Shown: positions 1 to 64,000 of the stretch, in pieces | Layout: every line of letters begins with the position of its first letter | Numbering within the stretch: position 1 is the first letter of the stretch | DNA from: Candidatus Moraniibacteriota bacterium | Lineage (GTDB): Bacteria > Patescibacteriota > Minisyncoccia > Moranbacterales > UBA2206 | Direction: 5' to 3' | NCBI GenBank assembly: GCA_030645735.1 | Contig: JAUSNP010000006.1 | Span: 132,095-196,094, forward strand | Length of the DNA stretch: 64,000 nt | Made by a program: the position numbers and the translations under genes | Notes under the pieces: model-generated | What the model was told of the DNA's origin: nothing | The model's input: only the letters and a program-made list of their open reading frames with translations | The model's database searches: none

Positions 1-12
1 GATTTTTTTAAG

Positions 13-240
13 ATGGGGGAAAATATTCATATAAAACATGTTCGTGACTATATTGTTTTTTGTTCACAAAAAACCATCAATGATGTAAGAAGTTTCTTGA
101 TTGCCAAAGCGCCTGATGAATTCCAGAGCCGTGATAACAACAATCAAGAAATTATAAAATATCTAGTTTCACAAGCATTATTCTTATATTCATATCTGGC
201 TAAATCTTCCGTGCATCAACAAGAACAAGACAAGCAATAA
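13..240 (+). CDS. Hypothetical protein; the frame is open to the window edge, so this may be the 3' part of a longer gene
   Basis: ORF ending in a stop, followed by a bidirectional hairpin terminator; no recognisable motifs. Confidence 0.25.
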   Translation: MGENIHIKHVRDYIVFCSQKTINDVRSFLIAKAPDEFQSRDNNNQEIIKYLVSQALFLYSYLAKSSVHQQEQDKQ

Positions 241-276
241 AAAAATCCATCGCATTAAGCTAGATGGATTTTTTTA
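241..276. terminator. Bidirectional rho-independent terminator between convergent genes
   Basis: AAAAATCCATC-loop-GATGGATTTTT inverted repeat flanked by A/T runs. Confidence 0.6.
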
Positions 277-286
277 TGCGTCACTA

Positions 287-1114
287 TTATTTCACAAGCT
301 CATAATTCTTACTCTTCCAAACATCTAGACCGTCAGAAAGAGTGAGGGTATTGAAGACTCCCATATCAAACAATCGAACGCCGGCCTTGAAAGCCCACAA
401 TCCATCATTATCATAGAGCACGATTTTTTTGTTGGATGGAATTTCAGTGCGTTTCTTTTCTAAATCTTCTAGAAAAATGTTGACGGCACCTTTTATATGC
501 CCCTCATCGAACTGATTCTTTTTGCGCACATCAATGATAGTTAAATAATCACCCGCTTCCAACATTTCTTTCAATTTGTCTGTCTGGATGTAGGTGACTT
601 TTGATTGATCAATAAATGAATTTGGATCACCTGCGGAAACTGTTGAGTTGAAGCCTTCCTTCCAGCCATCAAAGCCTCCGTCTAAATAGGCTATATTTTT
701 AAATCCAGCATCAGTCAAGATTTTGACGATTGTGGCGATTGCTTCCACCGATGAATCATAATTGATAATGGTGTAATTTTTATCCTTATCCAGTGGCAAC
801 ATAGCATCCATAATAGTTGGCAAGGGCGTATTTTGTGAGTCCAGCAAATGCTCTTTGGCAAAATCATCCGCACCACGGACATCAATAAGAGTCAGATCGC
901 TTTGGCGATCCAGCATTTTTTTGACCAAATCACTGGCAGAAATTTTGGCGGCTTTTTTTATATTTTCGGCCGCAGCATTTTTAGGCGCCTCGCTGGCTTT
1001 CTTGGCAACATCCTGTGATTTGTTCAACCGAAAAAAGGCTAATCCAGCTATAAGAATAATCAATGCAAACCCAACGATTATGGCGACAAGATTGCTATTG
1101 TGATCTTTTCGCAT
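287..1114 (-). CDS. Membrane-anchored tandem rhodanese-domain sulfurtransferase
   Basis: N-terminal TM helix; two rhodanese-like segments (IDVRGADDFAKEHL and IDVRKKNQFDEGHIKGAVNI). Confidence 0.65.
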   Translation of the reverse strand: MRKDHNSNLVAIIVGFALIILIAGLAFFRLNKSQDVAKKASEAPKNAAAENIKKAAKISASDLVKKMLDRQSDLTLIDVRGADDFAKEHLLDSQNTPLPTIMDAMLPLDKDKNYTIINYDSSVEAIATIVKILTDAGFKNIAYLDGGFDGWKEGFNSTVSAGDPNSFIDQSKVTYIQTDKLKEMLEAGDYLTIIDVRKKNQFDEGHIKGAVNIFLEDLEKKRTEIPSNKKIVLYDNDGLWAFKAGVRLFDMGVFNTLTLSDGLDVWKSKNYELVK

Positions 1115-1118
1115 AGTG

Positions 1119-2069
1119 TTAATTTAAATCTAGAATACTGCCAACAAAATTTTTATAGCCATTGGAAAAATCAAGAATTTTTGTAGCAGGCCTACCTTCC
1201 AATTGTACTTCTTTAAGTTCAATCGCGCCAGAACCTGTTTGCGCAAAGATAGTATTATCAATTCGAAAAACTTCACCAATCTCATGCGCATCAAGATTAT
1301 CCATAGTAATTTCAATGACATTTAATTTCAAACGCTTGCCGTTCCAAGTCGTAAAAATTCCAGGCCAATTACAGAAAGCCCGATATTTGTTAAAAATAAT
1401 TTCAGCCGGGGCATTCCAATTGATCTGACCTTCTTCTTTGCGAATCATCTTACAGTATGACGCTTCATCACCGTTTTGTTTTTGCGGTTCAGCTTGGCCC
1501 GCAAGTAGTTTGGGTAAAGTTTCTAGGAGTAATTTCACCGATATGTTAGTCAGCTTTTTTTCTAGTTCGAAATAGGTTTCGTTGTCATCGATGGCAATTT
1601 GTTCTTGTTGCAAAATGTCACCCGTATCAATCCCAGCATCCATCAACATGATAGTCGTGCCGGTTATTTTTTCACCAGCTAGTAACGCGCTTTGAATGGG
1701 GGATGGGCCACGGAATTTTGGCAGGAGTGAAGGATGGATATTGACTGCGCCTAGCCTAGGCAAATCCAAAACGACCTGGGGCAAAATTTTGCCATAGGCG
1801 ATGAGCACAATCAGATCTGGATTTTGTTCACGTAATTTTTCAATGGCATCTTCGTCCAATCTCCTTGGATCAAAAACTGGAATAGAGTTTTTCTCCGCCA
1901 AGATTTTGACTGGTGATTTTTGTAAGACTTGTTTGCGTCCAACTTTCTTATCTGGCTGAGTATAGACGCCGACGACATTGTAGTTATCTTGAAGAAGCGC
2001 CTCAAGAATATTGGCTGAAATTTCAGGCGTGCCCATAAAGATAACTCGTAAATCTTTTTTGTCTAACAT
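1119..2069 (-). CDS. fmt: Methionyl-tRNA formyltransferase
   Basis: MGTPEIS N-terminus; NIHPSLLPKFRGPSPIQ signature of formyltransferase family. Confidence 0.9.
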   Translation of the reverse strand: MLDKKDLRVIFMGTPEISANILEALLQDNYNVVGVYTQPDKKVGRKQVLQKSPVKILAEKNSIPVFDPRRLDEDAIEKLREQNPDLIVLIAYGKILPQVVLDLPRLGAVNIHPSLLPKFRGPSPIQSALLAGEKITGTTIMLMDAGIDTGDILQQEQIAIDDNETYFELEKKLTNISVKLLLETLPKLLAGQAEPQKQNGDEASYCKMIRKEEGQINWNAPAEIIFNKYRAFCNWPGIFTTWNGKRLKLNVIEITMDNLDAHEIGEVFRIDNTIFAQTGSGAIELKEVQLEGRPATKILDFSNGYKNFVGSILDLN

Positions 2070-2225
2070 ATTTTTTTAATAACCAATAACCAAAATATAG
2101 GCGTTAAGTAAATTACAAAGACCAAGATACAATAACCAAATAAAATTCAAATTTCAAACATCAAACTACAAACCTTTGTTTATTGAATTTTGAGTATTGA
2201 TATTTGTTTGGTGCTTGTCTTTTGG

Positions 2226-2717
2226 TTATTGTTTCTTTTTTAGTATATCTTGTTTTTTGTTCTTTTGACGTAGTCTTACTTCTTTTTCGATATAAAGTTT
2301 TCCGTCCAAATGGTCAATTTCATGTTGTAACGCGCGAGATAAAAGACCTTCAGCCTTGATAGTGATCTCTTCGCCCAATTCATTTTGTGCTTTGACGCGA
2401 ACTTTTTTGGGTCGTTTGACCGGAATGAATTTTCCAGGGAATGATAAACAACCTTCCTCCCAAGTTTCTTGCAACCAAGATTTATATGTTACACGCGGAT
2501 TGATTAAAATGTAAGTTATGCCATCAACCTTGATTACGCACAGTCGTACTGATTTGCCGACTTGCGGAGCAGCCAAACCGACACCATTATTCAAATCCAT
2601 CGTTTCCAGCATATCTGCAATCAACTTTTTGATAGCAGGTTTTTTGACATCTAAAATCGGCTCAGTTTTTTTGAGAAGGATTGGGTCTGGATATTCGACT
2701 ATCTTTAGTTCAGCCAT
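2226..2717 (-). CDS. def: Peptide deformylase
   Basis: GVGLAAPQVG, EGCLSFPG and QHEIDHLDG motifs. Confidence 0.9.
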   Translation of the reverse strand: MAELKIVEYPDPILLKKTEPILDVKKPAIKKLIADMLETMDLNNGVGLAAPQVGKSVRLCVIKVDGITYILINPRVTYKSWLQETWEEGCLSFPGKFIPVKRPKKVRVKAQNELGEEITIKAEGLLSRALQHEIDHLDGKLYIEKEVRLRQKNKKQDILKKKQ

Positions 2718-2725
2718 GAAATTTT

Positions 2726-2913
2726 TAGAGTCTGTTTATAATCTCATGCCTAGATAAAATATTATAATTTCGTGCGAAAACCGTGAAAAGTGAGGAAGGC
2801 TATCGAGATAACCTGACGAGCTTTGAAGGGTTTGCAGCCGAAATTAGAATATTTTAGCAGGCAAGCAATATATTAGTTTTTAAAATAAGCGGTGAGATTA
2901 TAAACAGACTCTA
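2726..2913. repeat. Perfect 20-bp inverted repeat (TAGAGTCTGTTTATAATCTC / GAGATTATAAACAGACTCTA) bracketing the whole def-priA intergenic region
   Basis: The two arms are exact reverse complements, separated by 148 bp. Confidence 0.6.
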
Positions 2914-4920
2914 TATTATACTAATTGGGTCAACATCGATGAGCCAGCCAGTTGGCAAGGACTCGATGATAGTTTTGATTTCTGAGGGTAGTTCTTTATT
3001 TTTCAGTTTTATAATAATTTGTTCTCGATGTCGGCCACGCACATTGGCAATGAAAGATTTTTGCGGTTCTGAAATACCAATCTGTTCGCCAATGAATTTT
3101 TCTAGTGTTGCATAGAGTGTGCGAGTGGCAACAGAAACTTTCTTGGCATCATAGTCTTGGAAAACCAATTTGATCAATTTGCCGAAAGGCGGCAATGACA
3201 AATCTTTTCTGGCTTTGATTTCACGCGCAAAGAATTTTTCAAAATCGCGCTCAGCGGCGAAACGGAAAAGTTCCAAGTTTGGATTAAAGGTTTGAATAAT
3301 GACTACTCCACGGAATTTGGCATGCGGTCGATTGGATCGACCAGACACCTGCACGATATTTGAATATGCTCGATAATTCACGGAAAAATCAGGTATAGAA
3401 ACCATATTATCCGCGTCAATTATACCAATCAAAGCCATATTTGGCAAGTCCCAACCCTTGGTCAACATTTGCGTGCCAATTAAAATATCAATCTTGCCTT
3501 CGGCAAAATCATGGTAGGTTTTTTCTTGCGCGCCAGCTTCTTTCATAGTCTGTGAATCCATACGTCCAATTTTGGCCGAAGCAAACATCGAGGCCATTTC
3601 GCGTTCAATTTTTTGGGTACCTAATCCAATGTTTTGAAAAACTAAACTCTTGCATTTGGAGCAAGTGGGTGTGATAGAAGATTGAAAAGTGCAACTGACA
3701 CATTTATACACCCCGCTATTATCATAAATCAACGCCCGTTCACATTTCGGACAGCGTAAAACGGTTTTGCAACCAGCGCAGATAGAAAAACTACTCATGC
3801 CTTGGCGATTGATGAACAAAATTGTTTGCAAACCATTTTTCAAAGCATAGGCAATTTCACTGCGCAACTTGCGTGAGATGGGGGAATGATTTTTCTCCCA
3901 TTTTTCTTTTTTCAAATCCACAAGCAAAACTTCCGGTCCATCATAATCCTTTTTCGGTGCGCCAGGAATTTGCAGATGCGGAATTTCTACGAGTGCGAAT
4001 TCTTGATCAAGAGTTTTTTGAAAGGATTCAATGCTGGGTGTAGCGGAACCGAAAATGATTTTGCATTTGTGCAATTCAGATAATTTTTCGGCCACTGTGC
4101 GCGCATCATAGCGCGGATTCATATCCCATTGTTTGAAAGACATGTCTTGCTCTTCATCCACCACAATCAGCCCTAGTTTTTTGAAAGGCGCAAAAACCGC
4201 CATGCGGGTGCCGATGACAATTTTGATTTCACCTGATTTGATTTTCTGCCACTGCGTGAAAAATTCACCCTTGGAAACCTTGCTCGTCAACACGGCAATA
4301 TTTTCTCGCCCAAATTGCGCGCTATACCTCTCAATGGCTTGAGGTGTCAAAGTCAGTTCTGGTACCAAAATCAAAGTCTGCTCATTTTTCTTGAGCTTCT
4401 TGATACTTTCAATATAAACTTCAGTCTTGCCACTACCCGCTGGACCGAAAAGCAAAAAACGTGGAACGTGGAACGTGGAACGTGGAACCTCTTGTGCAAT
4501 TTTTTCTATGGCCAATACTTGTTCTTTAGTTAATATAATATTTTTTTCTAGTTTTGCGTTATACGTTTCGCGTTTCGCGTTTCGCGCTTTTACGCGTTTC
4601 GGCACAAAAGATTTCATCACAATGCCCAGTGGTGAGAAATAATACTCTGAAATAAATTGAGCTAATTTGATTTGTTTAGCCTCTAAAAAATTCTCTTCAA
4701 TTACACCCAAAATATTTTTTAATTCAATATTGCCCAAGCGTGCAAAGTCTGGTCGATACCCAGTCACAATGCCTTGTACCTTGCGATGAAAAAGTGGCAC
4801 CTCCACTAAAGATCCAGCTGGAATTTCAACATCGGACAAATACGAAAAAGACTGATTCCGCGATAGGGGAATCCTTGCAATCGGCACGACATCAACGATG
4901 ATTTTGGCAGATTTTTTCAT
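2911..4920 (-). CDS. priA: Primosomal protein N' (replication restart helicase PriA)
   Basis: Walker A FGPAGSGKTEVY, DEEQD box, Cys-rich zinc-binding insert (CAGCKTVLRCPKCE...CVSC), C-terminal helicase motifs. Confidence 0.85.
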   Translation of the reverse strand: MKKSAKIIVDVVPIARIPLSRNQSFSYLSDVEIPAGSLVEVPLFHRKVQGIVTGYRPDFARLGNIELKNILGVIEENFLEAKQIKLAQFISEYYFSPLGIVMKSFVPKRVKARNAKRETYNAKLEKNIILTKEQVLAIEKIAQEVPRSTFHVPRFLLFGPAGSGKTEVYIESIKKLKKNEQTLILVPELTLTPQAIERYSAQFGRENIAVLTSKVSKGEFFTQWQKIKSGEIKIVIGTRMAVFAPFKKLGLIVVDEEQDMSFKQWDMNPRYDARTVAEKLSELHKCKIIFGSATPSIESFQKTLDQEFALVEIPHLQIPGAPKKDYDGPEVLLVDLKKEKWEKNHSPISRKLRSEIAYALKNGLQTILFINRQGMSSFSICAGCKTVLRCPKCERALIYDNSGVYKCVSCTFQSSITPTCSKCKSLVFQNIGLGTQKIEREMASMFASAKIGRMDSQTMKEAGAQEKTYHDFAEGKIDILIGTQMLTKGWDLPNMALIGIIDADNMVSIPDFSVNYRAYSNIVQVSGRSNRPHAKFRGVVIIQTFNPNLELFRFAAERDFEKFFAREIKARKDLSLPPFGKLIKLVFQDYDAKKVSVATRTLYATLEKFIGEQIGISEPQKSFIANVRGRHREQIIIKLKNKELPSEIKTIIESLPTGWLIDVDPISII
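4459..4488. repeat. Tandem heptamer repeat (ACGTGGA)x4 inside priA, in-frame (encodes VPRSTFHVPRF)
   Basis: Direct reading of acgtggaacgtggaacgtggaacgtggaac. Confidence 0.8.
4553..4602. repeat. Tandem CGTTTCG-type heptamer repeat inside priA, in-frame (encodes KARNAKRETY)
   Basis: cgtttcgcgtttcgcgtttcgcg plus flanking degenerate units. Confidence 0.75.
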
Positions 4921-5072
4921 AGCTCCATTATACCAATCTTATGATTACTCCGCCAATTAGCATTAAACGAATCAATTTTTTAGTTGCATTGACCTTACAA
5001 TAGGATTACCATGAAATCATGAGTCAGTTGTTTTATTTATTAATATTCTAAAAACTGAGGCGGAGGCTGAAA

Positions 5073-5426
5073 ATGTTCAAAAAAATCGCAACATTGGAGA
5101 TTGATGGATGCGGTTTGATTTTCAGCCGCATAGTTTTAGACAGAGTTATCTTATTGGCATCTGGAATGCTACTAAGAAGATCGGGCAAAGGTGAGATTAG
5201 GAATGACTCTTGCCAAGGAATGCTCTCAACAATCTTTCAGAAAATGCCAATGGGTGGCACTGAATTCAATCTTGAATTAGAAATTCAAGGAAAAGTAACC
5301 ACATCAAAGCTTGGGCTGATTCGCGTAGCTACCAGAGAGGAGTTGGGTTCATACATATGGGCAGAATCTTGCTCAATGGAAAATTCCAACAGAAAGTCCT
5401 ATGCATTAATCTGGGACAGAAGATGA
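5073..5426 (+). CDS. Hypothetical protein
   Basis: GGAGG RBS 8 nt upstream of the ATG; own hairpin terminator downstream. Confidence 0.4.
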   Translation: MFKKIATLEIDGCGLIFSRIVLDRVILLASGMLLRRSGKGEIRNDSCQGMLSTIFQKMPMGGTEFNLELEIQGKVTTSKLGLIRVATREELGSYIWAESCSMENSNRKSYALIWDRR

Positions 5427-5448
5427 TCTATCTTTATAGTTTGCAGAT

Positions 5449-5483
5449 CAGGGAGTTGGATTTTTTCTAGCTCCCTGTTTTTA
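5449..5483 (+). terminator. Rho-independent terminator
   Basis: CAGGGAG-loop-CTCCCTG stem followed by TTTTTATT. Confidence 0.6.
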
Positions 5484-5524
5484 TTGCATCAAACCTTGCT
5501 TTTAGGCTCTGAATAGGCTAAAAT

Positions 5525-6073
5525 TTGAATATGAAACGAAAAATCTTTATTAATATCAATTTGCCGGATCGGACGAAAAAACGGCTAACTAGAGCCATCG
5601 AGAGATGGGCGGATTTGCCAGTGAAGTGGGTGCGAGAGGAAAATCGGCATGTTTCTTTGTTTTTCTTGGGTTTTGTGGATGACGATTCGACCTACGAAGT
5701 GTGCGAGGCGGTCACTCGAGCGGCGCAAACTGAGGAGATTTTTGACATTGAATTTGACACCATCAAATTCAGTCCATCGGCCGAAGATCCACGTATGGTT
5801 GTGGTGACTGGTCAGCCCAATGAAAATTTGCGCAACTTGGCCGAAAAAATTGAAAAAGAACTCGGCATTTTTTCCAGTTCCAAAAAAGAATTTCGTCCGC
5901 AAATCACTCTAGGCAAAGTTCGCAAAAATATGTGGAATGAGCTTGCAGAGAAGCCAGTAGTTGATAAAGAATATCCATTATTGGCTACGGTAGAGAGCGT
6001 AGATGTGATGGCCAGCAACTTTGAAGGTGATGACGCCGAATTTGCCATTATTGAAAGTTGCCAGTTAGCGTAG
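5525..6073 (+). CDS. 2H phosphoesterase / RNA 2',3'-cyclic phosphodiesterase (LigT/ThpR-like); second catalytic His replaced by Gln
   Basis: First H-x-S-x motif HVSLFFLG is present; second motif reads RPQITLGK instead of RPHITLG. Confidence 0.5.
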   Translation: MNMKRKIFININLPDRTKKRLTRAIERWADLPVKWVREENRHVSLFFLGFVDDDSTYEVCEAVTRAAQTEEIFDIEFDTIKFSPSAEDPRMVVVTGQPNENLRNLAEKIEKELGIFSSSKKEFRPQITLGKVRKNMWNELAEKPVVDKEYPLLATVESVDVMASNFEGDDAEFAIIESCQLA

Positions 6074-6106
6074 CAACTCGTAACTAGTAATTAGTAACTA
6101 GCAAAT

Positions 6107-6886
6107 ATGAGTAGTATTTTGGGAGTTACAATTGATAATTTTTCTAAACAAGAAATACTTCACAAAGTAGACACTTTTTTATTAGAAGACTGTTTCCATC
6201 AAATAGCCACAGTCAATCCGGAGTTTATTTTGCAAGCGCAAAAAGACGCAGAATTCAAAAGCATTCTGAATGCTTGTGATTTGCACGTAGCAGATGGGGT
6301 TGGTATTTGGTTTGCTTTTTTACGCTTCGGGAGCTTCTTGAAAAACAGAATGACTGGCATTGATTTGATGTCGGATATTTTGCGCATGGCCAATGAAAAA
6401 AAGTTGAAAGTTTTTCTGGTTAGCTATGCTGGCGCTTTGAGTTCGTGGGAAGAAACAAGGGATGCTATTGCGAAAATTTATCCTAATTTAGAAATTAATG
6501 GAGCAAATTTAAACACTGTCATTGCGAGGAGAGAAACGACGAAGCAATCTCATACTGATACACAAAAGTCTGGTGAGTCTAAAAAGGAGATTGCCACGCT
6601 CCTTTCAGTCGCTCGCAATGACATTGTGTTTTGCAATTTAGGAATGTCTAAACAAGAAAAATTCCTGCACTCGCTAAAAACCCTAGAAAATGCTAAAATA
6701 AAACTAACAATGGGAGTGGGTGGCAGCTTCGATTTCTTGACTGGTAAGCGCCAAAGAGCCCCAAAATTTTTGCAAAAAATCGGACTGGAATGGCTGTGGC
6801 GCTTTGTCCAAGAACCGAAATATCGCGCCAAAAGAATTTTTCACGCCGTGGTGATTTTTTCAATCAAAGTAATTTTTAATTTGTAA
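6107..6886 (+). CDS. WecG/TagA/CpsF-family glycosyltransferase (GT26) carrying a ~35-aa in-frame insertion of a palindromic element
   Basis: HQIATVNPEF, DGVGIWFA and LGMSKQEKF motifs typical of the family; the insert lies between them. Confidence 0.7.
   Translation: MSSILGVTIDNFSKQEILHKVDTFLLEDCFHQIATVNPEFILQAQKDAEFKSILNACDLHVADGVGIWFAFLRFGSFLKNRMTGIDLMSDILRMANEKKLKVFLVSYAGALSSWEETRDAIAKIYPNLEINGANLNTVIARRETTKQSHTDTQKSGESKKEIATLLSVARNDIVFCNLGMSKQEKFLHSLKTLENAKIKLTMGVGGSFDFLTGKRQRAPKFLQKIGLEWLWRFVQEPKYRAKRIFHAVVIFSIKVIFNL
6517..6623. mobile_element. Palindromic element family A, copy 1 (TGTCATTGCGAG...CTCGCAATGACA), inside a coding sequence
   Basis: 12-bp terminal inverted repeats; ~90 percent identical to the copy at 30528-30634 when reverse-complemented. 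Confidence 0.75.
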
Positions 6887-6887
6887 A

Positions 6888-6920
6888 TCGTTTTGCGTTC
6901 TACGCTTCACGATTTGCGCA
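6888..6920. repeat. CG-period-7 heptamer repeat (CGTTTTG CGTTCTA CGCTTCA CGATTTG CG) at the gene junction and N-terminus of the next ORF
   Basis: CG dinucleotide recurs exactly every 7 nt. Confidence 0.6.
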
Positions 6921-7333
6921 AATCTATGACACCGAAAACAAAGTTGATTCGTACAGTCTATCTGTACATCGCAGCTCTGGGTAGTTTGATTTTCGTAGCC
7001 AGCGGTACTGGTATGCTTATCAACACGGGTTTGAAATATTATGTTTTTCCCAAAGCTGAAAAAGGAGGATATAGTCAATGTAACCAACAACCCCCTGTTT
7101 ATGGTCTAGAGAAAAGTGGTTATGTTGCAATTTCCACAGCTGACCAAAAGATCCAATTGGAAAATCTTTTGAATGATTATGCGCAATGGAAACAAAATAA
7201 TACTGGCGAAGAATGCTATATTGCACAAAGACAATCCACAATCGTGGATGCTTTGACTATGATTGTCATTGCACTGCCAATTCTTTTGTTGCACTGGATA
7301 ATTATCAAAAAAGAAAAAGCTGAAAAAGAATAA
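6893..7333 (+). CDS. Hypothetical membrane protein (2 TM)
   Basis: ORF with hydrophobic segments; start uncertain (an alternative ATG lies at 6926). Confidence 0.35.
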   Translation: MRSTLHDLRKSMTPKTKLIRTVYLYIAALGSLIFVASGTGMLINTGLKYYVFPKAEKGGYSQCNQQPPVYGLEKSGYVAISTADQKIQLENLLNDYAQWKQNNTGEECYIAQRQSTIVDALTMIVIALPILLLHWIIIKKEKAEKE

Positions 7334-7413
7334 TATTATGATGCTTGGGATTATAATTATTTTTGTGATTTTCATCGCCGCCAGCGCCTGGATAATTTTT
7401 AGTAAAGATAACG

Positions 7414-7767
7414 GTGATAAGTAGTATACAGAAAATTTCAGGCATTGTTGTGAAAGGCAAGCAAAAAGGTCGTAAGTTGGGTTTTCCAACTGCCAATTTA
7501 GCATTAAACAATTCCACAATACAAAGCGGGGTTTATGTTGGCAAGGCTAATTTCGCTGGCGGAAAATATACGGCAGCAATTTTTGTACCAGATTCAGGTG
7601 ATTTACTTGAGGCGCATATTCTGGATTTTCAGGGTGATCTATATGGTCAGGAAATCGAAATTGAAATTGGCCAAAAAATTCGCGAAGTGATGAAATTTGA
7701 AAATAAAGCAGGTTTGATCAAACAAATATCAAAAGACCTATTACAAATCAGAAAGGCTAAGTCATAA
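7414..7767 (+). CDS. Riboflavin kinase (monofunctional; RibF C-terminal-domain type)
   Basis: GRKLGFPTANL motif; length fits a kinase domain only. Confidence 0.7.
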   Translation: MISSIQKISGIVVKGKQKGRKLGFPTANLALNNSTIQSGVYVGKANFAGGKYTAAIFVPDSGDLLEAHILDFQGDLYGQEIEIEIGQKIREVMKFENKAGLIKQISKDLLQIRKAKS

Positions 7768-7780
7768 TTCCAAAAATTTT

Positions 7781-8371
7781 ATGTTTACGGGTATTATTCA
7801 AAAAGTTTCTGTGGTAGAAAAAGTTTCGCGAAAAAATAACAGCCTTTTTGTGTCAGTGAAAATTCCAACCAAATGGAAAGTTTGGCAAGGTGAAAGCATT
7901 GCAATTGATGGAGTTTGTTCGACAGTCAAAAGTTTGACCAAAAAAGATTTCACGGTGGAATATATGCCAGAAACAATCCAAAAAACTATCGTGGGAAATT
8001 TCGCCAAAGGCACAGAAGTGAATTTGGAAAGAAGTCTCAAACTAAATGATTTGTTGGATGGTCACATAGTTCAAGGACATGTGGACACAACTGGTCAAAT
8101 CATGGAAATCAAGAAAGTTCAAGAATCCAAAGTTATCAAAATAAAAATTCCCAGCAGTTTTATGCGTTTGGTGGTGGACAAAGGTTCAGTGACCATCAAT
8201 GGTATCAGTCTAACAGTTGTTGTCACAGGCAAGAATTGGTTCACAATTTCTCTGGTCAGCTATACTTTAGAAAATACCAATCTGGGCACGATTGCGGTTG
8301 GTGATAGTGTGAATATTGAAACAGATGTTTTGGCAAAATATGTAGAAAAATTAATTAAGCATAGGAAATAA
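7781..8371 (+). CDS. ribE: Riboflavin synthase alpha subunit
   Basis: MFTGII N-terminus and two lumazine-binding repeats. Confidence 0.85.
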   Translation: MFTGIIQKVSVVEKVSRKNNSLFVSVKIPTKWKVWQGESIAIDGVCSTVKSLTKKDFTVEYMPETIQKTIVGNFAKGTEVNLERSLKLNDLLDGHIVQGHVDTTGQIMEIKKVQESKVIKIKIPSSFMRLVVDKGSVTINGISLTVVVTGKNWFTISLVSYTLENTNLGTIAVGDSVNIETDVLAKYVEKLIKHRK

Positions 8372-8375
8372 GACT

Positions 8376-8786
8376 ATGGCAAAAAATATCGCAATTATTC
8401 TGGGTTCTTTTCACAAGAATCAAGTGGAAGAAATGTTGGATGAAGCCAGGAAGACTGCCACTGAATTTGACTTGAACATTATTGAGGAGATTTGGGTGCC
8501 TGGGTCATATGAAAAACCATTGGTATTGAAAAGTCTATTGTCACGTAATGACGTGGCTGGAGCAGTAGTTTTGGGCATCATTGAAAAAGGCGAGACCAAG
8601 CACGGCTTGATTATGGCGCAAGCTGTGATGGGAAAAATTTTGGATTTGGAATTGGAATATATGAAACCAGTAGGCATTGGAATTTTGGGACCAGAAATTT
8701 TGCCAGAGCAGATTCCTGTCCGCTTGCGACCCTATGCCAATGCTGCAATCAAAGCCACTAAAAAAATGTTGGATATAGTGATGTAG
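8376..8786 (+). CDS. ribH: 6,7-dimethyl-8-ribityllumazine synthase
   Basis: IAIILGSFH...VPGSYEKP pattern; ~136 aa. Confidence 0.85.
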   Translation: MAKNIAIILGSFHKNQVEEMLDEARKTATEFDLNIIEEIWVPGSYEKPLVLKSLLSRNDVAGAVVLGIIEKGETKHGLIMAQAVMGKILDLELEYMKPVGIGILGPEILPEQIPVRLRPYANAAIKATKKMLDIVM

Positions 8787-8908
8787 ACGCGGATAATGAG
8801 ATAATAAAAAAAATATTAAAAAGAGCTTGATTTAGGTATTTAGATGTCTTTGATTTTTCCTGAAAAAGTGCTAAAATACAGAAGCTTTAGGATTAAAATA
8901 CAATATTT

Positions 8909-10462
8909 ATGGATAAAAAAGTCAGGGTCAGATTTGCGCCGTCACCGACGGGTTATTTGCATGTTGGAGGCTTGCGAAGCGCTTTATATAACTATTTGTT
9001 CGCCAAGAAAAATGGCGGGGATTTTATTTTGAAAATAGAAGACACAGACCGTAAGAGATTTGTCGAAGGTGCTGTAGAGAGCTTGATTAGCTCTTTGGAT
9101 TGGGTGGGACTCAATCGCAATGAAGGCGTGTTTTTGAAAGAGCATGTTTTGAATCCAGAGAATAAGAAAATCATTGAATCTGCAAGTTATCCAGGCGTGA
9201 TGGAAATAGGAGAATTTGGACCATATATCCAATCAGAAAATTTAGCTGTGTATAAAAAATATGCGGAGGAGCTGGTGGCTGCTGGCAAGGCTTATTATTG
9301 TTTTTGTGAACAAGAGAGATTGGACCAAGTCAAAGCAGAACGCATCGCCAACAAACAAGCGCCAATGTATGATCGCTATTGTTTGAAAAATGTCAGCGCG
9401 GAAGAAGTCAATGAAAAGTTGAAATCCAATTGCGCCTACACAATTCGCTTGAAAGTCCCAGCGGATGAAGTCATTGAATTTGAAGATTTGATTCGTGGCA
9501 AAGTTTCTATCAACTCCAACACAGTTGATGACCAAGTCCTGATGAAATCGGATGGTTTTCCAACCTATCATTTGGCCAATGTGATTGATGATCATATGAT
9601 GGGCACCACGCAAGTGATTCGTGGCGAGGAATGGTTGCCGAGTACGCCAAAACATATTTTGTTATATCGCGCTTTTGGCTGGGACATTCCTGAATTTGCC
9701 CATCTACCTCTTTTGCTCAGCACTGACAAAAAGAAATTATCCAAACGCATGGGGGATGTAGCTGTGGAAGATTATATCAAGAAAGGCTATTTGAAAGAAG
9801 CGATCATCAACTTCGTGGTGCTTTTGGGTTGGAACATTGGCGACGGTAGCACGCAAGAAGTTTTTTCATTGGCAGAATTGGAACAAGTTTTTGACTTGAA
9901 GCGCGTACACAAGGCTGGTGCAGTTTTTGATTTGAAAAAATTGGATTGGCTCAATGCGCAATATATCAAAAAACTTTCGGTGGATGAATTGTATGAAAAA
10001 TCCTTGGAATTTTTTGCGCAAAAAGAATTTTACAAGACGTGGAACGTGGAACGTGAATCGTGGAGCGCAGAAGAGAAAGAAATATATTTGAAAAAAGTTT
10101 TACAAATTGAACAAGAACGTTTGAACAATTTGTCTGAGGTGGGGGAGAACAATCAGTTTTTCTTTGCACCCATCGCCTATGACAAAACCATGCTCAACTG
10201 GAAGGATATGTCGCCAGAAGCATTGCGAGAATCACTGCAAAAATCAATTGAAACACTGAGCGGAATTTCTGAAGAAAATTGGGAACTGAAAAACATTGAA
10301 GAAAAACTTTTTGCTACCGCCGGAGACAAAAAAGGTGATTTGCTGTGGCCACTCCGCGTGGCTTTGTCGGGTGCGCAAAAATCTCCCTCACCAATGGAAT
10401 TGGCTTGGGTCTTGGGCAAAACTGAATCTTTGCAACGATTACAAAACGCATTGGAAAAATAA
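8909..10462 (+). CDS. gltX: Glutamyl-tRNA synthetase
   Basis: RFAPSPTGYLHVGG (HIGH motif) and KLSKR (KMSKS motif). Confidence 0.9.
   Translation: MDKKVRVRFAPSPTGYLHVGGLRSALYNYLFAKKNGGDFILKIEDTDRKRFVEGAVESLISSLDWVGLNRNEGVFLKEHVLNPENKKIIESASYPGVMEIGEFGPYIQSENLAVYKKYAEELVAAGKAYYCFCEQERLDQVKAERIANKQAPMYDRYCLKNVSAEEVNEKLKSNCAYTIRLKVPADEVIEFEDLIRGKVSINSNTVDDQVLMKSDGFPTYHLANVIDDHMMGTTQVIRGEEWLPSTPKHILLYRAFGWDIPEFAHLPLLLSTDKKKLSKRMGDVAVEDYIKKGYLKEAIINFVVLLGWNIGDGSTQEVFSLAELEQVFDLKRVHKAGAVFDLKKLDWLNAQYIKKLSVDELYEKSLEFFAQKEFYKTWNVERESWSAEEKEIYLKKVLQIEQERLNNLSEVGENNQFFFAPIAYDKTMLNWKDMSPEALRESLQKSIETLSGISEENWELKNIEEKLFATAGDKKGDLLWPLRVALSGAQKSPSPMELAWVLGKTESLQRLQNALEK
10038..10065. repeat. Heptamer repeat ACGTGGA/ACGTGAA x4 inside gltX, in-frame (encodes TWNVERESW)
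   Basis: acgtggaacgtggaacgtgaatcgtggag. Confidence 0.75.
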
Positions 10463-10474
10463 TTTCCAAGAAGT

Positions 10475-11722
10475 ATGAGCAAAATAAAAAACAAAAAAAT
10501 AACTATTTCCAATATTGCCATATTATCGGCCACTATTTCCGTGTGGTCAGCTTTTAGTTTTTTAAGCAGGGATGTAGCCCAGGCCTCTAATTGTGATACG
10601 ATTGTTGACGCGACTAAGAAAAATCAATGCATAGCCTTGGAAAAGAAAGCGCAGGCCTATCAAGATATTATTGATATCAAGGTTAAGCAACAAACCACTT
10701 TGCAAAAACAAATGGCTTTGATTGATGCTGAACAATCCAAAAATCAATCAGCCTTGCAAGAAGTGCATGAAAAATTTCAAACTGTTTCACAGCAAATTTC
10801 CAGTTTAGAAAAAAGGATCTCCAGTGAAGAAGAGCAAATTGATCAGCAAAAAATAATCCTTTCTGGACTTATGCGCGTATACTACGAAGATTATCAGCGG
10901 GGAGTGCTAGATGTTGTTTTGGTTGACAAGGACTTTTCAGAATTTATGAATCAATCTGACTATGTGCAACAATCTAGCTTGAAAGTTTCGGATGTGTTGA
11001 AATCCATTCAGTATATCAAAGCAGATTTGGAAAATCAGAAGACAGACTTGGAAGGCAAGAAAGCTGAACATGAACAACTCCAGGGACAACTGGAAGAAAA
11101 GAATTTGAATTTACAAAAAACTGAAAATCAAAAGCAAACCTTGCTTGGTCAAACCAAGGCTGAGGCGGAAAAATATCAAAGTTTATTAGCTAACATTGAA
11201 GATGAAATTAGCGCCTTGGAACAGAATCTTGCTGGCACCATAAATTATGCTAATTTACCACCAGACAAAAGCGGTTATTTCACTTGGCCAGTCAATCCAC
11301 ATGTCATTACACAAGGCTATGGTAAAACAGCCTTTGCCAGGTCATCTGGAATGTATAAAAATAACTTTCATAATGGCTTAGACTTCGGCATAAAATTTAG
11401 CAATTTATACGCCGCCAAGGGTGGCAAGGTGGTCGGTTCAGGTGACAATGGTAAATATGCCTATGGCAAATGGTTGGCGATTGATCATGGTGATGGCCTA
11501 GTGACGCTCTATGGTCATCTAAGTGTCAAAAATGTCACCAATGGCTCCAAGGTCACTGAAGGTCAAAAGATTGGCGTGACTGGCAACACTGGCAACTCAA
11601 CTGGTCCACATTTACATTTTTCAGTTTTTGCTTCCAACACTTTCAAGACAGTTGAGTCATCCTATGTCAAAGGACTTATGATTCCGACTGGTGCGCCTGT
11701 GACTCCAAGAAAATATTTATAA
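10475..11722 (+). CDS. M23 family metallopeptidase with N-terminal signal/TM and long coiled coil (EnvC-like)
   Basis: HNGLDFG...HLHF LytM motifs; Q/E/K-rich heptad region. Confidence 0.8.
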   Translation: MSKIKNKKITISNIAILSATISVWSAFSFLSRDVAQASNCDTIVDATKKNQCIALEKKAQAYQDIIDIKVKQQTTLQKQMALIDAEQSKNQSALQEVHEKFQTVSQQISSLEKRISSEEEQIDQQKIILSGLMRVYYEDYQRGVLDVVLVDKDFSEFMNQSDYVQQSSLKVSDVLKSIQYIKADLENQKTDLEGKKAEHEQLQGQLEEKNLNLQKTENQKQTLLGQTKAEAEKYQSLLANIEDEISALEQNLAGTINYANLPPDKSGYFTWPVNPHVITQGYGKTAFARSSGMYKNNFHNGLDFGIKFSNLYAAKGGKVVGSGDNGKYAYGKWLAIDHGDGLVTLYGHLSVKNVTNGSKVTEGQKIGVTGNTGNSTGPHLHFSVFASNTFKTVESSYVKGLMIPTGAPVTPRKYL

Positions 11723-12142
11723 AATTATTTTTCTATCCTAAAAAAAATGGCTCAATCACATTTTTGAGTCATTTTTGATTTTGGGCATCTCAAAGGGGGA
11801 TAGTCAGGTTCCTTGGAAATAAAAACCCAAAAAAGGTGTTTTTGGGTATACATCAATGTATGTCTAATTTGGGCAAGCTGGGTTCAAAACGTCAAATTTA
11901 AGGTCAGAAATTTTTTCGACAGAAATTTCGGATACATGGCAGTATATAAAAATAAAAAAATACTTTTGCAAATATTTTTTTATTTATGTATTTAGTTTTG
12001 AGATAGCGACACAAAAGAGTTCGAATGGGATAGGTAGGTGTATCTATGTATTAAGCGTACTCAGCCTTAGATTCTTTTGTGCAGTGTCGTAAAAGATAGA
12101 TTGTGCGACACTGTCCATATTTCAAGATGCACACTTCCCCTT

Positions 12143-12712
12143 CTAAATTTGGGTATTTTTTGGATTATAGCTTTTTATAAAACTAATTGGTTCTTTCCAA
12201 TATTCAATCTCCGTAATGTTCTCACCCTTCTCCTGCTCCTTGAAATAGCCTGGCAAAACTTTTCCGTGAAATGGTCCAGCATAAATTCCAAAATGCAGAT
12301 GCTCCTCTTCCCAAGCTCCATTGGACTCACTTAGCGACTTCCCAATAGTTCCCATTAGTCCACCCATCTCAATCGTGTCACCTCTTTTCACGAAACGCCT
12401 ACCTAGATGGCCATACAAGGAATAGAAAACTTTTTTTGTTTTTGGATCCTTGTGCGCGATGATGACGATACCACCCCAATTTCTTTTAGTAACTTCACCG
12501 CTTTCGGAAAATTCCCCGGGATGCAATTTTGAATACACAACGATACCTCGACCAATGGAAAAAACTTTCGTTTCCACAGGTGCTGAGATGTCGATGCCAA
12601 GATGTCTGCCCCACAGTTTTTTGTCATACACATTCATCTCGCCAAAACCAGAAGAAATGTTTTTGAAATTTCCCACTGGGAACATTAGATTGGGTGTGAC
12701 TCGATACGCCAT
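12143..12712 (-). CDS. M23 family peptidase
   Basis: HLGIDI...HLHFGIY motifs. Confidence 0.7.
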   Translation of the reverse strand: MAYRVTPNLMFPVGNFKNISSGFGEMNVYDKKLWGRHLGIDISAPVETKVFSIGRGIVVYSKLHPGEFSESGEVTKRNWGGIVIIAHKDPKTKKVFYSLYGHLGRRFVKRGDTIEMGGLMGTIGKSLSESNGAWEEEHLHFGIYAGPFHGKVLPGYFKEQEKGENITEIEYWKEPISFIKSYNPKNTQI

Positions 12713-12793
12713 ATACGCAACTCACGAATGTAAAACGAATTTTCGGCAAATTAATGCTAATATTTTTCGTTTTAATTCGCTTTAGATTAGTGT

Positions 12794-13183
12794 TTAATTT
12801 GTGAGTTTACTTTGATAATCCTTGATGGCTTCATGCAAGGCCTCGTCAGCCAGATTTGAACAATGCATTTTGATCGGCGGCAAACCTTCTAAAGCATCGG
12901 CCACATCATTGCGTGTGATTTTCAACGCCTGCTCAATAGTTTTACCCATCGCCAAATCTGTCACCATAGATGAAGTGGCAATGGCTGAGGCGCATCCTAG
13001 AGTTTCAAATTTGATATCCTTGATTACATCCCCTTTTTCTTTGTCCTGCTTGACCTTAATATAAATCTTCATCAAATCACCACACACTGGATTGCCCACC
13101 ATACCAACGCCAGAAGCGTTTTTAATCACCCCCTGATTGTGAGGTCGCGTGAAATGATCGAGAACTTTTTTTGAATATTGCAT
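12794..13183 (-). CDS. iscU: Fe-S cluster assembly scaffold IscU/NifU
   Basis: GNPVCGDLMKIYIKV and LGCASAIATSS motifs with conserved Cys. Confidence 0.85.
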   Translation of the reverse strand: MQYSKKVLDHFTRPHNQGVIKNASGVGMVGNPVCGDLMKIYIKVKQDKEKGDVIKDIKFETLGCASAIATSSMVTDLAMGKTIEQALKITRNDVADALEGLPPIKMHCSNLADEALHEAIKDYQSKLTN

Positions 13184-13188
13184 AGTAT

Positions 13189-13238
13189 TCGTGGAACGTG
13201 AATCGTGAATCGCGTAACACTGCGGTTCACGTTACGCG
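13189..13238. repeat. Heptamer repeat (CGTGGAA CGTGAAT CGTGAAT CG) fused to an 8-bp-stem hairpin CGCGTAAC...GTTACGCG, in the iscU-iscS junction
   Basis: Direct reading of the sequence. Confidence 0.7.
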
Positions 13239-14477
13239 TTATGCTTTATGAGATTTATTATAGTATTCCCCTAGTATATTTCCGGAAATCTTGCGCAATC
13301 TTTCTACGATTGTTTTCAATTTTTTCACTGCTGCATCAATTTCCTGTTTGGTTGTATATTTGCCAAGCGTGAATCGCAATGATCCATGCGCTTGTTCAGC
13401 CTTGAGTCCAATAGACAATAAGACATGCGATGGTGACAATGCGCCCGATGAACAGGCTGAACCAGTTGAACAAGCGATGCCTTCCATGTCCAATGACAAC
13501 AAGAGTCCCTCCCCTTCCACATCCGCAAAACTGAAATTGGCATTGTTAGGTGAGCGTAAAATTTTTGAACCATTCAAAACTGCTTTGGGAATTTCTTTGG
13601 AAACCTTGGCTATCAAATAATCCCGCAACTCCAAAACTTTGCGATTTACGTTTTGCGTTTTGCGGTTTGCGATTTGCTCAATGGCTTTACCAAATCCAAC
13701 AATGCCCGGCACATTATGTGTACCAGCCCGCATTTTATATTCCTGATCACCACCATCCTGTATTTTTTTGATAGTAGTCCCCTTTTTGACATACAACATG
13801 CCTACACCCTTAGGTCCATAAATTTTGTGCGCTGACATCGACAGCAAATCTACACTCAATTTTGCCACATTGCAATCAAAATAATTCACCGCTTGCGTCG
13901 CGTCAGTGTGAAACAAAAGTTTGAATTCATTTTCTTTTTTAGTTGCGTTCAGTTTCTTCACTAGTTTTCCAATTTTTTCAATTGGTTGCACCGTGCCAAT
14001 CTCATTGTTCACATACATCACTGAAATCAAAATTGTGTTTGATTTGATAGCCTTGGCGATATCACTAACCTTAATCAAGCCGTCCTTGTCCGGTTTGATA
14101 TAGGAAACTTCAGCTAAACCTTCTTTTTCCACAGTCTTACATGAATCCAGAACACAATGATGCTCAAAGGCAGTGGTGATGATATGTGGTTTGATCTTGG
14201 CATTTTCAGCCTTAGAATAATATGATTTCAAAACGCCCTTAATAGTGATGTTATTTGATTCAGTAGCACCACTAGTAAAAATTATTTCTGATGGCACAGC
14301 GCCAAAAAAAGTTGCAATCTTGCCGCGTGCCGAGTCCACTGCTTGCAGAGCGTCTTGCCCAAAAGAATGAATTGACATGGCATTGCCAAAATTCTCAGAA
14401 AAATATGGCAACATTTCCTTCAAAACTTCTTTGTCTGCTGGTGTAGTAGCGGCATAATCCAAATATATTCTTTTCAT
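13239..14477 (-). CDS. iscS: Cysteine desulfurase
   Basis: PLP-lysine region SAHKIYGPKGVG; C-terminal active-site Cys (CSTGSACSS); carries an in-frame heptamer insert. Confidence 0.9.
   Translation of the reverse strand: MKRIYLDYAATTPADKEVLKEMLPYFSENFGNAMSIHSFGQDALQAVDSARGKIATFFGAVPSEIIFTSGATESNNITIKGVLKSYYSKAENAKIKPHIITTAFEHHCVLDSCKTVEKEGLAEVSYIKPDKDGLIKVSDIAKAIKSNTILISVMYVNNEIGTVQPIEKIGKLVKKLNATKKENEFKLLFHTDATQAVNYFDCNVAKLSVDLLSMSAHKIYGPKGVGMLYVKKGTTIKKIQDGGDQEYKMRAGTHNVPGIVGFGKAIEQIANRKTQNVNRKVLELRDYLIAKVSKEIPKAVLNGSKILRSPNNANFSFADVEGEGLLLSLDMEGIACSTGSACSSGALSPSHVLLSIGLKAEQAHGSLRFTLGKYTTKQEIDAAVKKLKTIVERLRKISGNILGEYYNKSHKA
13639..13677. repeat. CG-period-7 repeat (CGATTTA CGTTTTG CGTTTTG CGGTTTG CGATTTG) inside iscS, in-frame (encodes ANRKTQNVNRKV)
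   Basis: Direct reading of the sequence. Confidence 0.75.
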
Positions 14478-14491
14478 ATTTTTTAATTTTT

Positions 14492-14887
14492 TTATTTATT
14501 ATTCACCAAATCACTCAACTTTATTCCCCGTAATGTTTTTTCAATTTGAATGCCGAGAATTTCCCACACAACCTTAGATGAACACAGATGCTCCATTTTG
14601 CAAACCTTGCCCACGCATTTCATTGGCGCAATTGGACCTTCCAGTGCAATGACGATGTCAGCCACACTGATTTTCTTAGCTGGAATTTTCAAGGCATATC
14701 CCCCATTAGTGCCCTTGAAACTATCCACTAAGTCATATTTTCGCAAAACATTCAAAAGGCGCTCCAGATATTTGATCGAGATCGACTCTTCTTTGGCAAT
14801 CAATTTGATGTTCTTAATTTTGGCTTCATCTTTTGCTAGATTAACCATCGCTTTGAGGCCATATTCCGCTTTAGTGGAAAACTTCAT
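14492..14887 (-). CDS. iscR: Rrf2-family transcriptional regulator (IscR-like), first gene of the isc operon
   Basis: Rrf2 wHTH N-terminus (KAEYGLKAM...ISIKYLERLL...GTNGGYAL); C-terminal Cys residues. Confidence 0.8.
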   Translation of the reverse strand: MKFSTKAEYGLKAMVNLAKDEAKIKNIKLIAKEESISIKYLERLLNVLRKYDLVDSFKGTNGGYALKIPAKKISVADIVIALEGPIAPMKCVGKVCKMEHLCSSKVVWEILGIQIEKTLRGIKLSDLVNNK

Positions 14888-14904
14888 AATGTAACTCCTA
14901 CTAA

Positions 14905-14917
14905 ATTAGTATACATT
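14905..14917. promoter_or_regulatory. Palindrome TACTAA-A-TTAGTA just upstream of the iscR start; candidate Rrf2 auto-operator
   Basis: 6-1-6 palindrome ~15 nt upstream of the start codon. Confidence 0.3.
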
Positions 14918-15168
14918 CATGATACAAAAAAACCTGACGTGAGTCAAGTCTGTATTTGGGGCTTATATTAGCTGGGTGATTTCATAAGAAACAGACACTA
15001 CGACTATCAAAAACACTGAAATAATGATTGCCAATGCAAATTTGAACAACTCGTCTTGCTCTGGCTTTTTCACATCCTTAAGCATATTTGTTTTTGTATT
15101 AATATCCTTACACCTACATTATAAGACTACTCACCTTTTCTGGCAAGTCCCCTGTTTGACCGCTAGAT

Positions 15169-16341
15169 GTGGATAAACTACAATTAGAGAGTAAAGATGG
15201 ACTTCATTATAATACTATGCGAATTTCATACTCCGCCCTCGATTCCTATCAAAACTGTTCCCTGAAATACAAATTTCAGAATATTGATCATATCAAAACC
15301 CCCAAATCCAAGGAGGCAGTTTTCGGTACCACCATTCATGACACTATGAAATTCATTCACACGCCTGCCATTCTCTCTCCGACGGTGGACGAAGCCTTGG
15401 AGCATTTTTCCAATGCCTGGAATCCGACAGTCTTTGAAACCCCCGATGAAGAACGGGCCGCTTTTTCGCAAGGCGTGAAAATCATTCAAGATTATTATCA
15501 AAAAAACAATCCGGCCAATTTCAATATTGTGGATTTGGAATCGCGTTTTCAGATTGAAATCGGTTCTGGCGAAAACAAACACATTGTTTCTGGCATCATT
15601 GACCGCATCGACAAAACTGAGAATGGCTATGAAATCATTGACTACAAAACCACCAAAAAAATGCCATCCCAAGACAAGGTGGACAATGATTTGCAGTTGT
15701 CGGTCTATCTGCAAGCTTTTTTGGCGCGCTATCCCAAAGAAATCGCCAACATTGAAAAGTTGACCGTGAGTCTCTATTATCTCAAACATGGCGTAAAACT
15801 TTCTGCCACTCGCACAGTTGAGCAACTCAAAAAAAGTGAAGAGCTTTTCTTGGACGTGATCGCACAAATTGAAAGTGGCAAATTTGAACCCAACATCACT
15901 CCCCTGTGTGATTGGTGTGGCTATCAAAATATTTGTCCGATGTGGCGACACAAATTCAAAGAACTGCGCAAAATTGACACAGCCGAAATTGATTCCGCCA
16001 TCAATGAATATGTCGAACTCAAATCCGCCATTTCTCTCACCAAAGACCGCTTGGCTGAAATTCAAGAGACCATTCTAAGTTATATGGACCAAGAAGGTGT
16101 GGAACGTGTTTTTGGCGCTCAAGGCATCATCGCCCGCTCCCTGCGCAAGACCTACAAATATGATGACAAAAAAATTCGTGAAATTCTGGAACCACTCGAC
16201 AAATGGGAATCTGTCCTGAAAGTCGATGGCGTGGCTCTCAAACAGATCCTTGGCGTCCTGCCCTTTGACGCCCGCACCGAAATTGAAAAAGCCAAAGTAG
16301 TCGACAAAGAAACCAAGACCTTGGCGGTGAAGAAAAAATAA
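15169..16341 (+). CDS. PD-(D/E)XK nuclease superfamily protein with C-terminal Cys cluster (Cas4/AddB-nuclease-domain-like), stand-alone
   Basis: IIDRID...EIIDYKT (D...E-x-K) core; CDWCGYQNICPMW Cys motif. Confidence 0.55.
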   Translation: MDKLQLESKDGLHYNTMRISYSALDSYQNCSLKYKFQNIDHIKTPKSKEAVFGTTIHDTMKFIHTPAILSPTVDEALEHFSNAWNPTVFETPDEERAAFSQGVKIIQDYYQKNNPANFNIVDLESRFQIEIGSGENKHIVSGIIDRIDKTENGYEIIDYKTTKKMPSQDKVDNDLQLSVYLQAFLARYPKEIANIEKLTVSLYYLKHGVKLSATRTVEQLKKSEELFLDVIAQIESGKFEPNITPLCDWCGYQNICPMWRHKFKELRKIDTAEIDSAINEYVELKSAISLTKDRLAEIQETILSYMDQEGVERVFGAQGIIARSLRKTYKYDDKKIREILEPLDKWESVLKVDGVALKQILGVLPFDARTEIEKAKVVDKETKTLAVKKK

Positions 16342-16359
16342 TCATAATTTAATTACTGC

Positions 16360-16698
16360 TCAGGCGAATCTGTATAAAACTGCAACCGAGCTAATGCCGA
16401 GTATAATTCCAAATATTTCCCAAGTCGTTATTTTTTCGTGGAACACAAATACGCTCACTATCGCCAAAATTGCAATGCAGCTGACACCGTAAATCACCCC
16501 ACTAGTCGATAGTTTTATGTTTTTCACAACATAAACCCAGCCCAGTCCAGTTAATCCATATATTACTATACCAATAAAAAGAAATTTGTTCCAAACGGAA
16601 TTTTCAAGAGAAGCTTTTTTGATAAAATAGTCTGCTATTACAGTAATAATAGATAAGCCTACAGCGGCAAGAAAATATAAAGATTTTAGCATATGCAA
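16360..16698 (-). CDS. Small 4-TM membrane protein (SMR/DMT-like)
   Basis: Four hydrophobic helices, 112 aa. Confidence 0.4.
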   Translation of the reverse strand: MHMLKSLYFLAAVGLSIITVIADYFIKKASLENSVWNKFLFIGIVIYGLTGLGWVYVVKNIKLSTSGVIYGVSCIAILAIVSVFVFHEKITTWEIFGIILGISSVAVLYRFA

Positions 16699-16712
16699 AA
16701 AATTAGTGACTT

Positions 16713-17405
16713 TTATTTTATAATCGTCCCTTTGGCTTTCTTGCCCTCCAAATAGTTTTTCAGGTTCGGCAGGTTTTTGCCATTCATAATGGCCACTTCC
16801 AAATTGTTTTCTTGCGCTTCTTTGGAAGCGATTGGATCAAAGGGCGCGTTCATGCCTGGGTCCCATTTGTTGCCGACCATCTTGCGGAATTCTGCCCAAG
16901 ACATCTCTTTGATTTTTTTGCAATCTGGAAACTTACGCGGATCTTTGTCGCAAACATAATCAATGTTAGAAAGATTGATGATAGTTTTGATGTCCAAATA
17001 TTTTGCTAACAAAACAGCATCAAAATCAGTTGAGAAACCTGGGCGCCAACCTGCCGCTACTAAAATGTCTTCTTTGAAATCATAGAAGTCCTCCAGATCA
17101 TGCGGGTTCTTGTTGATTCTTGGATGGGCGTGTTTTCTAAAAATTGTACGAATGAAATGCGCATTCATGCGAGTGGCGTGGATCCCGATCCAATCTTTGT
17201 CATCATCCGTGATGTTGTCCACCTTGGCAGCCGCGTCAATATATTTGCGCGCCGTCTTGCCACCACCCGTGATCAAAATAAATTTATAACCTTTCTTGAT
17301 TTGTTCCTCAATGAGCGCCTTGAACTTCTTCACAAATTTCCAATCAATCTCCTCCGGCACAATAAGCGACCCACCCAACGAAATAATTACTGTTTTTTTG
17401 TCCAT
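16713..17405 (-). CDS. Amino-acid-kinase family protein; possible archaeal-type UMP kinase
   Basis: TVIISLGGSLI N-terminus and ILITGGG glycine-rich region. Confidence 0.45.
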   Translation of the reverse strand: MDKKTVIISLGGSLIVPEEIDWKFVKKFKALIEEQIKKGYKFILITGGGKTARKYIDAAAKVDNITDDDKDWIGIHATRMNAHFIRTIFRKHAHPRINKNPHDLEDFYDFKEDILVAAGWRPGFSTDFDAVLLAKYLDIKTIINLSNIDYVCDKDPRKFPDCKKIKEMSWAEFRKMVGNKWDPGMNAPFDPIASKEAQENNLEVAIMNGKNLPNLKNYLEGKKAKGTIIK

Positions 17406-17421
17406 AATTTTTTTATAATAA

Positions 17422-18330
17422 TTATTTATTTAAAAAATACACACCGATAAACATTATAGCAATTGAAACGAATCTTTGCACGAGATGTTTTTTGAGCAAA
17501 CTTTCCTCGCCCAATTTTGGTGCAAATATCGTGATGATTATTCCTAATAGAAAAACAAAGAAGGGTTGAAAACCATTCACCACCCAAACTAGTGTAATTG
17601 GAGCTAGGAGTGAGGCAAAAGAAAAAATAAGTTTACTGGATATATTGATAAATTCAGTTAGAGCATTTAAGCTCAAAATTGGCAGCCCATTTAATTTGAA
17701 GATTTTAAAAAATTGTTGGCGATATGATTTAACCACCAACAAAGCAGCTGCGGCCAAACTAAACCCAACATATTCCCAAAAAGTAGTGACCCAAAAACTT
17801 TCTTGAATAGCTACAAATTTGAAAATCAAACTATTAGTTGCAAAAAATAATGATGACAACGCCATCAATCCCAAAACTTTCATTTTCAGCTTAACTGTTC
17901 CAACTCCAATCTCCAAAGAGATTCCCATTGCACCCAAAATAATCATAACTGATGCAAAGAGTTGCGTTGCATTCAAACTCTCACCTAACAAAAAATATGC
18001 GCCCACATACGAAAACAATGGAATTATCTGAAACAAGGGAGCAACAATTGAAGCCTCCTCTTCTTGCATAGCATGCAAATACGGTAAATAGGCATATAAA
18101 TATAATGTCCCACTAATTGTAACTGTAATCGCAGATATGAGTGGCACAGAAAAAACTCCGTCATTAAAAATCGGAATAAGTATCGCCAGCAATGAACCAA
18201 GAAAAACTGAAAAAATCATCAGCGCGCCAGCACTCGCTCCTTTGAAATATCTGGTTAGTATGAATTTATCAAGATGATTAGAAAGCGCCCAAAGTGCCGG
18301 CGCTATCAATGCAATGAAAAACCAAGTCAT
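17422..18330 (-). CDS. EamA/DMT-superfamily transporter (10 TM)
   Basis: Duplicated 5-TM hydrophobic pattern. Confidence 0.6.
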   Translation of the reverse strand: MTWFFIALIAPALWALSNHLDKFILTRYFKGASAGALMIFSVFLGSLLAILIPIFNDGVFSVPLISAITVTISGTLYLYAYLPYLHAMQEEEASIVAPLFQIIPLFSYVGAYFLLGESLNATQLFASVMIILGAMGISLEIGVGTVKLKMKVLGLMALSSLFFATNSLIFKFVAIQESFWVTTFWEYVGFSLAAAALLVVKSYRQQFFKIFKLNGLPILSLNALTEFINISSKLIFSFASLLAPITLVWVVNGFQPFFVFLLGIIITIFAPKLGEESLLKKHLVQRFVSIAIMFIGVYFLNK

Positions 18331-18343
18331 TATTTTCTATAAA

Positions 18344-18796
18344 TTAATATTTACATCCCGTGCTGCGTGTGCGGCCTTGAGCGGTTGCCTCCCCTTCTGT
18401 TTTGAAACAAGCTAGATTTTCCGGCTTGATTCTTTTGGCATAGGAGCAGGTTGGCGGATAATATTTGTCTGAACTTTTACTGCCCACATAGGTACAATTG
18501 GCCATGTTTGACGGTTGTTGTGAATTGGCCACTAGAGCAGTCTTTTGTGCGGGGGTGCTGTTGGATTCAATTATACCACTAACTGGGCTTTCTGGGCTAG
18601 TTTTGGGGCTTTCAGAGGGCTTTTCGATGACCAAAGGGCTAGTTTTGATGGATTTACCCTGGACATAGCCGAATTCAAAAGAAATGCCCGCCACTAGCAA
18701 AAATCCGACAGCCAAAACTATCTTATATTCATATTGCGTCCAAAAGGACTTTATAGACTTTATGAACTTTTCACTTTCTGACTCCATAGTTGACAT
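18344..18796 (-). CDS. Secreted/anchored hypothetical protein with S/P-rich linker and C-terminal 4-Cys domain
   Basis: N-terminal TM, low-complexity linker, Cys cluster. Confidence 0.4.
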   Translation of the reverse strand: MSTMESESEKFIKSIKSFWTQYEYKIVLAVGFLLVAGISFEFGYVQGKSIKTSPLVIEKPSESPKTSPESPVSGIIESNSTPAQKTALVANSQQPSNMANCTYVGSKSSDKYYPPTCSYAKRIKPENLACFKTEGEATAQGRTRSTGCKY

Positions 18797-18819
18797 TATA
18801 CCATATTTTGCTATAATTC
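18791..18819 (+). promoter_or_regulatory. Sigma70-like promoter (TTGACA-16-TATAAT) for rpmA, followed by a ~175-nt structured leader
   Basis: Near-consensus hexamers; leader contains a GCCTTCGGC tetraloop hairpin. Confidence 0.45.
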
Positions 18820-18998
18820 TATTCGTATGTGAATTGCGAATGGCTATCCCAGTATCGATTCCGACAGAACCTTGAAGTGATGGCTTTAATGTTCCACGGA
18901 TTCGCCTTCGGCTTTAGCCTGTAATTCTTTTAAGTATTAAGTAAGAATCGATACGGGACGCTCATTTTTATGGCTTCTCGCTATCGCTCAAGATAAAA

Positions 18999-19352
18999 AT
19001 GGCGCATCGTAAAGCTGGTGGTTCTACCCAGCTGGGCCGAGATTCAATCTCGAAACGGCTCGGCGTAAAAATCTTTGGAGATCAAAAAGTTCAAGCTGGC
19101 AACATCATTATCCGACAAAGAGGTTCCAAATGGAGACCCGGAAAAAATGTTCGTCGCGGTGAAGATGACACTCTTTATTCAGTAATCGATGGAATGGTAA
19201 AATTCACTAAAAAGAAAGTTATTACTTTCACTGGCAAGCTAGAAGAAAAAAGATTTGTTTCAGTGGTGGAAGCTGTAACTGTTGAAAGAAAAGTTAGAGC
19301 TCCTCGCGCCAAAACAAAGGCTGGCAAAATTAGCAACGCAAAAAAGAAATAA
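18999..19352 (+). CDS. rpmA: Ribosomal protein L27 with ~30-aa Lys-rich C-terminal extension
   Basis: MAHKKAGGST-like start and GNIIIRQRG core; 117 aa instead of the usual ~85. Confidence 0.85.
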
Positions 19353-19368
19353 GCTATCTTGCATAAAA

Positions 19369-19400
19369 AAATCCTCTCATTTATTTGAGAGGATTTTTTG
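19369..19400 (+). terminator. Rho-independent terminator of rpmA
   Basis: AATCCTCTCA-loop-TGAGAGGATT followed by TTTTTGTTG. Confidence 0.65.
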
Positions 19401-19404
19401 TTGT

Positions 19405-19475
19405 GTTATTGGGAAGCGGACAGTCCGCTCAACACTCAGACACCGAGTGTCCAACATTTGCGGACAGTCCGCCTA
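19405..19475. repeat. Left palindrome array of the cassette: GCGGACAGTCCGC, GACACCGAGTGTC, GCGGACAGTCCGC
   Basis: Three 6-N-6 palindromes; a 17-nt stretch is the exact reverse complement of sequence at 20547-20563. Confidence 0.7.
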
Positions 19476-19497
19476 TAATTGCAAAAAGTTATTTTTT

Positions 19498-20529
19498 TTA
19501 TTCTTCTTCCTTGTTAATATCTTTTGCGTCTCTTTCTGCTACAAATTTTTTTACCTCTTCATAACTCATTCTTTTTGGCCACCAAAGATTACCTTTAACA
19601 TCATACACAGGAACCAATAAATCCGTAGAAAACATCATATCCACTATCTTGGTAACCATTTTCATAACATCTTCTGGGTCATCACTAATATTTAAAGTAT
19701 AGAGATCCTCCTTATTTATATAATTAGGATAGACATAGTCATACATATTTTCTGGAATTTTTGGTATTTTATCTTTTAAAATATTGGCAATAAAATGTTT
19801 TCTCTTCTCTTCAATATTATTTTTTTCGTGGCATCGAAAAATTATTCCGGTTAAAAGTTTTGGACTTATGCGTGGAAAAAGAGAAAATCCAAATTCTGCA
19901 AGATCACAATTTTCAAAAGGTTTGCCATCATTGTTAGAGTATGTACGTAATTGCAGGGAGTCAGACCCAAACTTGCTCCTGTCTAACTCTTGAAATTTAT
20001 CAAGGTCAAATATAATGCCCATTTGGTCACCACCACCCAACCTGTCTTTTCCAAAAGAACCTGTACGCATCAATCTGGGATATTTACCTTTTTCAACCTC
20101 ATCATTTGATCTCCCAACAATATTAAAACATTGACTTATACCTCCTCCTTTACCATGTATTGAATCTCTTTGAATTTTTGCCCATTCATTTTTTTCAACT
20201 TGCCCTCTTCCGTTTTGTTTGCCGAGAGATCCGTTTATTAGAACATCTTTAAGATGGGTGTACGGGAGTTTTTTCTCGAGCCATTCTTCATGAGTTTTTC
20301 CAGTTAGTGCTCTATACGCTATCCCATCTCTATCAATATCTTGCACCTTTGCCATAATCTGCTCAATTTGCTCCGGTGAAAGTTCTTGTTCTAAATTTTG
20401 AACAATCTCGGTTTCTTCAATATGTTCTATTGGCATTGGTTTTGGAACCTCAGTTGGCATTTGATCAAATTTCATAAAATAAAAAATAAAATTTATTTTG
20501 GCGGACAATCCGAAAGTGTTGGACACCAA
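19498..20529 (-). CDS. Hypothetical protein of unknown function, cargo of the IR-flanked cassette; real start probably the ATG at 20475
   Basis: Long ORF with an acidic N-terminus and Gly-rich centre; I could recognise no family. Confidence 0.5.
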   Translation of the reverse strand: MVSNTFGLSAKINFIFYFMKFDQMPTEVPKPMPIEHIEETEIVQNLEQELSPEQIEQIMAKVQDIDRDGIAYRALTGKTHEEWLEKKLPYTHLKDVLINGSLGKQNGRGQVEKNEWAKIQRDSIHGKGGGISQCFNIVGRSNDEVEKGKYPRLMRTGSFGKDRLGGGDQMGIIFDLDKFQELDRSKFGSDSLQLRTYSNNDGKPFENCDLAEFGFSLFPRISPKLLTGIIFRCHEKNNIEEKRKHFIANILKDKIPKIPENMYDYVYPNYINKEDLYTLNISDDPEDVMKMVTKIVDMMFSTDLLVPVYDVKGNLWWPKRMSYEEVKKFVAERDAKDINKEEE

Positions 20530-20570
20530 GTGTCTCGAGTTTGTAATGACTATCGGACACTCGGTGTCTG
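20497..20570. repeat. Right palindrome array of the cassette: GGCGGACAATCCG, GACACCAAGTGTC, GACACTCGGTGTC
   Basis: Inverted with respect to the left array; sits in the 5' region of the cargo gene. Confidence 0.7.
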
Positions 20571-20598
20571 AATTTTCAAATCTTGCATAAAAACTGAT

Positions 20599-21645
20599 TT
20601 AGTATTCTGCTAATATTTTCAAAATCTTTTCAGCTAGATTTGCAAATTCCTCTTTGGATTTTTCAATATTCTCCTTAGTGCCTTGATGAATTTCTTCTAT
20701 GCAATTTGGATCTAAATCAAAAATTGCCACTCCAATCTCCTGGCATTTTGCTGGGATGCGTCCATAATCTTGTATCTCAGCCAAGGAGCTTTTCCAACTT
20801 CTTTCAACCAATCCATTTCTTCCATGTCTTTCTGAAAGATAATTTTTAACTTTTTTCGGAATTTCTTCGATCCAACGGCGATGATCTTTGATAGGTTGTT
20901 TGCCATATACATTGTATGAATTTACAATATAACCAATAAATAGTCCGTCGCCTGAAAGTACGAATTTATTTTCGGTATCACCAGAAAGCGCTTTGCCCGT
21001 ATTTTTCCAATTATATTTCCATTTTTCAAATATACTGCCAAGATTTTCAATGCCCTGTACGCTAAAAGCATCCGGCATCATCGGCACTACGAAATAATCA
21101 GATCCAAGAAATACAACTTGATTGAGCAATGATAGGCTTGGCGATGAATCAATTACAAAAATATCTACTTCATCATTCAATCCTCTTTCGCGCAAAAAGC
21201 GATCAATGGCACTGGTTTGAAAGTATCCTAACTGTTGCCCAGCTGCTGCCTGTCCATAGGCCATAACTAATATATTTTCATACAATGAAAGATTGACACT
21301 GCCTTTCAGTAAAGAGAGATTGCCTTCGCTATTTGGAACTGGAATAAAAGGTACGCTCAAATCAATGTCGGCTCCACCCTCAATCACTCCTCGCAAAACA
21401 TCATAAATATCCTTTTCTGTTGAAGAAAATAATGTTTTCTCAAATTGATTATCGCCCATAGCCAAGCGAGAAAGATTGCATTGCGGATCAAGATCAACCA
21501 GCACAGTTTTATAACCAAGCTTCGCAAAAGACATTGCACAATTAAAAGCCAGTGTTGTCTTGCCGACTCCGCCTTTATTATTGGCAAATAGAAGTTTTTT
21601 TGTTCGAGTGAATTTCATAGATGCAGTATAGCACAAAAACACCAA
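20599..21645 (-). CDS. ParA/MinD-family P-loop ATPase with ~100-aa C-terminal extension
   Basis: Deviant Walker A NKGGVGKTT; VLVDLDPQ; no ParB-like gene recognisable nearby. Confidence 0.7.
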   Translation of the reverse strand: MVFLCYTASMKFTRTKKLLFANNKGGVGKTTLAFNCAMSFAKLGYKTVLVDLDPQCNLSRLAMGDNQFEKTLFSSTEKDIYDVLRGVIEGGADIDLSVPFIPVPNSEGNLSLLKGSVNLSLYENILVMAYGQAAAGQQLGYFQTSAIDRFLRERGLNDEVDIFVIDSSPSLSLLNQVVFLGSDYFVVPMMPDAFSVQGIENLGSIFEKWKYNWKNTGKALSGDTENKFVLSGDGLFIGYIVNSYNVYGKQPIKDHRRWIEEIPKKVKNYLSERHGRNGLVERSWKSSLAEIQDYGRIPAKCQEIGVAIFDLDPNCIEEIHQGTKENIEKSKEEFANLAEKILKILAEY

Positions 21646-21681
21646 TATAGTTAATACACGCTAAAAAAACGCAATACGATA

Positions 21682-23322
21682 CTATTTCCTCTTCAAATCT
21701 TGTCCGGCTTTGATGAAAGCGTTGAAGAGTGGATGACCACTCAGCGGACTGGTTTTTAGTTCTGGATGGAATTGAGTGGCCAAGAAGAATGGATGCACAG
21801 CTGTTGGCAATTCAGTGATTTCCATCAATTTGCCATTTGGCGATTTGCCTGAGAAAACCAAGCCAGCTTTTTCCAATCGTTCAATGTAACTTGGATTGAC
21901 TTCCCAACGATGTCTATGTCGTTCAGAAATTTTTGTCGCTTTGTAGGCTTTGTTGGCCAAACTGCCTTTCTGCAAATTAGCTGGATAAGCACCCAAACGC
22001 ATAGTAGCTCCATAATTGCCATCTTCCAAATTCTTTTTCTGCTCCGGCATAATATCAATAACTGGATTTTTCGTTTTGCGATCCACTTCGGTAGTATTGG
22101 CATCTTTGAGACCCAAGACATTTCTAGAATATTCAATCACAGCCAATTGCATACCATAGCAAAGTCCAAAAAATGGAATTTTATTTTTACGTAAAAATTC
22201 AATCGCTACAATCTTGCCTTCAATTCCACGAGAACCAAATCCTCCAGGAATCACCACACCGTCATATTGTTTCAAGTCTTCCAATTTCTCAGGATTTTTT
22301 TCATATGTTTCAGAACTGATCCAATCAATTTGCGGCTTCACTTTGTTGTGATAACTAGCATGTTTCACCGCCTCAATCACACTGATGTAGGCATCAGACA
22401 AAACAAAATCACCAGTGCCAAAATATTTACCCACAATTCCAATTTTTGCCACACCTGTTGGATGTTTAATTTTTTCTACCAAGTCATACCACCTTTTCAA
22501 ATCAGTCGCCTTATATTTCAAGCCCAATTTTTTCAAAATCAACCGACTGAAATCATCACGTTCGAAATTGATTGGCACTTCATAAATGCTTTCAATATCT
22601 GGAGCAGAAATCACGTCGCGTTCCGGAATATTACAAAACATCGCGATTTTTTCTTTTCTTCTCTGGTCAAGATATGTCTCGGAACGAGCAATGATAAAGT
22701 CAGGCTGGATGCCTGCCCCATTTAATGTGCGCACAGCATATTGAGTTGGTTTGGTTTTCATTTCCCCAACCTTGGAAGGAATTGGCAAATAACTAACCAT
22801 CACCGTAATGATATCATCGGGATATTTGATTTTCATCATGCGAGCTGCTTCCAAGAAAAGAATATTTTGATATTCACCAACTGTACCACCAACCTCAATC
22901 AAAGTGATATCTGACTTGGCTTTTTCAGAAGCCCTCTCAATGCGATCAATCACTTCCATCGGAATGTGAGGCACGACCTCCACGCACTTACCTTTATATT
23001 CCAAATTTCTTTCTTTATGAATAACCGTCTCATAGACACTGCCAGTGGTCATATAATTTTCTGATGGCAAAGTCAACTCCATGAAACGCTCATAATTTCC
23101 CATGTCTTGATCAGTCTCCAAGCCAGAATCTAACACGAAAGTCTCGCCATGTTCCGTTGGGTTCATCGTGCCAGCATCAACATTGATGTATGGATCAATC
23201 TTTAAAGCTGTCACCGCAAAACCACGAGCTTTTAGAATCGCTCCGATTGACGAAGTTGTAATTCCTTTCCCCACCCCACTCATCACTCCCCCAACCACGA
23301 AAATGTACTTTCGGTTTTTCAT
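21682..23322 (-). CDS. pyrG: CTP synthase
   Basis: GGVMSGVGKGITTSS N-terminus; glutamine amidotransferase GLCYGMQ motif. Confidence 0.92.
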   Translation of the reverse strand: MKNRKYIFVVGGVMSGVGKGITTSSIGAILKARGFAVTALKIDPYINVDAGTMNPTEHGETFVLDSGLETDQDMGNYERFMELTLPSENYMTTGSVYETVIHKERNLEYKGKCVEVVPHIPMEVIDRIERASEKAKSDITLIEVGGTVGEYQNILFLEAARMMKIKYPDDIITVMVSYLPIPSKVGEMKTKPTQYAVRTLNGAGIQPDFIIARSETYLDQRRKEKIAMFCNIPERDVISAPDIESIYEVPINFERDDFSRLILKKLGLKYKATDLKRWYDLVEKIKHPTGVAKIGIVGKYFGTGDFVLSDAYISVIEAVKHASYHNKVKPQIDWISSETYEKNPEKLEDLKQYDGVVIPGGFGSRGIEGKIVAIEFLRKNKIPFFGLCYGMQLAVIEYSRNVLGLKDANTTEVDRKTKNPVIDIMPEQKKNLEDGNYGATMRLGAYPANLQKGSLANKAYKATKISERHRHRWEVNPSYIERLEKAGLVFSGKSPNGKLMEITELPTAVHPFFLATQFHPELKTSPLSGHPLFNAFIKAGQDLKRK

Positions 23323-23363
23323 AATTTTTTAGAAATATAATTTAAATTTGTTTATTTTTTTAC

Positions 23364-23384
23364 AAACGAAAAAGTCGCCTCCCC
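23364..23384 (-). terminator. Hairpin terminator downstream of rplI
   Basis: AAGTCGC-loop-GCGACTT; the minus strand has a U-tract after it. Confidence 0.5.
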
Positions 23385-23457
23385 TGCGACTTCATATAAT
23401 ATTTTTAAATCATGCTTGCCAACAGGCAAACAGCCTAAAATTTCTTTACAAAAAACT

Positions 23458-23901
23458 TTAACTTGCGCTCTCCACCAAAACGGCAACCGTTGTTTCTATC
23501 CCATGATCCAACTCAATTTTCACTTCATATTCACCTAGTTCCTTGATAGGGTTTTCTAACACGACTGATTTTTCGGGCAGGATAATATTTTCTTTTTTCA
23601 ATTCTTTCAAAATATCTTTCACATGCACGGCGCCAAAAAGTTTGCCGTCTTTTTCTTTGACTAAAAGCGTCACGCTTTTCCCATCCAATTGATCAGCCAA
23701 CTCTTGAGTTTTTTCCAAATCCAATTGTTCTTTTTCTTTTTGTTTGCTTTTAATGACTTCGATTTTTTTCACGCCTGATCCCGTGGCAATCTCCGCTAGT
23801 TTTTTCACGAACAAAAAATTCCGCGCATACCCTTCGGACACTTCTTTGATATCGCCTCTCTTGCCGAGACCCTTCACATCTTGCAGTAGGATTATTTTCA
23901 T
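23458..23901 (-). CDS. rplI: Ribosomal protein L9
   Basis: MKIILLQDVKGLGKRGDIKEV...GYARNFL; the annotated ORF extends further 5', but that extension is not L9-like. Confidence 0.8.
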   Translation of the reverse strand: MKIILLQDVKGLGKRGDIKEVSEGYARNFLFVKKLAEIATGSGVKKIEVIKSKQKEKEQLDLEKTQELADQLDGKSVTLLVKEKDGKLFGAVHVKDILKELKKENIILPEKSVVLENPIKELGEYEVKIELDHGIETTVAVLVESAS

Positions 23902-24141
23902 AGATTTGATCTTATCTCTAACTTCTCTATTATAGCAAAAATTTGGAGTGTGGCAAATAAAAGAGCCGACCCATAAATACATGGAATCGGCTGGCACAAC
24001 TAAGCCCTGAGGGTAGCGAAATCAATTTATCTTTTTTATGCCGTCAGCCATGATAGCAGATAATTCGATTTATACTCGTTGGGTAGACGAGCGCTAATCC
24101 TGTACAAAGCTTAGTCATTGCGTATTAAGAAAATACCGTAA

Positions 24142-25431
24142 TTAATTGGTTTTGTCAACAACACCCTTGATAATTTCCATTGCCTTGTCTAGCTGTGGAT
24201 CTTTTTCGTTTTTGAAATCTTCCAAGGTCAATTCAACTTCTGTGTCAGGCGTGATGCCTTTTTCCATGATGTAATCGCCATTCGGGGTCATCCATTTCGC
24301 CACTGTGACCTTGACGCTCGATTTGTTGGGCAAAGCGATGAGTTCCTGCACTGAACCCTTGCCAAATGATTTTTTGCCGATCAGTTGCACTCCACGATCA
24401 TCACGCAACGCACCAGCCAAAATTTCCGAAGCGCTAGCACTGCCTTCATTAATTAGAACCACCAACGGGATTGTGCTTAGTTTGTCGCCACCAGTGGTGT
24501 ATAAATTATCTTTTTTGCCAACCGCATCTTCCTCAATCACTACGATTTTTCCCTTAGGAATGAATCGACTCGCAATTTCAACTGATTTATCCAAAAACCC
24601 CCCAGGATTATTGCGCAGATCCAGAACGATTCCCTTGGAACCCTGTGCAATAATTTGATTCATCGCCAAGTCAAATTCCTTGGCAGTTTTTTCTCCAAAT
24701 TGATTTATTTTCAAATAGGCAATGCCGTTTTCTTTAAATTCAACTTTCACACTCTTCACCTCAATTGTGTCTCTAACAATCGTGATTTCTCTAGTCTCTT
24801 GATCACCCTTATGAAAAACTGTCAACTTCACCTCAGTGCCTTTCTTGCCACGAATCAAATCAACAGCAGAATCAATGGTCAAATCTTGCGTAGTTTTGTC
24901 GCCAATTTTAACAATCTTGTCGCCTGACATTAGTCCTGCCTTTTGTGCCGGCGAACCATCTAGTGGCGCAATGACCGTCAGAACATCATCCTTGATACCC
25001 AACTCCGCTCCAATGCCGTCAAAACTGCCTCCAATGTCTTGCGCAAATTCTTTGGTTTCCTTGGGATCAAAAAAAGTCGTGTATGGATCATCAGTGGCTT
25101 TGAGCATGCCTCTGATAGCGCCATAAACCAATTTTTGCGCATCTAGCGAGTCTTGGTTTACATATTTTTCACTAAGAGTGTCCCAAACTTTCCAAAAAAG
25201 CGCAAAATCCACACTGTCCTTGCCGGTGGAAAATTTGTTGGTCACAATTGTTGAGCCAATCGGATGAGTTTGATTTAGCACTAATTCATCGGCAGATTTT
25301 TTGCCACTAGCGTAGCCAACCCCAAAAGCTCCAACTAGGAGAAATAGGATTATAAAAAAAGAAAGGTATTTCGAAAAGATATTTTGATTTTTTTCTTCCG
25401 GATTTGTTTTTGGCGCTTGTTCGTCAATCAT
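24142..25431 (-). CDS. ctpA: C-terminal processing (S41, tail-specific) protease
   Basis: PDZ domain (SPAQKAGLMSGDKIVKI), catalytic region GSASASEILAGALRD, N-terminal TM. Confidence 0.8.
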   Translation of the reverse strand: MIDEQAPKTNPEEKNQNIFSKYLSFFIILFLLVGAFGVGYASGKKSADELVLNQTHPIGSTIVTNKFSTGKDSVDFALFWKVWDTLSEKYVNQDSLDAQKLVYGAIRGMLKATDDPYTTFFDPKETKEFAQDIGGSFDGIGAELGIKDDVLTVIAPLDGSPAQKAGLMSGDKIVKIGDKTTQDLTIDSAVDLIRGKKGTEVKLTVFHKGDQETREITIVRDTIEVKSVKVEFKENGIAYLKINQFGEKTAKEFDLAMNQIIAQGSKGIVLDLRNNPGGFLDKSVEIASRFIPKGKIVVIEEDAVGKKDNLYTTGGDKLSTIPLVVLINEGSASASEILAGALRDDRGVQLIGKKSFGKGSVQELIALPNKSSVKVTVAKWMTPNGDYIMEKGITPDTEVELTLEDFKNEKDPQLDKAMEIIKGVVDKTN

Positions 25432-25447
25432 TCAGTTTATTTTTTAT

Positions 25448-26257
25448 TTAATTGTGCTTGGGAATTTCTTTGCCTGAATATTTTAAGAAATATTTAATCG
25501 CGCTTGCGATGTGAATCCAGGTCAAGCGATTTGAAAGCAATGACTGAATAACACTCTTGCCAGCTGAGCCCCGACCATGATAGTGAAACATTTGCGACCC
25601 AGGGAAGTATATTACTTTTAACCCTTGCTCCCAAAATCGGCGACACCAGTCAGTGTCTTCAAAATATAATTTAAAACGATCATCCATCAGTCCGACTTTT
25701 TCCACTGCCACACGGCTAGTCATCAGCGCAGAACCCATTATCCAATCAACCTCCTTAACACTTTGATGATCAAAGTCTTTCATCAAAAATTTATCTAAGT
25801 GTTTTTTGGCAAAACTAAGCTTGCCTAATGGAGTTCGGCGATATACAATCGTCAATGGCGTATAGAACCTAAAGGTTGAGGGCTGGGATGTTTCATTGAA
25901 ATTCAGAAGTTGCGGTCCAGCAATACCGACATCTGGATTATTTTTGATGTAATCCAAAAGATTTTCAACTGAATCTTTTTTGACAATAATGTCGCCATTC
26001 AAAATCAAAATATATTTGCCCTTCGCAATTGCCAACCCATTATTGACTGTTAAGCTGAAACCGACATTTTCCTTGGCTGGCAAAAATTTGATCTCTGGAA
26101 AATATTCCTTCATCATCGTCTCGGTTCGCTCCTCCGTCTCACTATCTGAAACGATAATTTCATAATTAGACAGGCTAACATTTTGTGTTATCGATTCAAG
26201 GCAAGTCTTAAGAAGTTCTGGATTTTTATAGTGCGTAACGATGATAGAAAGTTCCAT
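25448..26257 (-). CDS. Family 2 glycosyltransferase
   Basis: IIVTHYKN...DSETEE...NGD GT-A layout. Confidence 0.7.
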   Translation of the reverse strand: MELSIIVTHYKNPELLKTCLESITQNVSLSNYEIIVSDSETEERTETMMKEYFPEIKFLPAKENVGFSLTVNNGLAIAKGKYILILNGDIIVKKDSVENLLDYIKNNPDVGIAGPQLLNFNETSQPSTFRFYTPLTIVYRRTPLGKLSFAKKHLDKFLMKDFDHQSVKEVDWIMGSALMTSRVAVEKVGLMDDRFKLYFEDTDWCRRFWEQGLKVIYFPGSQMFHYHGRGSAGKSVIQSLLSNRLTWIHIASAIKYFLKYSGKEIPKHN

Positions 26258-26276
26258 TTTAGAATAATCTTAATGA

Positions 26277-27476
26277 TTATATTTTTGGTTTAATATCTGA
26301 TTGTGCTGGCATCGTGAAGATATTTTTAGCCATATCACGAATCTTGTCATAATTGTCGCCAATCGGCAATAAGATATAACCTGCGCCATTAGCCGGCGGA
26401 TTATATAAGAAGCCCTCTTCGGAATTTTCCAAAACTCTCTGATAGATTTGTGGGTTGTTCATTGTTAGATACAAGTCGTAGAATCGCTTCATTTCCCAAG
26501 CTTGCATATCAGTGCGGGTGTTGTCACCCAAGTCGTTCAAAATCTTATTCAATTTCGCAAAGTCAGTCAAAGTTCCAGCACTCAAAAGTTTGTCTTTGAT
26601 AGCTTGAATGATCAATTGTTGCCTTTTGGCTCTTTCAAAGTCGCTAGATGTTACACGAGAGCGGGAAAGGCACAAAGCTTGATCACCATTGAGCGTGACA
26701 TCGCCAGCTGGCAATGCAAAATCCCCACCACATTCCAATTCTTCTTTTTTAATTTCTTTGGCATAGCACAAAGGATAAACCTTTGGATTGGCATAGTAGG
26801 TTCCATTCTTTCTTTGAATTCTTTTGGTTTCCACATTGCCAGATGGCACAGTATAAGTAATGGCGTCACAGCGTTGTTCTAAACCGCGGAATTGCATCGT
26901 TTCAGAAAACGGCGCGTCCAAATGGAAAGTGATACCGCCAATATTATCTACCAATTTCTTGAAGCCCTCAAAATTAATACTAGCCGCATACGCCACATTG
27001 AGTCCGGTCACTTCGCTCAAGATTTTTTTCATATCCTGCATACCCTGCCCCTTACCTTTTTGTTCACCATAGGCATGCACGGCGTTGATTTTTTGTTGGT
27101 CTTGTGTTCCTGGCACAGTCACATACAAATCTCTCGGCACTGAAATCATCGAAATTTTATTGTCCACCGGTCGAATACTCACCACCATAATCGTATCAGC
27201 CAAAAGTCCGCCACCTGCGACGCCTTCACCACGCATACCCAAAAGCGCGATATTGACTTGCCCATCCTTCTCGCCTTCCAGTTCCTCTGACACTCCTGGC
27301 AATGAATGAATCAAACTAGAGAACATTCCGCCTTTGCCATCAGAAATCTTGTTCAAAAGACTCCCGGCCTTCCAAGCAAAAACGCCTCCACCAATAGCGA
27401 GGATTGCGATAATTATCATCGAAACCTTAACCCATCTTCTTTTGAAAAAACTAGGTTTGTAATTTGCCTCTAGCAT
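26277..27476 (-). CDS. LytR-CpsA-Psr (LCP) family protein
   Basis: N-terminal TM; ILLLGMRGEG...ADTIMVVSI...MISVPRDLYV LCP core. Confidence 0.8.
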   Translation of the reverse strand: MLEANYKPSFFKRRWVKVSMIIIAILAIGGGVFAWKAGSLLNKISDGKGGMFSSLIHSLPGVSEELEGEKDGQVNIALLGMRGEGVAGGGLLADTIMVVSIRPVDNKISMISVPRDLYVTVPGTQDQQKINAVHAYGEQKGKGQGMQDMKKILSEVTGLNVAYAASINFEGFKKLVDNIGGITFHLDAPFSETMQFRGLEQRCDAITYTVPSGNVETKRIQRKNGTYYANPKVYPLCYAKEIKKEELECGGDFALPAGDVTLNGDQALCLSRSRVTSSDFERAKRQQLIIQAIKDKLLSAGTLTDFAKLNKILNDLGDNTRTDMQAWEMKRFYDLYLTMNNPQIYQRVLENSEEGFLYNPPANGAGYILLPIGDNYDKIRDMAKNIFTMPAQSDIKPKI

Positions 27477-27611
27477 AACTTTTTTCTTTTTAAAATTAAT
27501 AATAAACCGTCTGCTTCATATATGGCAGACATAGTATATATTTTACTTTTGATTACGTTTGGTGTCAATCGATTCCAATCCCCATTCACTTTACCCTATA
27601 TTTCAAGCTTT

Positions 27612-27992
27612 TTATAGCATCTGACAAATTTGAACATCTTTTTGACTATCACTTGCGTATTCCAACAGAATGCCGAACTGACTGTTTGAATTATTAACAA
27701 CTGCGTGACCCAAATCAGATGGTATCACAAAAAGAATGTTTTTCCCCTCAGGATTCATCTTCTTAGTCATCCTCTTATTCCCATCCATCCAAATCAACTC
27801 AAGCTCTTCGCCGATTCCAACAAAAGCTTCTTGCCTTGGATGTTTGTGATTTCCGCCAAATTGTTTGGGTGGAATATTAACAACTGAAATGTCCTTGACT
27901 TCAAAAGGGATCTTAATACTGTTAATGTCTAAGATATACAAACCATTCTCCTTTTTATATCTTGGCTCAATAACGAATTCTTGAATTTTCAT
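27612..27992 (-). CDS. Small cupin-fold protein; possible sugar 3,4-ketoisomerase (FdtA/WxcM C-terminal-domain-like)
   Basis: GGNHKHPRQEAF resembles the RGGHAH cupin metal site; lies in the glycan locus. Confidence 0.35.
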   Translation of the reverse strand: MKIQEFVIEPRYKKENGLYILDINSIKIPFEVKDISVVNIPPKQFGGNHKHPRQEAFVGIGEELELIWMDGNKRMTKKMNPEGKNILFVIPSDLGHAVVNNSNSQFGILLEYASDSQKDVQICQML

Positions 27993-28013
27993 GATTTGAA
28001 AAATTAATTCCTA

Positions 28014-29159
28014 CTATTTACTATTATTGTATATCTCCAACATCTTTTCTGCGGTCTGACGCCAAGAGAATTTGGCAGATTGGAGGAGCTCTTTTTGGGT
28101 CAGATCAAAGCGCAAGGCGTCGTCGGAGACAATGCGGGTGAGTTTTTGGGAGAAGTCGTCGGCGTTGGTCACATCGAATAGCAGTGCTGAGTCTTCGGTT
28201 ATTTCTAGGTGTGGTGGAATATCAGAGGCCAAAGTTGGCACGCCCAATGTCATAGCCTCCAAAATTGGGATGCCAAAACCTTCATACAAGGATGGAAAAC
28301 AAAAGACATGTGCCAATTTGAAAATCGCAGCCTTGTCTGCTTCATCAATGAAACCTGGCAACAGCACTTCGTCTTGCAATCCATAATTTTTGATGAATTC
28401 ATCAATGCGTGCGTCAAAGTTGTGTCCGCGACCACCAGCCAAAACCAATTTCAAATCTTTTCTTTTTTCCGTCGTGATTTTGATGAAGGCTTCAATCAAG
28501 GCTGGCAGATTTTTGCGTGGTTGCAAGGTGCCGATATATAGAATGAATTTTTGTGGCAAAGAATATTTTTGCCTAACTATTTCCAATTGCTCTGCTGAAA
28601 TATTCTCAGCGAAACCATCTGCCACGGCGTTGTGAATCCAGTCCAGCTTTTCATCTGGAATTTGATAGAACTTTTTTATCTCTGAAATAGTGAATTGTGA
28701 AACACCCACAATTTTGTCGGCGCGTTTCAAGCTCATTGGGATCAATTTGTCCAAAAAAAACAAATCAGATTTTTTAATCATCTGTGGGAAAACTTTAAAA
28801 GAGACATCATGCACAATTGTCACAATCTTGATATTCTTGGGAATGAAAAATGGCGTGATGTATTGCACCTGTAAGATGTCCACCAGATTGGCTTTCAAAT
28901 ATTTCGGCAGAATCCACGCGTTCCAAAAAAACTTATTGGTACCATTTTCGCATAAGCTAATCACTTTGAAATTTTCTGCCAGATTCAATCGCGCAATCTC
29001 CGTAGCTAATAACTCGTCGCTATTTGGATTTCTGTCAGTTAGTAGGAGATACTCGTTTTTCGTATCGAGCGTGGAAAGATTTTTAATTAGATTGAAAAAG
29101 ACGGCTTCTGAGCCAGTTTGTTTTCTACCAATCAACCTAATATCAAATGCTATTTTCAT
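28014..29159 (-). CDS. GT4-family glycosyltransferase
   Basis: C-terminal FCFPSLYEGFGIPILEAM (E-x7-E) motif. Confidence 0.8.
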   Translation of the reverse strand: MKIAFDIRLIGRKQTGSEAVFFNLIKNLSTLDTKNEYLLLTDRNPNSDELLATEIARLNLAENFKVISLCENGTNKFFWNAWILPKYLKANLVDILQVQYITPFFIPKNIKIVTIVHDVSFKVFPQMIKKSDLFFLDKLIPMSLKRADKIVGVSQFTISEIKKFYQIPDEKLDWIHNAVADGFAENISAEQLEIVRQKYSLPQKFILYIGTLQPRKNLPALIEAFIKITTEKRKDLKLVLAGGRGHNFDARIDEFIKNYGLQDEVLLPGFIDEADKAAIFKLAHVFCFPSLYEGFGIPILEAMTLGVPTLASDIPPHLEITEDSALLFDVTNADDFSQKLTRIVSDDALRFDLTQKELLQSAKFSWRQTAEKMLEIYNNSK

Positions 29160-29168
29160 AAAATTTAC

Positions 29169-29720
29169 TTAAGCCAATACTTTATTTAAATCTTCCGGAT
29201 TATTAAAGAAAATTATTTTCGATTTAGTTTTATGCCCTTCTTTAATAAATTCTTTTATTGTATGCCCTGTTATGCCCCCACTTCCCTCTAAAACATACAT
29301 GTCCTTCGACATTCCACTAGTTATTGTAACCTCGTACATTGTGCCTACCTTCCCGCTAATAACTATTGCCATGTCAATGTTTAAGCACATATCCAAAGAC
29401 CTCAGATAATTATCAATGCCTAATAATTTTTTATTAAAATACTTTTTTTGAAAAATAACATTGGCATATTTTGATAAATCAACATTATGAAATTGTGAAT
29501 GATCCGACATGGATTTCCCAACGGCATATGAAATTACTTTTCCACCATTTTTAATTGCAGAAAGTGCTACTGCATGAGGATAGCCGCTTGTGCCACCCGT
29601 TACTACGGTATGATTATTAATGGCAATCAATTTGCCAATTTCTTTCGCCTTTTTAATTATTTCTTTATCACTAGCCTTGGTTGTTCCAAAAATTCCTATT
29701 TTCATAATTTTATTTCTCAT
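29169..29720 (-). CDS. LOG/SLOG-like Rossmann-fold protein (TIGR00725-like)
   Basis: IGIFG...VVTGGTSGYPHAVALSA and later VLEGSGGITGHT segments. Confidence 0.45.
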   Translation of the reverse strand: MRNKIMKIGIFGTTKASDKEIIKKAKEIGKLIAINNHTVVTGGTSGYPHAVALSAIKNGGKVISYAVGKSMSDHSQFHNVDLSKYANVIFQKKYFNKKLLGIDNYLRSLDMCLNIDMAIVISGKVGTMYEVTITSGMSKDMYVLEGSGGITGHTIKEFIKEGHKTKSKIIFFNNPEDLNKVLA

Positions 29721-31329
29721 TACTAATAAAAGCTATTCCCAAAAACACCCACAAAAATCCCAGCATAATTCCGGAGTTGAAGAGATTTGGAATAGTCAAA
29801 GCAAACCAACCGAGCAGGATGAAGAGTGGCAAGAATTTCTGTGAATCTTTGGCCAGGAAAAAGTCGCGCGCGGATTTGCCAAGAATCCAAAGCCAAACTG
29901 CCAAAAATGCCAAGAGACCAATGATACCAGAACCCAACCAAATTTCCAGAAAGATGTTGCTGGCATTGAGTCCAGTTCCACGCTCATCGGTGCCCAAGTA
30001 TGAACTGACGTTGCCCCAACCGATTCCTAGGATTGGATTTTGCTTTATCAAATTCCAAGATTTTTTGTAAATTTCTGATCGCACATTCACATTGGGATCC
30101 CTTCGGAAAACTTCCGTCACAAAATGACCAGCTGATTTTTCAGTTTCAACTTCTTCCAAATTTATATGCCTACAATTTATTGTTTCTAGATCGCTAAGTT
30201 CTTGTGGTTGCGCATCAAAACTTTTTTCTTCCAAACAAGAGATGGTTATCTTCTGCAACCCACCCGTGCTTTGCACACGATTAGCTAATTGAAAATTGGT
30301 CAGATGGAAAAAATATACCATGACAACAGCAATCATGAATGCGCATATCACTTTGATTTTCATCCAAAAAGCCTCTCTCCATTGCCACTCCCTAAAATTC
30401 AATTTCAATCGAGTGATGACCGCAAACCACAAAAGAATAGTCACTCCCACTGCTCCCAGCCAAGCGCTTCTTGAGACAGTGAGAATAAGTGCTATAAAAA
30501 TTAGTGTCAAAAAAATAAATATGATCATGTCATTGCGAGCGACTGAAAGGAGCGCGGCAATCTCTTTCTGAGACTCCTCAGGCCTTTGTGTATCAGTATG
30601 AGATTGCTTCGTCGTTTCCCTCCTCGCAATGACAGTGTTTTGGTATAAAATAGTATAAATAATTGCCAACAAAAGAACTAGGAAAATGCCGAGCCAATCC
30701 GCTTCCGCAAAAGTTCCATTCGGTCTCCCTGGCATCACTTCAAAATGACTTGCGCCACGCATAAACTGAATATTTTGCCAGATGCCATACAAAACTACGA
30801 CAACCGACGAGCTCAAGAAAAATGGAATGACTTTTTTCAAATCTTCTGATGTCTGAATATAATTGCGTACGAGGAAGTATAAAAAAATAAACGATGTCAA
30901 AACCACTGATTGCTTCAAGCCCACTCCTCTGTTGCTAGCAAAAATTGCACTCACAAAACTGGCGGCGCCAAACACAATCATTGCCCAATCATACCAAGCT
31001 AATCTAATTAATTTGAAATTCAAACGTTTGGTCGCCAAGCGAATGATGATGGCCAAAATTGTCAGCCCGCCAAAAAATTGATACGGACGAATAGCTATGC
31101 CCAATTCCACTGGCGCCAAATTGATATTTTCCAACATACTTGTCCCGGCAAACAACAAAAATCCCCAGCCGGGACGATAGAGTGTCAAAAGCAAAGTCAA
31201 AATCGCGAAGAAAATGAAATCTTCCAAACGCAATGGCAAAACATTCAGATTGAAAAGCATAATGGCAAAAAAGACCAAAGCGACATTGGTAATTAGCAGG
31301 AGTATTTGATTTTTATTTTTTAGAAACAT
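29710..31329 (-). CDS. O-antigen ligase / Wzy-like polytopic membrane protein carrying an in-frame palindromic-element insertion
   Basis: About 11 TM helices plus periplasmic loop; contains VIARRETTKQSHTDTQ...LLSVARND as in the GT26 gene. Confidence 0.55.
   Translation of the reverse strand: MFLKNKNQILLLITNVALVFFAIMLFNLNVLPLRLEDFIFFAILTLLLTLYRPGWGFLLFAGTSMLENINLAPVELGIAIRPYQFFGGLTILAIIIRLATKRLNFKLIRLAWYDWAMIVFGAASFVSAIFASNRGVGLKQSVVLTSFIFLYFLVRNYIQTSEDLKKVIPFFLSSSVVVVLYGIWQNIQFMRGASHFEVMPGRPNGTFAEADWLGIFLVLLLAIIYTILYQNTVIARRETTKQSHTDTQRPEESQKEIAALLSVARNDMIIFIFLTLIFIALILTVSRSAWLGAVGVTILLWFAVITRLKLNFREWQWREAFWMKIKVICAFMIAVVMVYFFHLTNFQLANRVQSTGGLQKITISCLEEKSFDAQPQELSDLETINCRHINLEEVETEKSAGHFVTEVFRRDPNVNVRSEIYKKSWNLIKQNPILGIGWGNVSSYLGTDERGTGLNASNIFLEIWLGSGIIGLLAFLAVWLWILGKSARDFFLAKDSQKFLPLFILLGWFALTIPNLFNSGIMLGFLWVFLGIAFISNEK
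30528..30634. mobile_element. Palindromic element family A, copy 2, inside a coding sequence (inverted relative to copy 1, same orientation relative to its host gene)
   Basis: TGTCATTGCGAG...CTCGCAATGACA termini; ~90 percent identical to copy 1. Confidence 0.75.
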
Positions 31330-31343
31330 TTTATTTATTGCAT

Positions 31344-31423
31344 TGTCATTCCCGTGAAAACGGGAATCTAGTGTAGAAACTTAATAATGCACGACTGGAT
31401 TCCCGATCAGGTCGGGAATGACA
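31344..31423. repeat. Element family B, short variant (TGTCATTCCCG...CGGGAATGACA) filling a stop-to-start gap
   Basis: Two hairpins, ATTCCCG-TGAAAA-CGGGAAT and TCCCGA-TCAGG-TCGGGA. Confidence 0.65.
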
Positions 31424-31429
31424 AAAAAA

Positions 31430-32587
31430 TTATAAACTCTTAACCACATTAAAAACTTTAGCACTGAACTTGCCCCAGGAAAAATATTGCGCTCGCTCTT
31501 TGCCACGCACCACCAACGCCAAACGCAATTGTGCATGCAACAAAAGATTTTTCATGACCATCGCAATATCCAAAACATCTTTGGGGTCGCAATACAAAGC
31601 TCCGTCTTGTCCAACCTCTGGCAAAGAAGAATGCTTGGAGGTGATGGCTGGTGTGCCTGCGCTCATGGCTTCCAAAACTGGCATCCCAAAACCTTCATAG
31701 TGTGATGGGTAAACGAACATCACCGATTGGTTATATAGTGACGGCAAATCAGCTTGTGGCACGAAACCCAGCAGACGCACATGTTTGGTCAAATTCAATT
31801 CCTTGGTCAGCTTTTGCACATCCGTGATAAGTGGCGCCAACTCCGGCATCATCTTACCAGAAACAACCAGCTTGGGAAATTCATGTACAAAATGTTCATT
31901 GGCATTTTTTTCCAACAAAAATTTGTAGGCGCGAATGACGCCCTCGGTGTTCTTGCGCACCTCCAATCCTCCACCAGTATATATGTAGCCAGGTTTCAAA
32001 CGATATTTTTTCAGTACAGACGAGGCATGCCTCGTCTCTACCTTTTTTTTGTAGATTGCATCCACATCAATATAATTCACTGAGATTTCTTGTGGATCAA
32101 TTCCCAAATGTTCAATCAGATCCTTCTCGGTGCGCGATGACACAGCCAAGATCCTGTCGGCGCGCTTGATGGCTTTTTCAGTCAATGACCAATACAACTT
32201 CTTGCGCCAATTGTTCAGATATTCTGGAAACAACTTGGGAATCAAATCATGCACCACCATCACATGCTTGATGTTTTTGTTCAAAATAGTCGGACATTGA
32301 TACATCGAAATCAAAGCTTCACAGCCATCTTGCTTGACCATCTTGGGCAAACTCCACTTCTCCCACCAAATCTTGCGAATCAAATCATCCCTCTTCCAAG
32401 CTGGCAAAAAAATCTTCTTGCTGAAGTTTTTGGGCAATTTGATGTCTCTCGGCAGATCCTCTTCCAAATACAACACAAACTCATCGCTCGTTTTTTTCTG
32501 AGCGATCTTCTTCAAAAAATTGATTGTCACCTGCCCAATCCCACTTCCAGGCTTGCGGGCAAATGAGGCGTTGATTGCAATTTTCAT
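31430..32587 (-). CDS. GT4-family glycosyltransferase
   Basis: YPSHYEGFGMPVLEAM motif. Confidence 0.8.
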   Translation of the reverse strand: MKIAINASFARKPGSGIGQVTINFLKKIAQKKTSDEFVLYLEEDLPRDIKLPKNFSKKIFLPAWKRDDLIRKIWWEKWSLPKMVKQDGCEALISMYQCPTILNKNIKHVMVVHDLIPKLFPEYLNNWRKKLYWSLTEKAIKRADRILAVSSRTEKDLIEHLGIDPQEISVNYIDVDAIYKKKVETRHASSVLKKYRLKPGYIYTGGGLEVRKNTEGVIRAYKFLLEKNANEHFVHEFPKLVVSGKMMPELAPLITDVQKLTKELNLTKHVRLLGFVPQADLPSLYNQSVMFVYPSHYEGFGMPVLEAMSAGTPAITSKHSSLPEVGQDGALYCDPKDVLDIAMVMKNLLLHAQLRLALVVRGKERAQYFSWGKFSAKVFNVVKSL

Positions 32588-32717
32588 AATGACTATATTG
32601 TAGCATATTTTTTATTTTTTATGCCATTTGACTCCCTCGCTCAGTATCATATAATAATATCTAGTTACCCAGACAGTCTGGATAGCTACTAATTATAAAA
32701 AATATTAAATTAATCGT

Positions 32718-34001
32718 ATGTCAGAAAAAAGAACACAGAAAGTTTGCGTTGTCGGCTTGGGCTATGTTGGTTTGCCATTGGCCGTGCGTTGCGTAGAAAA
32801 AGGCTATGAGACATATGGACTAGAAAGAGATCAGAAAAAAGTTGATTTGATCAACAAAGGCAAGAGTCCGATTGAAGAAAAATTCTTAGAAGACAATTTG
32901 CCAAAATTCAAACCGACTACCACCACTGATGAAAAAATCATCAAGAAGTGTGACATCATTTTGATTTGCGTGCCAACTCCGGTTGACTCTATGTATATGC
33001 CAGATCTGACTCCAGTTATTGGTGCTAGCGAAGCTGTGATGCGCAATCTGAAAAAAGGCGCTTTGGTAGTTTTGGAATCTACGGTGAATCCTGGTGTCAG
33101 CGAAGAAGTTATCCGACCAATTTTCGAAGAAGCTGGTTTCAAAGTGGGCAAAGATGTTTTCATCGCGCATTGCCCAGAAAGAATCAATCCAGGCGACCCA
33201 AAATGGAATGTGACCAACATCCCACGCGTGGTTGGATCATTCGACAAAACCGGTCTTGATATCGCCGTGAAATTTTATGAAAGCATCGTGGATGGCAACA
33301 TCCGCCCAATGAAATCAATTCGTGAAGCGGAAGCGGTGAAAATTGTGGAAAATTCATTCCGCGACATCAATATTGCTTTCGTGAATGAACTAGCCAAATC
33401 TTTCGACAAGCTCGGTATTGATGTAAAAGATGTGATCCTAGGAGCTTCGACCAAACCATTTGCTTTTATGCCTCACTTCCCTGCTTGCGGAGTCGGCGGA
33501 CATTGCATTCCAGTTGATCCCTATTATTTGATTGAGCGCGCCAAGAAATCTGGCTTCGATCACAAATTCTTGAAAATTGCGCGAGAAATAAACAATTCTA
33601 TGCCAGCCTACACGACTGAATTGATGCAAGACGCCTTGAATGAATTGCAAATGCCCATGAAAGGCACCAAAATTGGCGTGTTAGGAATTTCCTACAAAGC
33701 CAACGTAGATGACACGCGTGAATCTCCAACTTTCAAAATTTTAGACCTGTTGGAAGAACATGGTGTGAAATATGACACTTTCGATCCGCACATCTTGGGC
33801 AAATCCAGCATCAAAACTCTCGGCGCACTTTTGAAAAAAGTTGACGCTTTGATTATTGCGACCGACCACAAAGAATTCAAAGAAATTGATCCGAAACTTT
33901 TCAAACAAAACGGCATCAAAGTCATCATCGACGGCAAGAACTGTCTCGACAAAGACGCCATCAAAAAACTCGGTATTATTTATAAAGGTATTGGACGATA
34001 A
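32718..34001 (+). CDS. Nucleotide-sugar dehydrogenase (UDP-ManNAc/UDP-Glc dehydrogenase family)
   Basis: VVGLGYVGLPLAV NAD fold; catalytic Cys region GVGGHCIPVDP. Confidence 0.8.
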   Translation: MSEKRTQKVCVVGLGYVGLPLAVRCVEKGYETYGLERDQKKVDLINKGKSPIEEKFLEDNLPKFKPTTTTDEKIIKKCDIILICVPTPVDSMYMPDLTPVIGASEAVMRNLKKGALVVLESTVNPGVSEEVIRPIFEEAGFKVGKDVFIAHCPERINPGDPKWNVTNIPRVVGSFDKTGLDIAVKFYESIVDGNIRPMKSIREAEAVKIVENSFRDINIAFVNELAKSFDKLGIDVKDVILGASTKPFAFMPHFPACGVGGHCIPVDPYYLIERAKKSGFDHKFLKIAREINNSMPAYTTELMQDALNELQMPMKGTKIGVLGISYKANVDDTRESPTFKILDLLEEHGVKYDTFDPHILGKSSIKTLGALLKKVDALIIATDHKEFKEIDPKLFKQNGIKVIIDGKNCLDKDAIKKLGIIYKGIGR

Positions 34002-34033
34002 AAATATAATTTTATCTTTTTAAATGACCACAC

Positions 34034-34060
34034 CATCAAGCTTCGAGAAATCGAAGCTTG
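34034..34060 (+). terminator. Perfect 11-bp-stem hairpin with GAAA loop (TCAAGCTTCGA-GAAA-TCGAAGCTTGA); putative terminator
   Basis: Direct reading; T-rich stretch follows. Confidence 0.4.
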
Positions 34061-34109
34061 ACTTGCTATTTGGTCGATTTTTTGCCATAATAAAAATAAT
34101 GTGAAGCCT

Positions 34110-34210
34110 TGTCATTGCGAGGAAGTTCCGCCTCGGAACGACCGCGGCAATCCCAAGCATTGATGCATTGAATATGAGATTGCCACGCTCCTTCGTCGCT
34201 CGCAATGACA
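34110..34210. mobile_element. Palindromic element family A, copy 3 (intergenic)
   Basis: Same TGTCATTGCGAGGA...GAGATTGCCACGCTCCT...CTCGCAATGACA termini and subterminal blocks. Confidence 0.7.
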
Positions 34211-34245
34211 GTGAATATAAATTCTAATTTAATAAAAAATAAATT

Positions 34246-34482
34246 ATGTTTGACCTATTGAAATCAATCGTCTGGATCGTCGTGATGCTTGCACTGGCCT
34301 ATTTCATAATGAGCTACTTTGGCTATGAACCAAATTTAGAATATTTCTCCACTAGCAAAGAAGCTTGCCAAGCCAAAATCAAGGATTGTACAAACAATGT
34401 GATTCACAATGGCATTGATAACGCTGACAAATGCAATTTCAATTGCGTCAATCCAGAACTAATCATTAAGAAAGCAAACTAA
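34246..34482 (+). CDS. Small membrane protein with Cys-rich tail (hypothetical)
   Basis: One TM helix followed by 5 Cys. Confidence 0.3.
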   Translation: MFDLLKSIVWIVVMLALAYFIMSYFGYEPNLEYFSTSKEACQAKIKDCTNNVIHNGIDNADKCNFNCVNPELIIKKAN

Positions 34483-35468
34483 TGCGACTAATTGTAAACA
34501 TTCCAGCCTACAACGAAGAAAGTATTGTGGGTGAAACCATCGCCAAAATCAAAGAAAGCTTCAAGGCTGATTTTTATACCAATAAAGGCGCTGTCATCAC
34601 GGAAAAATTGATCCAAGTGGTAGACGATGGCTCTACTGATGCCACCGCGCAAGTTGCCAAGGAAGCTGGCGCAGATATCGTAGTTTCCTACAAACCCAAT
34701 CGCCGACTCGCCTATTCTTTCAAGCAGGCCGTGGAAAGTTCACTCGTAAACGGCGCTGATTTGATGGTCAACATTGACGCTGACGGACAATTCAATGCCA
34801 ATGACATTCCGCAACTTTTGACTCCGATTTTGGAAGGTGATGTGGACATGGTCATCGCCAATCGCTTTGGTGAAATTGCCGCCAAAAACATTCCGTGGGT
34901 TAGAAAAAATCTAAATAAATTTGCTGCCAGCGTAATCGGCTTTTTCTTAGGTTACAAAACTAACGACCTGACTTGCGGTTTCCGTGCGCACAATCGCGAA
35001 GCTATGTTGCGCTTGAATTTGACCAATGTGCATTTCACCTACACTCAAGAAACTATCATCGATGCGATTGGCAAAAATTTGAAACTGGCCTGGGTGCCGA
35101 TTGAAGTCACCTATTTCGACCACCGTGAGGCCAAAATCACCAAATCACTTTGGAAATTTGTGAACAACTCCACCAAAATCATCTTGAAGGCCGTGCGGGA
35201 TGTGCGACCAATGAAATTCTTTGGAATTCCTGGGCTATTCTTGATTTTCCTTTCCCTGATTTCATTTGCAATTTTCCTATACAACTATTTCCCTGATTTC
35301 AAAATCACTCAATATAGAAACTACCTAATTTTCGGCATTGCCTTGTTTTTAGTTGGACTGCAATTTGTCGTCTTCGCCCTGATTGCTGACATGATCAAAT
35401 CCTCACGTCAATTGACGGAAGAATTGATGTATCAGTGGAAGAAGGATAAGTTTAATAATAAAAAGTAG
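34482..35468 (+). CDS. GT2 glycosyltransferase (polyprenyl-phosphate sugar transferase-like) with C-terminal TM helices
   Basis: IPAYNEE...DDGSTD...D-x-D layout. Confidence 0.75.
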   Translation: MRLIVNIPAYNEESIVGETIAKIKESFKADFYTNKGAVITEKLIQVVDDGSTDATAQVAKEAGADIVVSYKPNRRLAYSFKQAVESSLVNGADLMVNIDADGQFNANDIPQLLTPILEGDVDMVIANRFGEIAAKNIPWVRKNLNKFAASVIGFFLGYKTNDLTCGFRAHNREAMLRLNLTNVHFTYTQETIIDAIGKNLKLAWVPIEVTYFDHREAKITKSLWKFVNNSTKIILKAVRDVRPMKFFGIPGLFLIFLSLISFAIFLYNYFPDFKITQYRNYLIFGIALFLVGLQFVVFALIADMIKSSRQLTEELMYQWKKDKFNNKK

Positions 35469-35516
35469 TTTACTTTTTTATACAAAGCTTTAATTAAGCC
35501 GAAATACATCGGCTAT

Positions 35517-35545
35517 ATTGACTTATTTGCAAAATAGGTATATAA
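35517..35545 (+). promoter_or_regulatory. Consensus sigma70-type promoter TTGACT-17-TATAAT
   Basis: Hexamers and spacing read directly; ~75-nt leader with AAAGGAGA RBS follows. Confidence 0.5.
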
Positions 35546-35619
35546 TATTAATCTGGCTGAAATCAGTGCCAGCATCGTATAATTGGGTCATAGTGAACCC
35601 ATCTCAAAGGAGAAAAATC

Positions 35620-35997
35620 ATGAACTTTAAAAAATTAACTATCACCATTGCAGGAGACCTCAAAGGTAAACTTCAAGGAAATTACGCATTGCAAACCTCC
35701 TTGGGAATGCAGTCTGCATTGAAGTTTTCAAATGGAATCATACTCATCAATTTGACTCCAGCAGATTCAAACCTTGAATTATTTTCTGATTGTAAACTAT
35801 TTAAAAGCAAAGCCATCAGAAATGATGATTTGCGAAAAGCATTTGACGCGTGCAACCGCATATCTGTCGAGCTGTCAGCATGTAATGCCGGAGCAATTTG
35901 TCTCAGAGCTAAATTCTTCAGTTCTGGTAAAAATTCGTTCTTCGAGATTACGGCACTATTCGCCATCGAAGATGGTAGAATCATTGCGCTAGCCTAA
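35620..35997 (+). CDS. Small hypothetical protein (125 aa; 5 Cys); start chosen at the ATG that has an RBS
   Basis: AAAGGAGAAAAATC-ATG; the annotated longer ORF start lacks an RBS and overlaps the promoter. Confidence 0.4.
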   Translation: MNFKKLTITIAGDLKGKLQGNYALQTSLGMQSALKFSNGIILINLTPADSNLELFSDCKLFKSKAIRNDDLRKAFDACNRISVELSACNAGAICLRAKFFSSGKNSFFEITALFAIEDGRIIALA

Positions 35998-36077
35998 TTC
36001 GCAACAGAACAGTCAGACTGGCAAGGGCTGTTCAAGTGCCACAAGCACTGAAGTTTTGCTAAACCTCTAATTTATGG

Positions 36078-36103
36078 ATTTTTCTTAGTAGCGGCGAGCG
36101 AAC
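36078..36103. other. Short 23S rRNA-like fragment (GATTTTTCTTAGTAGCGGCGAGCGAAC)
   Basis: 17-mer AGTAGCGGCGAGCGAAC is identical to the conserved domain I 23S rRNA sequence; flanks are not rRNA-like. Confidence 0.4.
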
Positions 36104-36237
36104 AGAAAAGATTTCTTTTCAGCACCAGCTGAGGAAATGTAGTGTCCATATTGCAGAGGTTTTTTTATTTTTTCATAGCCCACAGATAGCTTGAAAATTA
36201 ACTTGTTTTAAGGTAGAATTAGATAGTAAATTAACCC

Positions 36238-36337
36238 TGTCATCCTGAACTTTATTCAGGATCTACTCTGCGTTTCACTGAGATAAATTTAGATTAATGA
36301 TACAGTGAGCAGATTCCGGGTCAAGCCCGGAATGACA
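36238..36337. repeat. Element family B, copy 2 (orientation 1)
   Basis: TGTCATCCTGAAC...TTCAGGAT and ATTCCGGGTCAAGCCCGGAATGACA hairpins; ends 11 nt before the ATG of the next gene. Confidence 0.75.
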
Positions 36338-36348
36338 GCACTATACTT

Positions 36349-37431
36349 ATGCGAATTTTATTTATTTCCCACGCTTATCCGCCTACTGTTGGTGGCGTGG
36401 AAAACCAGAATTTTGAACTTTCCACTTGGCTAGGAGAAATTGCGGAAGTCAAAACCATTGCCAACGGACGAGGCAAGAAGTTTTTGCCATTTTGGATGCC
36501 CTACGCTCTCGTAAAGAGTCTTTTTCTGATGCCAAAATATGATGTCATCCTTTTGGGCAATGCCCTCTTAGCACACATGGGCTGGATATTGAAAATCATT
36601 TATAGAAAACCTGTAGTTGTTGTAGTGCATGGATTGGATTTAACTTTCCAGAATTGGTGCTACCAAAAATTCTGGGTCAATTTTTTCATCCCCAAAATGG
36701 ACAAACTTGTTTGTGTTGGCAACGAAACAGTTCGCGTAGCCAAAGAAAAAGGCATCGCGGAAGACAAATTGGTTTTCATTCCCAATGGCGTCAACACCAA
36801 CAAATTTCAGTCGGAATATAATTGGTCAGAAATTAAAAAAATCTTTGGACGAAAACTGGAAAGCAAAAAAGTTTTGATGACTTCTGGCAGACTGGCCAGA
36901 AGAAAAGGCGTGGCTTGGTTTGTGCGCAATGTGATGCCGAAGTTGCCGGAAAATATTTTGTATATCGTGGCAGGTGACGGCGCTGATCGAGAAAATATTG
37001 AGCAAGCTATCACAGAAAACAATTTATCCGAACGCGTGAAAATGATTGGCTACATGGGCGACCCGGTGCGCGACATGCTTTTCCACACTTGCGATCTTTT
37101 CATTCAACCCAACATCAAAGTGGCTGGTGATATGGAAGGCTTTGGCTTGTCAGTTATTGAAGCAGCTTTTTGTGGCATTCCAGTCATTGCTTCGCGTTTG
37201 GAAGGCTTGCAAGACGCCATCAAAGATGGTCAAGACGGCTTTTTGATTGAACCAGAAGACGCGTCAGGCTATGTCACAAAAATCAATGAACTTTTGTCAG
37301 ATGACACAGCCCGCAAAGCTTTTGGACAACAAGCACGACAATTTGTCATTGATAATTTTGGTTGGGAAAAGATTGCGCAAAAATATTTAGATGAAATTGA
37401 GAAAGTGATCAATAAGAAAAATATCACATAA
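36349..37431 (+). CDS. GT4-family glycosyltransferase
   Basis: N-terminal HAYPPTVGGVE and C-terminal EGFGLSVIEA motifs. Confidence 0.8.
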   Translation: MRILFISHAYPPTVGGVENQNFELSTWLGEIAEVKTIANGRGKKFLPFWMPYALVKSLFLMPKYDVILLGNALLAHMGWILKIIYRKPVVVVVHGLDLTFQNWCYQKFWVNFFIPKMDKLVCVGNETVRVAKEKGIAEDKLVFIPNGVNTNKFQSEYNWSEIKKIFGRKLESKKVLMTSGRLARRKGVAWFVRNVMPKLPENILYIVAGDGADRENIEQAITENNLSERVKMIGYMGDPVRDMLFHTCDLFIQPNIKVAGDMEGFGLSVIEAAFCGIPVIASRLEGLQDAIKDGQDGFLIEPEDASGYVTKINELLSDDTARKAFGQQARQFVIDNFGWEKIAQKYLDEIEKVINKKNIT

Positions 37432-37435
37432 ACTC

Positions 37436-37535
37436 TGTCATTCCGGCCTTGAGCCGGAATCTACTCACCGTATCGTGAATCTAAATTTAATTCAGTGAAA
37501 TGTAAAATAGATCCCGGGTCAAGCCCGGGATGACA
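37436..37535. repeat. Element family B, copy 3 (orientation 2)
   Basis: TGTCATTCCGGCCTTGAGCCGGAATCT...GATCCCGGGTCAAGCCCGGGATGACA; fills the gap from 4 nt after the stop to 10 nt before the next start. Confidence 0.8.
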
Positions 37536-37545
37536 TTACAAAAAT

Positions 37546-39411
37546 ATGCTACAAACAATCGGCAATCAAATATTATTTTATCTCACATTAGTTTTTGTGT
37601 TATTTATTCCGGGCTACTCTTTGCTTTTGACGATTTTTGGTCGCAGCAAAACATTGAGCGTTTTGGAAAAATTCATAATTTCCTTTGGCCTGAGCATCAT
37701 CAGCGTGGATTTTATTTTTTTCGCCTTTTCCAAAGCCGATATTGCCATCACTCGCCTCTCATCTATCATCGGCATTGCAGCTTTCATTCTGATTTGTCTA
37801 GCTATTTTCAAATTTAGAAAATTCTCCGATTCAGTCGAAGACAATAAATTATTTTCTTTTTCCAAAAATCAATTCATTCTCATTCTGCTTTTGATTTTTT
37901 TGAGCATTTTTATTAAAACTGCCTATTTGACTGACACCGTTTTTCCGACCGCCACTGACATGGGACATCATATGTATTGGGCCAAATGGATGGTGGAAAA
38001 TCATCAGTTGCCAACCTATGACGGTATGCCAGATTTCATCATCGGTGAACACATCATTTTTGCCACCGTTGCCACCTTGAGTGGTGCCAACTTCTTCTCA
38101 GCTTTCCCAATTGTGATTCTGTTTTTAGTAAATTTGCTCAGTATCTTGATGGTTTTCATTTTGACTTTGCGCATTTTCAAAGAAAAAAATGTAGCTATCT
38201 TGTCATTGCTATTCTTGGGAGTCCTGTATGCTGTGAGCTCACCCCAAGCCAAATTTGTCAGTGGTGGCGTAGTTGGCAATATTCTTGGCAATCTACTTTT
38301 GCCAATGTCGCTCTATTTTTATTATCGCGCTTTCAGTTTTTTTGAAGCTGATGAAAAAGTTTCCAGTGAATCAAAAACATTTTTGGCCTTGGCCTTTTTC
38401 TCAACTTTCGGATTGCTCTACACGCACCATTTGACGGCTTTTATATTCCTATTTATTTTTGCTTTAATCGTTGCAATTTTCTTAATTTTAAATTTTAAGA
38501 ATTTAAAAAATATTTTTGCCTCACTATTCAAAATTGTTTTTTCTCCGCAGGTCCTAGCCACATTGGCCATCTGTTTTATTTTTTTCTTTTGGGTTTTCAC
38601 GCCCAACTACATAAAAGGTGGCGCCGTGGACACCGCTGTGGGTGCGCCCAGCAAAGAAACTCGCGCTGGCCTCACCATTGCCAACTTGCGTTCTTCCATT
38701 GGCGAAGCGCGCATCGCCTTGGGCTTCCTAGGACTTCTAGTTTTAGCCATCGGATTTAAGCGTAAAAATTTTGGCTACACTATTATCGCCGCTTGGGCCA
38801 TTATGATTTTCATCATGTCCACCCAACCAAATCTCCTTTTAGTGAATCTACCCAGCAGTCGCATCGGCAACTATCTCTCCTATCCTTTCGCCATCCTCAG
38901 TGCCTACACATTTTATTTTGTTTTCAAAAACAAAACCAATCAATTTTTGAAAGTTAGTTTCATTGTCATCGCCACTTTTGTTTTGGTAGATGGAATTTCT
39001 GATTCGGCCTATAGCTTCAAAAACAAGGAAGACTTAAGTCCCCTTGCCCAAACATTCAACGCTTCAAATTATCTAGCCACACACACCACAACTGATGATG
39101 AGATTTTGAAAGACCACAACTACATCACCGCTGACTCTTGGATGAAAATCATCTTGATGCGCGGTTACAAATATCCACAATCCCGTGGCTACTTCAAGCG
39201 TTATGATGACCAAACCAAGCCACGCGAAATGTGCACCCTCAATATGATTTCCACACCCGACAGCCCAGAAGCCAAGACTTGTTTTGCTGACACCAACACC
39301 AATTTCATCGCCATCAATCCGAACTTTGATAGCGCGCAATTTTTGAAATTGAAAAATTTTGATCAAGTCTATTCCAGCACTGGCATAAATATTTATTACA
39401 AAAATAACTAA
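37546..39411 (+). CDS. Large polytopic membrane protein, probable GT-C-fold glycosyltransferase / polymerase
   Basis: About 13 TM helices in the N-terminal two-thirds, then a soluble C-terminal domain. Confidence 0.45.
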   Translation: MLQTIGNQILFYLTLVFVLFIPGYSLLLTIFGRSKTLSVLEKFIISFGLSIISVDFIFFAFSKADIAITRLSSIIGIAAFILICLAIFKFRKFSDSVEDNKLFSFSKNQFILILLLIFLSIFIKTAYLTDTVFPTATDMGHHMYWAKWMVENHQLPTYDGMPDFIIGEHIIFATVATLSGANFFSAFPIVILFLVNLLSILMVFILTLRIFKEKNVAILSLLFLGVLYAVSSPQAKFVSGGVVGNILGNLLLPMSLYFYYRAFSFFEADEKVSSESKTFLALAFFSTFGLLYTHHLTAFIFLFIFALIVAIFLILNFKNLKNIFASLFKIVFSPQVLATLAICFIFFFWVFTPNYIKGGAVDTAVGAPSKETRAGLTIANLRSSIGEARIALGFLGLLVLAIGFKRKNFGYTIIAAWAIMIFIMSTQPNLLLVNLPSSRIGNYLSYPFAILSAYTFYFVFKNKTNQFLKVSFIVIATFVLVDGISDSAYSFKNKEDLSPLAQTFNASNYLATHTTTDDEILKDHNYITADSWMKIILMRGYKYPQSRGYFKRYDDQTKPREMCTLNMISTPDSPEAKTCFADTNTNFIAINPNFDSAQFLKLKNFDQVYSSTGINIYYKNN

Positions 39412-39412
39412 T

Positions 39413-39766
39413 ATGCGACAACAAACTAAAATCATTTTGTTTTTCATTGTTCTCTTCTTAGCCAGCTCGGTCTATCTTTTTTCCATTGATTCCAGATACA
39501 ATGACCCGACATACAACAAGAATTGGTATGCGCTATCGTTTGTTGAACCAAAATCAGACAGTTTGAATTTCGCTATTGAAAATTTTTCTGCCAACATAAA
39601 TTTCCATTGGGAGCTTTTAGCTGGCAAAGAAAAAGTTGAGACTGGTAATGTTGAAATTCAAACGGGAGAGAAAAAAGAGATTAGCCTGTCCCAAATAGCC
39701 GCTGATCAAAAAATGACCGTGCGTGTTTCTTCTGGAGATGCTACACAAGAAATTTATAAAAACTAA
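39413..39766 (+). CDS. Small signal-anchored hypothetical protein
   Basis: N-terminal TM; translationally coupled to the upstream gene. Confidence 0.35.
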   Translation: MRQQTKIILFFIVLFLASSVYLFSIDSRYNDPTYNKNWYALSFVEPKSDSLNFAIENFSANINFHWELLAGKEKVETGNVEIQTGEKKEISLSQIAADQKMTVRVSSGDATQEIYKN

Positions 39767-39773
39767 CATAGCC

Positions 39774-39874
39774 TGTCATCCCGGGCTTGACCCGGGATCT
39801 ACTCTGCGTTTCACTGAATTAAATTTAGATTCGCAATTACAGTGAGCAGATTCCGGCTCAAGGCCGGAATGACA
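39774..39874. repeat. Element family B, copy 4 (orientation 1)
   Basis: TGTCATCCCGGGCTTGACCCGGGATCT...AGATTCCGGCTCAAGGCCGGAATGACA. Confidence 0.8.
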
Positions 39875-39875
39875 A

Positions 39876-41015
39876 TTGAAAAATATGTCCAACCCTAAAA
39901 AAATATTATTAGTCACTCGCCCAATCGCCCCACCTTGGGATGAGGCCTCTAAGAATTTTGCTTTTTATCTCGCCAAAAGTGTAGCTAATTTTGATTTGAA
40001 TCTTTTGACTAATGGCCTGATCGCTGAAATTCCCAATGCTCAACAAAAACCCATTTACACCTCCAATGATTTCAGCTATTTTCAAAAACTGCGCCTCATC
40101 AAACATTTGCGCAAAATGAAAAATGATTTTGACATCTTGCATTATATTTTCACACCCACCAAACAAAATTCTTTTTTATTAAAACATTTTGTGAATGCTG
40201 GCAAAAAGAAAACTACCAAAATCATCCAAACCATAGCAACTTTGCGCGAAGATTTGTATTCTGATTCGGATCTGAAAGATTTGATGTTTGGTGATTTAAT
40301 TATCACCTATTCTGATTATGCCAAAAATAAACTCGCTTCTTTGGGATTTAAAAATGTGCAACGAGTCTATCCAGGAATTGATTTGCAATATTATTCAGCA
40401 AAACCAAAAAATATAGAAATACTTCAACAGCTTGGAATTACACAAGAAGATTTTGTAGTGACCTATCCCGGAGAATATATTCGCTTAGGCGCAACAGATG
40501 ACATCGTGCGAATGATCACAGAAAACGTTGAGGTCTTTAGAGAAAAAAAGATCAAAATATTTTTAGCCTGTCGACTGAAAAATGACAGTGAAGCTATCAA
40601 AAAAAGAGATGCGGTGCTTGAAGAACTAAAAAAACATAACGCGATGGACGTAGCTATTGTCGCTGATACATTTTCTGATATGTCAGCTATTTATAATTTG
40701 TCAGATATTGTTATTTTCCCTGTCCAAAATATGCGTGGCAAGTTTGATGTGCCTTTGGCCGCAGTTGAACCGATGGCCTGTGAAAAGCCCGTGATTGTTT
40801 CAGACCTACCGATTCTCAAGGAGTTTGCCAATGAAACCAATTCTGTCACAATTGAAAAAGGCAATTCACAACAATTGGCTGATGCAATTTTTGATCTCTA
40901 CAACAATCCAGAAAAACGAGCGACTCTCGGCAAAGGCGGACGCAAATTCTGTGAAGAAAATTTCGACATCAAAAAAGTCGCCTCAATCTACGAAAAAATT
41001 TACACCGAACTATAA
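39876..41015 (+). CDS. GT4-family glycosyltransferase; possibly starts at the ATG at 39885
   Basis: C-terminal GT-B domain with ...PMACEKPVIVSD... Confidence 0.7.
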   Translation: MKNMSNPKKILLVTRPIAPPWDEASKNFAFYLAKSVANFDLNLLTNGLIAEIPNAQQKPIYTSNDFSYFQKLRLIKHLRKMKNDFDILHYIFTPTKQNSFLLKHFVNAGKKKTTKIIQTIATLREDLYSDSDLKDLMFGDLIITYSDYAKNKLASLGFKNVQRVYPGIDLQYYSAKPKNIEILQQLGITQEDFVVTYPGEYIRLGATDDIVRMITENVEVFREKKIKIFLACRLKNDSEAIKKRDAVLEELKKHNAMDVAIVADTFSDMSAIYNLSDIVIFPVQNMRGKFDVPLAAVEPMACEKPVIVSDLPILKEFANETNSVTIEKGNSQQLADAIFDLYNNPEKRATLGKGGRKFCEENFDIKKVASIYEKIYTEL

Positions 41016-41055
41016 TTTTTATTTTTAATTCTTAATTCGTCTTATCAGTCCTATT

Positions 41056-42549
41056 ATGACTTATTCAATCAACAACCTCTCCCCTCACAAAAAACAATTT
41101 CAAACTCCTGCCATGCAAGTGCCGGCTATTTTGCATGTCTCTGATGATTTGATGCCCAATGATGCCACTTTGGCCGAAATTGAAGGCGTAGCCTCTGATC
41201 CGCATGCTTTTCATCATGTGGCTGCCATGTCTGACGTGCACAGCAAAAAGGGCCGTAAGAACCCAACTGGCACCGTGATGGCCTCAGAGGCTCATCTTTT
41301 GCCCCAAATCAATGACACCGCCCCCAATTGTGGCATGCGCTTTTTGAAGACCAATCTCACCGACGCAGATTTGACCCCAGAAAACATCGACCGACTTTTT
41401 CAAGAATTGATTGGCGTCATCCCAACCAAGACATACGTTGGCACCAAAGTGCCCTATTCTTTAATCATAGACATCTGTCGCAAAGGCATCGCACCCGTGC
41501 GGGAATTTTTTGGCTCTCGCACCAAAAATGAAATTGAAAACGCTTTTGAAGGTGGCAACTTTTTTTCCGAAATTCCCACTGAAAAAGAAATCCTCAATGC
41601 CATTCCAAAGTTATTTTTGCACATCGGACAATATCGCCTAGGTATCCTCGGCGCTGCCGGCAATCACTTTTTGGATTTGATGAAAATCACCGAAATTGAA
41701 AACCAAGAGATTGCCACAAAATTCGGATTGCAAACCGGACAATATATTTTCTTGTTGCATACCGGCTCAGGACTCCTAGGACAATACGCGTCATACTTAT
41801 ACACTCCAAAAAGGAAAGAGCATTTGAGCCAAAGAATTATTTTGGAAATTGGCAAGTTTTTATTTAAAACTGATTATAAAAAAGAATTCAAAGCGCTGTG
41901 GAAAAAAATTGAAAGTTTCAAGGACAGCAAAGAATATTTTGCCTACGATGACCAAAGTTTGGAAGGCAAACTCTTTTTGACTTCGCACAATGCCGCTGCC
42001 AATCAAGGCTATGCCAATCGTTCAATTTTGAATCATCAGTTGGATTTGGCAATTGAAAAAGTTCTTGGCAAAAATCCAGAGCTGGATATGCTTTATGACA
42101 TGCCCCATGTTTTTGTGCATCGCGAAAAGAATCATTTTGGCAAAGATGTTTGGATTCACCGCAATGGCACCGTGAGGGCTAATGGTCCAGCGCGTATGAA
42201 TCATCCATTGTTCTCCCAAACTGGAGAGCCAGTTTTCATTCCCTCTTCCATGAGCACGCCCGCCTACATTTGCGCCGGTACTGACGCCAATGAATCTAGT
42301 TTTTTCTCAGCCAGCCATGGCACCGGTCGTCGCAAAGATCCTTTGGCAGATGCGACGCACAACAAAGCTGAACTTTTTGACAAACTCAAACAACGTCAAG
42401 TCAAACTTTTCAATGCCAAATCCAAAGGCGTGGTCATGCAAGACAGTTCATACTACAAAGATGTCGAGGAAGTTATCGCTGGCATGGAAGCCAACCAAAT
42501 CGTCAAAGCCGTGGCCAAGATGGAACCAGTGGCGGTTTTAATGTACTAG
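41056..42549 (+). CDS. rtcB: RNA-splicing ligase RtcB
   Basis: DVHSKKG, APNCGMRF and SHGTGRR motifs, which include the metal-binding His/Cys of RtcB. Confidence 0.85.
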   Translation: MTYSINNLSPHKKQFQTPAMQVPAILHVSDDLMPNDATLAEIEGVASDPHAFHHVAAMSDVHSKKGRKNPTGTVMASEAHLLPQINDTAPNCGMRFLKTNLTDADLTPENIDRLFQELIGVIPTKTYVGTKVPYSLIIDICRKGIAPVREFFGSRTKNEIENAFEGGNFFSEIPTEKEILNAIPKLFLHIGQYRLGILGAAGNHFLDLMKITEIENQEIATKFGLQTGQYIFLLHTGSGLLGQYASYLYTPKRKEHLSQRIILEIGKFLFKTDYKKEFKALWKKIESFKDSKEYFAYDDQSLEGKLFLTSHNAAANQGYANRSILNHQLDLAIEKVLGKNPELDMLYDMPHVFVHREKNHFGKDVWIHRNGTVRANGPARMNHPLFSQTGEPVFIPSSMSTPAYICAGTDANESSFFSASHGTGRRKDPLADATHNKAELFDKLKQRQVKLFNAKSKGVVMQDSSYYKDVEEVIAGMEANQIVKAVAKMEPVAVLMY

Positions 42550-42573
42550 AAGTTTCATAAAAAATTAGAATTG

Positions 42574-42605
42574 GGCGGGAATGTAGGTTCACACTCCCGC
42601 TTTTT
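42574..42605 (+). terminator. Rho-independent terminator after rtcB
   Basis: GCGGGA-loop-TCCCGC plus TTTTT. Confidence 0.6.
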
Positions 42606-42624
42606 ACACAAGATGAATGCATCC

Positions 42625-42819
42625 TTATAGCCCAAACTGCCTTCTAAGGTCGCTACTTGTGTCCGGTTTAAATCTTGGGGCTTTTCTTGTCACAGTCTTG
42701 TGCTGCTCTATGTCTCCGCCATGCAAAATGGTACAGCCTAGACATATTCCACCCGCAGTTATACAAGATTTTGGATGACCACAAAATGCTAAAGCAACTT
42801 TCTTCGCTTTTCGTGCCAT
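42625..42819 (-). CDS. Small Cys-rich protein (64 aa; C13, C19, C26, C29)
   Basis: Strong GAGGGGG RBS 5 nt upstream; CGHPKSC...CLGC. Confidence 0.45.
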   Translation of the reverse strand: MARKAKKVALAFCGHPKSCITAGGICLGCTILHGGDIEQHKTVTRKAPRFKPDTSSDLRRQFGL

Positions 42820-42835
42820 AATTCAACCCCCTCAT

Positions 42836-43054
42836 TCAGATTCTTAACTTGGCCGAACTCATGTCACATTGCCCATACATATTGCAGACAGCAATTTCTT
42901 GCCCGCAATTATCGCAGCTAGTCACCCAAAACATAACAGCATGTATGAGTGTAGTGCAGGCTGGGCAATTGAAGTTTTTATTTCCACCGACCTTAATCCT
43001 TATTATTGGTTTCTTAGCATTTTCTTTCTCTTCTTTAACATCCCAAAAGGACAT
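42836..43054 (-). CDS. Small zinc-ribbon-like protein (72 aa; CPAC...CDNC plus two further Cys)
   Basis: GGAGG RBS; tandem with the preceding small gene. Confidence 0.45.
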   Translation of the reverse strand: MSFWDVKEEKENAKKPIIRIKVGGNKNFNCPACTTLIHAVMFWVTSCDNCGQEIAVCNMYGQCDMSSAKLRI

Positions 43055-43245
43055 GGCGCGCCTCCATATTGAATTGTGATTAGAGCTAGTTTTTTACATT
43101 TACCATCACCCAATTCTAATTTTTCATTTTATTGTAAAAGTTCTTATTATCAAACTAGCCCATTCTTGTAATAAATGCAAGTACTCCAGACTGGCTCCCC
43201 ACCCTATTTTATGCTATGATTTTGATGTAATAAGTTAAATATTTT

Positions 43246-43872
43246 ATGAAAATCATCACTATTTCCGGCGTAGATGGCTCAGGCAAATCGACCCAAATCA
43301 AACTTTTGCAAGCATATTTAGAATCGCAAGGTCAGCGGGTTTTTTATTTCCATGCCATCGAGTTTGGTCTAGCCACAAAACTAGCCAATTTCAAGAAAAA
43401 ATATTGCCTGATTTGCAAAATCAAAGGCCTATGTCAAATCAAGCCCACCGAAGCCAAAAGCGTCATCAAGGCCAATTGGTTGCAAATCCAACTGCGCAAA
43501 ATCTTCCTACGCATCGACATCTGCCGTTTCAAAAAACTCCTCAAAAAATTAGAAAAGGAGAAATTCGACTATCTCCTGAGTGATCGATTCTTTTACGATA
43601 CAGTCATAAATATTCACTATCTTGAAAATTCTGACATTAAAAATTCGGCCTTGATTCGAAATTCGAAATTCGAAATTCAGAATTCTTTTTATATGGACAT
43701 ATCTCCTGAACAAATCATGCAACGTGAAAGAAAGCCCGATCAAGGCCTTGAATATTTGCAAAAAAAGACTGGGTTATTCAAACAAAAAATTACTGATTGG
43801 AATATGCAAATCATTGACGCCTCAGAAAATAAAGAGATAGTTTTTGATAAAATAAAAAAGGGCCTAAGCTAA
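43246..43872 (+). CDS. tmk: Thymidylate kinase with in-frame heptamer-repeat insert
   Basis: ISGVDGSGKSTQ P-loop and DRFFYDT (DRY-like) motif. Confidence 0.7.
   Translation: MKIITISGVDGSGKSTQIKLLQAYLESQGQRVFYFHAIEFGLATKLANFKKKYCLICKIKGLCQIKPTEAKSVIKANWLQIQLRKIFLRIDICRFKKLLKKLEKEKFDYLLSDRFFYDTVINIHYLENSDIKNSALIRNSKFEIQNSFYMDISPEQIMQRERKPDQGLEYLQKKTGLFKQKITDWNMQIIDASENKEIVFDKIKKGLS
43655..43687. repeat. Tandem heptamer (TTCGAAA)x3 plus degenerate units inside tmk, in-frame (encodes IRNSKFEIQNS)
   Basis: attcgaaattcgaaattcgaaattcagaattc; CG every 7 nt. Confidence 0.75.
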
Positions 43873-43912
43873 AAGCGCCTAGGCCCATAAACCCAAATAT
43901 TCACGTTGTGAA

Positions 43913-44074
43913 TTATCTAAAGATTTGGGTTAAATCACCGCCACCAAGTGGATCACTGACGCCTCGCCGGCGAGTGGTCACATCACGAGAAGGTTTTTTT
44001 CGCGATACTCCACAAGGACATTGATAGGTACTGCCTTTGAGTTTCATTTTTTCTCCACAATCTGGACAAGTCAT
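43913..44074 (-). CDS. Unlisted small zinc-ribbon protein (53 aa: MTCPDCGEKMKLKGSTYQCPCG...)
   Basis: GGAGG RBS 6 nt upstream of the ATG; CxxC...CxC arrangement; too short for the supplied ORF track. Confidence 0.35.
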   Translation of the reverse strand: MTCPDCGEKMKLKGSTYQCPCGVSRKKPSRDVTTRRRGVSDPLGGGDLTQIFR

Positions 44075-44149
44075 ACTGCCTCCGCTTGAAAAGAGTGAAA
44101 TAAAAAAACAACCAACTACTGCAAATAATCATATCAATAAAATCAAGCT

Positions 44150-45674
44150 TATGTCAATTAGCATCGCCAAATCAGCCCTCTGGGTCACTGTTTCAGAAAT
44201 CATCTTCAACTTGTCAGGATTTATCATTCACAGCGTTCTGGGGCGCGTTTTGGGTCCGGCAGACTATGGCAGATATGGCCTGATTGTGACTTTGACCACC
44301 ATGGTCATCGTTCTGATTGGCAATGGCATCCCAACTGCTATGGCGAAATACATCAGCGAGATTTTCGAGTCAGATCCACAAATGGTTCTCAAAATAAAAA
44401 AGCAAGCCATCAAATTGCAAATGCTCATCGTCGGATCAATTACGGTAATTTTCTATCTTTCTGCCGGTCTGATTTCCAAGGCTTTGGGCGATCCAAGCTT
44501 GGCGCCACTCTTCCGCTTTTCAACTTTGATTATCCCAGCCTTCGCTGCGGCATCTTTCTATTTTTCCTACTACACTGGCTTGCACAAATTCAACACCCAA
44601 GCTACCCTCAAAACTATTCGCTCTGTGATGCGCATTGGTTTTGTGGTCGGCTTGGCTTTTATTTTCGGTCTCAAGGGTTCCATCTCCGGCTATGTCATTG
44701 CGCCTTTTTCCGTTTTTGCAATTGCTTTTCTGATTGATAAATTCAAAATCTCTCCAGAACTAAAAAAACAATCTGCATTAATTGCATCCACTAAAATTGA
44801 CTTCGATTGGAAAAAATTGGTCAACTATGGCTGGCAAGTAGTGATTTTCTTTTTAGCCTATGAGCTACTCATCAGCATTGATCTATATATGGTCAAAGCG
44901 ATTTTGCGCGATGATGTTTTGACTGGAATCTACAATGCTTCACTCACCGTCGGACGCATCCCCTACTACATTTTCTATGCCATGACGGTTTTTCTATTGC
45001 CAATGATGTCAAAATCCACCGCGCAAAACAATCATGGCGAAACAACTAGAATCCTTGCTCAAGCATTGCGCATAATTTTGATTCTGCTCGTGCCAATGAT
45101 CATCTTGCTTTCCATCTTTGCTTTGCCAACACTACAATTGCTATATGGCCAAAAATACATAGCGGGAGCTGTGCCAATGTCAGTCCTCGTGTTTGGCGTC
45201 GGATTTTTGACACTTTTTTATGTCTTGAGTTTCGCTATGAACGGCGCTGGCAAAACCAAACTTGTGATGTGGATTGCTTCAATCGGACTGGCCATCAACT
45301 CGATTTTGAATTATTTTTTTATCCACAAATATGGCATCCTCGGCTCGGCCATCGCCACTTCCGTCGCTTCATTTGTCATCATGGTCATTATGCTCTACTA
45401 TCTGAAACGTGATTTCGGCGTTGCATACAAGATGAGAAGTGTTCTGCGCGTGGCCCTAGCTGGATTCCATATTTATATTTTCTCCCTAATCCTTCCACTT
45501 AGTCCCAAACTATTTATCCTTGAAACTATTCTTCTTTTGGGTGTTTATTTTGGTTTCCTTTGGATTTTGCGAGAAATCAAAAAGGAGGACCTTGCAATCC
45601 TCCAAAATATTATTCGTCGCAAGAAAGTCATTGAAGTTGAGCAAGAATTATCTGGAACGGAACCAAGCGCGTAA
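44150..45674 (+). CDS. Wzx-like polysaccharide flippase (MOP superfamily)
   Basis: About 14 TM helices; start taken at MSISIAK rather than the longer annotated ORF. Confidence 0.65.
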
Positions 45675-45686
45675 ACTTTTCATAGC

Positions 45687-45787
45687 TGTCATTCCGGCCT
45701 TGAGCCGGAATCTACTTACTGTTATCGCGAATCTAAATTTATCTTAGTGAAAGATAAAGAAGATCCCGGGTCAAGCCCGGGATGACA
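45687..45787. repeat. Element family B, copy 5 (orientation 2)
   Basis: TGTCATTCCGGCCTTGAGCCGGAATCT...GATCCCGGGTCAAGCCCGGGATGACA. Confidence 0.8.
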
Positions 45788-45812
45788 AAAGCCTGCGAAG
45801 CCATTCAGTAAT

Positions 45813-47339
45813 TTAATTTCCCCAACGATACACACCAATGTCACCGCGCACCGCGATGGCATTTATTTTTTCCAAGTTTTGCTCAACATATTCTTGCACC
45901 GCTTCAGAAATATAATCTTTGTCATTGCCCGAAAAAATAAACCAGCCCGATGGATTTTCACTCATGATTTTTTGCAACTCTGCTAGGCTGAATTTTTCTT
46001 GTGACAATTCTCCACCAAAATCAAAGGTTGCAACCTTTTGTCCACTCCAATAATAGTTGCGGAAATCCCGAGTGATTAAAACATCAGTCGGTTTTTTGTT
46101 TTTCTTGAAATAGGTGAAAACACTGCGATAGTTTGGATTTTCTGAACGCGATGTTTGATTGTAAACATTGTTTTCTTGAAAGAAATAAGCATAGTTTGGC
46201 AAAATCAAGAAAGCAATGATACTCGCGATATAAAAAGGTTTTTTCTTGTATTGTAATAGACTATCTTGAAAGAAAACGGCCACTGAATAAATTCCCGCCG
46301 CAATCAAAATCATTTCAAAAGATTGGATGAAGAAAATATATTGCTCGCCGACATTTCTGCGCCACATGAAAATTGCGAATAGCAATGGCACAAAAAATGA
46401 AATTGACAGCCACAAAGCCTCCTTGCCCAGAAATCTGGTTTTGACCAAATAATAAATTCCCAACAGCGCAAACGCAATCGCAATCAGCACATCATTATAA
46501 TCACGCAAAACAATGTTTAGATAACTGAAATGTGTCGTGAAAAAAACTAAAGTTACCCAAAATTTATCTATCAAGTTTTTGGCAAAAATTTCAACCAAAA
46601 CAAATCCGGCCACAGCCATGGCCAGCATCACCGCATATTTATTTTGCAATGATTTTGTTTTGCGATAAACACTCACCAAACGCACCGCAAGATACACTGC
46701 GACAACAATAGCAATGTTCGCGGTGAGCTGATGCAAATGAAAACTCAGCGCTCCCAGCGCCAGCATCGGCACCAAATACATCAAATTCAATCCGTATTCA
46801 ACATTAATTTTTTTTATCCAAGCCACATCGCCCTCATATTTTCTTTCCAAGAATTTGAAAGTTGACCATGAAAACAGCAGGAAGATTGGAAAAAACATAG
46901 CATACATCCGCACATGCCGATCAAAAATGATGCCCGAAACGCTCAGAGCGAACAAAGTTGCGCTCAAAAGGCCAACGGCACGTTTTTTGGTGAAACTAGT
47001 TGCCACTAGATACATCGCCACCATAGAAATCATGCCCCAAAAAACACTCACCGCGCGAGCTGTGGCTTCAGTAGGTGGAAAGAATTTGTATAGTTGCGCC
47101 ATTTGCCAGCGATAGGCCCAAGCTCGCTCATCACTGGGGTCATTCACTCTCTCAGCCGGAGCGCCCAAATTGAAATCCCATGCATGCCAATCGCCCGTTT
47201 TGAAATAGCCATAACTGGCATTCACATCCAAAAACTCATCCGCCACAAACGAAGAATTGCCCAATTTATATATGCGCAAAAATCCACCCAACAAGATTAT
47301 TAGAAACAGGATAGCAAAGAACCTTTTTTTGTCTAACAT
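45813..47339 (-). CDS. GT-C-fold membrane glycosyltransferase (ArnT/PMT-like, GT39/83 family)
   Basis: Periplasmic-loop DEFLD motif after the first TM; about 12 TM helices. Confidence 0.55.
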   Translation of the reverse strand: MLDKKRFFAILFLIILLGGFLRIYKLGNSSFVADEFLDVNASYGYFKTGDWHAWDFNLGAPAERVNDPSDERAWAYRWQMAQLYKFFPPTEATARAVSVFWGMISMVAMYLVATSFTKKRAVGLLSATLFALSVSGIIFDRHVRMYAMFFPIFLLFSWSTFKFLERKYEGDVAWIKKINVEYGLNLMYLVPMLALGALSFHLHQLTANIAIVVAVYLAVRLVSVYRKTKSLQNKYAVMLAMAVAGFVLVEIFAKNLIDKFWVTLVFFTTHFSYLNIVLRDYNDVLIAIAFALLGIYYLVKTRFLGKEALWLSISFFVPLLFAIFMWRRNVGEQYIFFIQSFEMILIAAGIYSVAVFFQDSLLQYKKKPFYIASIIAFLILPNYAYFFQENNVYNQTSRSENPNYRSVFTYFKKNKKPTDVLITRDFRNYYWSGQKVATFDFGGELSQEKFSLAELQKIMSENPSGWFIFSGNDKDYISEAVQEYVEQNLEKINAIAVRGDIGVYRWGN

Positions 47340-47357
47340 TTTTATATAAAATAATAA

Positions 47358-49115
47358 TTATTCTTCATCACCAGTTTCAGATAAGATTTCCTCCCAACGA
47401 AAACGCACTGGCACATTTGGTCCACTTTGTGGCTTGCCCTTGGGTCTGAATTCCTGACTGTCAGTGGTAATAAATTCTTTTTTCGGTATCAAATTCATCA
47501 CCAAAAGCGTACCGAATTCTTTTTGGCCTACAATATCGAATTTTCCAGTATAATCGTCTAGTTCAGCATCCAAGTTTGCTCCGGATGGATAGATTAAGAA
47601 ATAATTACTATCACGATATATTTTATTGGTGCGCATATCATCGCGCGGAATCTGACGTTGCTCTAGGTTATATAAAAAAGCTCGGCGATAGAAAGGATCA
47701 CTATCCAAATAAATTGGGAAACCATTCTTTTTGTGAAATTCTTCCAAGTAGTCAGTGATGATTTCTTGCTGAAGCATAGTCACTCGCTCTTGTTCCTTAA
47801 GAATCCTGTCAGTTTTAATTTTGAAATTTTCAAATGGCGCCCTACTCAATTCTGAGAATCTAACTTGGGTTTCGCGCAAATTGGAAAACAAAATAATGGC
47901 CACAATCGCAATCAACACAGCCAACGCGGTTCGCCTATTTTTGATAATCTGGCCAAAAAATTGCAACATCAATCCCAAAAATATAAACGGCAATCCCGCC
48001 ACTATCAAGAAAAATCTGGGCGCAAAATCATAGGCAATCGGTGTGAAAGCTACAAAAGAAATGCCGAACCACAAACAAACCAAAATGACAAAATCTCGCT
48101 GTGGACTGTTTTCCTTGCGCCAAATTCTTATCAAATTATACGCCAGCAAGATTATGCCAGCCGAAAACAAAATCACCGACAAAATTCCCATCGGCGTGCC
48201 ATTCTTGCAATCTTCATCACAAACCAAAACCGCGGGAACAACTTTGTGGTTAACTTTGGGCAACTCAGCTTCCTGATAACTGCTCACCAACAACAAATAA
48301 CTCAGGGAGTTTTCTTTATAGTTTCGAACGGCTTTTTCAAAAAACGAATTGTCATTTTTGGTGGATTTTTTAGTGAAAACTTTAGCAAATTGTTTGATAT
48401 TCGCTCCGCCTGTGCCAAAATCATTCACAATTGGCGGGATATATAGAACTACAAAAATCAAGACTGCCGCAAACCAATGAATCAATCTCAATTTTGGTCG
48501 CTTAATTAGAAGATATACCATCGTCACTGCTGGCACTACCAAAAACGCCACGAAATGCAGTTGGGTGGTGATAGCCATTGCGCCTGATGCCAATGCTACC
48601 CACCAACCCTTCCTTTTTTCATTGGGATCAACTGTGCGCAACAGCGCATAAAAAGTCAGCAGAATGAAAAATGGCAAATTGTTCGGATTCCACGCAAAAC
48701 GCGAATACATAATCAAAAACAGCGAAGTGGAAAAAACCGCCAAAAGTGCCACGGATATTTTTCGATCAAAATATCTGCGCACAAAAAGATAAAACACTGG
48801 CAGGGTCAAAATAGAAAAAATCAAATTGACTGTCGCAATGCCTGGCGGGGTGTTGCCAAAAATCTTGGCGCTTACATATTCAAAATAATAAAAAGCTGGT
48901 CCGAGTCGCAAAAATGAACCCGCCGCCTTGGGCCCCAAAAGTGGCAAATTCGATGCCCCTTCCTCCACGGCCAAATCAATCACAATGGCGTCGCGAGATT
49001 GATCCAATTCAAAATGCAACCAATCGGAAAAATGATAGACGCGCAGAAAGGTTCCCAGCGCCAAAATAGCCAAAATCAACCCAACAAACCAATACTTTTT
49101 GAAATAGTTATTCAC
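47358..49115 (-). CDS. GT-C-fold membrane glycosyltransferase (ArnT/PMT-like)
   Basis: N-terminal TM followed by D-x-D-containing loop; polytopic. Confidence 0.55.
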   Translation of the reverse strand: MNNYFKKYWFVGLILAILALGTFLRVYHFSDWLHFELDQSRDAIVIDLAVEEGASNLPLLGPKAAGSFLRLGPAFYYFEYVSAKIFGNTPPGIATVNLIFSILTLPVFYLFVRRYFDRKISVALLAVFSTSLFLIMYSRFAWNPNNLPFFILLTFYALLRTVDPNEKRKGWWVALASGAMAITTQLHFVAFLVVPAVTMVYLLIKRPKLRLIHWFAAVLIFVVLYIPPIVNDFGTGGANIKQFAKVFTKKSTKNDNSFFEKAVRNYKENSLSYLLLVSSYQEAELPKVNHKVVPAVLVCDEDCKNGTPMGILSVILFSAGIILLAYNLIRIWRKENSPQRDFVILVCLWFGISFVAFTPIAYDFAPRFFLIVAGLPFIFLGLMLQFFGQIIKNRRTALAVLIAIVAIILFSNLRETQVRFSELSRAPFENFKIKTDRILKEQERVTMLQQEIITDYLEEFHKKNGFPIYLDSDPFYRRAFLYNLEQRQIPRDDMRTNKIYRDSNYFLIYPSGANLDAELDDYTGKFDIVGQKEFGTLLVMNLIPKKEFITTDSQEFRPKGKPQSGPNVPVRFRWEEILSETGDEE

Positions 49116-49198
49116 TTTGTTTTTTCCTTAATTTATAGTAAAATAAGCCTTATGAGCTACTTCTATTTTATTACATAATCCATAACAAATCAAACGCC

Positions 49199-51475
49199 AT
49201 GTCAAATCAATTGCGAGGGTTCCTGAGAGACAAAACCAACCTACTTTTTTTGTTTTTATCCGCCGTATTAGCTGTTAATTCTCTATTTTTTCTTGCTTCT
49301 CAAGAAGCTGTCTTCCATTTATTTCTAAATTCACTCAGTCATAACTTAACCTACTTTGTGTATCTGTCGATATCCGCCGTTGGAATTGGTTTTTATTTTT
49401 TCAAAAACAAATTCAATCTACTGAATCTTCTGCAAAAAATTCTAATTCTATATTTGCCCACGGAAATTGTTTTCATATATGGCCTGCAAAAAACCACCGA
49501 ACTCAGTCCGAACATTGGCATAGCCAGCGCCATCTATACTCTAGCGCTAGCATTGTTTATCGTTTTGCATGGTTTGAATAGCGACAAACTGACCCTAATT
49601 GAAAATACTCAGCCAAAAACAAAAAGCTCCGTGCTAATTGCAATCGCAATTTTTTCCATTATGTTGACTTCGCTGTTATTCGGCAATTACCATATTGGCA
49701 AAATGGCTATCGTTGATGAACCGCTCTGGACCTTTGACCGCATTCCGGATTTCTGGAAAAATGTCGGCGAAAGAGATTGGTACAACAGTCGGGTCAGTGA
49801 CAAACCAGGGTTGACTGTCGCCATGCTGTCTGGCACTGGTCTTTTTTTCGAAAAAAATCCGCAATATTTTGAAAATATGCCGTGGGTTAACAATGAAATC
49901 ATATCTGAAAAAGCTATTGAAAATTTCAACTATGCTTTCCGCTTTCCAATTTGGCTTTTTGTCATCCTATCACTGCCGATTTTTTATCTCTTGCTCAAAA
50001 AACTAATCGGGCAATCCAGCGCGCTCCTGTCCATTTCCTTTATTGGACTTTCTCCAATTATGCTTGGCAATGCCAGAATCATCAATCCTGATTCAATTTT
50101 GTGGATTTTTGTGTCACTTTCTATCATAACCTACTTGATTTATCTCAAGACTGTTCGCAAGGCCGATCTTTTTTTGAGCGCGCTTTTTTTGAGCCTTGGC
50201 ATTCTCACCAAATATACTGCCAACATTCTCTATTTCTTTTTTCTCGCCCTCATCTTCGCTGAATATATTTTCAACCACGAAAAATATGTCAAAGAATCTT
50301 TCTATGTCTATCTCAAAAAACATCTGCTAAATTATGGCCTGCTCGTTGCATTGTCTTTTGCGATTTTTTATGCCTGTTATCCAGGTGTCTGGGAAAAACC
50401 AAGCCGAGTCTTGATTGGCACAATTTACAGCCAAGCTTTCGAACCACTCTGGCCTTTCTTCGCCAGTGTCCTAGGATTTATCTTATTAGATCTTTTGGCT
50501 CTGAAAAGTTTCCTAATGAGCGCGATTGTTAATTTTTTTGTGAAATTCAAACGAACATTGTTTGTTGGCATCAGCAGTGTTTTTCTGGCATCTATCCTAG
50601 CCACCCTCGCCAATGTCTATCTCGGCATGAAATTTTTTGACTTTGAAAATATCCTCGCTTCTCCCAAATCGTCTTTTGCCGCCACTAGCGCGCTTGGTTT
50701 TTTCTTGTCAAATTTCTATCCAATGATTTTTGGAATTTCTATTGTTGCTCTACTAACAATAATCGTCTTTCTAATTTTATCCTTGCAGAATAAAACTAAA
50801 TTAAACCAACAATCTGTCCTGACTGCATTCTATCTGATGCTATTTATCATCGCCTACTATCTTGGCGCCGTGGCATCGCATGTCGCTTCCATCATTCGTT
50901 ATCAAATCGTCATCTTTCCTATCATTTTCATCATTGCGGGCATTGCTGGCAGTGAGCTTTTTCGAATTTTTATTTTGCAGAAAAATGATGGCGCTCAAAA
51001 AATATTCCTCAAGCAAATTATATTTTTTGTTGGATTGTTAATTGTGCTTTTCGCTTCCCTGTGGCAAAGCAAGCCATTCTATATGAGCTATGCTTCGGTT
51101 CTATTGCCCGAAAAATATTATCTCGATATCAAGGATATGGGCGAAGGCAGTTATGAAGCCGCTCATTATCTCAATTCTTTGCCTAACGCAAAAGAATTGA
51201 ACATTTGGACTGACAAGCAAGGCGTCTGCGTTTTCTTTGTTGGCAAGTGTCATTCGGCGCTTTCGGCCAAAACTTTCGCTACTCGCAAAATAGATTATTT
51301 CGTTGTTTCTTCTGGTCGGAAAAGTCGCACTACCAAAATGAGTAGCATGATTTTCATCAATGGCGCCTCATTTCTGGATATCTACAACAGTGAAAAATTT
51401 GTACAAAAAATAGAACTGGGTGGTCGACCTAATAATTTCGTTAAAATTGTTGAAACTAATTCCATCAAAAAGTAA
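49199..51475 (+). CDS. GT-C-fold membrane glycosyltransferase (PMT_2/ArnT-like), paralog A
   Basis: VDEPLW...DKPGLTVAM loop; C-terminal soluble domain GVCVFFVGKC shared with the next gene. Confidence 0.55.
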   Translation: MSNQLRGFLRDKTNLLFLFLSAVLAVNSLFFLASQEAVFHLFLNSLSHNLTYFVYLSISAVGIGFYFFKNKFNLLNLLQKILILYLPTEIVFIYGLQKTTELSPNIGIASAIYTLALALFIVLHGLNSDKLTLIENTQPKTKSSVLIAIAIFSIMLTSLLFGNYHIGKMAIVDEPLWTFDRIPDFWKNVGERDWYNSRVSDKPGLTVAMLSGTGLFFEKNPQYFENMPWVNNEIISEKAIENFNYAFRFPIWLFVILSLPIFYLLLKKLIGQSSALLSISFIGLSPIMLGNARIINPDSILWIFVSLSIITYLIYLKTVRKADLFLSALFLSLGILTKYTANILYFFFLALIFAEYIFNHEKYVKESFYVYLKKHLLNYGLLVALSFAIFYACYPGVWEKPSRVLIGTIYSQAFEPLWPFFASVLGFILLDLLALKSFLMSAIVNFFVKFKRTLFVGISSVFLASILATLANVYLGMKFFDFENILASPKSSFAATSALGFFLSNFYPMIFGISIVALLTIIVFLILSLQNKTKLNQQSVLTAFYLMLFIIAYYLGAVASHVASIIRYQIVIFPIIFIIAGIAGSELFRIFILQKNDGAQKIFLKQIIFFVGLLIVLFASLWQSKPFYMSYASVLLPEKYYLDIKDMGEGSYEAAHYLNSLPNAKELNIWTDKQGVCVFFVGKCHSALSAKTFATRKIDYFVVSSGRKSRTTKMSSMIFINGASFLDIYNSEKFVQKIELGGRPNNFVKIVETNSIKK

Positions 51476-51476
51476 T

Positions 51477-53315
51477 ATGCCAAATAAAAAAATATCTATC
51501 CTATTTCTACTTATCTTGTCTGTGGGACTTTTTTTTGCCTTTGGTTTTCATCATCTGACTAAATTTGTGACGGCCGATGAACATTATTGGACCTATGAAC
51601 GGATTCCGCAATATTGGCAGGCTCTAGGTGATTTCAATCTCAAAAAAACCTTCATCAACGACAAACCCGGCATCACTGTGGCCATGTTTTCAGGTGCTGG
51701 ACTCCTCGCAGAAAAAGATCCAGCTAATCATACCGCCAAAGTTGATGCGGATCTGCGAACATTTGATGTTGCCAGAACTGAAAATATCAATTTTGCTTTT
51801 CGCTTGCCAATTCTAATTATCAATAGCCTTCTATTGCTATATTTATTTTGGATTATCAAAAAGGTCACGGGCAATGTTTGGATTGCTTTGTGGAGCGTCA
51901 TTTTGATGGCACTTTCCCCCATTCTCATTGGCATCTCGCAAATCATCAATCCTGATGCTTTGTTCTGGTCATTCAGCACGGCGGGGATTTTTTCCTATCT
52001 AGCTGTTCTGAAACATAATCAGAAAAAATTTGTTTTTCTGACAGCGCTTTTTGTCGGCCTAGCTATGCTTTCCAAATACACTGCCAACATTCTTCTGCCA
52101 TTTTTCTTTTTCAATATATTTTTCTACTACCTATTTATCTGCGAAAAATACACTCGGGCAGAAATCAAAAAATATTTCATCTCACAAATTTTTAATTTGG
52201 CAGCCATTGCCATTGGCGCGCTCGCTGTCATTGCCATCTTTCTACCCGCTGTGATCGTCAAACCAATCTACCTTTATCGCTTGACCCTGGGCTTCGGAGC
52301 TATGCAACCAATCATCTGGATAATGTCTGTTATTTCCCTAATATTTTTATTTGATCAATTTGCTTTCAAAAGCGCTCTTTCGTTTTGGCTAAAAAAATAT
52401 TCCCAAACACTCATCGCCATTTCAAAAATTGTACTGGCTCTGGTTTTTTCAATTTTTGTCATCCTGATTGTCGGACGCAATGTGATTCAACATTGGCAAC
52501 TCTTCGAGGTGGTGCCATTTGATGTGAAGGAATTGAAATATATTGATGATTATGGTTATTTCATCACCTTGTGGGAAAAATTTCTTTTTGAATTCAATCC
52601 ACTGGTTTTTTCCATCACCCCCATCGCCTTGCTAGCCGCGCTATTTATTTGGCTCGAAACCTTTTTTACTAAAAAATCATCTGGGGCTTTCTTGGTTATT
52701 TCTGCCACATTTTTTATTCTGATTTATTACATCGCCTCAGTTATTATGGGCATCACCTCTATTGTTCGCTACAGCATTATCCTCTATCCAATGATTGCTT
52801 TTTTGGGTGGCCTCGGACTTTGGCAAATGACACAAAAAATCAAAATCAAGAATGTTCTCAATTTGAACATTGCCATCACGCTTGCCTTGATAATTTTTTC
52901 TTCGGCTATTGTGTTTTCCATCAAGCCTTTCTATTTCAACTACACCAGTTCGCTGTTGCCTAAAAAGGATTTGATTTCCGATGCTTGGGGTTATGGCGGT
53001 TATGAAGCCACCCAATATCTCAACGCCATGCCCGATGCCAAAAACATTACTGTCTGGGCAGACTACTACGGTGTCTGTGAATTTTTTGTTGGCAAATGCA
53101 TCACCGACTACAATTTGGAAACTGGCAATTATTCAATCGATTACTATGTCATGACGCGTCGCGGACAAATCCGATACATGCAAAACAGCGCCAAATGGAT
53201 TGATCGACCCAACGGCATCCGAGTTGAATCATACTACGCAGATCCCAATCCAATCTGGAAAATTGAAATTGGAAACCGCCCAGACAATTTTATTAAGATT
53301 GTGAAAAAATACTAA
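51477..53315 (+). CDS. GT-C-fold membrane glycosyltransferase, paralog B (tandem duplicate of the previous gene)
   Basis: ADEHYW...DKPGITVAM and GVCEFFVGKC blocks parallel to paralog A; start moved to the ATG after the upstream stop. Confidence 0.55.
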   Translation: MPNKKISILFLLILSVGLFFAFGFHHLTKFVTADEHYWTYERIPQYWQALGDFNLKKTFINDKPGITVAMFSGAGLLAEKDPANHTAKVDADLRTFDVARTENINFAFRLPILIINSLLLLYLFWIIKKVTGNVWIALWSVILMALSPILIGISQIINPDALFWSFSTAGIFSYLAVLKHNQKKFVFLTALFVGLAMLSKYTANILLPFFFFNIFFYYLFICEKYTRAEIKKYFISQIFNLAAIAIGALAVIAIFLPAVIVKPIYLYRLTLGFGAMQPIIWIMSVISLIFLFDQFAFKSALSFWLKKYSQTLIAISKIVLALVFSIFVILIVGRNVIQHWQLFEVVPFDVKELKYIDDYGYFITLWEKFLFEFNPLVFSITPIALLAALFIWLETFFTKKSSGAFLVISATFFILIYYIASVIMGITSIVRYSIILYPMIAFLGGLGLWQMTQKIKIKNVLNLNIAITLALIIFSSAIVFSIKPFYFNYTSSLLPKKDLISDAWGYGGYEATQYLNAMPDAKNITVWADYYGVCEFFVGKCITDYNLETGNYSIDYYVMTRRGQIRYMQNSAKWIDRPNGIRVESYYADPNPIWKIEIGNRPDNFIKIVKKY

Positions 53316-53329
53316 CAGAATATATATAT

Positions 53330-53428
53330 TGTCATTCCGGCCTTGAGCCGGAATCTGCTTACTGTAATCGTGAAATTTAATTTATTGCATGAACCAAAAG
53401 AAGATCCCGGGTCAAGCCCGGGATGACA
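53330..53428. repeat. Element family B, copy 6 (orientation 2)
   Basis: Same two hairpins and TGTCAT/ATGACA ends. Confidence 0.8.
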
Positions 53429-53486
53429 GTTATTAAAAAATCGAGAATTTTCATCTCGATTTTTTATATCTGAAACTTGCTCTAAT

Positions 53487-54428
53487 TTATTTATTCTTCA
53501 AATACACCGGTAGGGCTAAGAAACTCAAGAGCATTTGGAGGAAACGACTGAGGATGGCCACGGTGATGACCAAGGCTGAGCTGACCCCAAAAAAGCCGAA
53601 GAATGTGACATAGGCCCATTCCTTCACGCCGATGTTGTTGATGCTGATTGGGGCTGATGAAACGATGCTGATCAAAAAGATGACCGATAGATAGTCCAGA
53701 AGCCCTATTTTGGCTCCCAGAGCCAAGAATAGCACAAAATTGGCTCCTGCAAGCCCAATCAGACTGAAGGCCACTGAGCCTGCCACAGCCTGCCACAGCA
53801 CGCCTGAATTGTCATGATAATGAGCCATTTCTAGCATGAATTTTGAGGCTTTTTCCGGCACATACTGGCCTAATTTGGTTTTGTGTAAAGCCAGTTTTTC
53901 CCAAAATTGCATCTTGCGCGTCACAAAAAACAGCACCACCACAATCACTCCCGCCAACACACCCGCATTCAAAACCGACAAAATATATTTAGTGCTGATT
54001 ATTCTATAATTGAGCAGCGAAAAAAACAAAGTCAAAAGCATCGCTCCAAAAAGTCCGGTCAAGCGATCCACTACCACTGATGAAGCAGCTTGGGTATATT
54101 TCTTTTCCGCTTTGCCAATTTGATAGGCGCGAAAAGTGTCGCCACCGATGAAAGATGGCATAAAATTATTGATGAAAGTTCCAGCTAAATAGAATTTGAA
54201 AAAATCACGCAGGGGCAAATGAATGCCTTTGAACTCGGCTAATTTTTTCCACTTATAGGCCGATACAAGAATTCCGGCAACCAGAACAATAAAATACAAA
54301 ACGATGTATTTTATTTCAATCTTACTTAGTAGCGCCAGAACTTCCTGCCAATTGATTTTGAAAATAAGCCAAAACAAAAACGCCAAACTAATGGCGAGCT
54401 TAATAATAAATTTAGTAATTTTTTTCAT
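53487..54428 (-). CDS. Flippase-like domain membrane protein (TIGR00374/UPF0104, LPG-synthase-TM-like)
   Basis: About 8 TM helices; ...FINNFMPSFIGGDTFRAYQIGK... segment typical of this family. Confidence 0.55.
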   Translation of the reverse strand: MKKITKFIIKLAISLAFLFWLIFKINWQEVLALLSKIEIKYIVLYFIVLVAGILVSAYKWKKLAEFKGIHLPLRDFFKFYLAGTFINNFMPSFIGGDTFRAYQIGKAEKKYTQAASSVVVDRLTGLFGAMLLTLFFSLLNYRIISTKYILSVLNAGVLAGVIVVVLFFVTRKMQFWEKLALHKTKLGQYVPEKASKFMLEMAHYHDNSGVLWQAVAGSVAFSLIGLAGANFVLFLALGAKIGLLDYLSVIFLISIVSSAPISINNIGVKEWAYVTFFGFFGVSSALVITVAILSRFLQMLLSFLALPVYLKNK

Positions 54429-55586
54429 TTATTTAGAAACTTTTTGATAGAGTTCAAAATATTGTCGCGCCACCGAACCCCAGCTCATTGTCTCGGCCAC
54501 CTTGCGACTCTCTTGTCCCATCTTTGCACATAGTTCCGGATTGGAAATGACTTTTTCAATTTTTTCCGCCATATCATCTGCATCACCCATCTCAATCACC
54601 AGGCCATTTTGACCTTCCGTGACCAATTCCTTGGTTCCACCCGTGTCAGTAGCTACAATCGGAAGACCAGAGGCCAAAGCTTCCAACATGGCATTGCTCA
54701 TACCTTCATTGAAAGATGGCAACACAAACAGACTGGCCTCTTGATAATATGGCGTGGTTTCTTCGCGTGGCACGCGGCCAATGAGTTGTATGTTTTTCTC
54801 CAATCCCATTTCGGCCACCATTGCCGTCAAATTTTCCTTTTCATCTCCATCCCCCATCACCTTCAAAAAAATCTGCGGATATTTCGGCAACAACTGCGCC
54901 ACCGCTTTGATCAAAAAATCCAAACCTTTTCTCTTGGTCACACGTGAAGCGCCAGGGGTGATGATAAATCTGTCAGCTGGTTTTTTGCTTGCATCCGGCT
55001 TGAAATTTTCAATATCAATGCCATTGAAAATAACACCAACCTCTTGATCAGGTTTAGCCTTGAGCGCTAATTCTTTAAGTCCAATGCTATTGGAAATCAC
55101 CGCGTCTGATTTTTTCCAGACATATTTGATGATAGGTGTGAAAACATAATAAGCCAAACCGAATCTTTCGCTATACCCAGGCACATCCGAACCGCGCAAT
55201 GACACAATGTAAGGCAAGCCATATTTGCGTTTCAATAGCATCGACAAAAATCCGCATGGAATGGAAAAAAAAGAATGCGTCAAATCATATTTATTGGCTT
55301 TGATAAGTTCTTTGGAAAACTGATAAGCTTTCCACGAATACACCAGCAAATCTTTTTGCGATTGAAAATGCAGATTGCTGGAATTTTTGCCGATCGGCAA
55401 GCGATGCACGCGAATTTTTTCACTAATATTGTCTAGATGATATTTTTCATCAATCGAAGAAGTCACCAAATCAACTTCCAAATCTGGAATTTTGGCAAAC
55501 TCGCCCAAGATATAGGCCGTGGCGTTCGCTGCTCCGCCACCCAATGGCGGATATTCATAATTGAAAAACAAAACCTTCATAATCAA
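54429..55586 (-). CDS. GT4-family glycosyltransferase
   Basis: FVLPSFNEGMSNAMLEALASGLPIV motif. Confidence 0.8.
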   Translation of the reverse strand: MIMKVLFFNYEYPPLGGGAANATAYILGEFAKIPDLEVDLVTSSIDEKYHLDNISEKIRVHRLPIGKNSSNLHFQSQKDLLVYSWKAYQFSKELIKANKYDLTHSFFSIPCGFLSMLLKRKYGLPYIVSLRGSDVPGYSERFGLAYYVFTPIIKYVWKKSDAVISNSIGLKELALKAKPDQEVGVIFNGIDIENFKPDASKKPADRFIITPGASRVTKRKGLDFLIKAVAQLLPKYPQIFLKVMGDGDEKENLTAMVAEMGLEKNIQLIGRVPREETTPYYQEASLFVLPSFNEGMSNAMLEALASGLPIVATDTGGTKELVTEGQNGLVIEMGDADDMAEKIEKVISNPELCAKMGQESRKVAETMSWGSVARQYFELYQKVSK

Positions 55587-55643
55587 TTTGATTTAGACTT
55601 TCGTAGATTCGTGTAACATTCGTAGTTTCGTATCGGTCTTACT

Positions 55644-56975
55644 TTAGACATTGCGTCCAATTGATTTATAGTCAAAGCCCAATTCTTTCATTTTCTTTGG
55701 ATTATACAGCAATCGTCCATCAAAAATTACTGCATCCTTCATTCTCTTTTTCATTTCATCAAAATCCACACTGCGGAATTCTTTCCATTCAGTAACAACG
55801 AGCAATCCATCCACTCCATTTAAAGCTTCGTATTTACTATCAAAATAGCTGATGCTCGGATTGTTGCCAAAATATTCCGGCTGTGTCGCCATGCCCATCG
55901 CTTCTGGATCATGTGCTTTGATAGTTGCACCCTTGCCAATCAAATCATTGACAATATCCACGGCAGATGACTCACGCATATCATCCGTGCCAGCTTTGAA
56001 AGCCAAGCCCCAAATAGCAAAAGTCTTGCCAGTCAAATCCGGACCAAGATTAGTGATGACCATATCAGACAAAATATGCTTTTGCTCATTATTAGTTTCA
56101 AGGGTTTGCATAAACATCTTAGCCTCATAACCATTGTCATTGGCAATCTTAATCAGCGCGCGCACATCTTTGGGAAAACAACTGCCTCCAAAACCAGGAC
56201 TAGCATACATAAACGGTTCACCGATGCGCGGATCAGCTCCCATAGCTCTACGCACATCATCAAAATCAGCACCTACTCGCGCGCAAATGTTAGCCAACTC
56301 GTTATTGACTGAAATCTTAGCTGCCAAAAAACAATTTGAAGCATATTTCACAGTTTCCGCAGTCTTGGGATCCATAGCATAAAAACGACCCTCTCTTCGC
56401 ATAAATGGACTGTACAATTCTTGCATCGTCTCAAGCACTTTCGGATCATCCGCACCCACTACGATTCGACTTGGTTCCATGAAATCCTTAACGGCTGTGC
56501 CCTGGGCCAAAAATTCCGGGTTACTGACTACATCGAATTTAATATCCGCGCCTCGTTTCTTGAGTTCTTCCGCAATGGTGTTGCTCACCATCTCAGCTGT
56601 GCCGATTGGTACAGTAGATTTGTCCACCACAATCAAAGGATGATCCATCAATTGCCCGATGGATTGCGCCACAGTTACCACATGACTCAAATCTGCGCTG
56701 CCATCTTCATTTGGCGGAGTTCCCACGGCAATAAAAATGATATCACTGTTTCGAAGCGCATCATTCAAATCAGTCGTAAAACGCAAATTTTTGTTATCCA
56801 AATTTCGCTCTACCAATTCATCCAAACCTTTTTCATGCAAAGGCACCTTGCCCTGCGAAAACTGAGCCACTTTGTCCGCATTATTATCTACGCAAATAAC
56901 AGTATTGCCCATTTCAGCCAAGCATGCGCCTGTCACTGAACCAACATAGCCTGTTCCGATTACTGCAACTTTCAT
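55644..56975 (-). CDS. ugd: UDP-glucose 6-dehydrogenase
   Basis: MKVAVIGTGYVGSV NAD fold; catalytic GFGGSCFPKD. Confidence 0.85.
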   Translation of the reverse strand: MKVAVIGTGYVGSVTGACLAEMGNTVICVDNNADKVAQFSQGKVPLHEKGLDELVERNLDNKNLRFTTDLNDALRNSDIIFIAVGTPPNEDGSADLSHVVTVAQSIGQLMDHPLIVVDKSTVPIGTAEMVSNTIAEELKKRGADIKFDVVSNPEFLAQGTAVKDFMEPSRIVVGADDPKVLETMQELYSPFMRREGRFYAMDPKTAETVKYASNCFLAAKISVNNELANICARVGADFDDVRRAMGADPRIGEPFMYASPGFGGSCFPKDVRALIKIANDNGYEAKMFMQTLETNNEQKHILSDMVITNLGPDLTGKTFAIWGLAFKAGTDDMRESSAVDIVNDLIGKGATIKAHDPEAMGMATQPEYFGNNPSISYFDSKYEALNGVDGLLVVTEWKEFRSVDFDEMKKRMKDAVIFDGRLLYNPKKMKELGFDYKSIGRNV

Positions 56976-57072
56976 ATAGTTTAGTTCTTAAAGTCCGTAA
57001 AGTCGAAAGTCCGTAAAGCCAATTTTAAAAAAAACTGCTTTATGAACTTTATAGACTTGATGGACTTTTGAC

Positions 57073-58014
57073 TTAGTTATTAGTTATTTCTTTGATTGAA
57101 TAATTCATGCGATTCTGATTCTTGTAATAATTTTTCACCAAGATATCAGCAAGAAGTCCTGAAATGAACAATTGAATTCCAGCTAGGATAAAGAAGATGC
57201 CCATAAGCGGCCAAACTCTTTCGGATAAAGAAGCATTGAAAAATATTTTTTCAACAGCCATCCATAGAAGAATCAATGTGCCAACTACAGAAAAAGCGAT
57301 GCCAGCTCCGCCAAACAAATGCAATGGCCGGTTGGCATATTTTCTCCAGAACCAAATTGAAACCATATCTACAAAACCTTTGATAGCTCGTTTCCAGTTA
57401 TATTTAGTTTGGCCATGCACACGCGCATGATGAGAAACAATCACTTCGCCAACTTTATAGCCTTGCATTTCCAAAACAGCCGGCATGAAACGATGCATTT
57501 CACCAAACAAATCCACTTCCGCAAAACAAGCTCGTTTATACGCCTTCAAACTGCATCCACTATCATGAATTTTATCTTGAATCAAAATTTTTCTCAAAAC
57601 ATTAGCTCCGCGAGAAAAAAATCTCTTCATGAAAGTGTCTTTGCGATGAAATCTCCAACCGGAAACCACGTCATATCCGCCTCTATTCATCTCATCCAAA
57701 AGTGAACCAATGTCGGCAGGATCATTTTGCAAGTCACCATCCATCGTAATAATAATTTCACCCTTAGCTTCTTTGATGCCAGCATCAAATCCAGCAGTTT
57801 GACCAAAATTCTTGCGGAAACGAATAAATTTCAAAGGTGTCAAACCAACTGCTTCCTCCGCAGTTTTGTCTTTGGATCCATCATCAATAAAAATAATTTC
57901 ATAGCTCTTCCCCAATGCCACACATGCATCCTTAATTCTTTGGTGTAACAACGCTACATTTCCCTCCTCATTGTATAGAGGAACGACAACTGACAAATAC
58001 GGGTTTTCTTCCAT
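57073..58014 (-). CDS. GT2 polyprenyl-phosphate glycosyltransferase (ArnC/DPM1-like) with 2 C-terminal TM helices
   Basis: LSVVVPLYNEE...DDGSKD...DGD layout. Confidence 0.75.
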   Translation of the reverse strand: MEENPYLSVVVPLYNEEGNVALLHQRIKDACVALGKSYEIIFIDDGSKDKTAEEAVGLTPLKFIRFRKNFGQTAGFDAGIKEAKGEIIITMDGDLQNDPADIGSLLDEMNRGGYDVVSGWRFHRKDTFMKRFFSRGANVLRKILIQDKIHDSGCSLKAYKRACFAEVDLFGEMHRFMPAVLEMQGYKVGEVIVSHHARVHGQTKYNWKRAIKGFVDMVSIWFWRKYANRPLHLFGGAGIAFSVVGTLILLWMAVEKIFFNASLSERVWPLMGIFFILAGIQLFISGLLADILVKNYYKNQNRMNYSIKEITNN

Positions 58015-58154
58015 GTTTTTTTAAAAAGCTTATCTACAATCTCCTGAGATCATGAATAAACTCTAATATTTATTTACCTTTATATTTTAAGCCAATTTGC
58101 AATTATTGGCAACACAAGCACAAATCCACCTGTGGACAACCAAATGCTCAAATT

Positions 58155-59072
58155 TTAGCGCTTTTTAAGATGTCTTTCGAATTCCTCTTGATCTGATTTG
58201 TTGATTGAATCCAAAATCAAGCCATTCGAGAAGCTGATAATCGCCAGCACCATCAAACCAGAGGCCAAAATAGCCGAAGGAACCTTGGAAACGAAGCGTG
58301 TCTCAATGAATTCAACCACCACTGGGATGCCAAATGACACACCCACCAAGAAAAAGATTGCTGCCACCAGACTGAAATAGCGCAAGGGATAGAAATAGCG
58401 ATATAGATTGAAAATGGTTGTCAGCACCCGAAAGCCATCTGAAAAAGTGTTGAGCTTGGATTCACTGCCAGCTGGCCGATCACGATAGATAATCGGAACT
58501 TCTTGAATTTTCAATTTCCGACTCAAAGCAAAAATTGTCATATCAGTTTCCAGTTGAAAACCCTCGCACAAAGCTGGATAAGTTTTCACAAAGCGTCGCG
58601 AAAAAACCCGATAACCACTCATGATGTCTTTCAATTTCACATCGTACAAATGATTGATGAGAAAAAGCACCAAGCCGTTGCCAAAAGTATGAAAATCTCT
58701 TTTATTTTCTCTAGTATAAGTTCCGTTAGACAATCGGTCACCCACCACCACATCCGCGCCCAACTCAGCTTCTTGCAAAAGTGCCTGCACGCTCTCAGCT
58801 GGATAGGTATCATCTCCGTCAATCAAAACATAAAAATCGGCTTCGATGTCACGCAACATCGAACGCACCACATTGCCCTTGCCTTGACGCGATTCTTTGC
58901 GCACAATCGCACCAGCTTCTTTGGCAATGGCAAAAGTGGCGTCCTTGGAATTGTTATCATAAACATAGATTTCCGCTTGCGGAATTTCTCGCTTGAAATC
59001 AGCCACCACCTTGGCAATGGTCTGGGCTTCGTTGTAGCAAGGGACGAGAACGGCGATTTTTTTATCTGTCAT
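58155..59072 (-). CDS. GT2 polyprenyl-phosphate glycosyltransferase (ArnC-like) with C-terminal TM helices
   Basis: VLVPCYNE...DNNSKD...DGDD layout. Confidence 0.75.
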   Translation of the reverse strand: MTDKKIAVLVPCYNEAQTIAKVVADFKREIPQAEIYVYDNNSKDATFAIAKEAGAIVRKESRQGKGNVVRSMLRDIEADFYVLIDGDDTYPAESVQALLQEAELGADVVVGDRLSNGTYTRENKRDFHTFGNGLVLFLINHLYDVKLKDIMSGYRVFSRRFVKTYPALCEGFQLETDMTIFALSRKLKIQEVPIIYRDRPAGSESKLNTFSDGFRVLTTIFNLYRYFYPLRYFSLVAAIFFLVGVSFGIPVVVEFIETRFVSKVPSAILASGLMVLAIISFSNGLILDSINKSDQEEFERHLKKR

Positions 59073-59090
59073 AGTTCATTTAACTAAAAA

Positions 59091-60473
59091 TTATTTTCTA
59101 ATATACAGATCGCTATAGGCAGGAGATTTTGCATAGTTGTCCGCCACGGCTGGATTTTTTATTTTGATGAATGAATTGGAAATCACTTTTGGCTTGAACT
59201 TATCAATCAAAGTATAGGCATTATAATCATACTCCCGCATCAGGCGATATGAAGTCAGCACGCCAGTTTTTGGTTTCGTCGAAAACCAGAAATAATCCAG
59301 GTCTTTGCGAAAAACATTGAAATTAGCATCACCATCATAAATGCGATCATTTTTATTGGTTATCGACAAAACATAATCAATTTTTTGCAATTGTTTTTTG
59401 TTATTTTCGCTGACATACCCCAACACGCCCAATGAACCAGCCACTGTTGCCAACATCAAGAAAATCGCCACTTGCTTCTTCCACTCAAACAGTTTCACAA
59501 ATTGCGCCGCTGCAACCATCACGATGAACGGCATCGAGGTCAAATAATATTGCGGGAAGGGTGATTTCGTCGCAAAAATGAAACTCAACATCCCCAGCGC
59601 TAAAAAAGCAATAACACTAAAAGATTTCCTGCGAACCAGCTCGACAATCCCCACCACAAACAAAATCCACACCAACGGGTTTTGTTCCATTGAAATCAAC
59701 AGATATTTATACAACGGAAAAGTGTTGAGCAAATTGGCGTTGATCAACCAGTTCAGGAAAAAATATTCCGACCAAGTGAAAGTCACTGCAACATACCAAA
59801 TAAATATTCCCGAAAAAACTGCCATCATTCCCCAGAAGATCAAAAAGTCTTTCCACGCAATTTCTTTTTTCCAAAGTTTATACAAAAAAATCAAGCCGAT
59901 CAAAAAAATCAAAAACACCGCTTTTTGCAAAAACAAGAAAGACACAAACAAAGCCGTGGCACTCAGCAAGAGTTGCCAAAGTTTTTTCGTCTCAAAAAAT
60001 CGTAAAAGAAAAAACACCGCCAAAAGTTCAAACAACACCAACGGCACATCCGGTCGCACTTCCAAAATCTTCTGCAAAAAAATGACTGTCGAAGACAAAA
60101 AGAACACACTCAGGAGTGCAACATTTTTGTCATAGGCTATTTTGGCAATTCGATACACAAGTCCCGCCACCCCAACAGCCATCGCCAAAGACAAGAGTCT
60201 GGAAGCAATGATGGCCTTCACACCTTCGCCGACAATAGCAATCAAATCACTCAAGACATAGTACAGCATGAAATGATGCTGTTGCAGAAAATCCACATAA
60301 ATCTTCTCACCCGCAAAAATCTTCCAACCTGAATGGATAGCCTCAAATTCATCATGATTGAATGACCGATACAACGAAAGCGCCACCGCCACCAGCGCAA
60401 ACAAAACAATGCTAACCATGGCAATTGGACGATAACTCGGCTTTTGCGAAATGAATTTTTTGATAATTTCCAT
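59091..60473 (-). CDS. Polytopic membrane protein, probable GT-C-fold glycosyltransferase
   Basis: N-terminal TM followed by NHDEFE loop (DE-like motif); more than 10 TM helices. Confidence 0.45.
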   Translation of the reverse strand: MEIIKKFISQKPSYRPIAMVSIVLFALVAVALSLYRSFNHDEFEAIHSGWKIFAGEKIYVDFLQQHHFMLYYVLSDLIAIVGEGVKAIIASRLLSLAMAVGVAGLVYRIAKIAYDKNVALLSVFFLSSTVIFLQKILEVRPDVPLVLFELLAVFFLLRFFETKKLWQLLLSATALFVSFLFLQKAVFLIFLIGLIFLYKLWKKEIAWKDFLIFWGMMAVFSGIFIWYVAVTFTWSEYFFLNWLINANLLNTFPLYKYLLISMEQNPLVWILFVVGIVELVRRKSFSVIAFLALGMLSFIFATKSPFPQYYLTSMPFIVMVAAAQFVKLFEWKKQVAIFLMLATVAGSLGVLGYVSENNKKQLQKIDYVLSITNKNDRIYDGDANFNVFRKDLDYFWFSTKPKTGVLTSYRLMREYDYNAYTLIDKFKPKVISNSFIKIKNPAVADNYAKSPAYSDLYIRK

Positions 60474-60669
60474 ACTATAATTATATAGCCAAACCCAGAT
60501 AATGCCTAGCTAGGCAGTTTGGTACAAAAAAAAATCGGAGTCAGACTCCGATTTTTGATATTGTCTAGAAAGTTCATAGTTAACTGTGAACTATGAACTA
60601 ATACGAAATACATGTCATAATCTGTCAAATTTGAGATTTATGAACTACAAGTGTTATTTTTTCTAACCT

Positions 60670-61716
60670 TTAGTTTATCAACTTATAATAGGTCGCTTTG
60701 CCCTTGCCCATTTTTTCAATAATACCCAGATCTATCAATTTTCTAAAATCTTGGTTCCTTGTGGGTTTGGCCCGGTCAGTTAGTTTGGAATAATCACGAT
60801 CAGCTATATAGCCATGCGCTGTTATATATTCAATTATTTTCTGATGATAATCTTTCAGCTCTTTTTCTGGTGAGGAAGTTTGTTGAATCAATCCTTTTTC
60901 AACCCTAAGCAGTTCATCAATAATTCCATCGGTGAAATATTCAAGCCAAGAAGTAAAATCAATCTGATCCTTGATATCATAATAATTGCCTAGTAGGCCG
61001 ACTTCTTGAAAATATTTGCTAATATTTTGATTATAATAATTTTCAAAACTAAAAAGATTGAAAGTGTTGAGCCCCATCTTTGCCAACAATACCTTAGTTG
61101 CCAAACGAGCTGTTCGCCCATTGCCATCAATAAATGGATGGATAATAACAAATTGTTTATGGAAAATTCCAGCCAAAATCAATGGATCGATTATATTTTT
61201 ATTCTTGCCAATATAAGCAAACAATTCATCCATCAACTCCACAACTTCAGAATGTTCTGGTGGAAGATACGCGACTTGACGAAGCCGAGGATCATTGACA
61301 AAAACTGGTTCGGTTCTCAATCGACCACAACGATACTCTTCAATCAAGTCTTGTGTTATAGTTTTTTGAATATTTAAAACCAATGTCAAATCAAAATCAT
61401 GTGTCTCTTGCTCAATCAAATTGTTCAATTCAACCAGCGCCTTGTTGTAGTTCAGAACCTCTTTCTCGCTATCGCGAACATGCTCAGGTCTATTTTTCAG
61501 AATTCTTTTGACATCAGTTAGCGGCAATGGATTGCCTTCTATACTAGTTGATGAAAAGGCTGAAATTTCCCTGGCTCTTTTTTCCAATTCTGCCAAAACT
61601 ACACCTGAAAAAGTCCGGCTGTTTAAGTCGGCAATAATTTCAGTTATTCTCTTGATATTAGCCAATAATCGATTAGAAATCGTGTATTTAGGCTCAAACA
61701 TATTATTCTTATTCAT
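60670..61716 (-). CDS. Fic/DOC-family protein with C-terminal winged-helix domain
   Basis: Canonical Fic motif HPFIDGNGRTARL. Confidence 0.8.
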   Translation of the reverse strand: MNKNNMFEPKYTISNRLLANIKRITEIIADLNSRTFSGVVLAELEKRAREISAFSSTSIEGNPLPLTDVKRILKNRPEHVRDSEKEVLNYNKALVELNNLIEQETHDFDLTLVLNIQKTITQDLIEEYRCGRLRTEPVFVNDPRLRQVAYLPPEHSEVVELMDELFAYIGKNKNIIDPLILAGIFHKQFVIIHPFIDGNGRTARLATKVLLAKMGLNTFNLFSFENYYNQNISKYFQEVGLLGNYYDIKDQIDFTSWLEYFTDGIIDELLRVEKGLIQQTSSPEKELKDYHQKIIEYITAHGYIADRDYSKLTDRAKPTRNQDFRKLIDLGIIEKMGKGKATYYKLIN

Positions 61717-61799
61717 GTCTTATAGTCTAATTATAGACGATTGATAGACGATTGTCAATACTAGATTTTTATGGCTTAATACAGCCACTCTCACCCCCG

Positions 61800-61975
61800 C
61801 TTGACGCTTGTATCTTGCTCAGCACTTGGCTTTTGTATCTTGGAACTTGTATCTTGCGTAGCCCTTGTATCTTGGAATTTGTGATTTGCAACTTGCTTGG
61901 TTATATTGTATCTTGGAATTTGTACCTTGCTTAGCACTTGTATCTTGCCTGTGCCTTTGTATCTTATCCTGCTCG
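61800..61975. repeat. Iteron-like imperfect tandem array of ~8 TTGTATCTTG(G/C) units at 13-19 nt spacing, upstream of Fic and of the kinase gene
   Basis: Direct reading of the sequence. Confidence 0.7.
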
Positions 61976-62062
61976 CAAGCTTTATCCAGCTTACTTAGGA
62001 CGACTCTGGAGAGAATTGAGACTTGATGGGATTTTAACAGTTATTATGATAAACTAGATATT

Positions 62063-63097
62063 ATGGAAATTACTAAAAAAATCACTAGCCAGAAGCACTG
62101 CGATATTCTCGGAATTGGCAGTCCCCTGCTTGATATTGTAATAAATATTGAGGAGACTATGTTTTGTGAATTAAATATGAAGAAGGGATCGATGAATTTG
62201 ATCTCTGCAAAAGAAAGCCGAGATATGCTCAAAAAGTTTGGGCACATCAAACAAAAAATAACACCGGGTGGAAGCGTGGCCAACACGCTTTCAGGAGCAA
62301 GTGCTCTGGGAAATAAAACATCTTTCCTAGGGGTTATCGGCAAGGATATCTATGGGCAAACATATCAGACGGAAATAAAAAATGAAGGCATTGTCTCTCA
62401 TCTAACATGCCATACTAGCGATACAACCGGACATGCGATTATTTTTGTTACACCAGATGGAGAACGAACAATGGCAACCCACCTAGGCGCGGCTTTGAGA
62501 TTTGAAAAAGAACATATCAAAGAAGATCAAATTAAAAATAGCCAGATATTGCACATTGAAGCCTATCAGCTAGAAAATTCGGATACCTGTCAGGCAATTT
62601 TGCATGCAATCAAAATCGCAAAAGATAACAATGTCACGATTTCACTTGATCTTTCTGATGTCGGACTCATTCAACGAAATAGAAAACTTTTCAAAAGCAT
62701 TGTTAAAGAACATATCGATGTTGTTTTTGCAAATGAAGCTGAGGCCGTTGCATTTACTGGTAAAAATGACTCAATAACTGCTTTGCATGAAATAGCTAAA
62801 GCCTGCGATATCGCAGTAGTAAAATTGGGAGCAAAAGGAAGCCTAATCAAAAAAGGTGAGAAAATTTTCAATATCCAGCCATATCCAGTTGATATGGTAA
62901 ACACAAACGGAGCCGGCGACACCTATGCCGCAGGGATTTTACATGGCCTGATAAATGGATTAGACTTACAAGATGCTGGAGAAATAGCCAGTCACATTTC
63001 AGCTTTAGTTGTTGCTAGTGTTGGCGCGCGTTTAGATAAAAAATATATTAAATCAATTAGTAAATACAAACGACATGGAAAAGAAACAAGATTATAA
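62063..63097 (+). CDS. PfkB-family carbohydrate/nucleoside kinase (adenosine-kinase-like)
   Basis: Internal N-x-x-E motif FANEAE; C-terminal [12 protein letters not shown] anion-hole motif. Confidence 0.75.
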
Positions 63098-64000
63098 GAT
63101 TGCAGACATCAGCCTAGCTGAATACGGTAGAAAAGAAGTTATAATTGCGGAAAAAGAAATGCCTGGTCTTATGGCATTGCGAAAAAAATTTGGCAAAAAA
63201 AAGCCACTCAAAGGAGCCAGAATTCTAGGGAGTCTGCATATGACCATTCAGACCGCCGTTTTGATTGAAACACTAGTTGAATTGGGTGCGGAGGTGCGTT
63301 GGGTTTCTTGTAATATTTTTTCAACCCAAGATCACGCGGCAGCGGCAATAGCTCAGACTGGAGTTCCAGTTTTTGCTTGGAAGGGTGAAACATTAGAGGA
63401 ATATTGGTGGTGCACGGAACAAGCTTTTAGATTTGATGGTGGTCAGGGTCCGAATCTAATTGTAGATGACGGAAGTGACGCAACTTTGATGTTGCATTTG
63501 GGCGTGGAAATTGAAAAAGATCCAAAAATTCTGAAGAAAAATTATTCTAACAAGGGCGAAGATGAAAAAGAGTTGATGAAAATTTTAGCTCGAATTTATA
63601 GCGAAAGTCCGACCTTCTGGAGCAAGATTATAAAAAATGTGCGAGGTGTTTCCGAGGAAACAACTACGGGCGTGCATCGACTCTATCAAATGTTTGAACA
63701 GAAAAGATTGCTATTCCCCGCTATCAATGTGAATGATTCTGTAACGAAAAGTAAATTTGACAATTTGTACGGATGTCGCGAAAGCTTGGCTGATGGAATC
63801 AAGCGTGGGACGGATGTTATGGTGGCCGGCAAGGTTGCTGTTATTTGTGGTTATGGCGATGTTGGCAAAGGTTGCGCACAAAGCATGCGCGGTTTCGGTG
63901 CGCGAGTTATTGTGACAGAAATTGACCCTATTTGTGCTTTGCAAGCAGCTATGGAGGGCTTTGAAGTTAAAACGATTGAAGAATCTTTGGCAGAAGGCAA
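63075..64000 (+). CDS. ahcY: Adenosylhomocysteinase, 5' part (runs off the window)
   Basis: [15 protein letters not shown] start; NAD-binding [10 protein letters not shown]; overlaps the pfkB-like gene by 23 nt in another frame. Confidence 0.85.

What the first reader, a model, noticed from the sequence alone, without database searches (positions are those of the whole stretch)
30528..30634. Second in-frame copy of the same element in a Wzy/ligase-like membrane protein, giving the same inserted peptide
This copy is about 90 percent identical to copy 1 when reverse-complemented. Its host gene is on the opposite strand, so the element has the same orientation relative to its host gene in both cases. 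It encodes nearly the same peptide (NTVIARRETTKQSHTDTQRPEESQKEIAALLSVARNDMIIF) in an unrelated protein. Two independent in-frame insertions of one element argue for a mobile, translation-tolerated element rather than shared ancestry of the two proteins. The intergenic third copy at 34110-34210 shows the element also exists outside genes.
Basis: seen in the sequence. Interest (0 to 1): 0.75.

Follow-up and report, generated by a model that had tools for sequence, protein, structure and literature searches.

The report
In-frame palindromic repeat inside membrane-protein gene
A 107-base hairpin-forming repeat has been copied, in frame, into two unrelated cell-envelope genes of a tiny uncultured bacterium; it belongs to a repeat superfamily found across most bacterial phyla and tied to a small single-strand DNA nuclease (Ssn).

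Summary
Window 30528-30634 holds a 107-nt palindromic element, 92% identical over 114 nt to the reverse complement of 6511-6624. It is read in frame inside a Wzy_C/O-antigen-ligase-like gene (29710-31329, minus strand) of a Candidatus Moranbacteria genome. The same element sits in frame in a WecG/TagA glycosyltransferase gene (6107-6886). The two proteins share nothing but the 39-residue insert. The closest Wzy orthologue (81% identical) lacks it.

Each element is two inverted half-sites, GTC-ATTGC...GCAAT-C, around a variable spacer. This is the layout of the Neisseria NTS/dRS3 repeats and the "Ssn-related motifs" bound and cut as ssDNA by GIY-YIG Ssn nucleases (Chenal 2025). Exact termini occur in over 120 genomes from many phyla. 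In two other genomes Ssn genes lie among such elements. The window holds nine doublets, seven of them intergenic.

There is no target-site duplication. The opposite orientation is closed by stop codons, so the shared orientation is a survival filter. The insert lies in a predicted cytoplasmic inter-helix loop. Other repeat types fill that same loop in other orthologues. Related copies interrupt UvrA, UvrB and another Wzy-like gene elsewhere.

Verdict: a new variant of a known kind (RPE-like in-frame palindromes; NTS/NIME/SRM repeats). Ssn-driven mobility is inferred, not shown.

The parts
30528..30634 (-). Family A palindromic doublet, copy 2 (the finding). It is translated in frame as TVIARRETTKQSHTDTQRPEESQKEIAALLSVARND (aa 232-267 of the host). 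Similarity to copy 1 extends over 30527-30640 (114 nt = 38 codons).
30529..30562 (+). Half-site GTC-ATTGCGAGCGACTGAAAGGAGCGCGGCAAT-C: GTC upstream, ATTGC/GCAAT stem, C downstream.
30602..30633 (-). Inverted half-site GTC-ATTGCGAGGAGGGAAACGACGAAGCAAT-C, on the coding strand of the host gene.
29710..31329 (-). Host gene: 539-aa O-antigen-ligase/Wzy_C family membrane protein. It is intact and is 100% identical to a protein named Candidatus Moranbacteria O-antigen ligase family protein. The insert lies between predicted TM helices 212-228 and 269-285, in a loop predicted to be cytoplasmic.
6517..6623 (+). Family A doublet, copy 1. It is in frame (aa 137-172) in the WecG/TagA/CpsF glycosyltransferase gene 6107-6886 (+).
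34110..34210 (.). Family A doublet, copy 3 (101 nt). It is intergenic, between a UDP-glucose dehydrogenase gene (32718-34001) and ORF 34246-34482.
31344..31423 (.). Short NTS/dRS3-like doublet (GTCATTCCCGTGAAAACGGGAATC and its inverted partner), 15 nt upstream of the host gene's start codon. The left half matches the published SRM pattern and the dRS3 consensus ATTCCC-N8-GGGAAT.
36238..36338 (.). Family B doublet (about 101 nt; half-sites GTCATYCYGRRC..loop..ATC), intergenic.
37435..37535 (.). Family B doublet, intergenic, filling the gap between genes ending at 37431 and starting at 37546. Its right half matches the SRM pattern.
39774..39874 (.). Family B doublet, intergenic (39766 to 39876). 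Its left half matches the SRM pattern.
45687..45787 (.). Family B doublet, intergenic (45674 to 45813). Its right half matches the SRM pattern.
53328..53429 (.). Family B doublet, intergenic (53315 to 53487). Its right half matches the SRM pattern.

Best explanation
The feature is a non-autonomous palindromic repeat of about 107 nt (114 nt shared with its sister copy). It is built from two inverted half-sites, GTC-ATTGC...GCAAT-C, around a variable spacer. It is a long-loop variant within the superfamily that includes the Neisseria NTS/dRS3-NIME repeats and the 'Ssn-related motifs' (SRM). Those motifs are hairpins that small GIY-YIG nucleases (Ssn) bind and cut as single-stranded DNA.

Shown here: the element was copied into two unrelated cell-envelope genes of a Candidatus Moranbacteria genome. 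It persists there because it arrived in the only stop-free orientation, in one of its two open frames, with a length that keeps the frame. It also landed in places that tolerate extra residues: a short inter-helix loop of the Wzy-like protein, predicted to be cytoplasmic, and a length-variable linker/helix segment of the WecG enzyme.

Inferred: the 36 residues are a by-product of a DNA-level repeat. Conservation follows the DNA stems, not the peptide.

Inferred, not shown: spread uses single-stranded hairpin DNA and an Ssn-type nuclease encoded elsewhere in the genome, or formerly present, without target-site duplication. The roughly 100-nt doublets would then be gene-less derivatives of half-site-ssn-half-site units.
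For: Identity and insertion. The repeat and the read-through are confirmed. The hosts share only the insert. Orthologue P0002 lacks it in protein and DNA.

Architecture. The window has 18 half-sites of the form GTCAT-stem-loop-stem-ATC, always as convergent pairs, giving 9 doublets. A 19th, spurious match brings the total to 19, against 2.0 matches in shuffles. Both strands fold into a long hairpin (about -44 to -51 kcal/mol, z -4.5 to -6.4).

Link to SRM/Ssn. The GTC before the palindrome and the C after it are the positions Chenal et al. 2025 (PMC11893778) found most important for SsnA cleavage and binding respectively. Their SRM pattern hits the window 5 times against 0.18 in shuffles.

Ssn gene neighbourhoods elsewhere. 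The Nostoc GIY-YIG protein in L052 matches N. gonorrhoeae at 44% identity, E 3e-19, in a tblastn search. That Neisseria locus encodes a 94-aa protein flanked by canonical NTS. The L052 gene has TGTCATTGCG motifs on both sides. In L223 an Ssn homologue (44% identical to the Neisseria protein, E 1e-27) lies within an array of family A elements, bounded by GCGGCAATCT ... AGATTGCTTCG..CTCGCAATGAC. In Rhizobium (L204) an ssn gene sits exactly between two inverted half-sites, CGTCATCCCAGGGCTTGACCCTGGGATCCAC, nearly identical to window family B. In Planktothrix (L201) the ssn gene is flanked by about 97-nt doublets with the same layout.

Distribution. Exact termini with a 65-95 nt interior occur in 120 or more genome loci from many phyla, and the inner GCAATC/GATTGC motifs, which were not imposed, are also conserved.

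Tolerance. Only 2 of 6 frames are open, and the opposite orientation is closed. The insert lies in a loop that shares parity with the K/R-rich loops. AlphaFold2 models it as a low-confidence extension of the flanking helices (pLDDT about 53-55, against a mean of 84).

Generality. Pfam-verified in-frame copies interrupt UvrA, UvrB, another Wzy_C protein and a PAS-GAF-HD protein in other genomes. Other element types fill the same Wzy loop in orthologues.
Against: No GIY-YIG/Ssn gene is present in the 64-kb window or in about 19 kb of flanking DNA from the same sample. The rest of the genome could not be read.

Family A half-sites do not match the published SRM pattern. Their perfect local stem is only 5 bp with a 14-24 nt loop, so recognition by an Ssn enzyme is an extrapolation.

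Ssn has been shown to be a nuclease that modulates transformation, not a transposase. The two half-sites of a doublet lie on opposite strands, and SsnA cuts only one strand orientation, so a simple excise-and-insert scheme does not follow.

In about 1 Mb around family A elements only two Ssn genes were found.

Translation through the insert is not demonstrated. In the WecG host the peptide replaces about 13-20 native residues rather than being a clean insertion, so the history there is more complex than a single insertion.
Confidence: 0.7

Rival explanations
1. It is a classical MITE: a deletion derivative of an insertion sequence, moved by a DDE transposase that recognises the 12-bp terminal inverted repeats TGTCATTGCGAG.
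For: It has perfect 12-bp terminal inverted repeats starting with TG...CA, a size of about 100 nt, many dispersed copies and a long hairpin fold.
Against: There is no target-site duplication: 92 of 126 copies have 0 nt and the rest have chance-level 1-2 nt. There is no flanking base preference. No transposase gene lies between such termini in any locus inspected. The conserved inner motifs and the GTC/C flanks fit the NTS/SRM hairpin grammar instead. GIY-YIG Ssn genes, not transposases, are embedded in element arrays.
Confidence: 0.08
2. It is a passive spread without a dedicated enzyme. The palindromes would be copied between sites by recombination, gene conversion or template switching at hairpins. 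The resemblance to Ssn motifs would reflect only that Ssn targets pre-existing hairpin repeats, for example to restrict transforming ssDNA.
For: No Ssn gene was found in 83 kb of this genome. Copies 1 and 2 share 6 nt of 5' flank (AAACAC) beyond the palindrome, as if a segment with flank had been copied. Different element types replace one another in the same Wzy loop, which fits element-by-element replacement through recombination. Chenal et al. show a role in transformation, not transposition. NIME arrays were proposed to be recombination substrates.
Against: Termini are conserved to the base over many phyla, and half-site-ssn-half-site units exist. Both point to an enzyme-linked, horizontally moving unit. 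Insertion into sites with no earlier repeat (UvrA, UvrB) needs more than homologous recombination.
Confidence: 0.17
3. The inserted peptide is a selected protein module: an exapted helical hairpin or replacement helix that benefits the two enzymes.
For: AlphaFold2 places the C-terminal half of the peptide (aa 155-168) as the helix that precedes strand IVFCN in the WecG fold, where TagA (7mpk) has a native helix. Family A elements have more stop-free frames than interior-shuffled controls: 2.21 against 1.52 +/- 0.08.
Against: The differences between copies 1 and 2 fall mostly in the spacer and are largely non-synonymous (6 amino-acid changes among about 9-10 nt changes). The conserved residues coincide with the DNA stems. 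Confidence in the insert is low in both models. The closest Wzy orthologue works without it. The shuffle control destroys the conserved stop-free inner motifs, so the excess of open frames is weak evidence.
Confidence: 0.1
4. The two proteins share a genuine homologous domain spanning this region, or the copy is an assembly artefact of a metagenome-assembled genome.
For: Repeats can cause chimeric joins in metagenome assemblies. The source is a single MAG contig.
Against: The hosts fall in different Pfam families, and BLASTP similarity is limited to 39 residues. DNA identity of 92% is far above what the rest of the proteins show. The same sequence is also intergenic. Both flanks of the insert align in order with orthologues of the same gene, with over 100 invariant columns kept, so there is no chimeric join. 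In-frame copies recur in independent assemblies.
Confidence: 0.02

Closest known systems
Ssn-related motifs (SRM) / Neisseria Transformation Sequence (NTS), the ssDNA targets of GIY-YIG Ssn nucleases (Chenal et al. 2025, PMC11893778)
   Same: Both have GTC immediately 5' of an AT-starting palindrome and a C immediately 3' of it, form a hairpin, occur in many copies per genome and span many phyla. Ssn genes are embedded among family A elements in two other genomes (L052, L223). The window's family B and the 31344 doublet match the published SRM pattern.
   Different: Family A has only a 5-bp perfect local stem and a 14-24 nt loop, so it fails the published pattern. It always occurs as an inverted pair whose outer 12 nt pair with each other. 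It is found in frame inside genes, whereas NTS is reported inside genes in only 2% of cases. No Ssn gene was seen in the 83 kb read here.
Neisserial intergenic mosaic elements (NIME: dRS3 - RS - dRS3; Parkhill 2000, Bentley 2007, PMC1797815)
   Same: Both consist of two inverted short palindromes flanking a 50-150 bp variable spacer. Both cluster next to cell-surface genes. The left half of the 31344-31423 doublet fits ATTCCC-N8-GGGAAT exactly.
   Different: NIMEs were described as intergenic and specific to Neisseria. Here the units are in a Patescibacteria genome, two are translated, and family A uses an ATTGC/GCAAT core.
Rickettsia palindromic elements (RPE; Ogata et al. 2000, as summarised in PMC10969869 and PMC3184786)
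   Same: Both are palindromic repeats of about 105-146 bp found both between genes and in frame inside unrelated protein-coding genes of a small-genome bacterium. Each adds a conserved peptide that is predicted to be compatible with the host fold.
   Different: Sequence relatedness to RPE families could not be shown: there was no NCBIfam hit for the peptides, and no Rickettsia sequence was available. The present family is not confined to one genus but spans many phyla, and it can be tied to Ssn genes. Whether RPEs are themselves SRM doublets is open. Chenal et al. list Rickettsia among genomes with more than 300 SRMs.
REPINs (REP doublets forming hairpins, mobilised by RAYT transposases) and IS200/IS605-type ssDNA transposition
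   Same: Both are doublets of inverted short palindromes forming a roughly 100-nt hairpin, lack target-site duplication, are non-autonomous and are presumably processed as single-stranded DNA.
   Different: There is no GTAG head typical of REPs. The associated gene is a GIY-YIG nuclease, not a HUH/Y1 transposase. REP sequences are lineage-specific, whereas these termini are identical across phyla.

Membership tests
Ssn-related motif (SRM/NTS) superfamily | GTC directly upstream of the palindrome (the determinant of SsnA cleavage) | tested here: met
   All 18 genuine half-sites in the window, including the six family A half-sites, start with GTCAT. The determinant is described.
Ssn-related motif (SRM/NTS) superfamily | Cytosine immediately after the palindrome (the most critical base for SsnA binding) | tested here: met
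   Every half-site ends ...AAT-C or ...GAT-C. The determinant is described.
Ssn-related motif (SRM/NTS) superfamily | Match to the published degenerate pattern HGTCWYN(0-2)YYVSBRHN(0-5)WNVSBRGN(0-2)RNCYNB (a short, tight hairpin) | tested here: not met
   The pattern gives 5 matches in the window (one at 31344 and four in family B), against 0.18 in shuffles. None falls in the three family A copies. Family A has a 5-bp perfect stem and a 14-24 nt loop.
Ssn-related motif (SRM/NTS) superfamily | An Ssn (cd10448 GIY-YIG) gene in the same genome | tested here: inconclusive
   No GIY-YIG ORF was found in the window (phmmer) or in about 19 kb of extensions.
Ssn-related motif (SRM/NTS) superfamily | Motifs flank ssn genes | tested here: met
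   For family A this holds in other genomes. In L052 (Nostoc), TGTCATTGCG motifs lie on both sides of an Ssn homologue. In L223 the ssn gene is embedded in a family A array. For the family B type it holds in L204 (Rhizobium).
NIME (dRS3-RS-dRS3) | 20-bp inverted repeat ATTCCC-N8-GGGAAT flanking a 50-150 bp RS spacer | tested here: not met
   Family A uses an ATTGC...GCAAT core. Only the left half of the 31344-31423 doublet fits the dRS3 consensus.
Rickettsia palindromic elements (RPE) | Palindromic repeat of about 105-146 bp found in frame in unrelated genes | tested here: met
   The element is 107 nt and lies in frame in the Wzy_C and WecG hosts. The RPE size range is given.
Rickettsia palindromic elements (RPE) | Sequence similarity to one of the RPE families, and occurrence in Rickettsia | tested here: inconclusive
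   An NCBIfam scan of the insert peptides gave no hit at E up to 10. I could not verify that RPE-domain models are in that release. No Rickettsia DNA was available: the look-up failed, and the plasmid BLAST gave no Rickettsia hit.
Classical MITE | Terminal inverted repeats plus target-site duplication and a cognate IS with the same ends | tested here: not met
   Terminal inverted repeats are present. There is no target-site duplication and no flank preference in 126 copies. No cognate IS was seen.
REP/REPIN (RAYT-associated) | REP unit with a conserved 5' GTAG and an associated RAYT (Y1 transposase) gene | tested here: not met
   The half-sites begin GTCAT, not GTAG. The gene found in element arrays is GIY-YIG. 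The presence of a RAYT gene elsewhere in the genome was not tested.

The most novel reading that the evidence does not exclude
Family A and B doublets would be the gene-less derivatives of a so far unrecognised class of mobile elements whose enzyme is the small GIY-YIG ssDNA nuclease Ssn (half-site-ssn-half-site units, as in L204 and L223). The class would be spread over most bacterial phyla, partly on phage-like DNA. 'Protein-coding palindromes' of the Rickettsia RPE type would then be a general outcome of this class. The elements would repeatedly colonise permissive loops of conserved proteins (Wzy-like ligases, UvrA, UvrB, TagA) and could even supply replacement secondary-structure elements.
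Probability: 0.3. Interest if true: 0.8.

Novelty: new variant of a known kind. Interest (0 to 1): 0.6.

Why it matters
In-frame 'selfish' palindromes have been treated mostly as a curiosity of Rickettsia. NTS/dRS3 repeats have been treated as a Neisseria feature and were linked to an enzyme only in 2025. This locus connects the two. A repeat with the NTS grammar is translated inside two envelope-biosynthesis enzymes of a Patescibacteria genome. The same family interrupts UvrA, UvrB and another Wzy-like protein in other phyla. The same protein loop has been filled several times by different repeats.

This makes two open questions directly testable. The first is whether Ssn nucleases mobilise these repeats. 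The second is how often DNA-level repeats become lasting pieces of protein. It also matters for annotation: hypothetical peptides such as VIAR..ARND, SLRG..LAMT and HSERSEAESKNL, and length differences between orthologues, can be explained by this repeat family.

Tried and rejected
The number of proteins carrying the peptide could therefore not be counted that way.

2. Rfam gave no family at gathering score in the whole window, and only chance-level hits on the element (E above 3).

3. The GIY-YIG gene found 3 kb from a family A element in L037 was used to fetch 80 metagenome loci. It turned out to be a different subfamily, a small cassette at tRNA 3' ends, with no GTCAT motifs. That scan therefore did not test the Ssn link.

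4. A search of 856 kb around 124 family A elements for GIY-YIG genes gave only two. This is expected for dispersed repeats and is not a strong association test.

5. A test for target-site duplication and flank logo was negative.

6. An NCBIfam scan for RPE-domain models gave no hit. An attempt to fetch an R. felis plasmid failed, as did an attempt to read Ogata 2002.

7. BLASTN of the element against plasmids found only left-half matches in cyanobacteria and methylotrophs, none annotated.

8. Extending the window by 10 kb on each side through Logan contigs found no further doublets and no ssn.

9. The 1-mismatch hit at 55193 is a chance match in coding sequence.

10. Intron, intein and rRNA-IVS-like readings were rejected. 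The element is 107 nt, matches no Rfam family, carries no splicing or intein motifs, and also occurs in intergenic DNA.
Full report
**1. The observation**

Window 30528-30634 reads TGTCATTGCGAG...CTCGCAATGACA. The repeat finder pairs 30527-30640 with 6511-6624 as inverted copies, 114 nt at 92% (pair I1). The terminal 11-mer occurs 7 times (up to 1 mismatch) against 0.84 expected by chance. Six of those hits are the ends of three elements: 6517-6623, 30528-30634 and 34110-34210. The seventh, at 55193, is a chance match inside coding sequence.

Pfam assigns this host to Wzy_C (O-antigen ligase family) and the host of copy 1 (6107-6886) to Glyco_tran_WecG. BLASTP between the hosts aligns only aa 230-268 with 136-174, at 82% identity. 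Copy 3 lies between ORFs ending at 34001 and starting at 34246.

**2. Organism and host gene**

The host protein is 100% identical to a protein named 'Candidatus Moranbacteria O-antigen ligase family protein' from a 329,606-bp contig. More than 800 homologues were found, mostly from Moranbacteria/Parcubacteria.

In a 27-sequence alignment the window protein keeps over 100 invariant columns along its whole length. It is therefore an intact gene, not a chimera.

The closest orthologue, P0002 (81% identical), has an unrelated 19-residue loop where the window has the insert. Its DNA has no element there. The shortest orthologues (P0104, P0119) have a loop of about 10 residues, rich in lysine and arginine.

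**3. Anatomy of the element**

A scan for GTCAT + stem + loop + stem' + ATC finds 19 half-sites in the window, against 2.0 in shuffles. Eighteen of them are genuine, and they always occur as convergent pairs, which gives nine doublets:

- three of family A (core ATTGC...GCAAT);
- five of family B (about 101 nt; GTCATYCCGGSC-TTGA-...ATC);
- one short doublet at 31344-31423, 15 nt upstream of the host gene's start codon.

Seven doublets are intergenic and often fill the whole gap between genes. Two, both of family A, are genic. Either strand of family A folds into one long hairpin (-41.6 to -51 kcal/mol, z -4.5 to -6.4). No Rfam family matches.

**4. What the element is related to**

The hits come from Chloroflexota, Bacteroidota (many Mucilaginibacter), Cyanobacteria, Patescibacteria, Planctomycetota, Verrucomicrobiota, Proteobacteria, Bacillota and others. 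In these copies the inner motifs GCAATC(T/C)C and G(A/G)GATTGC are also conserved, although they were not imposed by the pattern. The segments between them vary and often form their own small hairpins.

The literature search led to Chenal et al. 2025 (PMC11893778). The Neisseria NTS repeat CGTCATTCCCGCGMAVGCGGGAATCYRG, a superset of dRS3, is bound as single-stranded DNA by the 94-aa GIY-YIG nuclease SsnA and cut a few nucleotides upstream. The GTC before the palindrome matters most for cutting and the C after it matters most for binding. Degenerate 'Ssn-related motifs' flank ssn homologues in many phyla.

Every half-site in the window has that GTC and that C. The published SRM pattern hits the window 5 times against 0.18 in shuffles: the 31344 site and four family B halves. 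It does not hit family A, whose loop is too long.

**5. Direct link between family A and Ssn genes**

- In L052 (Nostoc) a 95-aa GIY-YIG gene has TGTCATTGCG motifs within 70-200 nt on both sides. A tblastn search with this protein matches N. gonorrhoeae at 44% identity, E 3e-19.
- The N. gonorrhoeae locus (L203) encodes a 94-aa protein surrounded by canonical NTS copies.
- In L223, an IMG/VR contig with an ORF that looks terminase-like by eye (not checked against any database), a 98-aa homologue (44% identical to the Neisseria protein, E 1e-27) lies inside an array of family A elements. It is bounded by GCGGCAATCT on one side and AGATTGCTTCG...CTCGCAATGAC on the other. The gene therefore occupies the 'spacer' of a family A unit.
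- In Rhizobium (L204) an ssn gene sits exactly between two inverted half-sites, CGTCATCCCAGGGCTTGACCCTGGGATCCAC, almost the same as window family B.
- In Planktothrix (L201) the ssn gene is flanked by about 97-nt doublets, TGTCATTCTGAG..AGAATCTC...GAGATCC..GGATGACA. In Spirosoma (L202) it is flanked by a GTCATCCCGAGG doublet.

The roughly 100-nt doublets thus look like gene-less versions of half-site-ssn-half-site units. They also match the dRS3-RS-dRS3 layout of neisserial NIMEs.

No ssn gene was found in the window or in about 19 kb of extensions. Only two were found in about 1 Mb around family A copies. The enzyme link for this particular genome therefore remains an inference.

**6. Why the genic copies survive**

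In the orientation used by both genic copies, frames 2 (VIARRETTKQS...ARND) and 3 (SLRG...LAMT) are open. The other orientation has stops in all three frames. The shared orientation is therefore forced, and the shared frame is a one-in-two outcome. The block shared by copies 1 and 2 is 114 nt, which is 38 codons.

Hydropathy and loop-charge parity place the Wzy insert (aa 232-267) between TM 212-228 and TM 269-285. It is on the same side as the K/R-rich loops 101-115, 306-324 and 485-499, which is the predicted cytoplasmic side. The opposite side holds the 119-residue Cys-containing domain. AlphaFold2 (mean pLDDT 84.1) models the insert as an extension of the two flanking helices with a turn at 245-249, at pLDDT about 53-55.

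In the WecG host the element peptide lies where TagA (PDB 7mpk) has YFTEEEENKIIEEINNKGAEV. In related homologues that segment varies from about 12 to 33 residues. AlphaFold2 (mean pLDDT 90.5) leaves the N-terminal half disordered (below 50 at 142-148). It makes the C-terminal half a helix (155-168) just before strand IVFCN. There the peptide takes the place of a native linker and helix rather than being added to a loop.

The differences between copies 1 and 2 fall mostly in the spacer and are largely non-synonymous. The invariant residues coincide with the DNA stems. This suggests that constraint acts on the DNA, not on the peptide.

**7. The phenomenon is general**

Of 124 family A copies from other genomes, 15 lie in a stop-free frame with at least 60 codons on each side. 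Some of these are spurious ORFs of GC-rich DNA. Pfam confirms real hosts with domains on both sides of the insert: UvrA (L006), UvrB (L044), a PAS-GAF-HD protein (L068) and another Wzy_C protein (L024). In L024 the insert again lies just before the Wzy_C domain.

Within the Moranbacteria Wzy orthologues the same loop holds several different repeats:

- a diverged family A copy (P0020/L205);
- two CGTCATTCTGAGCG...GGATGACGG elements, giving the peptide HSERSEAESKNL...SLRMTG (P0033/L206 and P0030/L207);
- an AT-rich AAATTTCAAA repeat in many other sequences, giving ISNFKFQISNQF (for example P0003/L230).

Because the empty loop is only about 10 residues long, all tolerated insertions necessarily fall within a few codons of each other. 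At least three kinds of repeat have entered it.

**8. Mechanism: what is shown and what is inferred**

Shown:
- the element is a repeated, hairpin-forming DNA unit copied into two unrelated genes;
- there is no target-site duplication or flank preference;
- it has the NTS/SRM grammar;
- it co-occurs with Ssn genes in other genomes.

Inferred:
- single-stranded hairpin DNA is the substrate for spread;
- an Ssn-type nuclease takes part;
- insertions are retained only if they are open, frame-preserving and structurally tolerated.

One point stays unexplained. The two half-sites of a doublet lie on opposite strands and SsnA cuts only one strand orientation, so the actual copy mechanism is unknown. 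All three family A copies share CAC just 5' of TGTCAT, and copies 1 and 2 share AAACAC. This is close to where SsnA cuts relative to NTS, but it rests on three copies and is only suggestive.

**9. Comparison with known families, and novelty**

The behaviour (a palindromic repeat of about 105-146 bp, in frame in unrelated genes) is that of Rickettsia RPEs. Sequence membership could not be shown. The grammar is that of NTS/SRM and NIME, but family A fails the published pattern and the dRS3 consensus. It is not a classical MITE, because it has no target-site duplication. It is not a REP/REPIN, because it has no GTAG head and the associated gene is GIY-YIG.

Searches of the held literature found no description of these termini, of such elements in Patescibacteria, or of in-frame SRM copies. 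Chenal et al. report NTS inside genes in only 2% of cases.

I rate it a new variant of a known kind, with interest 0.6. The core observation is real and instructive, and the cross-phylum, Ssn-linked, protein-invading picture is new. However, in-frame palindromes are an established phenomenon, and the mobility mechanism is not demonstrated here.

Noticed in passing
window 30500-53500 and 6107-6886: All nine doublets lie in or next to cell-envelope glycan genes: WecG/TagA, GT4 and GT2 glycosyltransferases, the Wzy-like ligase, UDP-glucose dehydrogenase, a Wzx-like flippase (Polysacc_synt), PMT_2 mannosyltransferase-like proteins and DUF6541. Eight of the nine fall within 23 kb. This echoes the clustering of NTS/NIME near surface-structure genes in Neisseria.
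   Followed up: partly
L121-L200 (for example L129 and L123): An ~80-aa GIY-YIG subfamily (motif FERYLKSGSGKAF), different from Ssn, sits immediately 3' of tRNA genes. The last 10-17 nt of the tRNA are repeated downstream of the ORF, and ACTTCGCTA.../...AAGCGAAGT inverted repeats flank it. This looks like a small mobile cassette that targets tRNA 3' ends.
   Followed up: no
L230:2130-2330 (P0003) and many Wzy orthologues in alignment A2; window 2091-2237 and 61794-61947: An AT-rich AAATTTCAAA-type repeat is translated as ISNFKFQISNQFSITKFQI in the same Wzy loop of many Moranbacteria orthologues. Similar AT-rich repeats (and TTGTATCTTGG repeats) occur in intergenic DNA of the window.
   Followed up: partly
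L223:3452-6000: A contig from the viral collection has a large ORF that looks terminase-like by eye (not checked against any database). Next to it lie an Ssn homologue and at least three full family A elements. Phage-like DNA may therefore carry the system between hosts.
   Followed up: partly
window 29169-29720: A SLOG/LOG-like gene (Pfam LDcluster4) lies directly downstream of the Wzy-like gene and overlaps its last 11 nt. In five orthologous loci the Wzy gene is flanked on both sides by GT4 glycosyltransferases.
   Followed up: no
L001-L120 and the window (127 family A copies): Family A elements have more stop-free reading frames than interior-shuffled controls: mean 2.21 of 6 against 1.52 +/- 0.08, and no shuffle out of 300 reached the observed value. 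The control destroys the conserved stop-free inner motifs, so this is only a hint of selection for translatability.
   Followed up: partly
window 4456-4486, 10034-10064, 13186-13216; also 4550-4582, 6889-6921, 13649-13681: There are short low-complexity repeats (ACGTGGA pentamer-like runs and CGTTTTGCGTT-type runs) at several sites, at least some of them between genes. Their function is unknown (families D12 and D9).
   Followed up: no
L006 (ORF upstream of UvrA start) and L097: Other repeat types (CHSEQSEESL...FRMTD) are fused to the stop-free stretch just upstream of the UvrA start. Two SLRG-type repeat segments lie close together in the same membrane-protein ORF in L097. Repeat-derived coding segments are therefore frequent in these genomes.
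   Followed up: no

Follow-up and report, generated by a model that had tools for sequence, protein, structure and literature searches.

CGTC/TGTC-tagged REP heterodimers in the surface-glycan locus of a Moranbacteria-like CPR bacterium

The stretch of DNA analysed here (the window, 64 kb) comes from a Parcubacteria/Moranbacteria-like CPR bacterium and carries a surface-glycan locus in which six elements of about 100 bp, each with two GC-rich hairpins, lie between genes. The locus raises the question of what these elements are, how they came to lie where they do and whether they act as RNA, as translation signals or as DNA; the original prediction had left REP/BIME-like terminators or mRNA stabilisers, carriers of translation-initiation signals and recombination substrates side by side.

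Anatomy of the elements and the CGTC-tagged REP family

All six copies were recovered at the predicted coordinates (Table 1), each opening with TGTCAT and closing with ATGACA and containing two hairpins with perfect 8-bp stems; as predicted they occur in both orientations, the copies at 37436, 45687 and 53330 lying one way and those at 36238 and 39774 the other. The two hairpin sequences originally quoted are present, but are only two of the stem variants, which number at least five in the window (ATTCCGGC, ATTCCGGG, ATCCCGGG, ATCCTGAA and ATTCCCG-). Each element consists of two inverted modules of ~27 nt, made up of TGTC, an 8-bp stem starting with AT, a loop of 4-5 nt and the tail CT. The TGTC tag, the perfect AT-starting 8-bp stem and the C after the palindrome are found in 12/12 window modules, the loop measures 5 nt in 11 of the 12 hairpins and 4 nt in one, and 11 modules have a tail of CT plus A, G or T, the remaining one (31399) having CCA. 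All six elements are tag-outward dimers with spacers of ~26-47 nt, clearly heterodimers in five cases, with a mean column identity of 83% over the six copies and a divergence of 8-25% from one another; the 45687 copy is 88% complementary to the 39774 copy.

Table 1. Tagged elements and adjoining signals in the window (positions counted from its first nucleotide)
Feature	Position	Strand	Details and context
Family-A element	6517..6623	+	Ends TGTCATTGCGAG...CTCGCAATGACA; in frame within WecG/TagA glycosyltransferase gene 6107-6886
Family-A element	30528..30634	-	92% identical to 6517 copy; in frame within Wzy_C gene 29710-31329(-)
Short dimer, 80 bp	31344..31423	.	Left module TGTCATTCCCGTGAAAACGGGAATCT (4-nt loop), right module the reverse complement of TGTCATTCCCGACCTGATCGGGAATCC (5-nt loop); between stop of GT4 gene 31430-32587(-) and start of Wzy_C gene 29710-31329(-)
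Family-A-type TGTCAT...ATGACA element	34110..34210	.	Ends TGTC-ATTGCGAG...GGCAAT-C; between ugd terminator/promoter-like region and small ORF upstream of GT2 gene
Promoter-like TTGAAA-17-TAGAAT	36191..36219	+	Upstream of GT4; found by scan and conserved in relatives' alignment
Heterodimer, 100 bp	36238..36337	-	Stems ATCCTGAA and ATTCCGGG; 5' UTR of GT4 gene 36349-37431
Heterodimer, 100 bp	37436..37535	+	Stems ATTCCGGC and ATCCCGGG; GT4 stop (37431) to DUF1616/DUF6541 start (37546)
Heterodimer, 101 bp	39774..39874	-	Stems ATCCCGGG and ATTCCGGC; end of 117-aa ORF (39766) to GT1-family start (39885)
Heterodimer, 101 bp	45687..45787	+	Between convergent flippase (44151-45674, +) and 508-aa membrane protein (45813-47339, -) genes
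Heterodimer, 99 bp	53330..53428	+	Between convergent PMT-family (51477-53315, +) and LPG_synthase_TM (53487-54428, -) genes
A6-hairpin-T6 bidirectional terminator	53435-53465		Separate from, and after, the 53330 copy

CGTC-tagged REPs, Neisseria dRS3/NTS and Ssn-related motifs (SRM) are names for one hairpin family. A degenerate module pattern gave four matches in the window (0.04 expected), and the published, hand-made SRM pattern (HGTCWYN(0-2)YYVSBRHN(0-5)WNVSBRGN(0-2)RNCYNB; PMC11893778) matched five of the 12 window modules exactly (0.14 expected in shuffles), so that the elements stand far above chance. The seven modules missed by the SRM pattern, namely those with the stems ATTCCGGC, ATTCCGGG and ATCCTGAA and the right-hand ATTCCCG module of the short copy, share the architecture and are each off at one position.

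CGTC REPs are defined by an unpaired 5' CGTC tag (with TGTC and CCTC variants) and an 8-9-bp stem whose first pairs are A-T and then T-A, with loops of 4 nt in CGTC-1 and 5 nt in CGTC-2 to CGTC-4 and a short unpaired tail with the consensus CCA; they form mainly head-to-head dimers, often heterodimers, with 20-100-bp spacers, and Neisseria dRS3 as well as Rickettsia RPE-6 and RPE-4 belong to the CGTC-1 and CGTC-2 families (PMC3733652). The window elements share the tag, the 8-bp AT-starting stem, the loop of 4 or 5 nt, the short tail and the head-to-head heterodimeric arrangement, tag-outward being taken as head-to-head from the statement of Di Nocera et al. that REPIN doublets are HH dimers. 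They are also sited alike, directly downstream of stop codons, with flanking genes that run the same way or converge, and occasionally in frame within genes. They differ in the tail, CT(A/G) against the consensus CCA, and in their new host phylum, CPR not being among the five phyla of the Di Nocera 2013 survey (PMC3733652); in the literature searched, no report of this hairpin family in CPR/Patescibacteria was found. The elements are members of the CGTC-tagged REP family already known from other bacteria, and their REP/BIME-like character is thereby borne out, the modules being built as published for CGTC/TGTC-tagged REPs and paired in head-to-head heterodimers. The dRS3 consensus ATTCCC-N8-GGGAAT is matched by the left module of the 31344 copy, which departs from the Neisseria NTS consensus at 3/28 positions, two of which are a compensating pair.

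The suggestion that the double hairpins and the elements termed family A form one superfamily also stood, since the family-A ends share the layout TGTC-ATTGC...GCAAT-CT; ends of this kind are also present in other phyla. The family-A-type element at 34110 was missing from the earlier list, and the window total is six copies plus three of the family-A type, i.e., nine in 64 kb.

The selected unit is each ~27-nt module as a DNA hairpin, with the tag (C/T)GTC and a Watson-Crick stem. Among partner modules found solely via a nearby ATGAC (n=94), 65 formed perfect 8/8 hairpins, 55 of these 65 with a stem sequence unlike that of the mate, while about 4% of control GTCAT sites formed perfect hairpins. 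In alignment A6, 97.7% of cells were paired, with both-sided changes in 5/8 pairs (55 cells) and no one-sided G-U changes; covariation of the stems is strictly of the Watson-Crick kind. The first pairs AU and UA are invariant across 32 diverse modules, and the palindrome is preceded by GTC and followed by C in 12/12 window modules and 32/32 diverse modules. Folding also predicted a long hairpin spanning the whole element, which was rejected as the selected structure because the ends of the 36238 copy, and of most dimers elsewhere, cannot pair together.

Placement and effects on RNA and translation

Regarding placement, the gaps were as described, the downstream start codon lying 10-14 nt off in four copies; the upstream stop codon lies 4-14 nt off in 5/6 copies. 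Four copies fill their spacer almost completely, as predicted, but not the 36238 copy, which lies inside a 351-nt gap right after a promoter conserved in relatives, nor the 53330 copy, whose gap also holds a terminator (53435-53465). The promoter-like site at 36191..36219 lies outside the 36238 element and belongs to its context. Four of the six copies lie between same-direction genes, two between convergent and none between divergent genes. The seven intergenic TGTC-type dimers in the window all belong to the glycan locus (Fisher p about 1e-4), and the intergenic copies are all confined to 22 kb of the 64-kb window.

The missing Shine-Dalgarno motif, originally noted between four copies and the start codons behind them, proved unremarkable because the genome as a whole seldom uses the motif, which occurs in merely 5/52 window genes. 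The proposal that the elements carry translation-initiation signals is likewise unsupported: the scarcity of Shine-Dalgarno motifs is a genome-wide habit, and relatives that lack the element still translate these genes.

An action at the RNA level, in which the transcribed hairpins would terminate transcription, protect upstream mRNA 3' ends or set processing points in the manner of classical REP/BIME elements, would suit the start of five of the six copies shortly past a stop codon and their absence between divergent genes, a placement equal to that in Di Nocera 2013 (PMC3733652). The RNA folds are very stable (z-scores -4.7 to -9.0), and in three copies the ATCCCGGG hairpin, read on the minus strand, precedes a T-rich stretch and has a terminator-like score. 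As the explanation of the elements this is nevertheless unlikely, as same-direction gene pairs hold both orientations, the 36238 and 34110 copies lie in 5' UTRs directly after promoter-like sites, canonical terminators adjoin the elements (53435-53465 and 34036-34061) and relatives have the same operon without them. The stems, moreover, show no G-U intermediates, every module is perfectly palindromic on either strand, and RNA is ignored by SsnA (PMC11893778). A secondary, co-opted RNA effect may exist. No Rfam family matched at gathering score anywhere in the window, and a tRNA/tmRNA scan of the window returned nothing.

Empty sites in relatives and the means of spread

The six elements are real and were inserted recently. 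Of the related contigs, L120, whose GT4 protein is 96% identical, is without the 36238 and 37436 copies, and L121-L127 (71-83% identical) are without every copy that they cover, with gene order unchanged. The 36238 site is empty in L120, L121, L122 and L125; the spacer that holds the 37436 copy measures 4-16 nt in L120, L123 and L125 and is module-free in L121 and L122; and the 39774 site is empty in L122, L123 and L125 (spacers of 2-9 nt). No modules were found at the 31344 and 45687 sites in L122 or L125, and the 34110 element is absent from the corresponding L122 spacer. L120 has an in-frame single module of its own that the window lacks. Since the sites are empty in close relatives and the flanking genes are unchanged, it is the repeats themselves that arrive, and the gain of two copies postdates the split from the 96% relative. 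The 8-25% divergence among the window copies is not explained by one recent burst.

The 27-mer was found at at least 118 loci, in CPR, Bacteroidota, Fibrobacter, Proteobacteria, Actinomycetota, Spirochaetes, Melainabacteria and others; when the window was compared with these 118 loci by BLAST, no long matches appeared, so none of them is the same genome. Together with the empty syntenic sites in relatives, the presence of the module across many phyla speaks for a mobile family and against a local regulatory palindrome, the two readings that the original prediction had set against each other. The 46-nt spacer of the window subfamily was not found elsewhere among metagenome contigs in a search for further copies or an ssn-bearing master copy, the first search pattern giving 0 matches and the second six chance matches, all to one unrelated AT-rich locus. 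Modules were found in one of 2.9 million viral contigs, and phages are thus no obvious vehicle.

Recombination was the other role considered for the elements, as passive landing pads for site-specific integrases or IS110-type elements or as homology patches for the exchange of glycosyltransferase cassettes, with no mobility of their own. Neisseria dRS3 is a phage-recombinase target enriched near variable surface genes, and the confinement of the seven intergenic dimers to the glycan locus would fit such a role. The empty sites between unchanged flanking genes make it very improbable as the primary explanation; no breakpoints were seen at the elements, gene order being identical in relatives with and without them, and the window contains no integrase or insertion sequence. 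A landing-pad role could be an added consequence of the presence of the repeats.

A different kind of mobility is that of ordinary MITEs, internally deleted DDE-transposase IS whose terminal inverted repeats allow cut-and-paste movement in trans; to this the 27-nt inverted-repeat ends, the TG...CA termini, the size of about 60-110 bp and the varying presence among strains would correspond. Like the MITEs Neisseria Correia and Rickettsia RPE-1, the window elements are small, multi-copy and bounded by inverted repeats, are at times read through in frame and could alter the expression of neighbouring genes. Those MITEs, however, duplicate their target sites and derive from DDE IS, neither of which is seen for the window elements: in 66 dimers there was no target-site duplication, flank repeats equalling the shuffled control, and about 50 window proteins included no transposase. 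The ends are mostly unlike in stem yet each self-complementary, which is unexpected for transposase-binding inverted repeats, single modules exist and insert too, and distant inverted module pairs (0.5-4 kb) enclose ordinary genes and no transposases. A MITE origin is accordingly hardly credible. The same distant pairs were considered as the possible bounds of an autonomous element, and none was found, ordinary genes lying inside.

A putative Ssn nuclease and the meaning of the repeats

The elements are probably non-autonomous selfish DNA palindromes, head-to-head CGTC/TGTC REP heterodimers (NTS/SRM) that have spread in the CPR lineage and would be recognised by an Ssn nuclease. The palindromes would have spread into 5' UTRs and very short gaps between genes in the surface-glycan locus, any effects on how the glycan genes are transcribed or translated being a by-product of insertion, and a single-domain GIY-YIG Ssn (cd10448), presumably encoded once elsewhere in the genome, would recognise the modules on single-stranded DNA. 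Ssn might explain the spread of the modules, an effect on incoming single-stranded DNA, or both, comparable to RAYT with REPINs. To our knowledge, GIY-YIG nucleases have no (covalent) strand-transfer activity.

Ssn proteins are small GIY-YIG nucleases (cd10448, about 94 aa) whose genes are usually flanked by the motif, and single-stranded DNA is the only form in which SsnA binds and cuts the hairpin, neither RNA nor double-stranded DNA serving as substrate; transposition of SRM by Ssn was raised as a hypothesis by Chenal et al. (PMC11893778). A natural-transformation role of NTS/Ssn has been shown only in N. meningitidis. As in NTS, the bases next to the palindrome that are relevant for cleavage and binding, GTC in front and C behind, are invariant in the window modules, and as in Neisseria the elements cluster near surface-structure genes. 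In three other lineages (L073, L101 and L111), ssn genes, GIY-YIG ORFs of about 95-112 aa, lie beside or between TGTCAT modules with 5-nt loops. Two Ssn proteins each have one conserved genomic context across samples with modules on both flanks, these being full heterodimers in Treponema and module arrays in a Chitinophagaceae locus, and in L111 the short dimers have the same sub-terminal sequence as the module-ssn-module unit.

Unlike in the NTS/Ssn systems, no ssn gene was found in the window or in related contigs: ssn, RAYT and transposase genes were all absent from the 64-kb window and about 100 kb of related contigs, and an Ssn HMM search was negative in the window (ORFs down to 30 aa) and in L120-L127. 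Similarly, no ssn gene was present in the CPR loci retrieved, and the best 120 of at least 7,999 matches in a protein-database search with Ssn came from Treponema, Chitinophagaceae and unnamed sources, none labelled CPR. Since the window holds none of these genes, the mobilising enzyme of the host genome is one that we infer, and its recognition of the modules is suggested by analogy with Neisseria and Wolbachia.

Movement as REPINs by a RAYT (a domesticated Y1 HUH tyrosine transposase), as with GTAG-tagged REPs, would rest on the same design of tagged hairpins in inverted doublets with no target-site duplication, and on the single-copy associated enzyme gene flanked by repeats that is found elsewhere. 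In both systems the hairpin is apparently read as single-stranded DNA and inverted doublets are the spreading unit. The tag, however, is (C/T)GTC and not GTAG, and Di Nocera et al. saw no RAYT flanked by CGTC REPs (PMC3733652). The module-flanked gene, here and in Chenal et al., encodes a nuclease of the GIY-YIG superfamily and not an HUH Y1 transposase (PMC11893778), and with no Y1_Tnp domain among about 50 window proteins either, a RAYT is a most improbable mover.

Members of the CPR are reported to rely on DNA uptake. On a more far-reaching and doubtful reading, dimers bracketing individual glycosyltransferase genes would, together with an Ssn-type single-stranded-DNA nuclease, decide which surface-glycan genes incoming DNA replaces; if true, the Neisseria NTS-gene-NTS effect would extend to a distant phylum and to glycan loci. 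On a second, related and equally doubtful reading, gains and losses of the elements between strains would trace GIY-YIG-driven transposition.

Regarding the genome of the host, which we take to be streamlined and of roughly the 1-Mb class as assumed for CPR, nine copies in 64 kb mean that streamlined genomes still tolerate selfish repeats. For annotators, the elements make 100-nt spacers and extend or interrupt ORFs in frame, and should not be taken for regulatory signals. At 96% GT4 identity, sites filled in one strain and empty in the other are clean natural cases of recent gain, and could help to settle how CGTC REPs/SRMs spread, a question dating from 2013.

Structure and placement of the double-hairpin repeats

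All six predicted double-hairpin copies are present at the predicted positions, which were checked one by one (see table), and a repeat finder recovered the same copies either way round, in agreement with their proposed occurrence in both orientations. Mean column identity across the aligned copies is 83%. A hairpin search for GTCAT with a perfect 8-bp stem and a 4-5-nt loop detected exactly 12 modules in the window, forming six inverted pairs. The degenerate module pattern has 4 matches in the window vs 0.04 expected, and the published pattern of Ssn-related motifs (SRM) has 5 vs 0.14 expected, thus the copies are not due to chance.

Features of the window (positions in nt unless given in kb)
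Feature	Position	Remarks
Housekeeping genes	0-24 kb	Pfam annotation
Surface-glycan locus	25-61 kb	GT2, GT4, LytR-CpsA-Psr, Wzy_C, Ugd, flippase, several PMT-family proteins, others
Double-hairpin copies	31344-31423, 36238-36337, 37436-37535, 39774-39874, 45687-45787, 53330-53428	first copy 80 bp
A6-hairpin-T6 terminator	53435-53465	separate from the 53330 copy, in the same gap
Family-A copies	6517-6623, 30528-30634	92% identical
Third family-A element, TGTCAT...ATGACA	34110-34210	ends TGTC-ATTGCGAG...GGCAAT-C
Heptamers ACGTGGA/ACGTGAA and CGTTT(T/C)G in short runs	4458-4486, 10034-10064, 13186-13216, 4550-4582, 6889-6921, 13649-13681	some within PriA and GltX reading frames, others in spacers near NifU and NifS genes
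TTGTATCTTG, six copies	61808-61947	irregular 14-41-nt spacing; one inverted copy near 2123; in the gap from a Fic-family gene (60670-61716, -) to the next ORF (62063, +); resemble an array of iterons or operators

The module has the layout T-GTC-[AT + 6 variable bases]-[loop, mostly CTTGA]-[6 bases + AT]-C-T, and the two modules of each dimer face each other with their tags outward, separated by a spacer of about 46 nt (26 nt in the short copy). Modules of this lineage include the ATTCCGGC and ATCCCGGG types; the two stem sequences quoted in the original prediction are part of a larger set, with at least five stem variants in the window. Predicted folding of the whole element yields one long hairpin, which is not the conserved structure. 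The ends of the 36238 copy, ATCCTGAA and ATTCCGGG, are unable to pair mutually and each is a perfect hairpin. Starting from 151 exact-pattern modules, drawn from the window and from 118 fetched loci, with partners located by nearby ATGAC only, a perfect 8/8 hairpin was found in 65 of 94 partner modules, 55 of these 65 having a stem sequence unlike that of the mate; the rate at control GTCAT sites was about 4%. In an alignment of 32 diverse 5-nt-loop modules, picked by eye and hence leaning toward structure, 97.7% of the cells are paired, both partners have changed in five of the eight stem pairs (55 cells), and no stem pair has a one-sided G-U change.

Wobble pairs are absent and the palindromes are perfect on both strands, a combination that points to the DNA hairpin, not RNA, as the target of selection. 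A role as terminator or mRNA stabiliser, as had been proposed, is possible as a side effect, given that the RNA hairpins are stable on folding and three copies score weakly as terminators on the minus strand; however, both orientations occur, copies are found in 5' UTRs, canonical terminators adjoin the elements and the covariation is Watson-Crick only.

Regarding gene context, about 50 window proteins were annotated with Pfam, giving the layout in the table, and all seven intergenic TGTC-type dimers of the window lie within 31.3-53.4 kb (Fisher p about 1e-4). The original description of the gene distances holds, the upstream stop codon being 4-14 nt away for five copies and the downstream start codon 10-14 nt away for four. 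The description of the copies as filling their spacers does not extend to the 36238 copy, which lies in a long gap directly after a promoter-like site, or to the 53330 copy, which shares its gap with a terminator. The lack of a Shine-Dalgarno sequence, previously linked to the elements, is uninformative about them, because a Shine-Dalgarno-like motif occurs within 20 nt upstream of only 5 of the 52 long ORFs in the window, which have A/T-rich leaders, and because in relatives these genes are translated from element-free spacers of 4-16 nt. Translation in this organism seems to start mostly without this motif.

Gain of elements between close relatives

Homologs of the GT4 protein carry the labels Parcubacteria, Moranbacteria or Patescibacteria, and the related contigs share the gene order of the window. 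In the closest, L120 (Logan SRR16297629 contig; GT4 identity 96%), an 8-nt spacer occupies the site of the 37436 copy, and at the site of the 36238 copy the promoter leads directly to the start codon. The window's own strain is also present in sample SRR13727526. Seven further relatives (L121-L127; GT4 identity 71-83%) have no module in up to 21 kb, with spacers of 2-16 nt at the 37436 and 39774 sites. Conversely, L120 has a single TGTC module (2197-2221) in frame inside a DUF1616/DUF6541 gene, adding about 8 codons in a variable loop, vs none in the window. Since L120 lacks these two window copies and the window lacks the L120 module, independent gains must have occurred between very close relatives, and with sites empty in relatives of the same gene order, the suggested mobile family with strain variation is borne out and has been recently active. 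Insertion of the 36238 copy was downstream of a conserved TTGAAA-17-TAGAAT promoter and upstream of the start codon, so that it lies in a 5' UTR. No target-site duplication was detected, the flank repeats of 66 dimers matching a shuffled control; the inverted repeat reaches one base further out (Y|TGTCAT...ATGACA|R). There was no sign of the proposed cassette shuffling, as gene order is identical in genomes with and without elements.

The proposed superfamily uniting these repeats with family A, a second TGTCAT-ended element type, is supported: family A ends in TGTC-ATTGC...GCAAT-CT, and similar ends are found in other phyla. The third family-A element has the ugd terminator/promoter-like region on one side and, on the other, a small ORF that precedes a GT2 gene; it is absent from the matching spacer of L122. 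The other two continue the reading frames of their host genes, a WecG/TagA glycosyltransferase and a Wzy_C polymerase/ligase, respectively, and encode one common peptide, TVIARRETTKQSHTDTQ...EIA.LLSVARND, a read-through that resembles Rickettsia palindromic elements; the Wzy_C insert is in a loop whose length varies among relatives.

Relation to tagged REPs and Ssn nucleases

The CGTC-tagged REPs have a CGTC, often TGTC, tag, an 8-9-bp stem that opens with complementary A-T residues, a 4- or 5-nt loop and a short tail. Most are head-to-head dimers, frequently heterodimers, with spacers of 20-100 bp; they follow stop codons where the neighbouring genes run in the same direction or converge, with some copies intragenic and in frame, and no dedicated transposase was found for them (Di Nocera et al., 2013, PMC3733652). 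CGTC-1 corresponds to Neisseria dRS3 and Rickettsia RPE-6 (PMC3733652). The same hairpin, described in Neisseria as NTS, CGTCATTCCCGCGMAVGCGGGAATCYRG, has been generalised as SRM; it is bound by SsnA, a 94-aa single-domain GIY-YIG nuclease which cuts a few nucleotides upstream, on single-stranded DNA only and on one strand only, the bases preceding the palindrome and the C after it being critical (Chenal et al., 2025, PMC11893778). In the 31344 copy, the left module, TGTCATTCCCGTGAAAACGGGAATCTAG, is an exact fit to dRS3 and departs from the NTS consensus at three positions, including one compensating pair. The window elements are thus CGTC/TGTC-tagged REP or SRM heterodimers, an already known kind, and their clustering at surface-glycan genes is reminiscent of that of Neisseria NTS at surface-protein genes.

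The 27-mer TGTCATYCCGGSYYTGASCCGGRATCT was found in at least 118 loci, hosts among the loci listed including CPR groups, Bacteroidota, Fibrobacter, Alpha-, Gamma- and Deltaproteobacteria, an actinomycete, Treponema, Melainabacteria, Ignavibacteria and others. The commonest form elsewhere is a 60-110-bp dimer with unlike ends; the spacer of the window's subfamily had no match in the metagenome collection. Near-identical 69-70-bp heterodimers with repeated flanks form dense arrays over about 2 kb of an Alphaproteobacteria MAG (L016, 4370-6200), a BIME-like cluster built from this module type. One viral contig in 2.9 million has the module pattern; this sole viral-collection match (L128, IMGVR_UViG_3300017650_000210), has nine modules within 14.6 kb and resembles a piece of chromosome or prophage more than a free phage genome.

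Genes of the ssn type typically have motifs on both flanks, and NTS-ssnA-NTS has been hypothesised to be a domesticated mobile unit, comparable to RAYT/REPs (Chenal et al., 2025, PMC11893778). Among the 118 loci, three (L073, L101 and L111) have a GIY-YIG ORF next to or between modules, matching Pfam PF01541 with E 1e-14 to 1e-18. The L111 unit is module-ssn-module, and short dimers nearby share its sub-terminal sequence, which is as would be expected of deletion derivatives. Two Ssn proteins that recur across many metagenomes are each found in one conserved context with modules on both sides, the flanks being full heterodimers in Treponema and module arrays in a Chitinophagaceae locus; such single-context, module-flanked genes resemble single-copy RAYTs. 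In ten Treponema-like gut metagenome contigs (L129-L138), alike across samples, the Ssn-type GIY-YIG gene (2501-2782) has TGTCAT heterodimers on both sides and is part of a type I restriction-modification operon, with hsdM/ORF6N to one side of it and hsdS to the other.

The Pfam-annotated window proteins (about 50) include no transposase, no Y1 transposase and no GIY-YIG protein, no ssn gene was detected in the window or its relatives, and the module-ssn association was seen in no CPR genome among the loci checked. The window elements would depend on an Ssn-type nuclease encoded elsewhere in the genome, a dependence that we infer for this organism.
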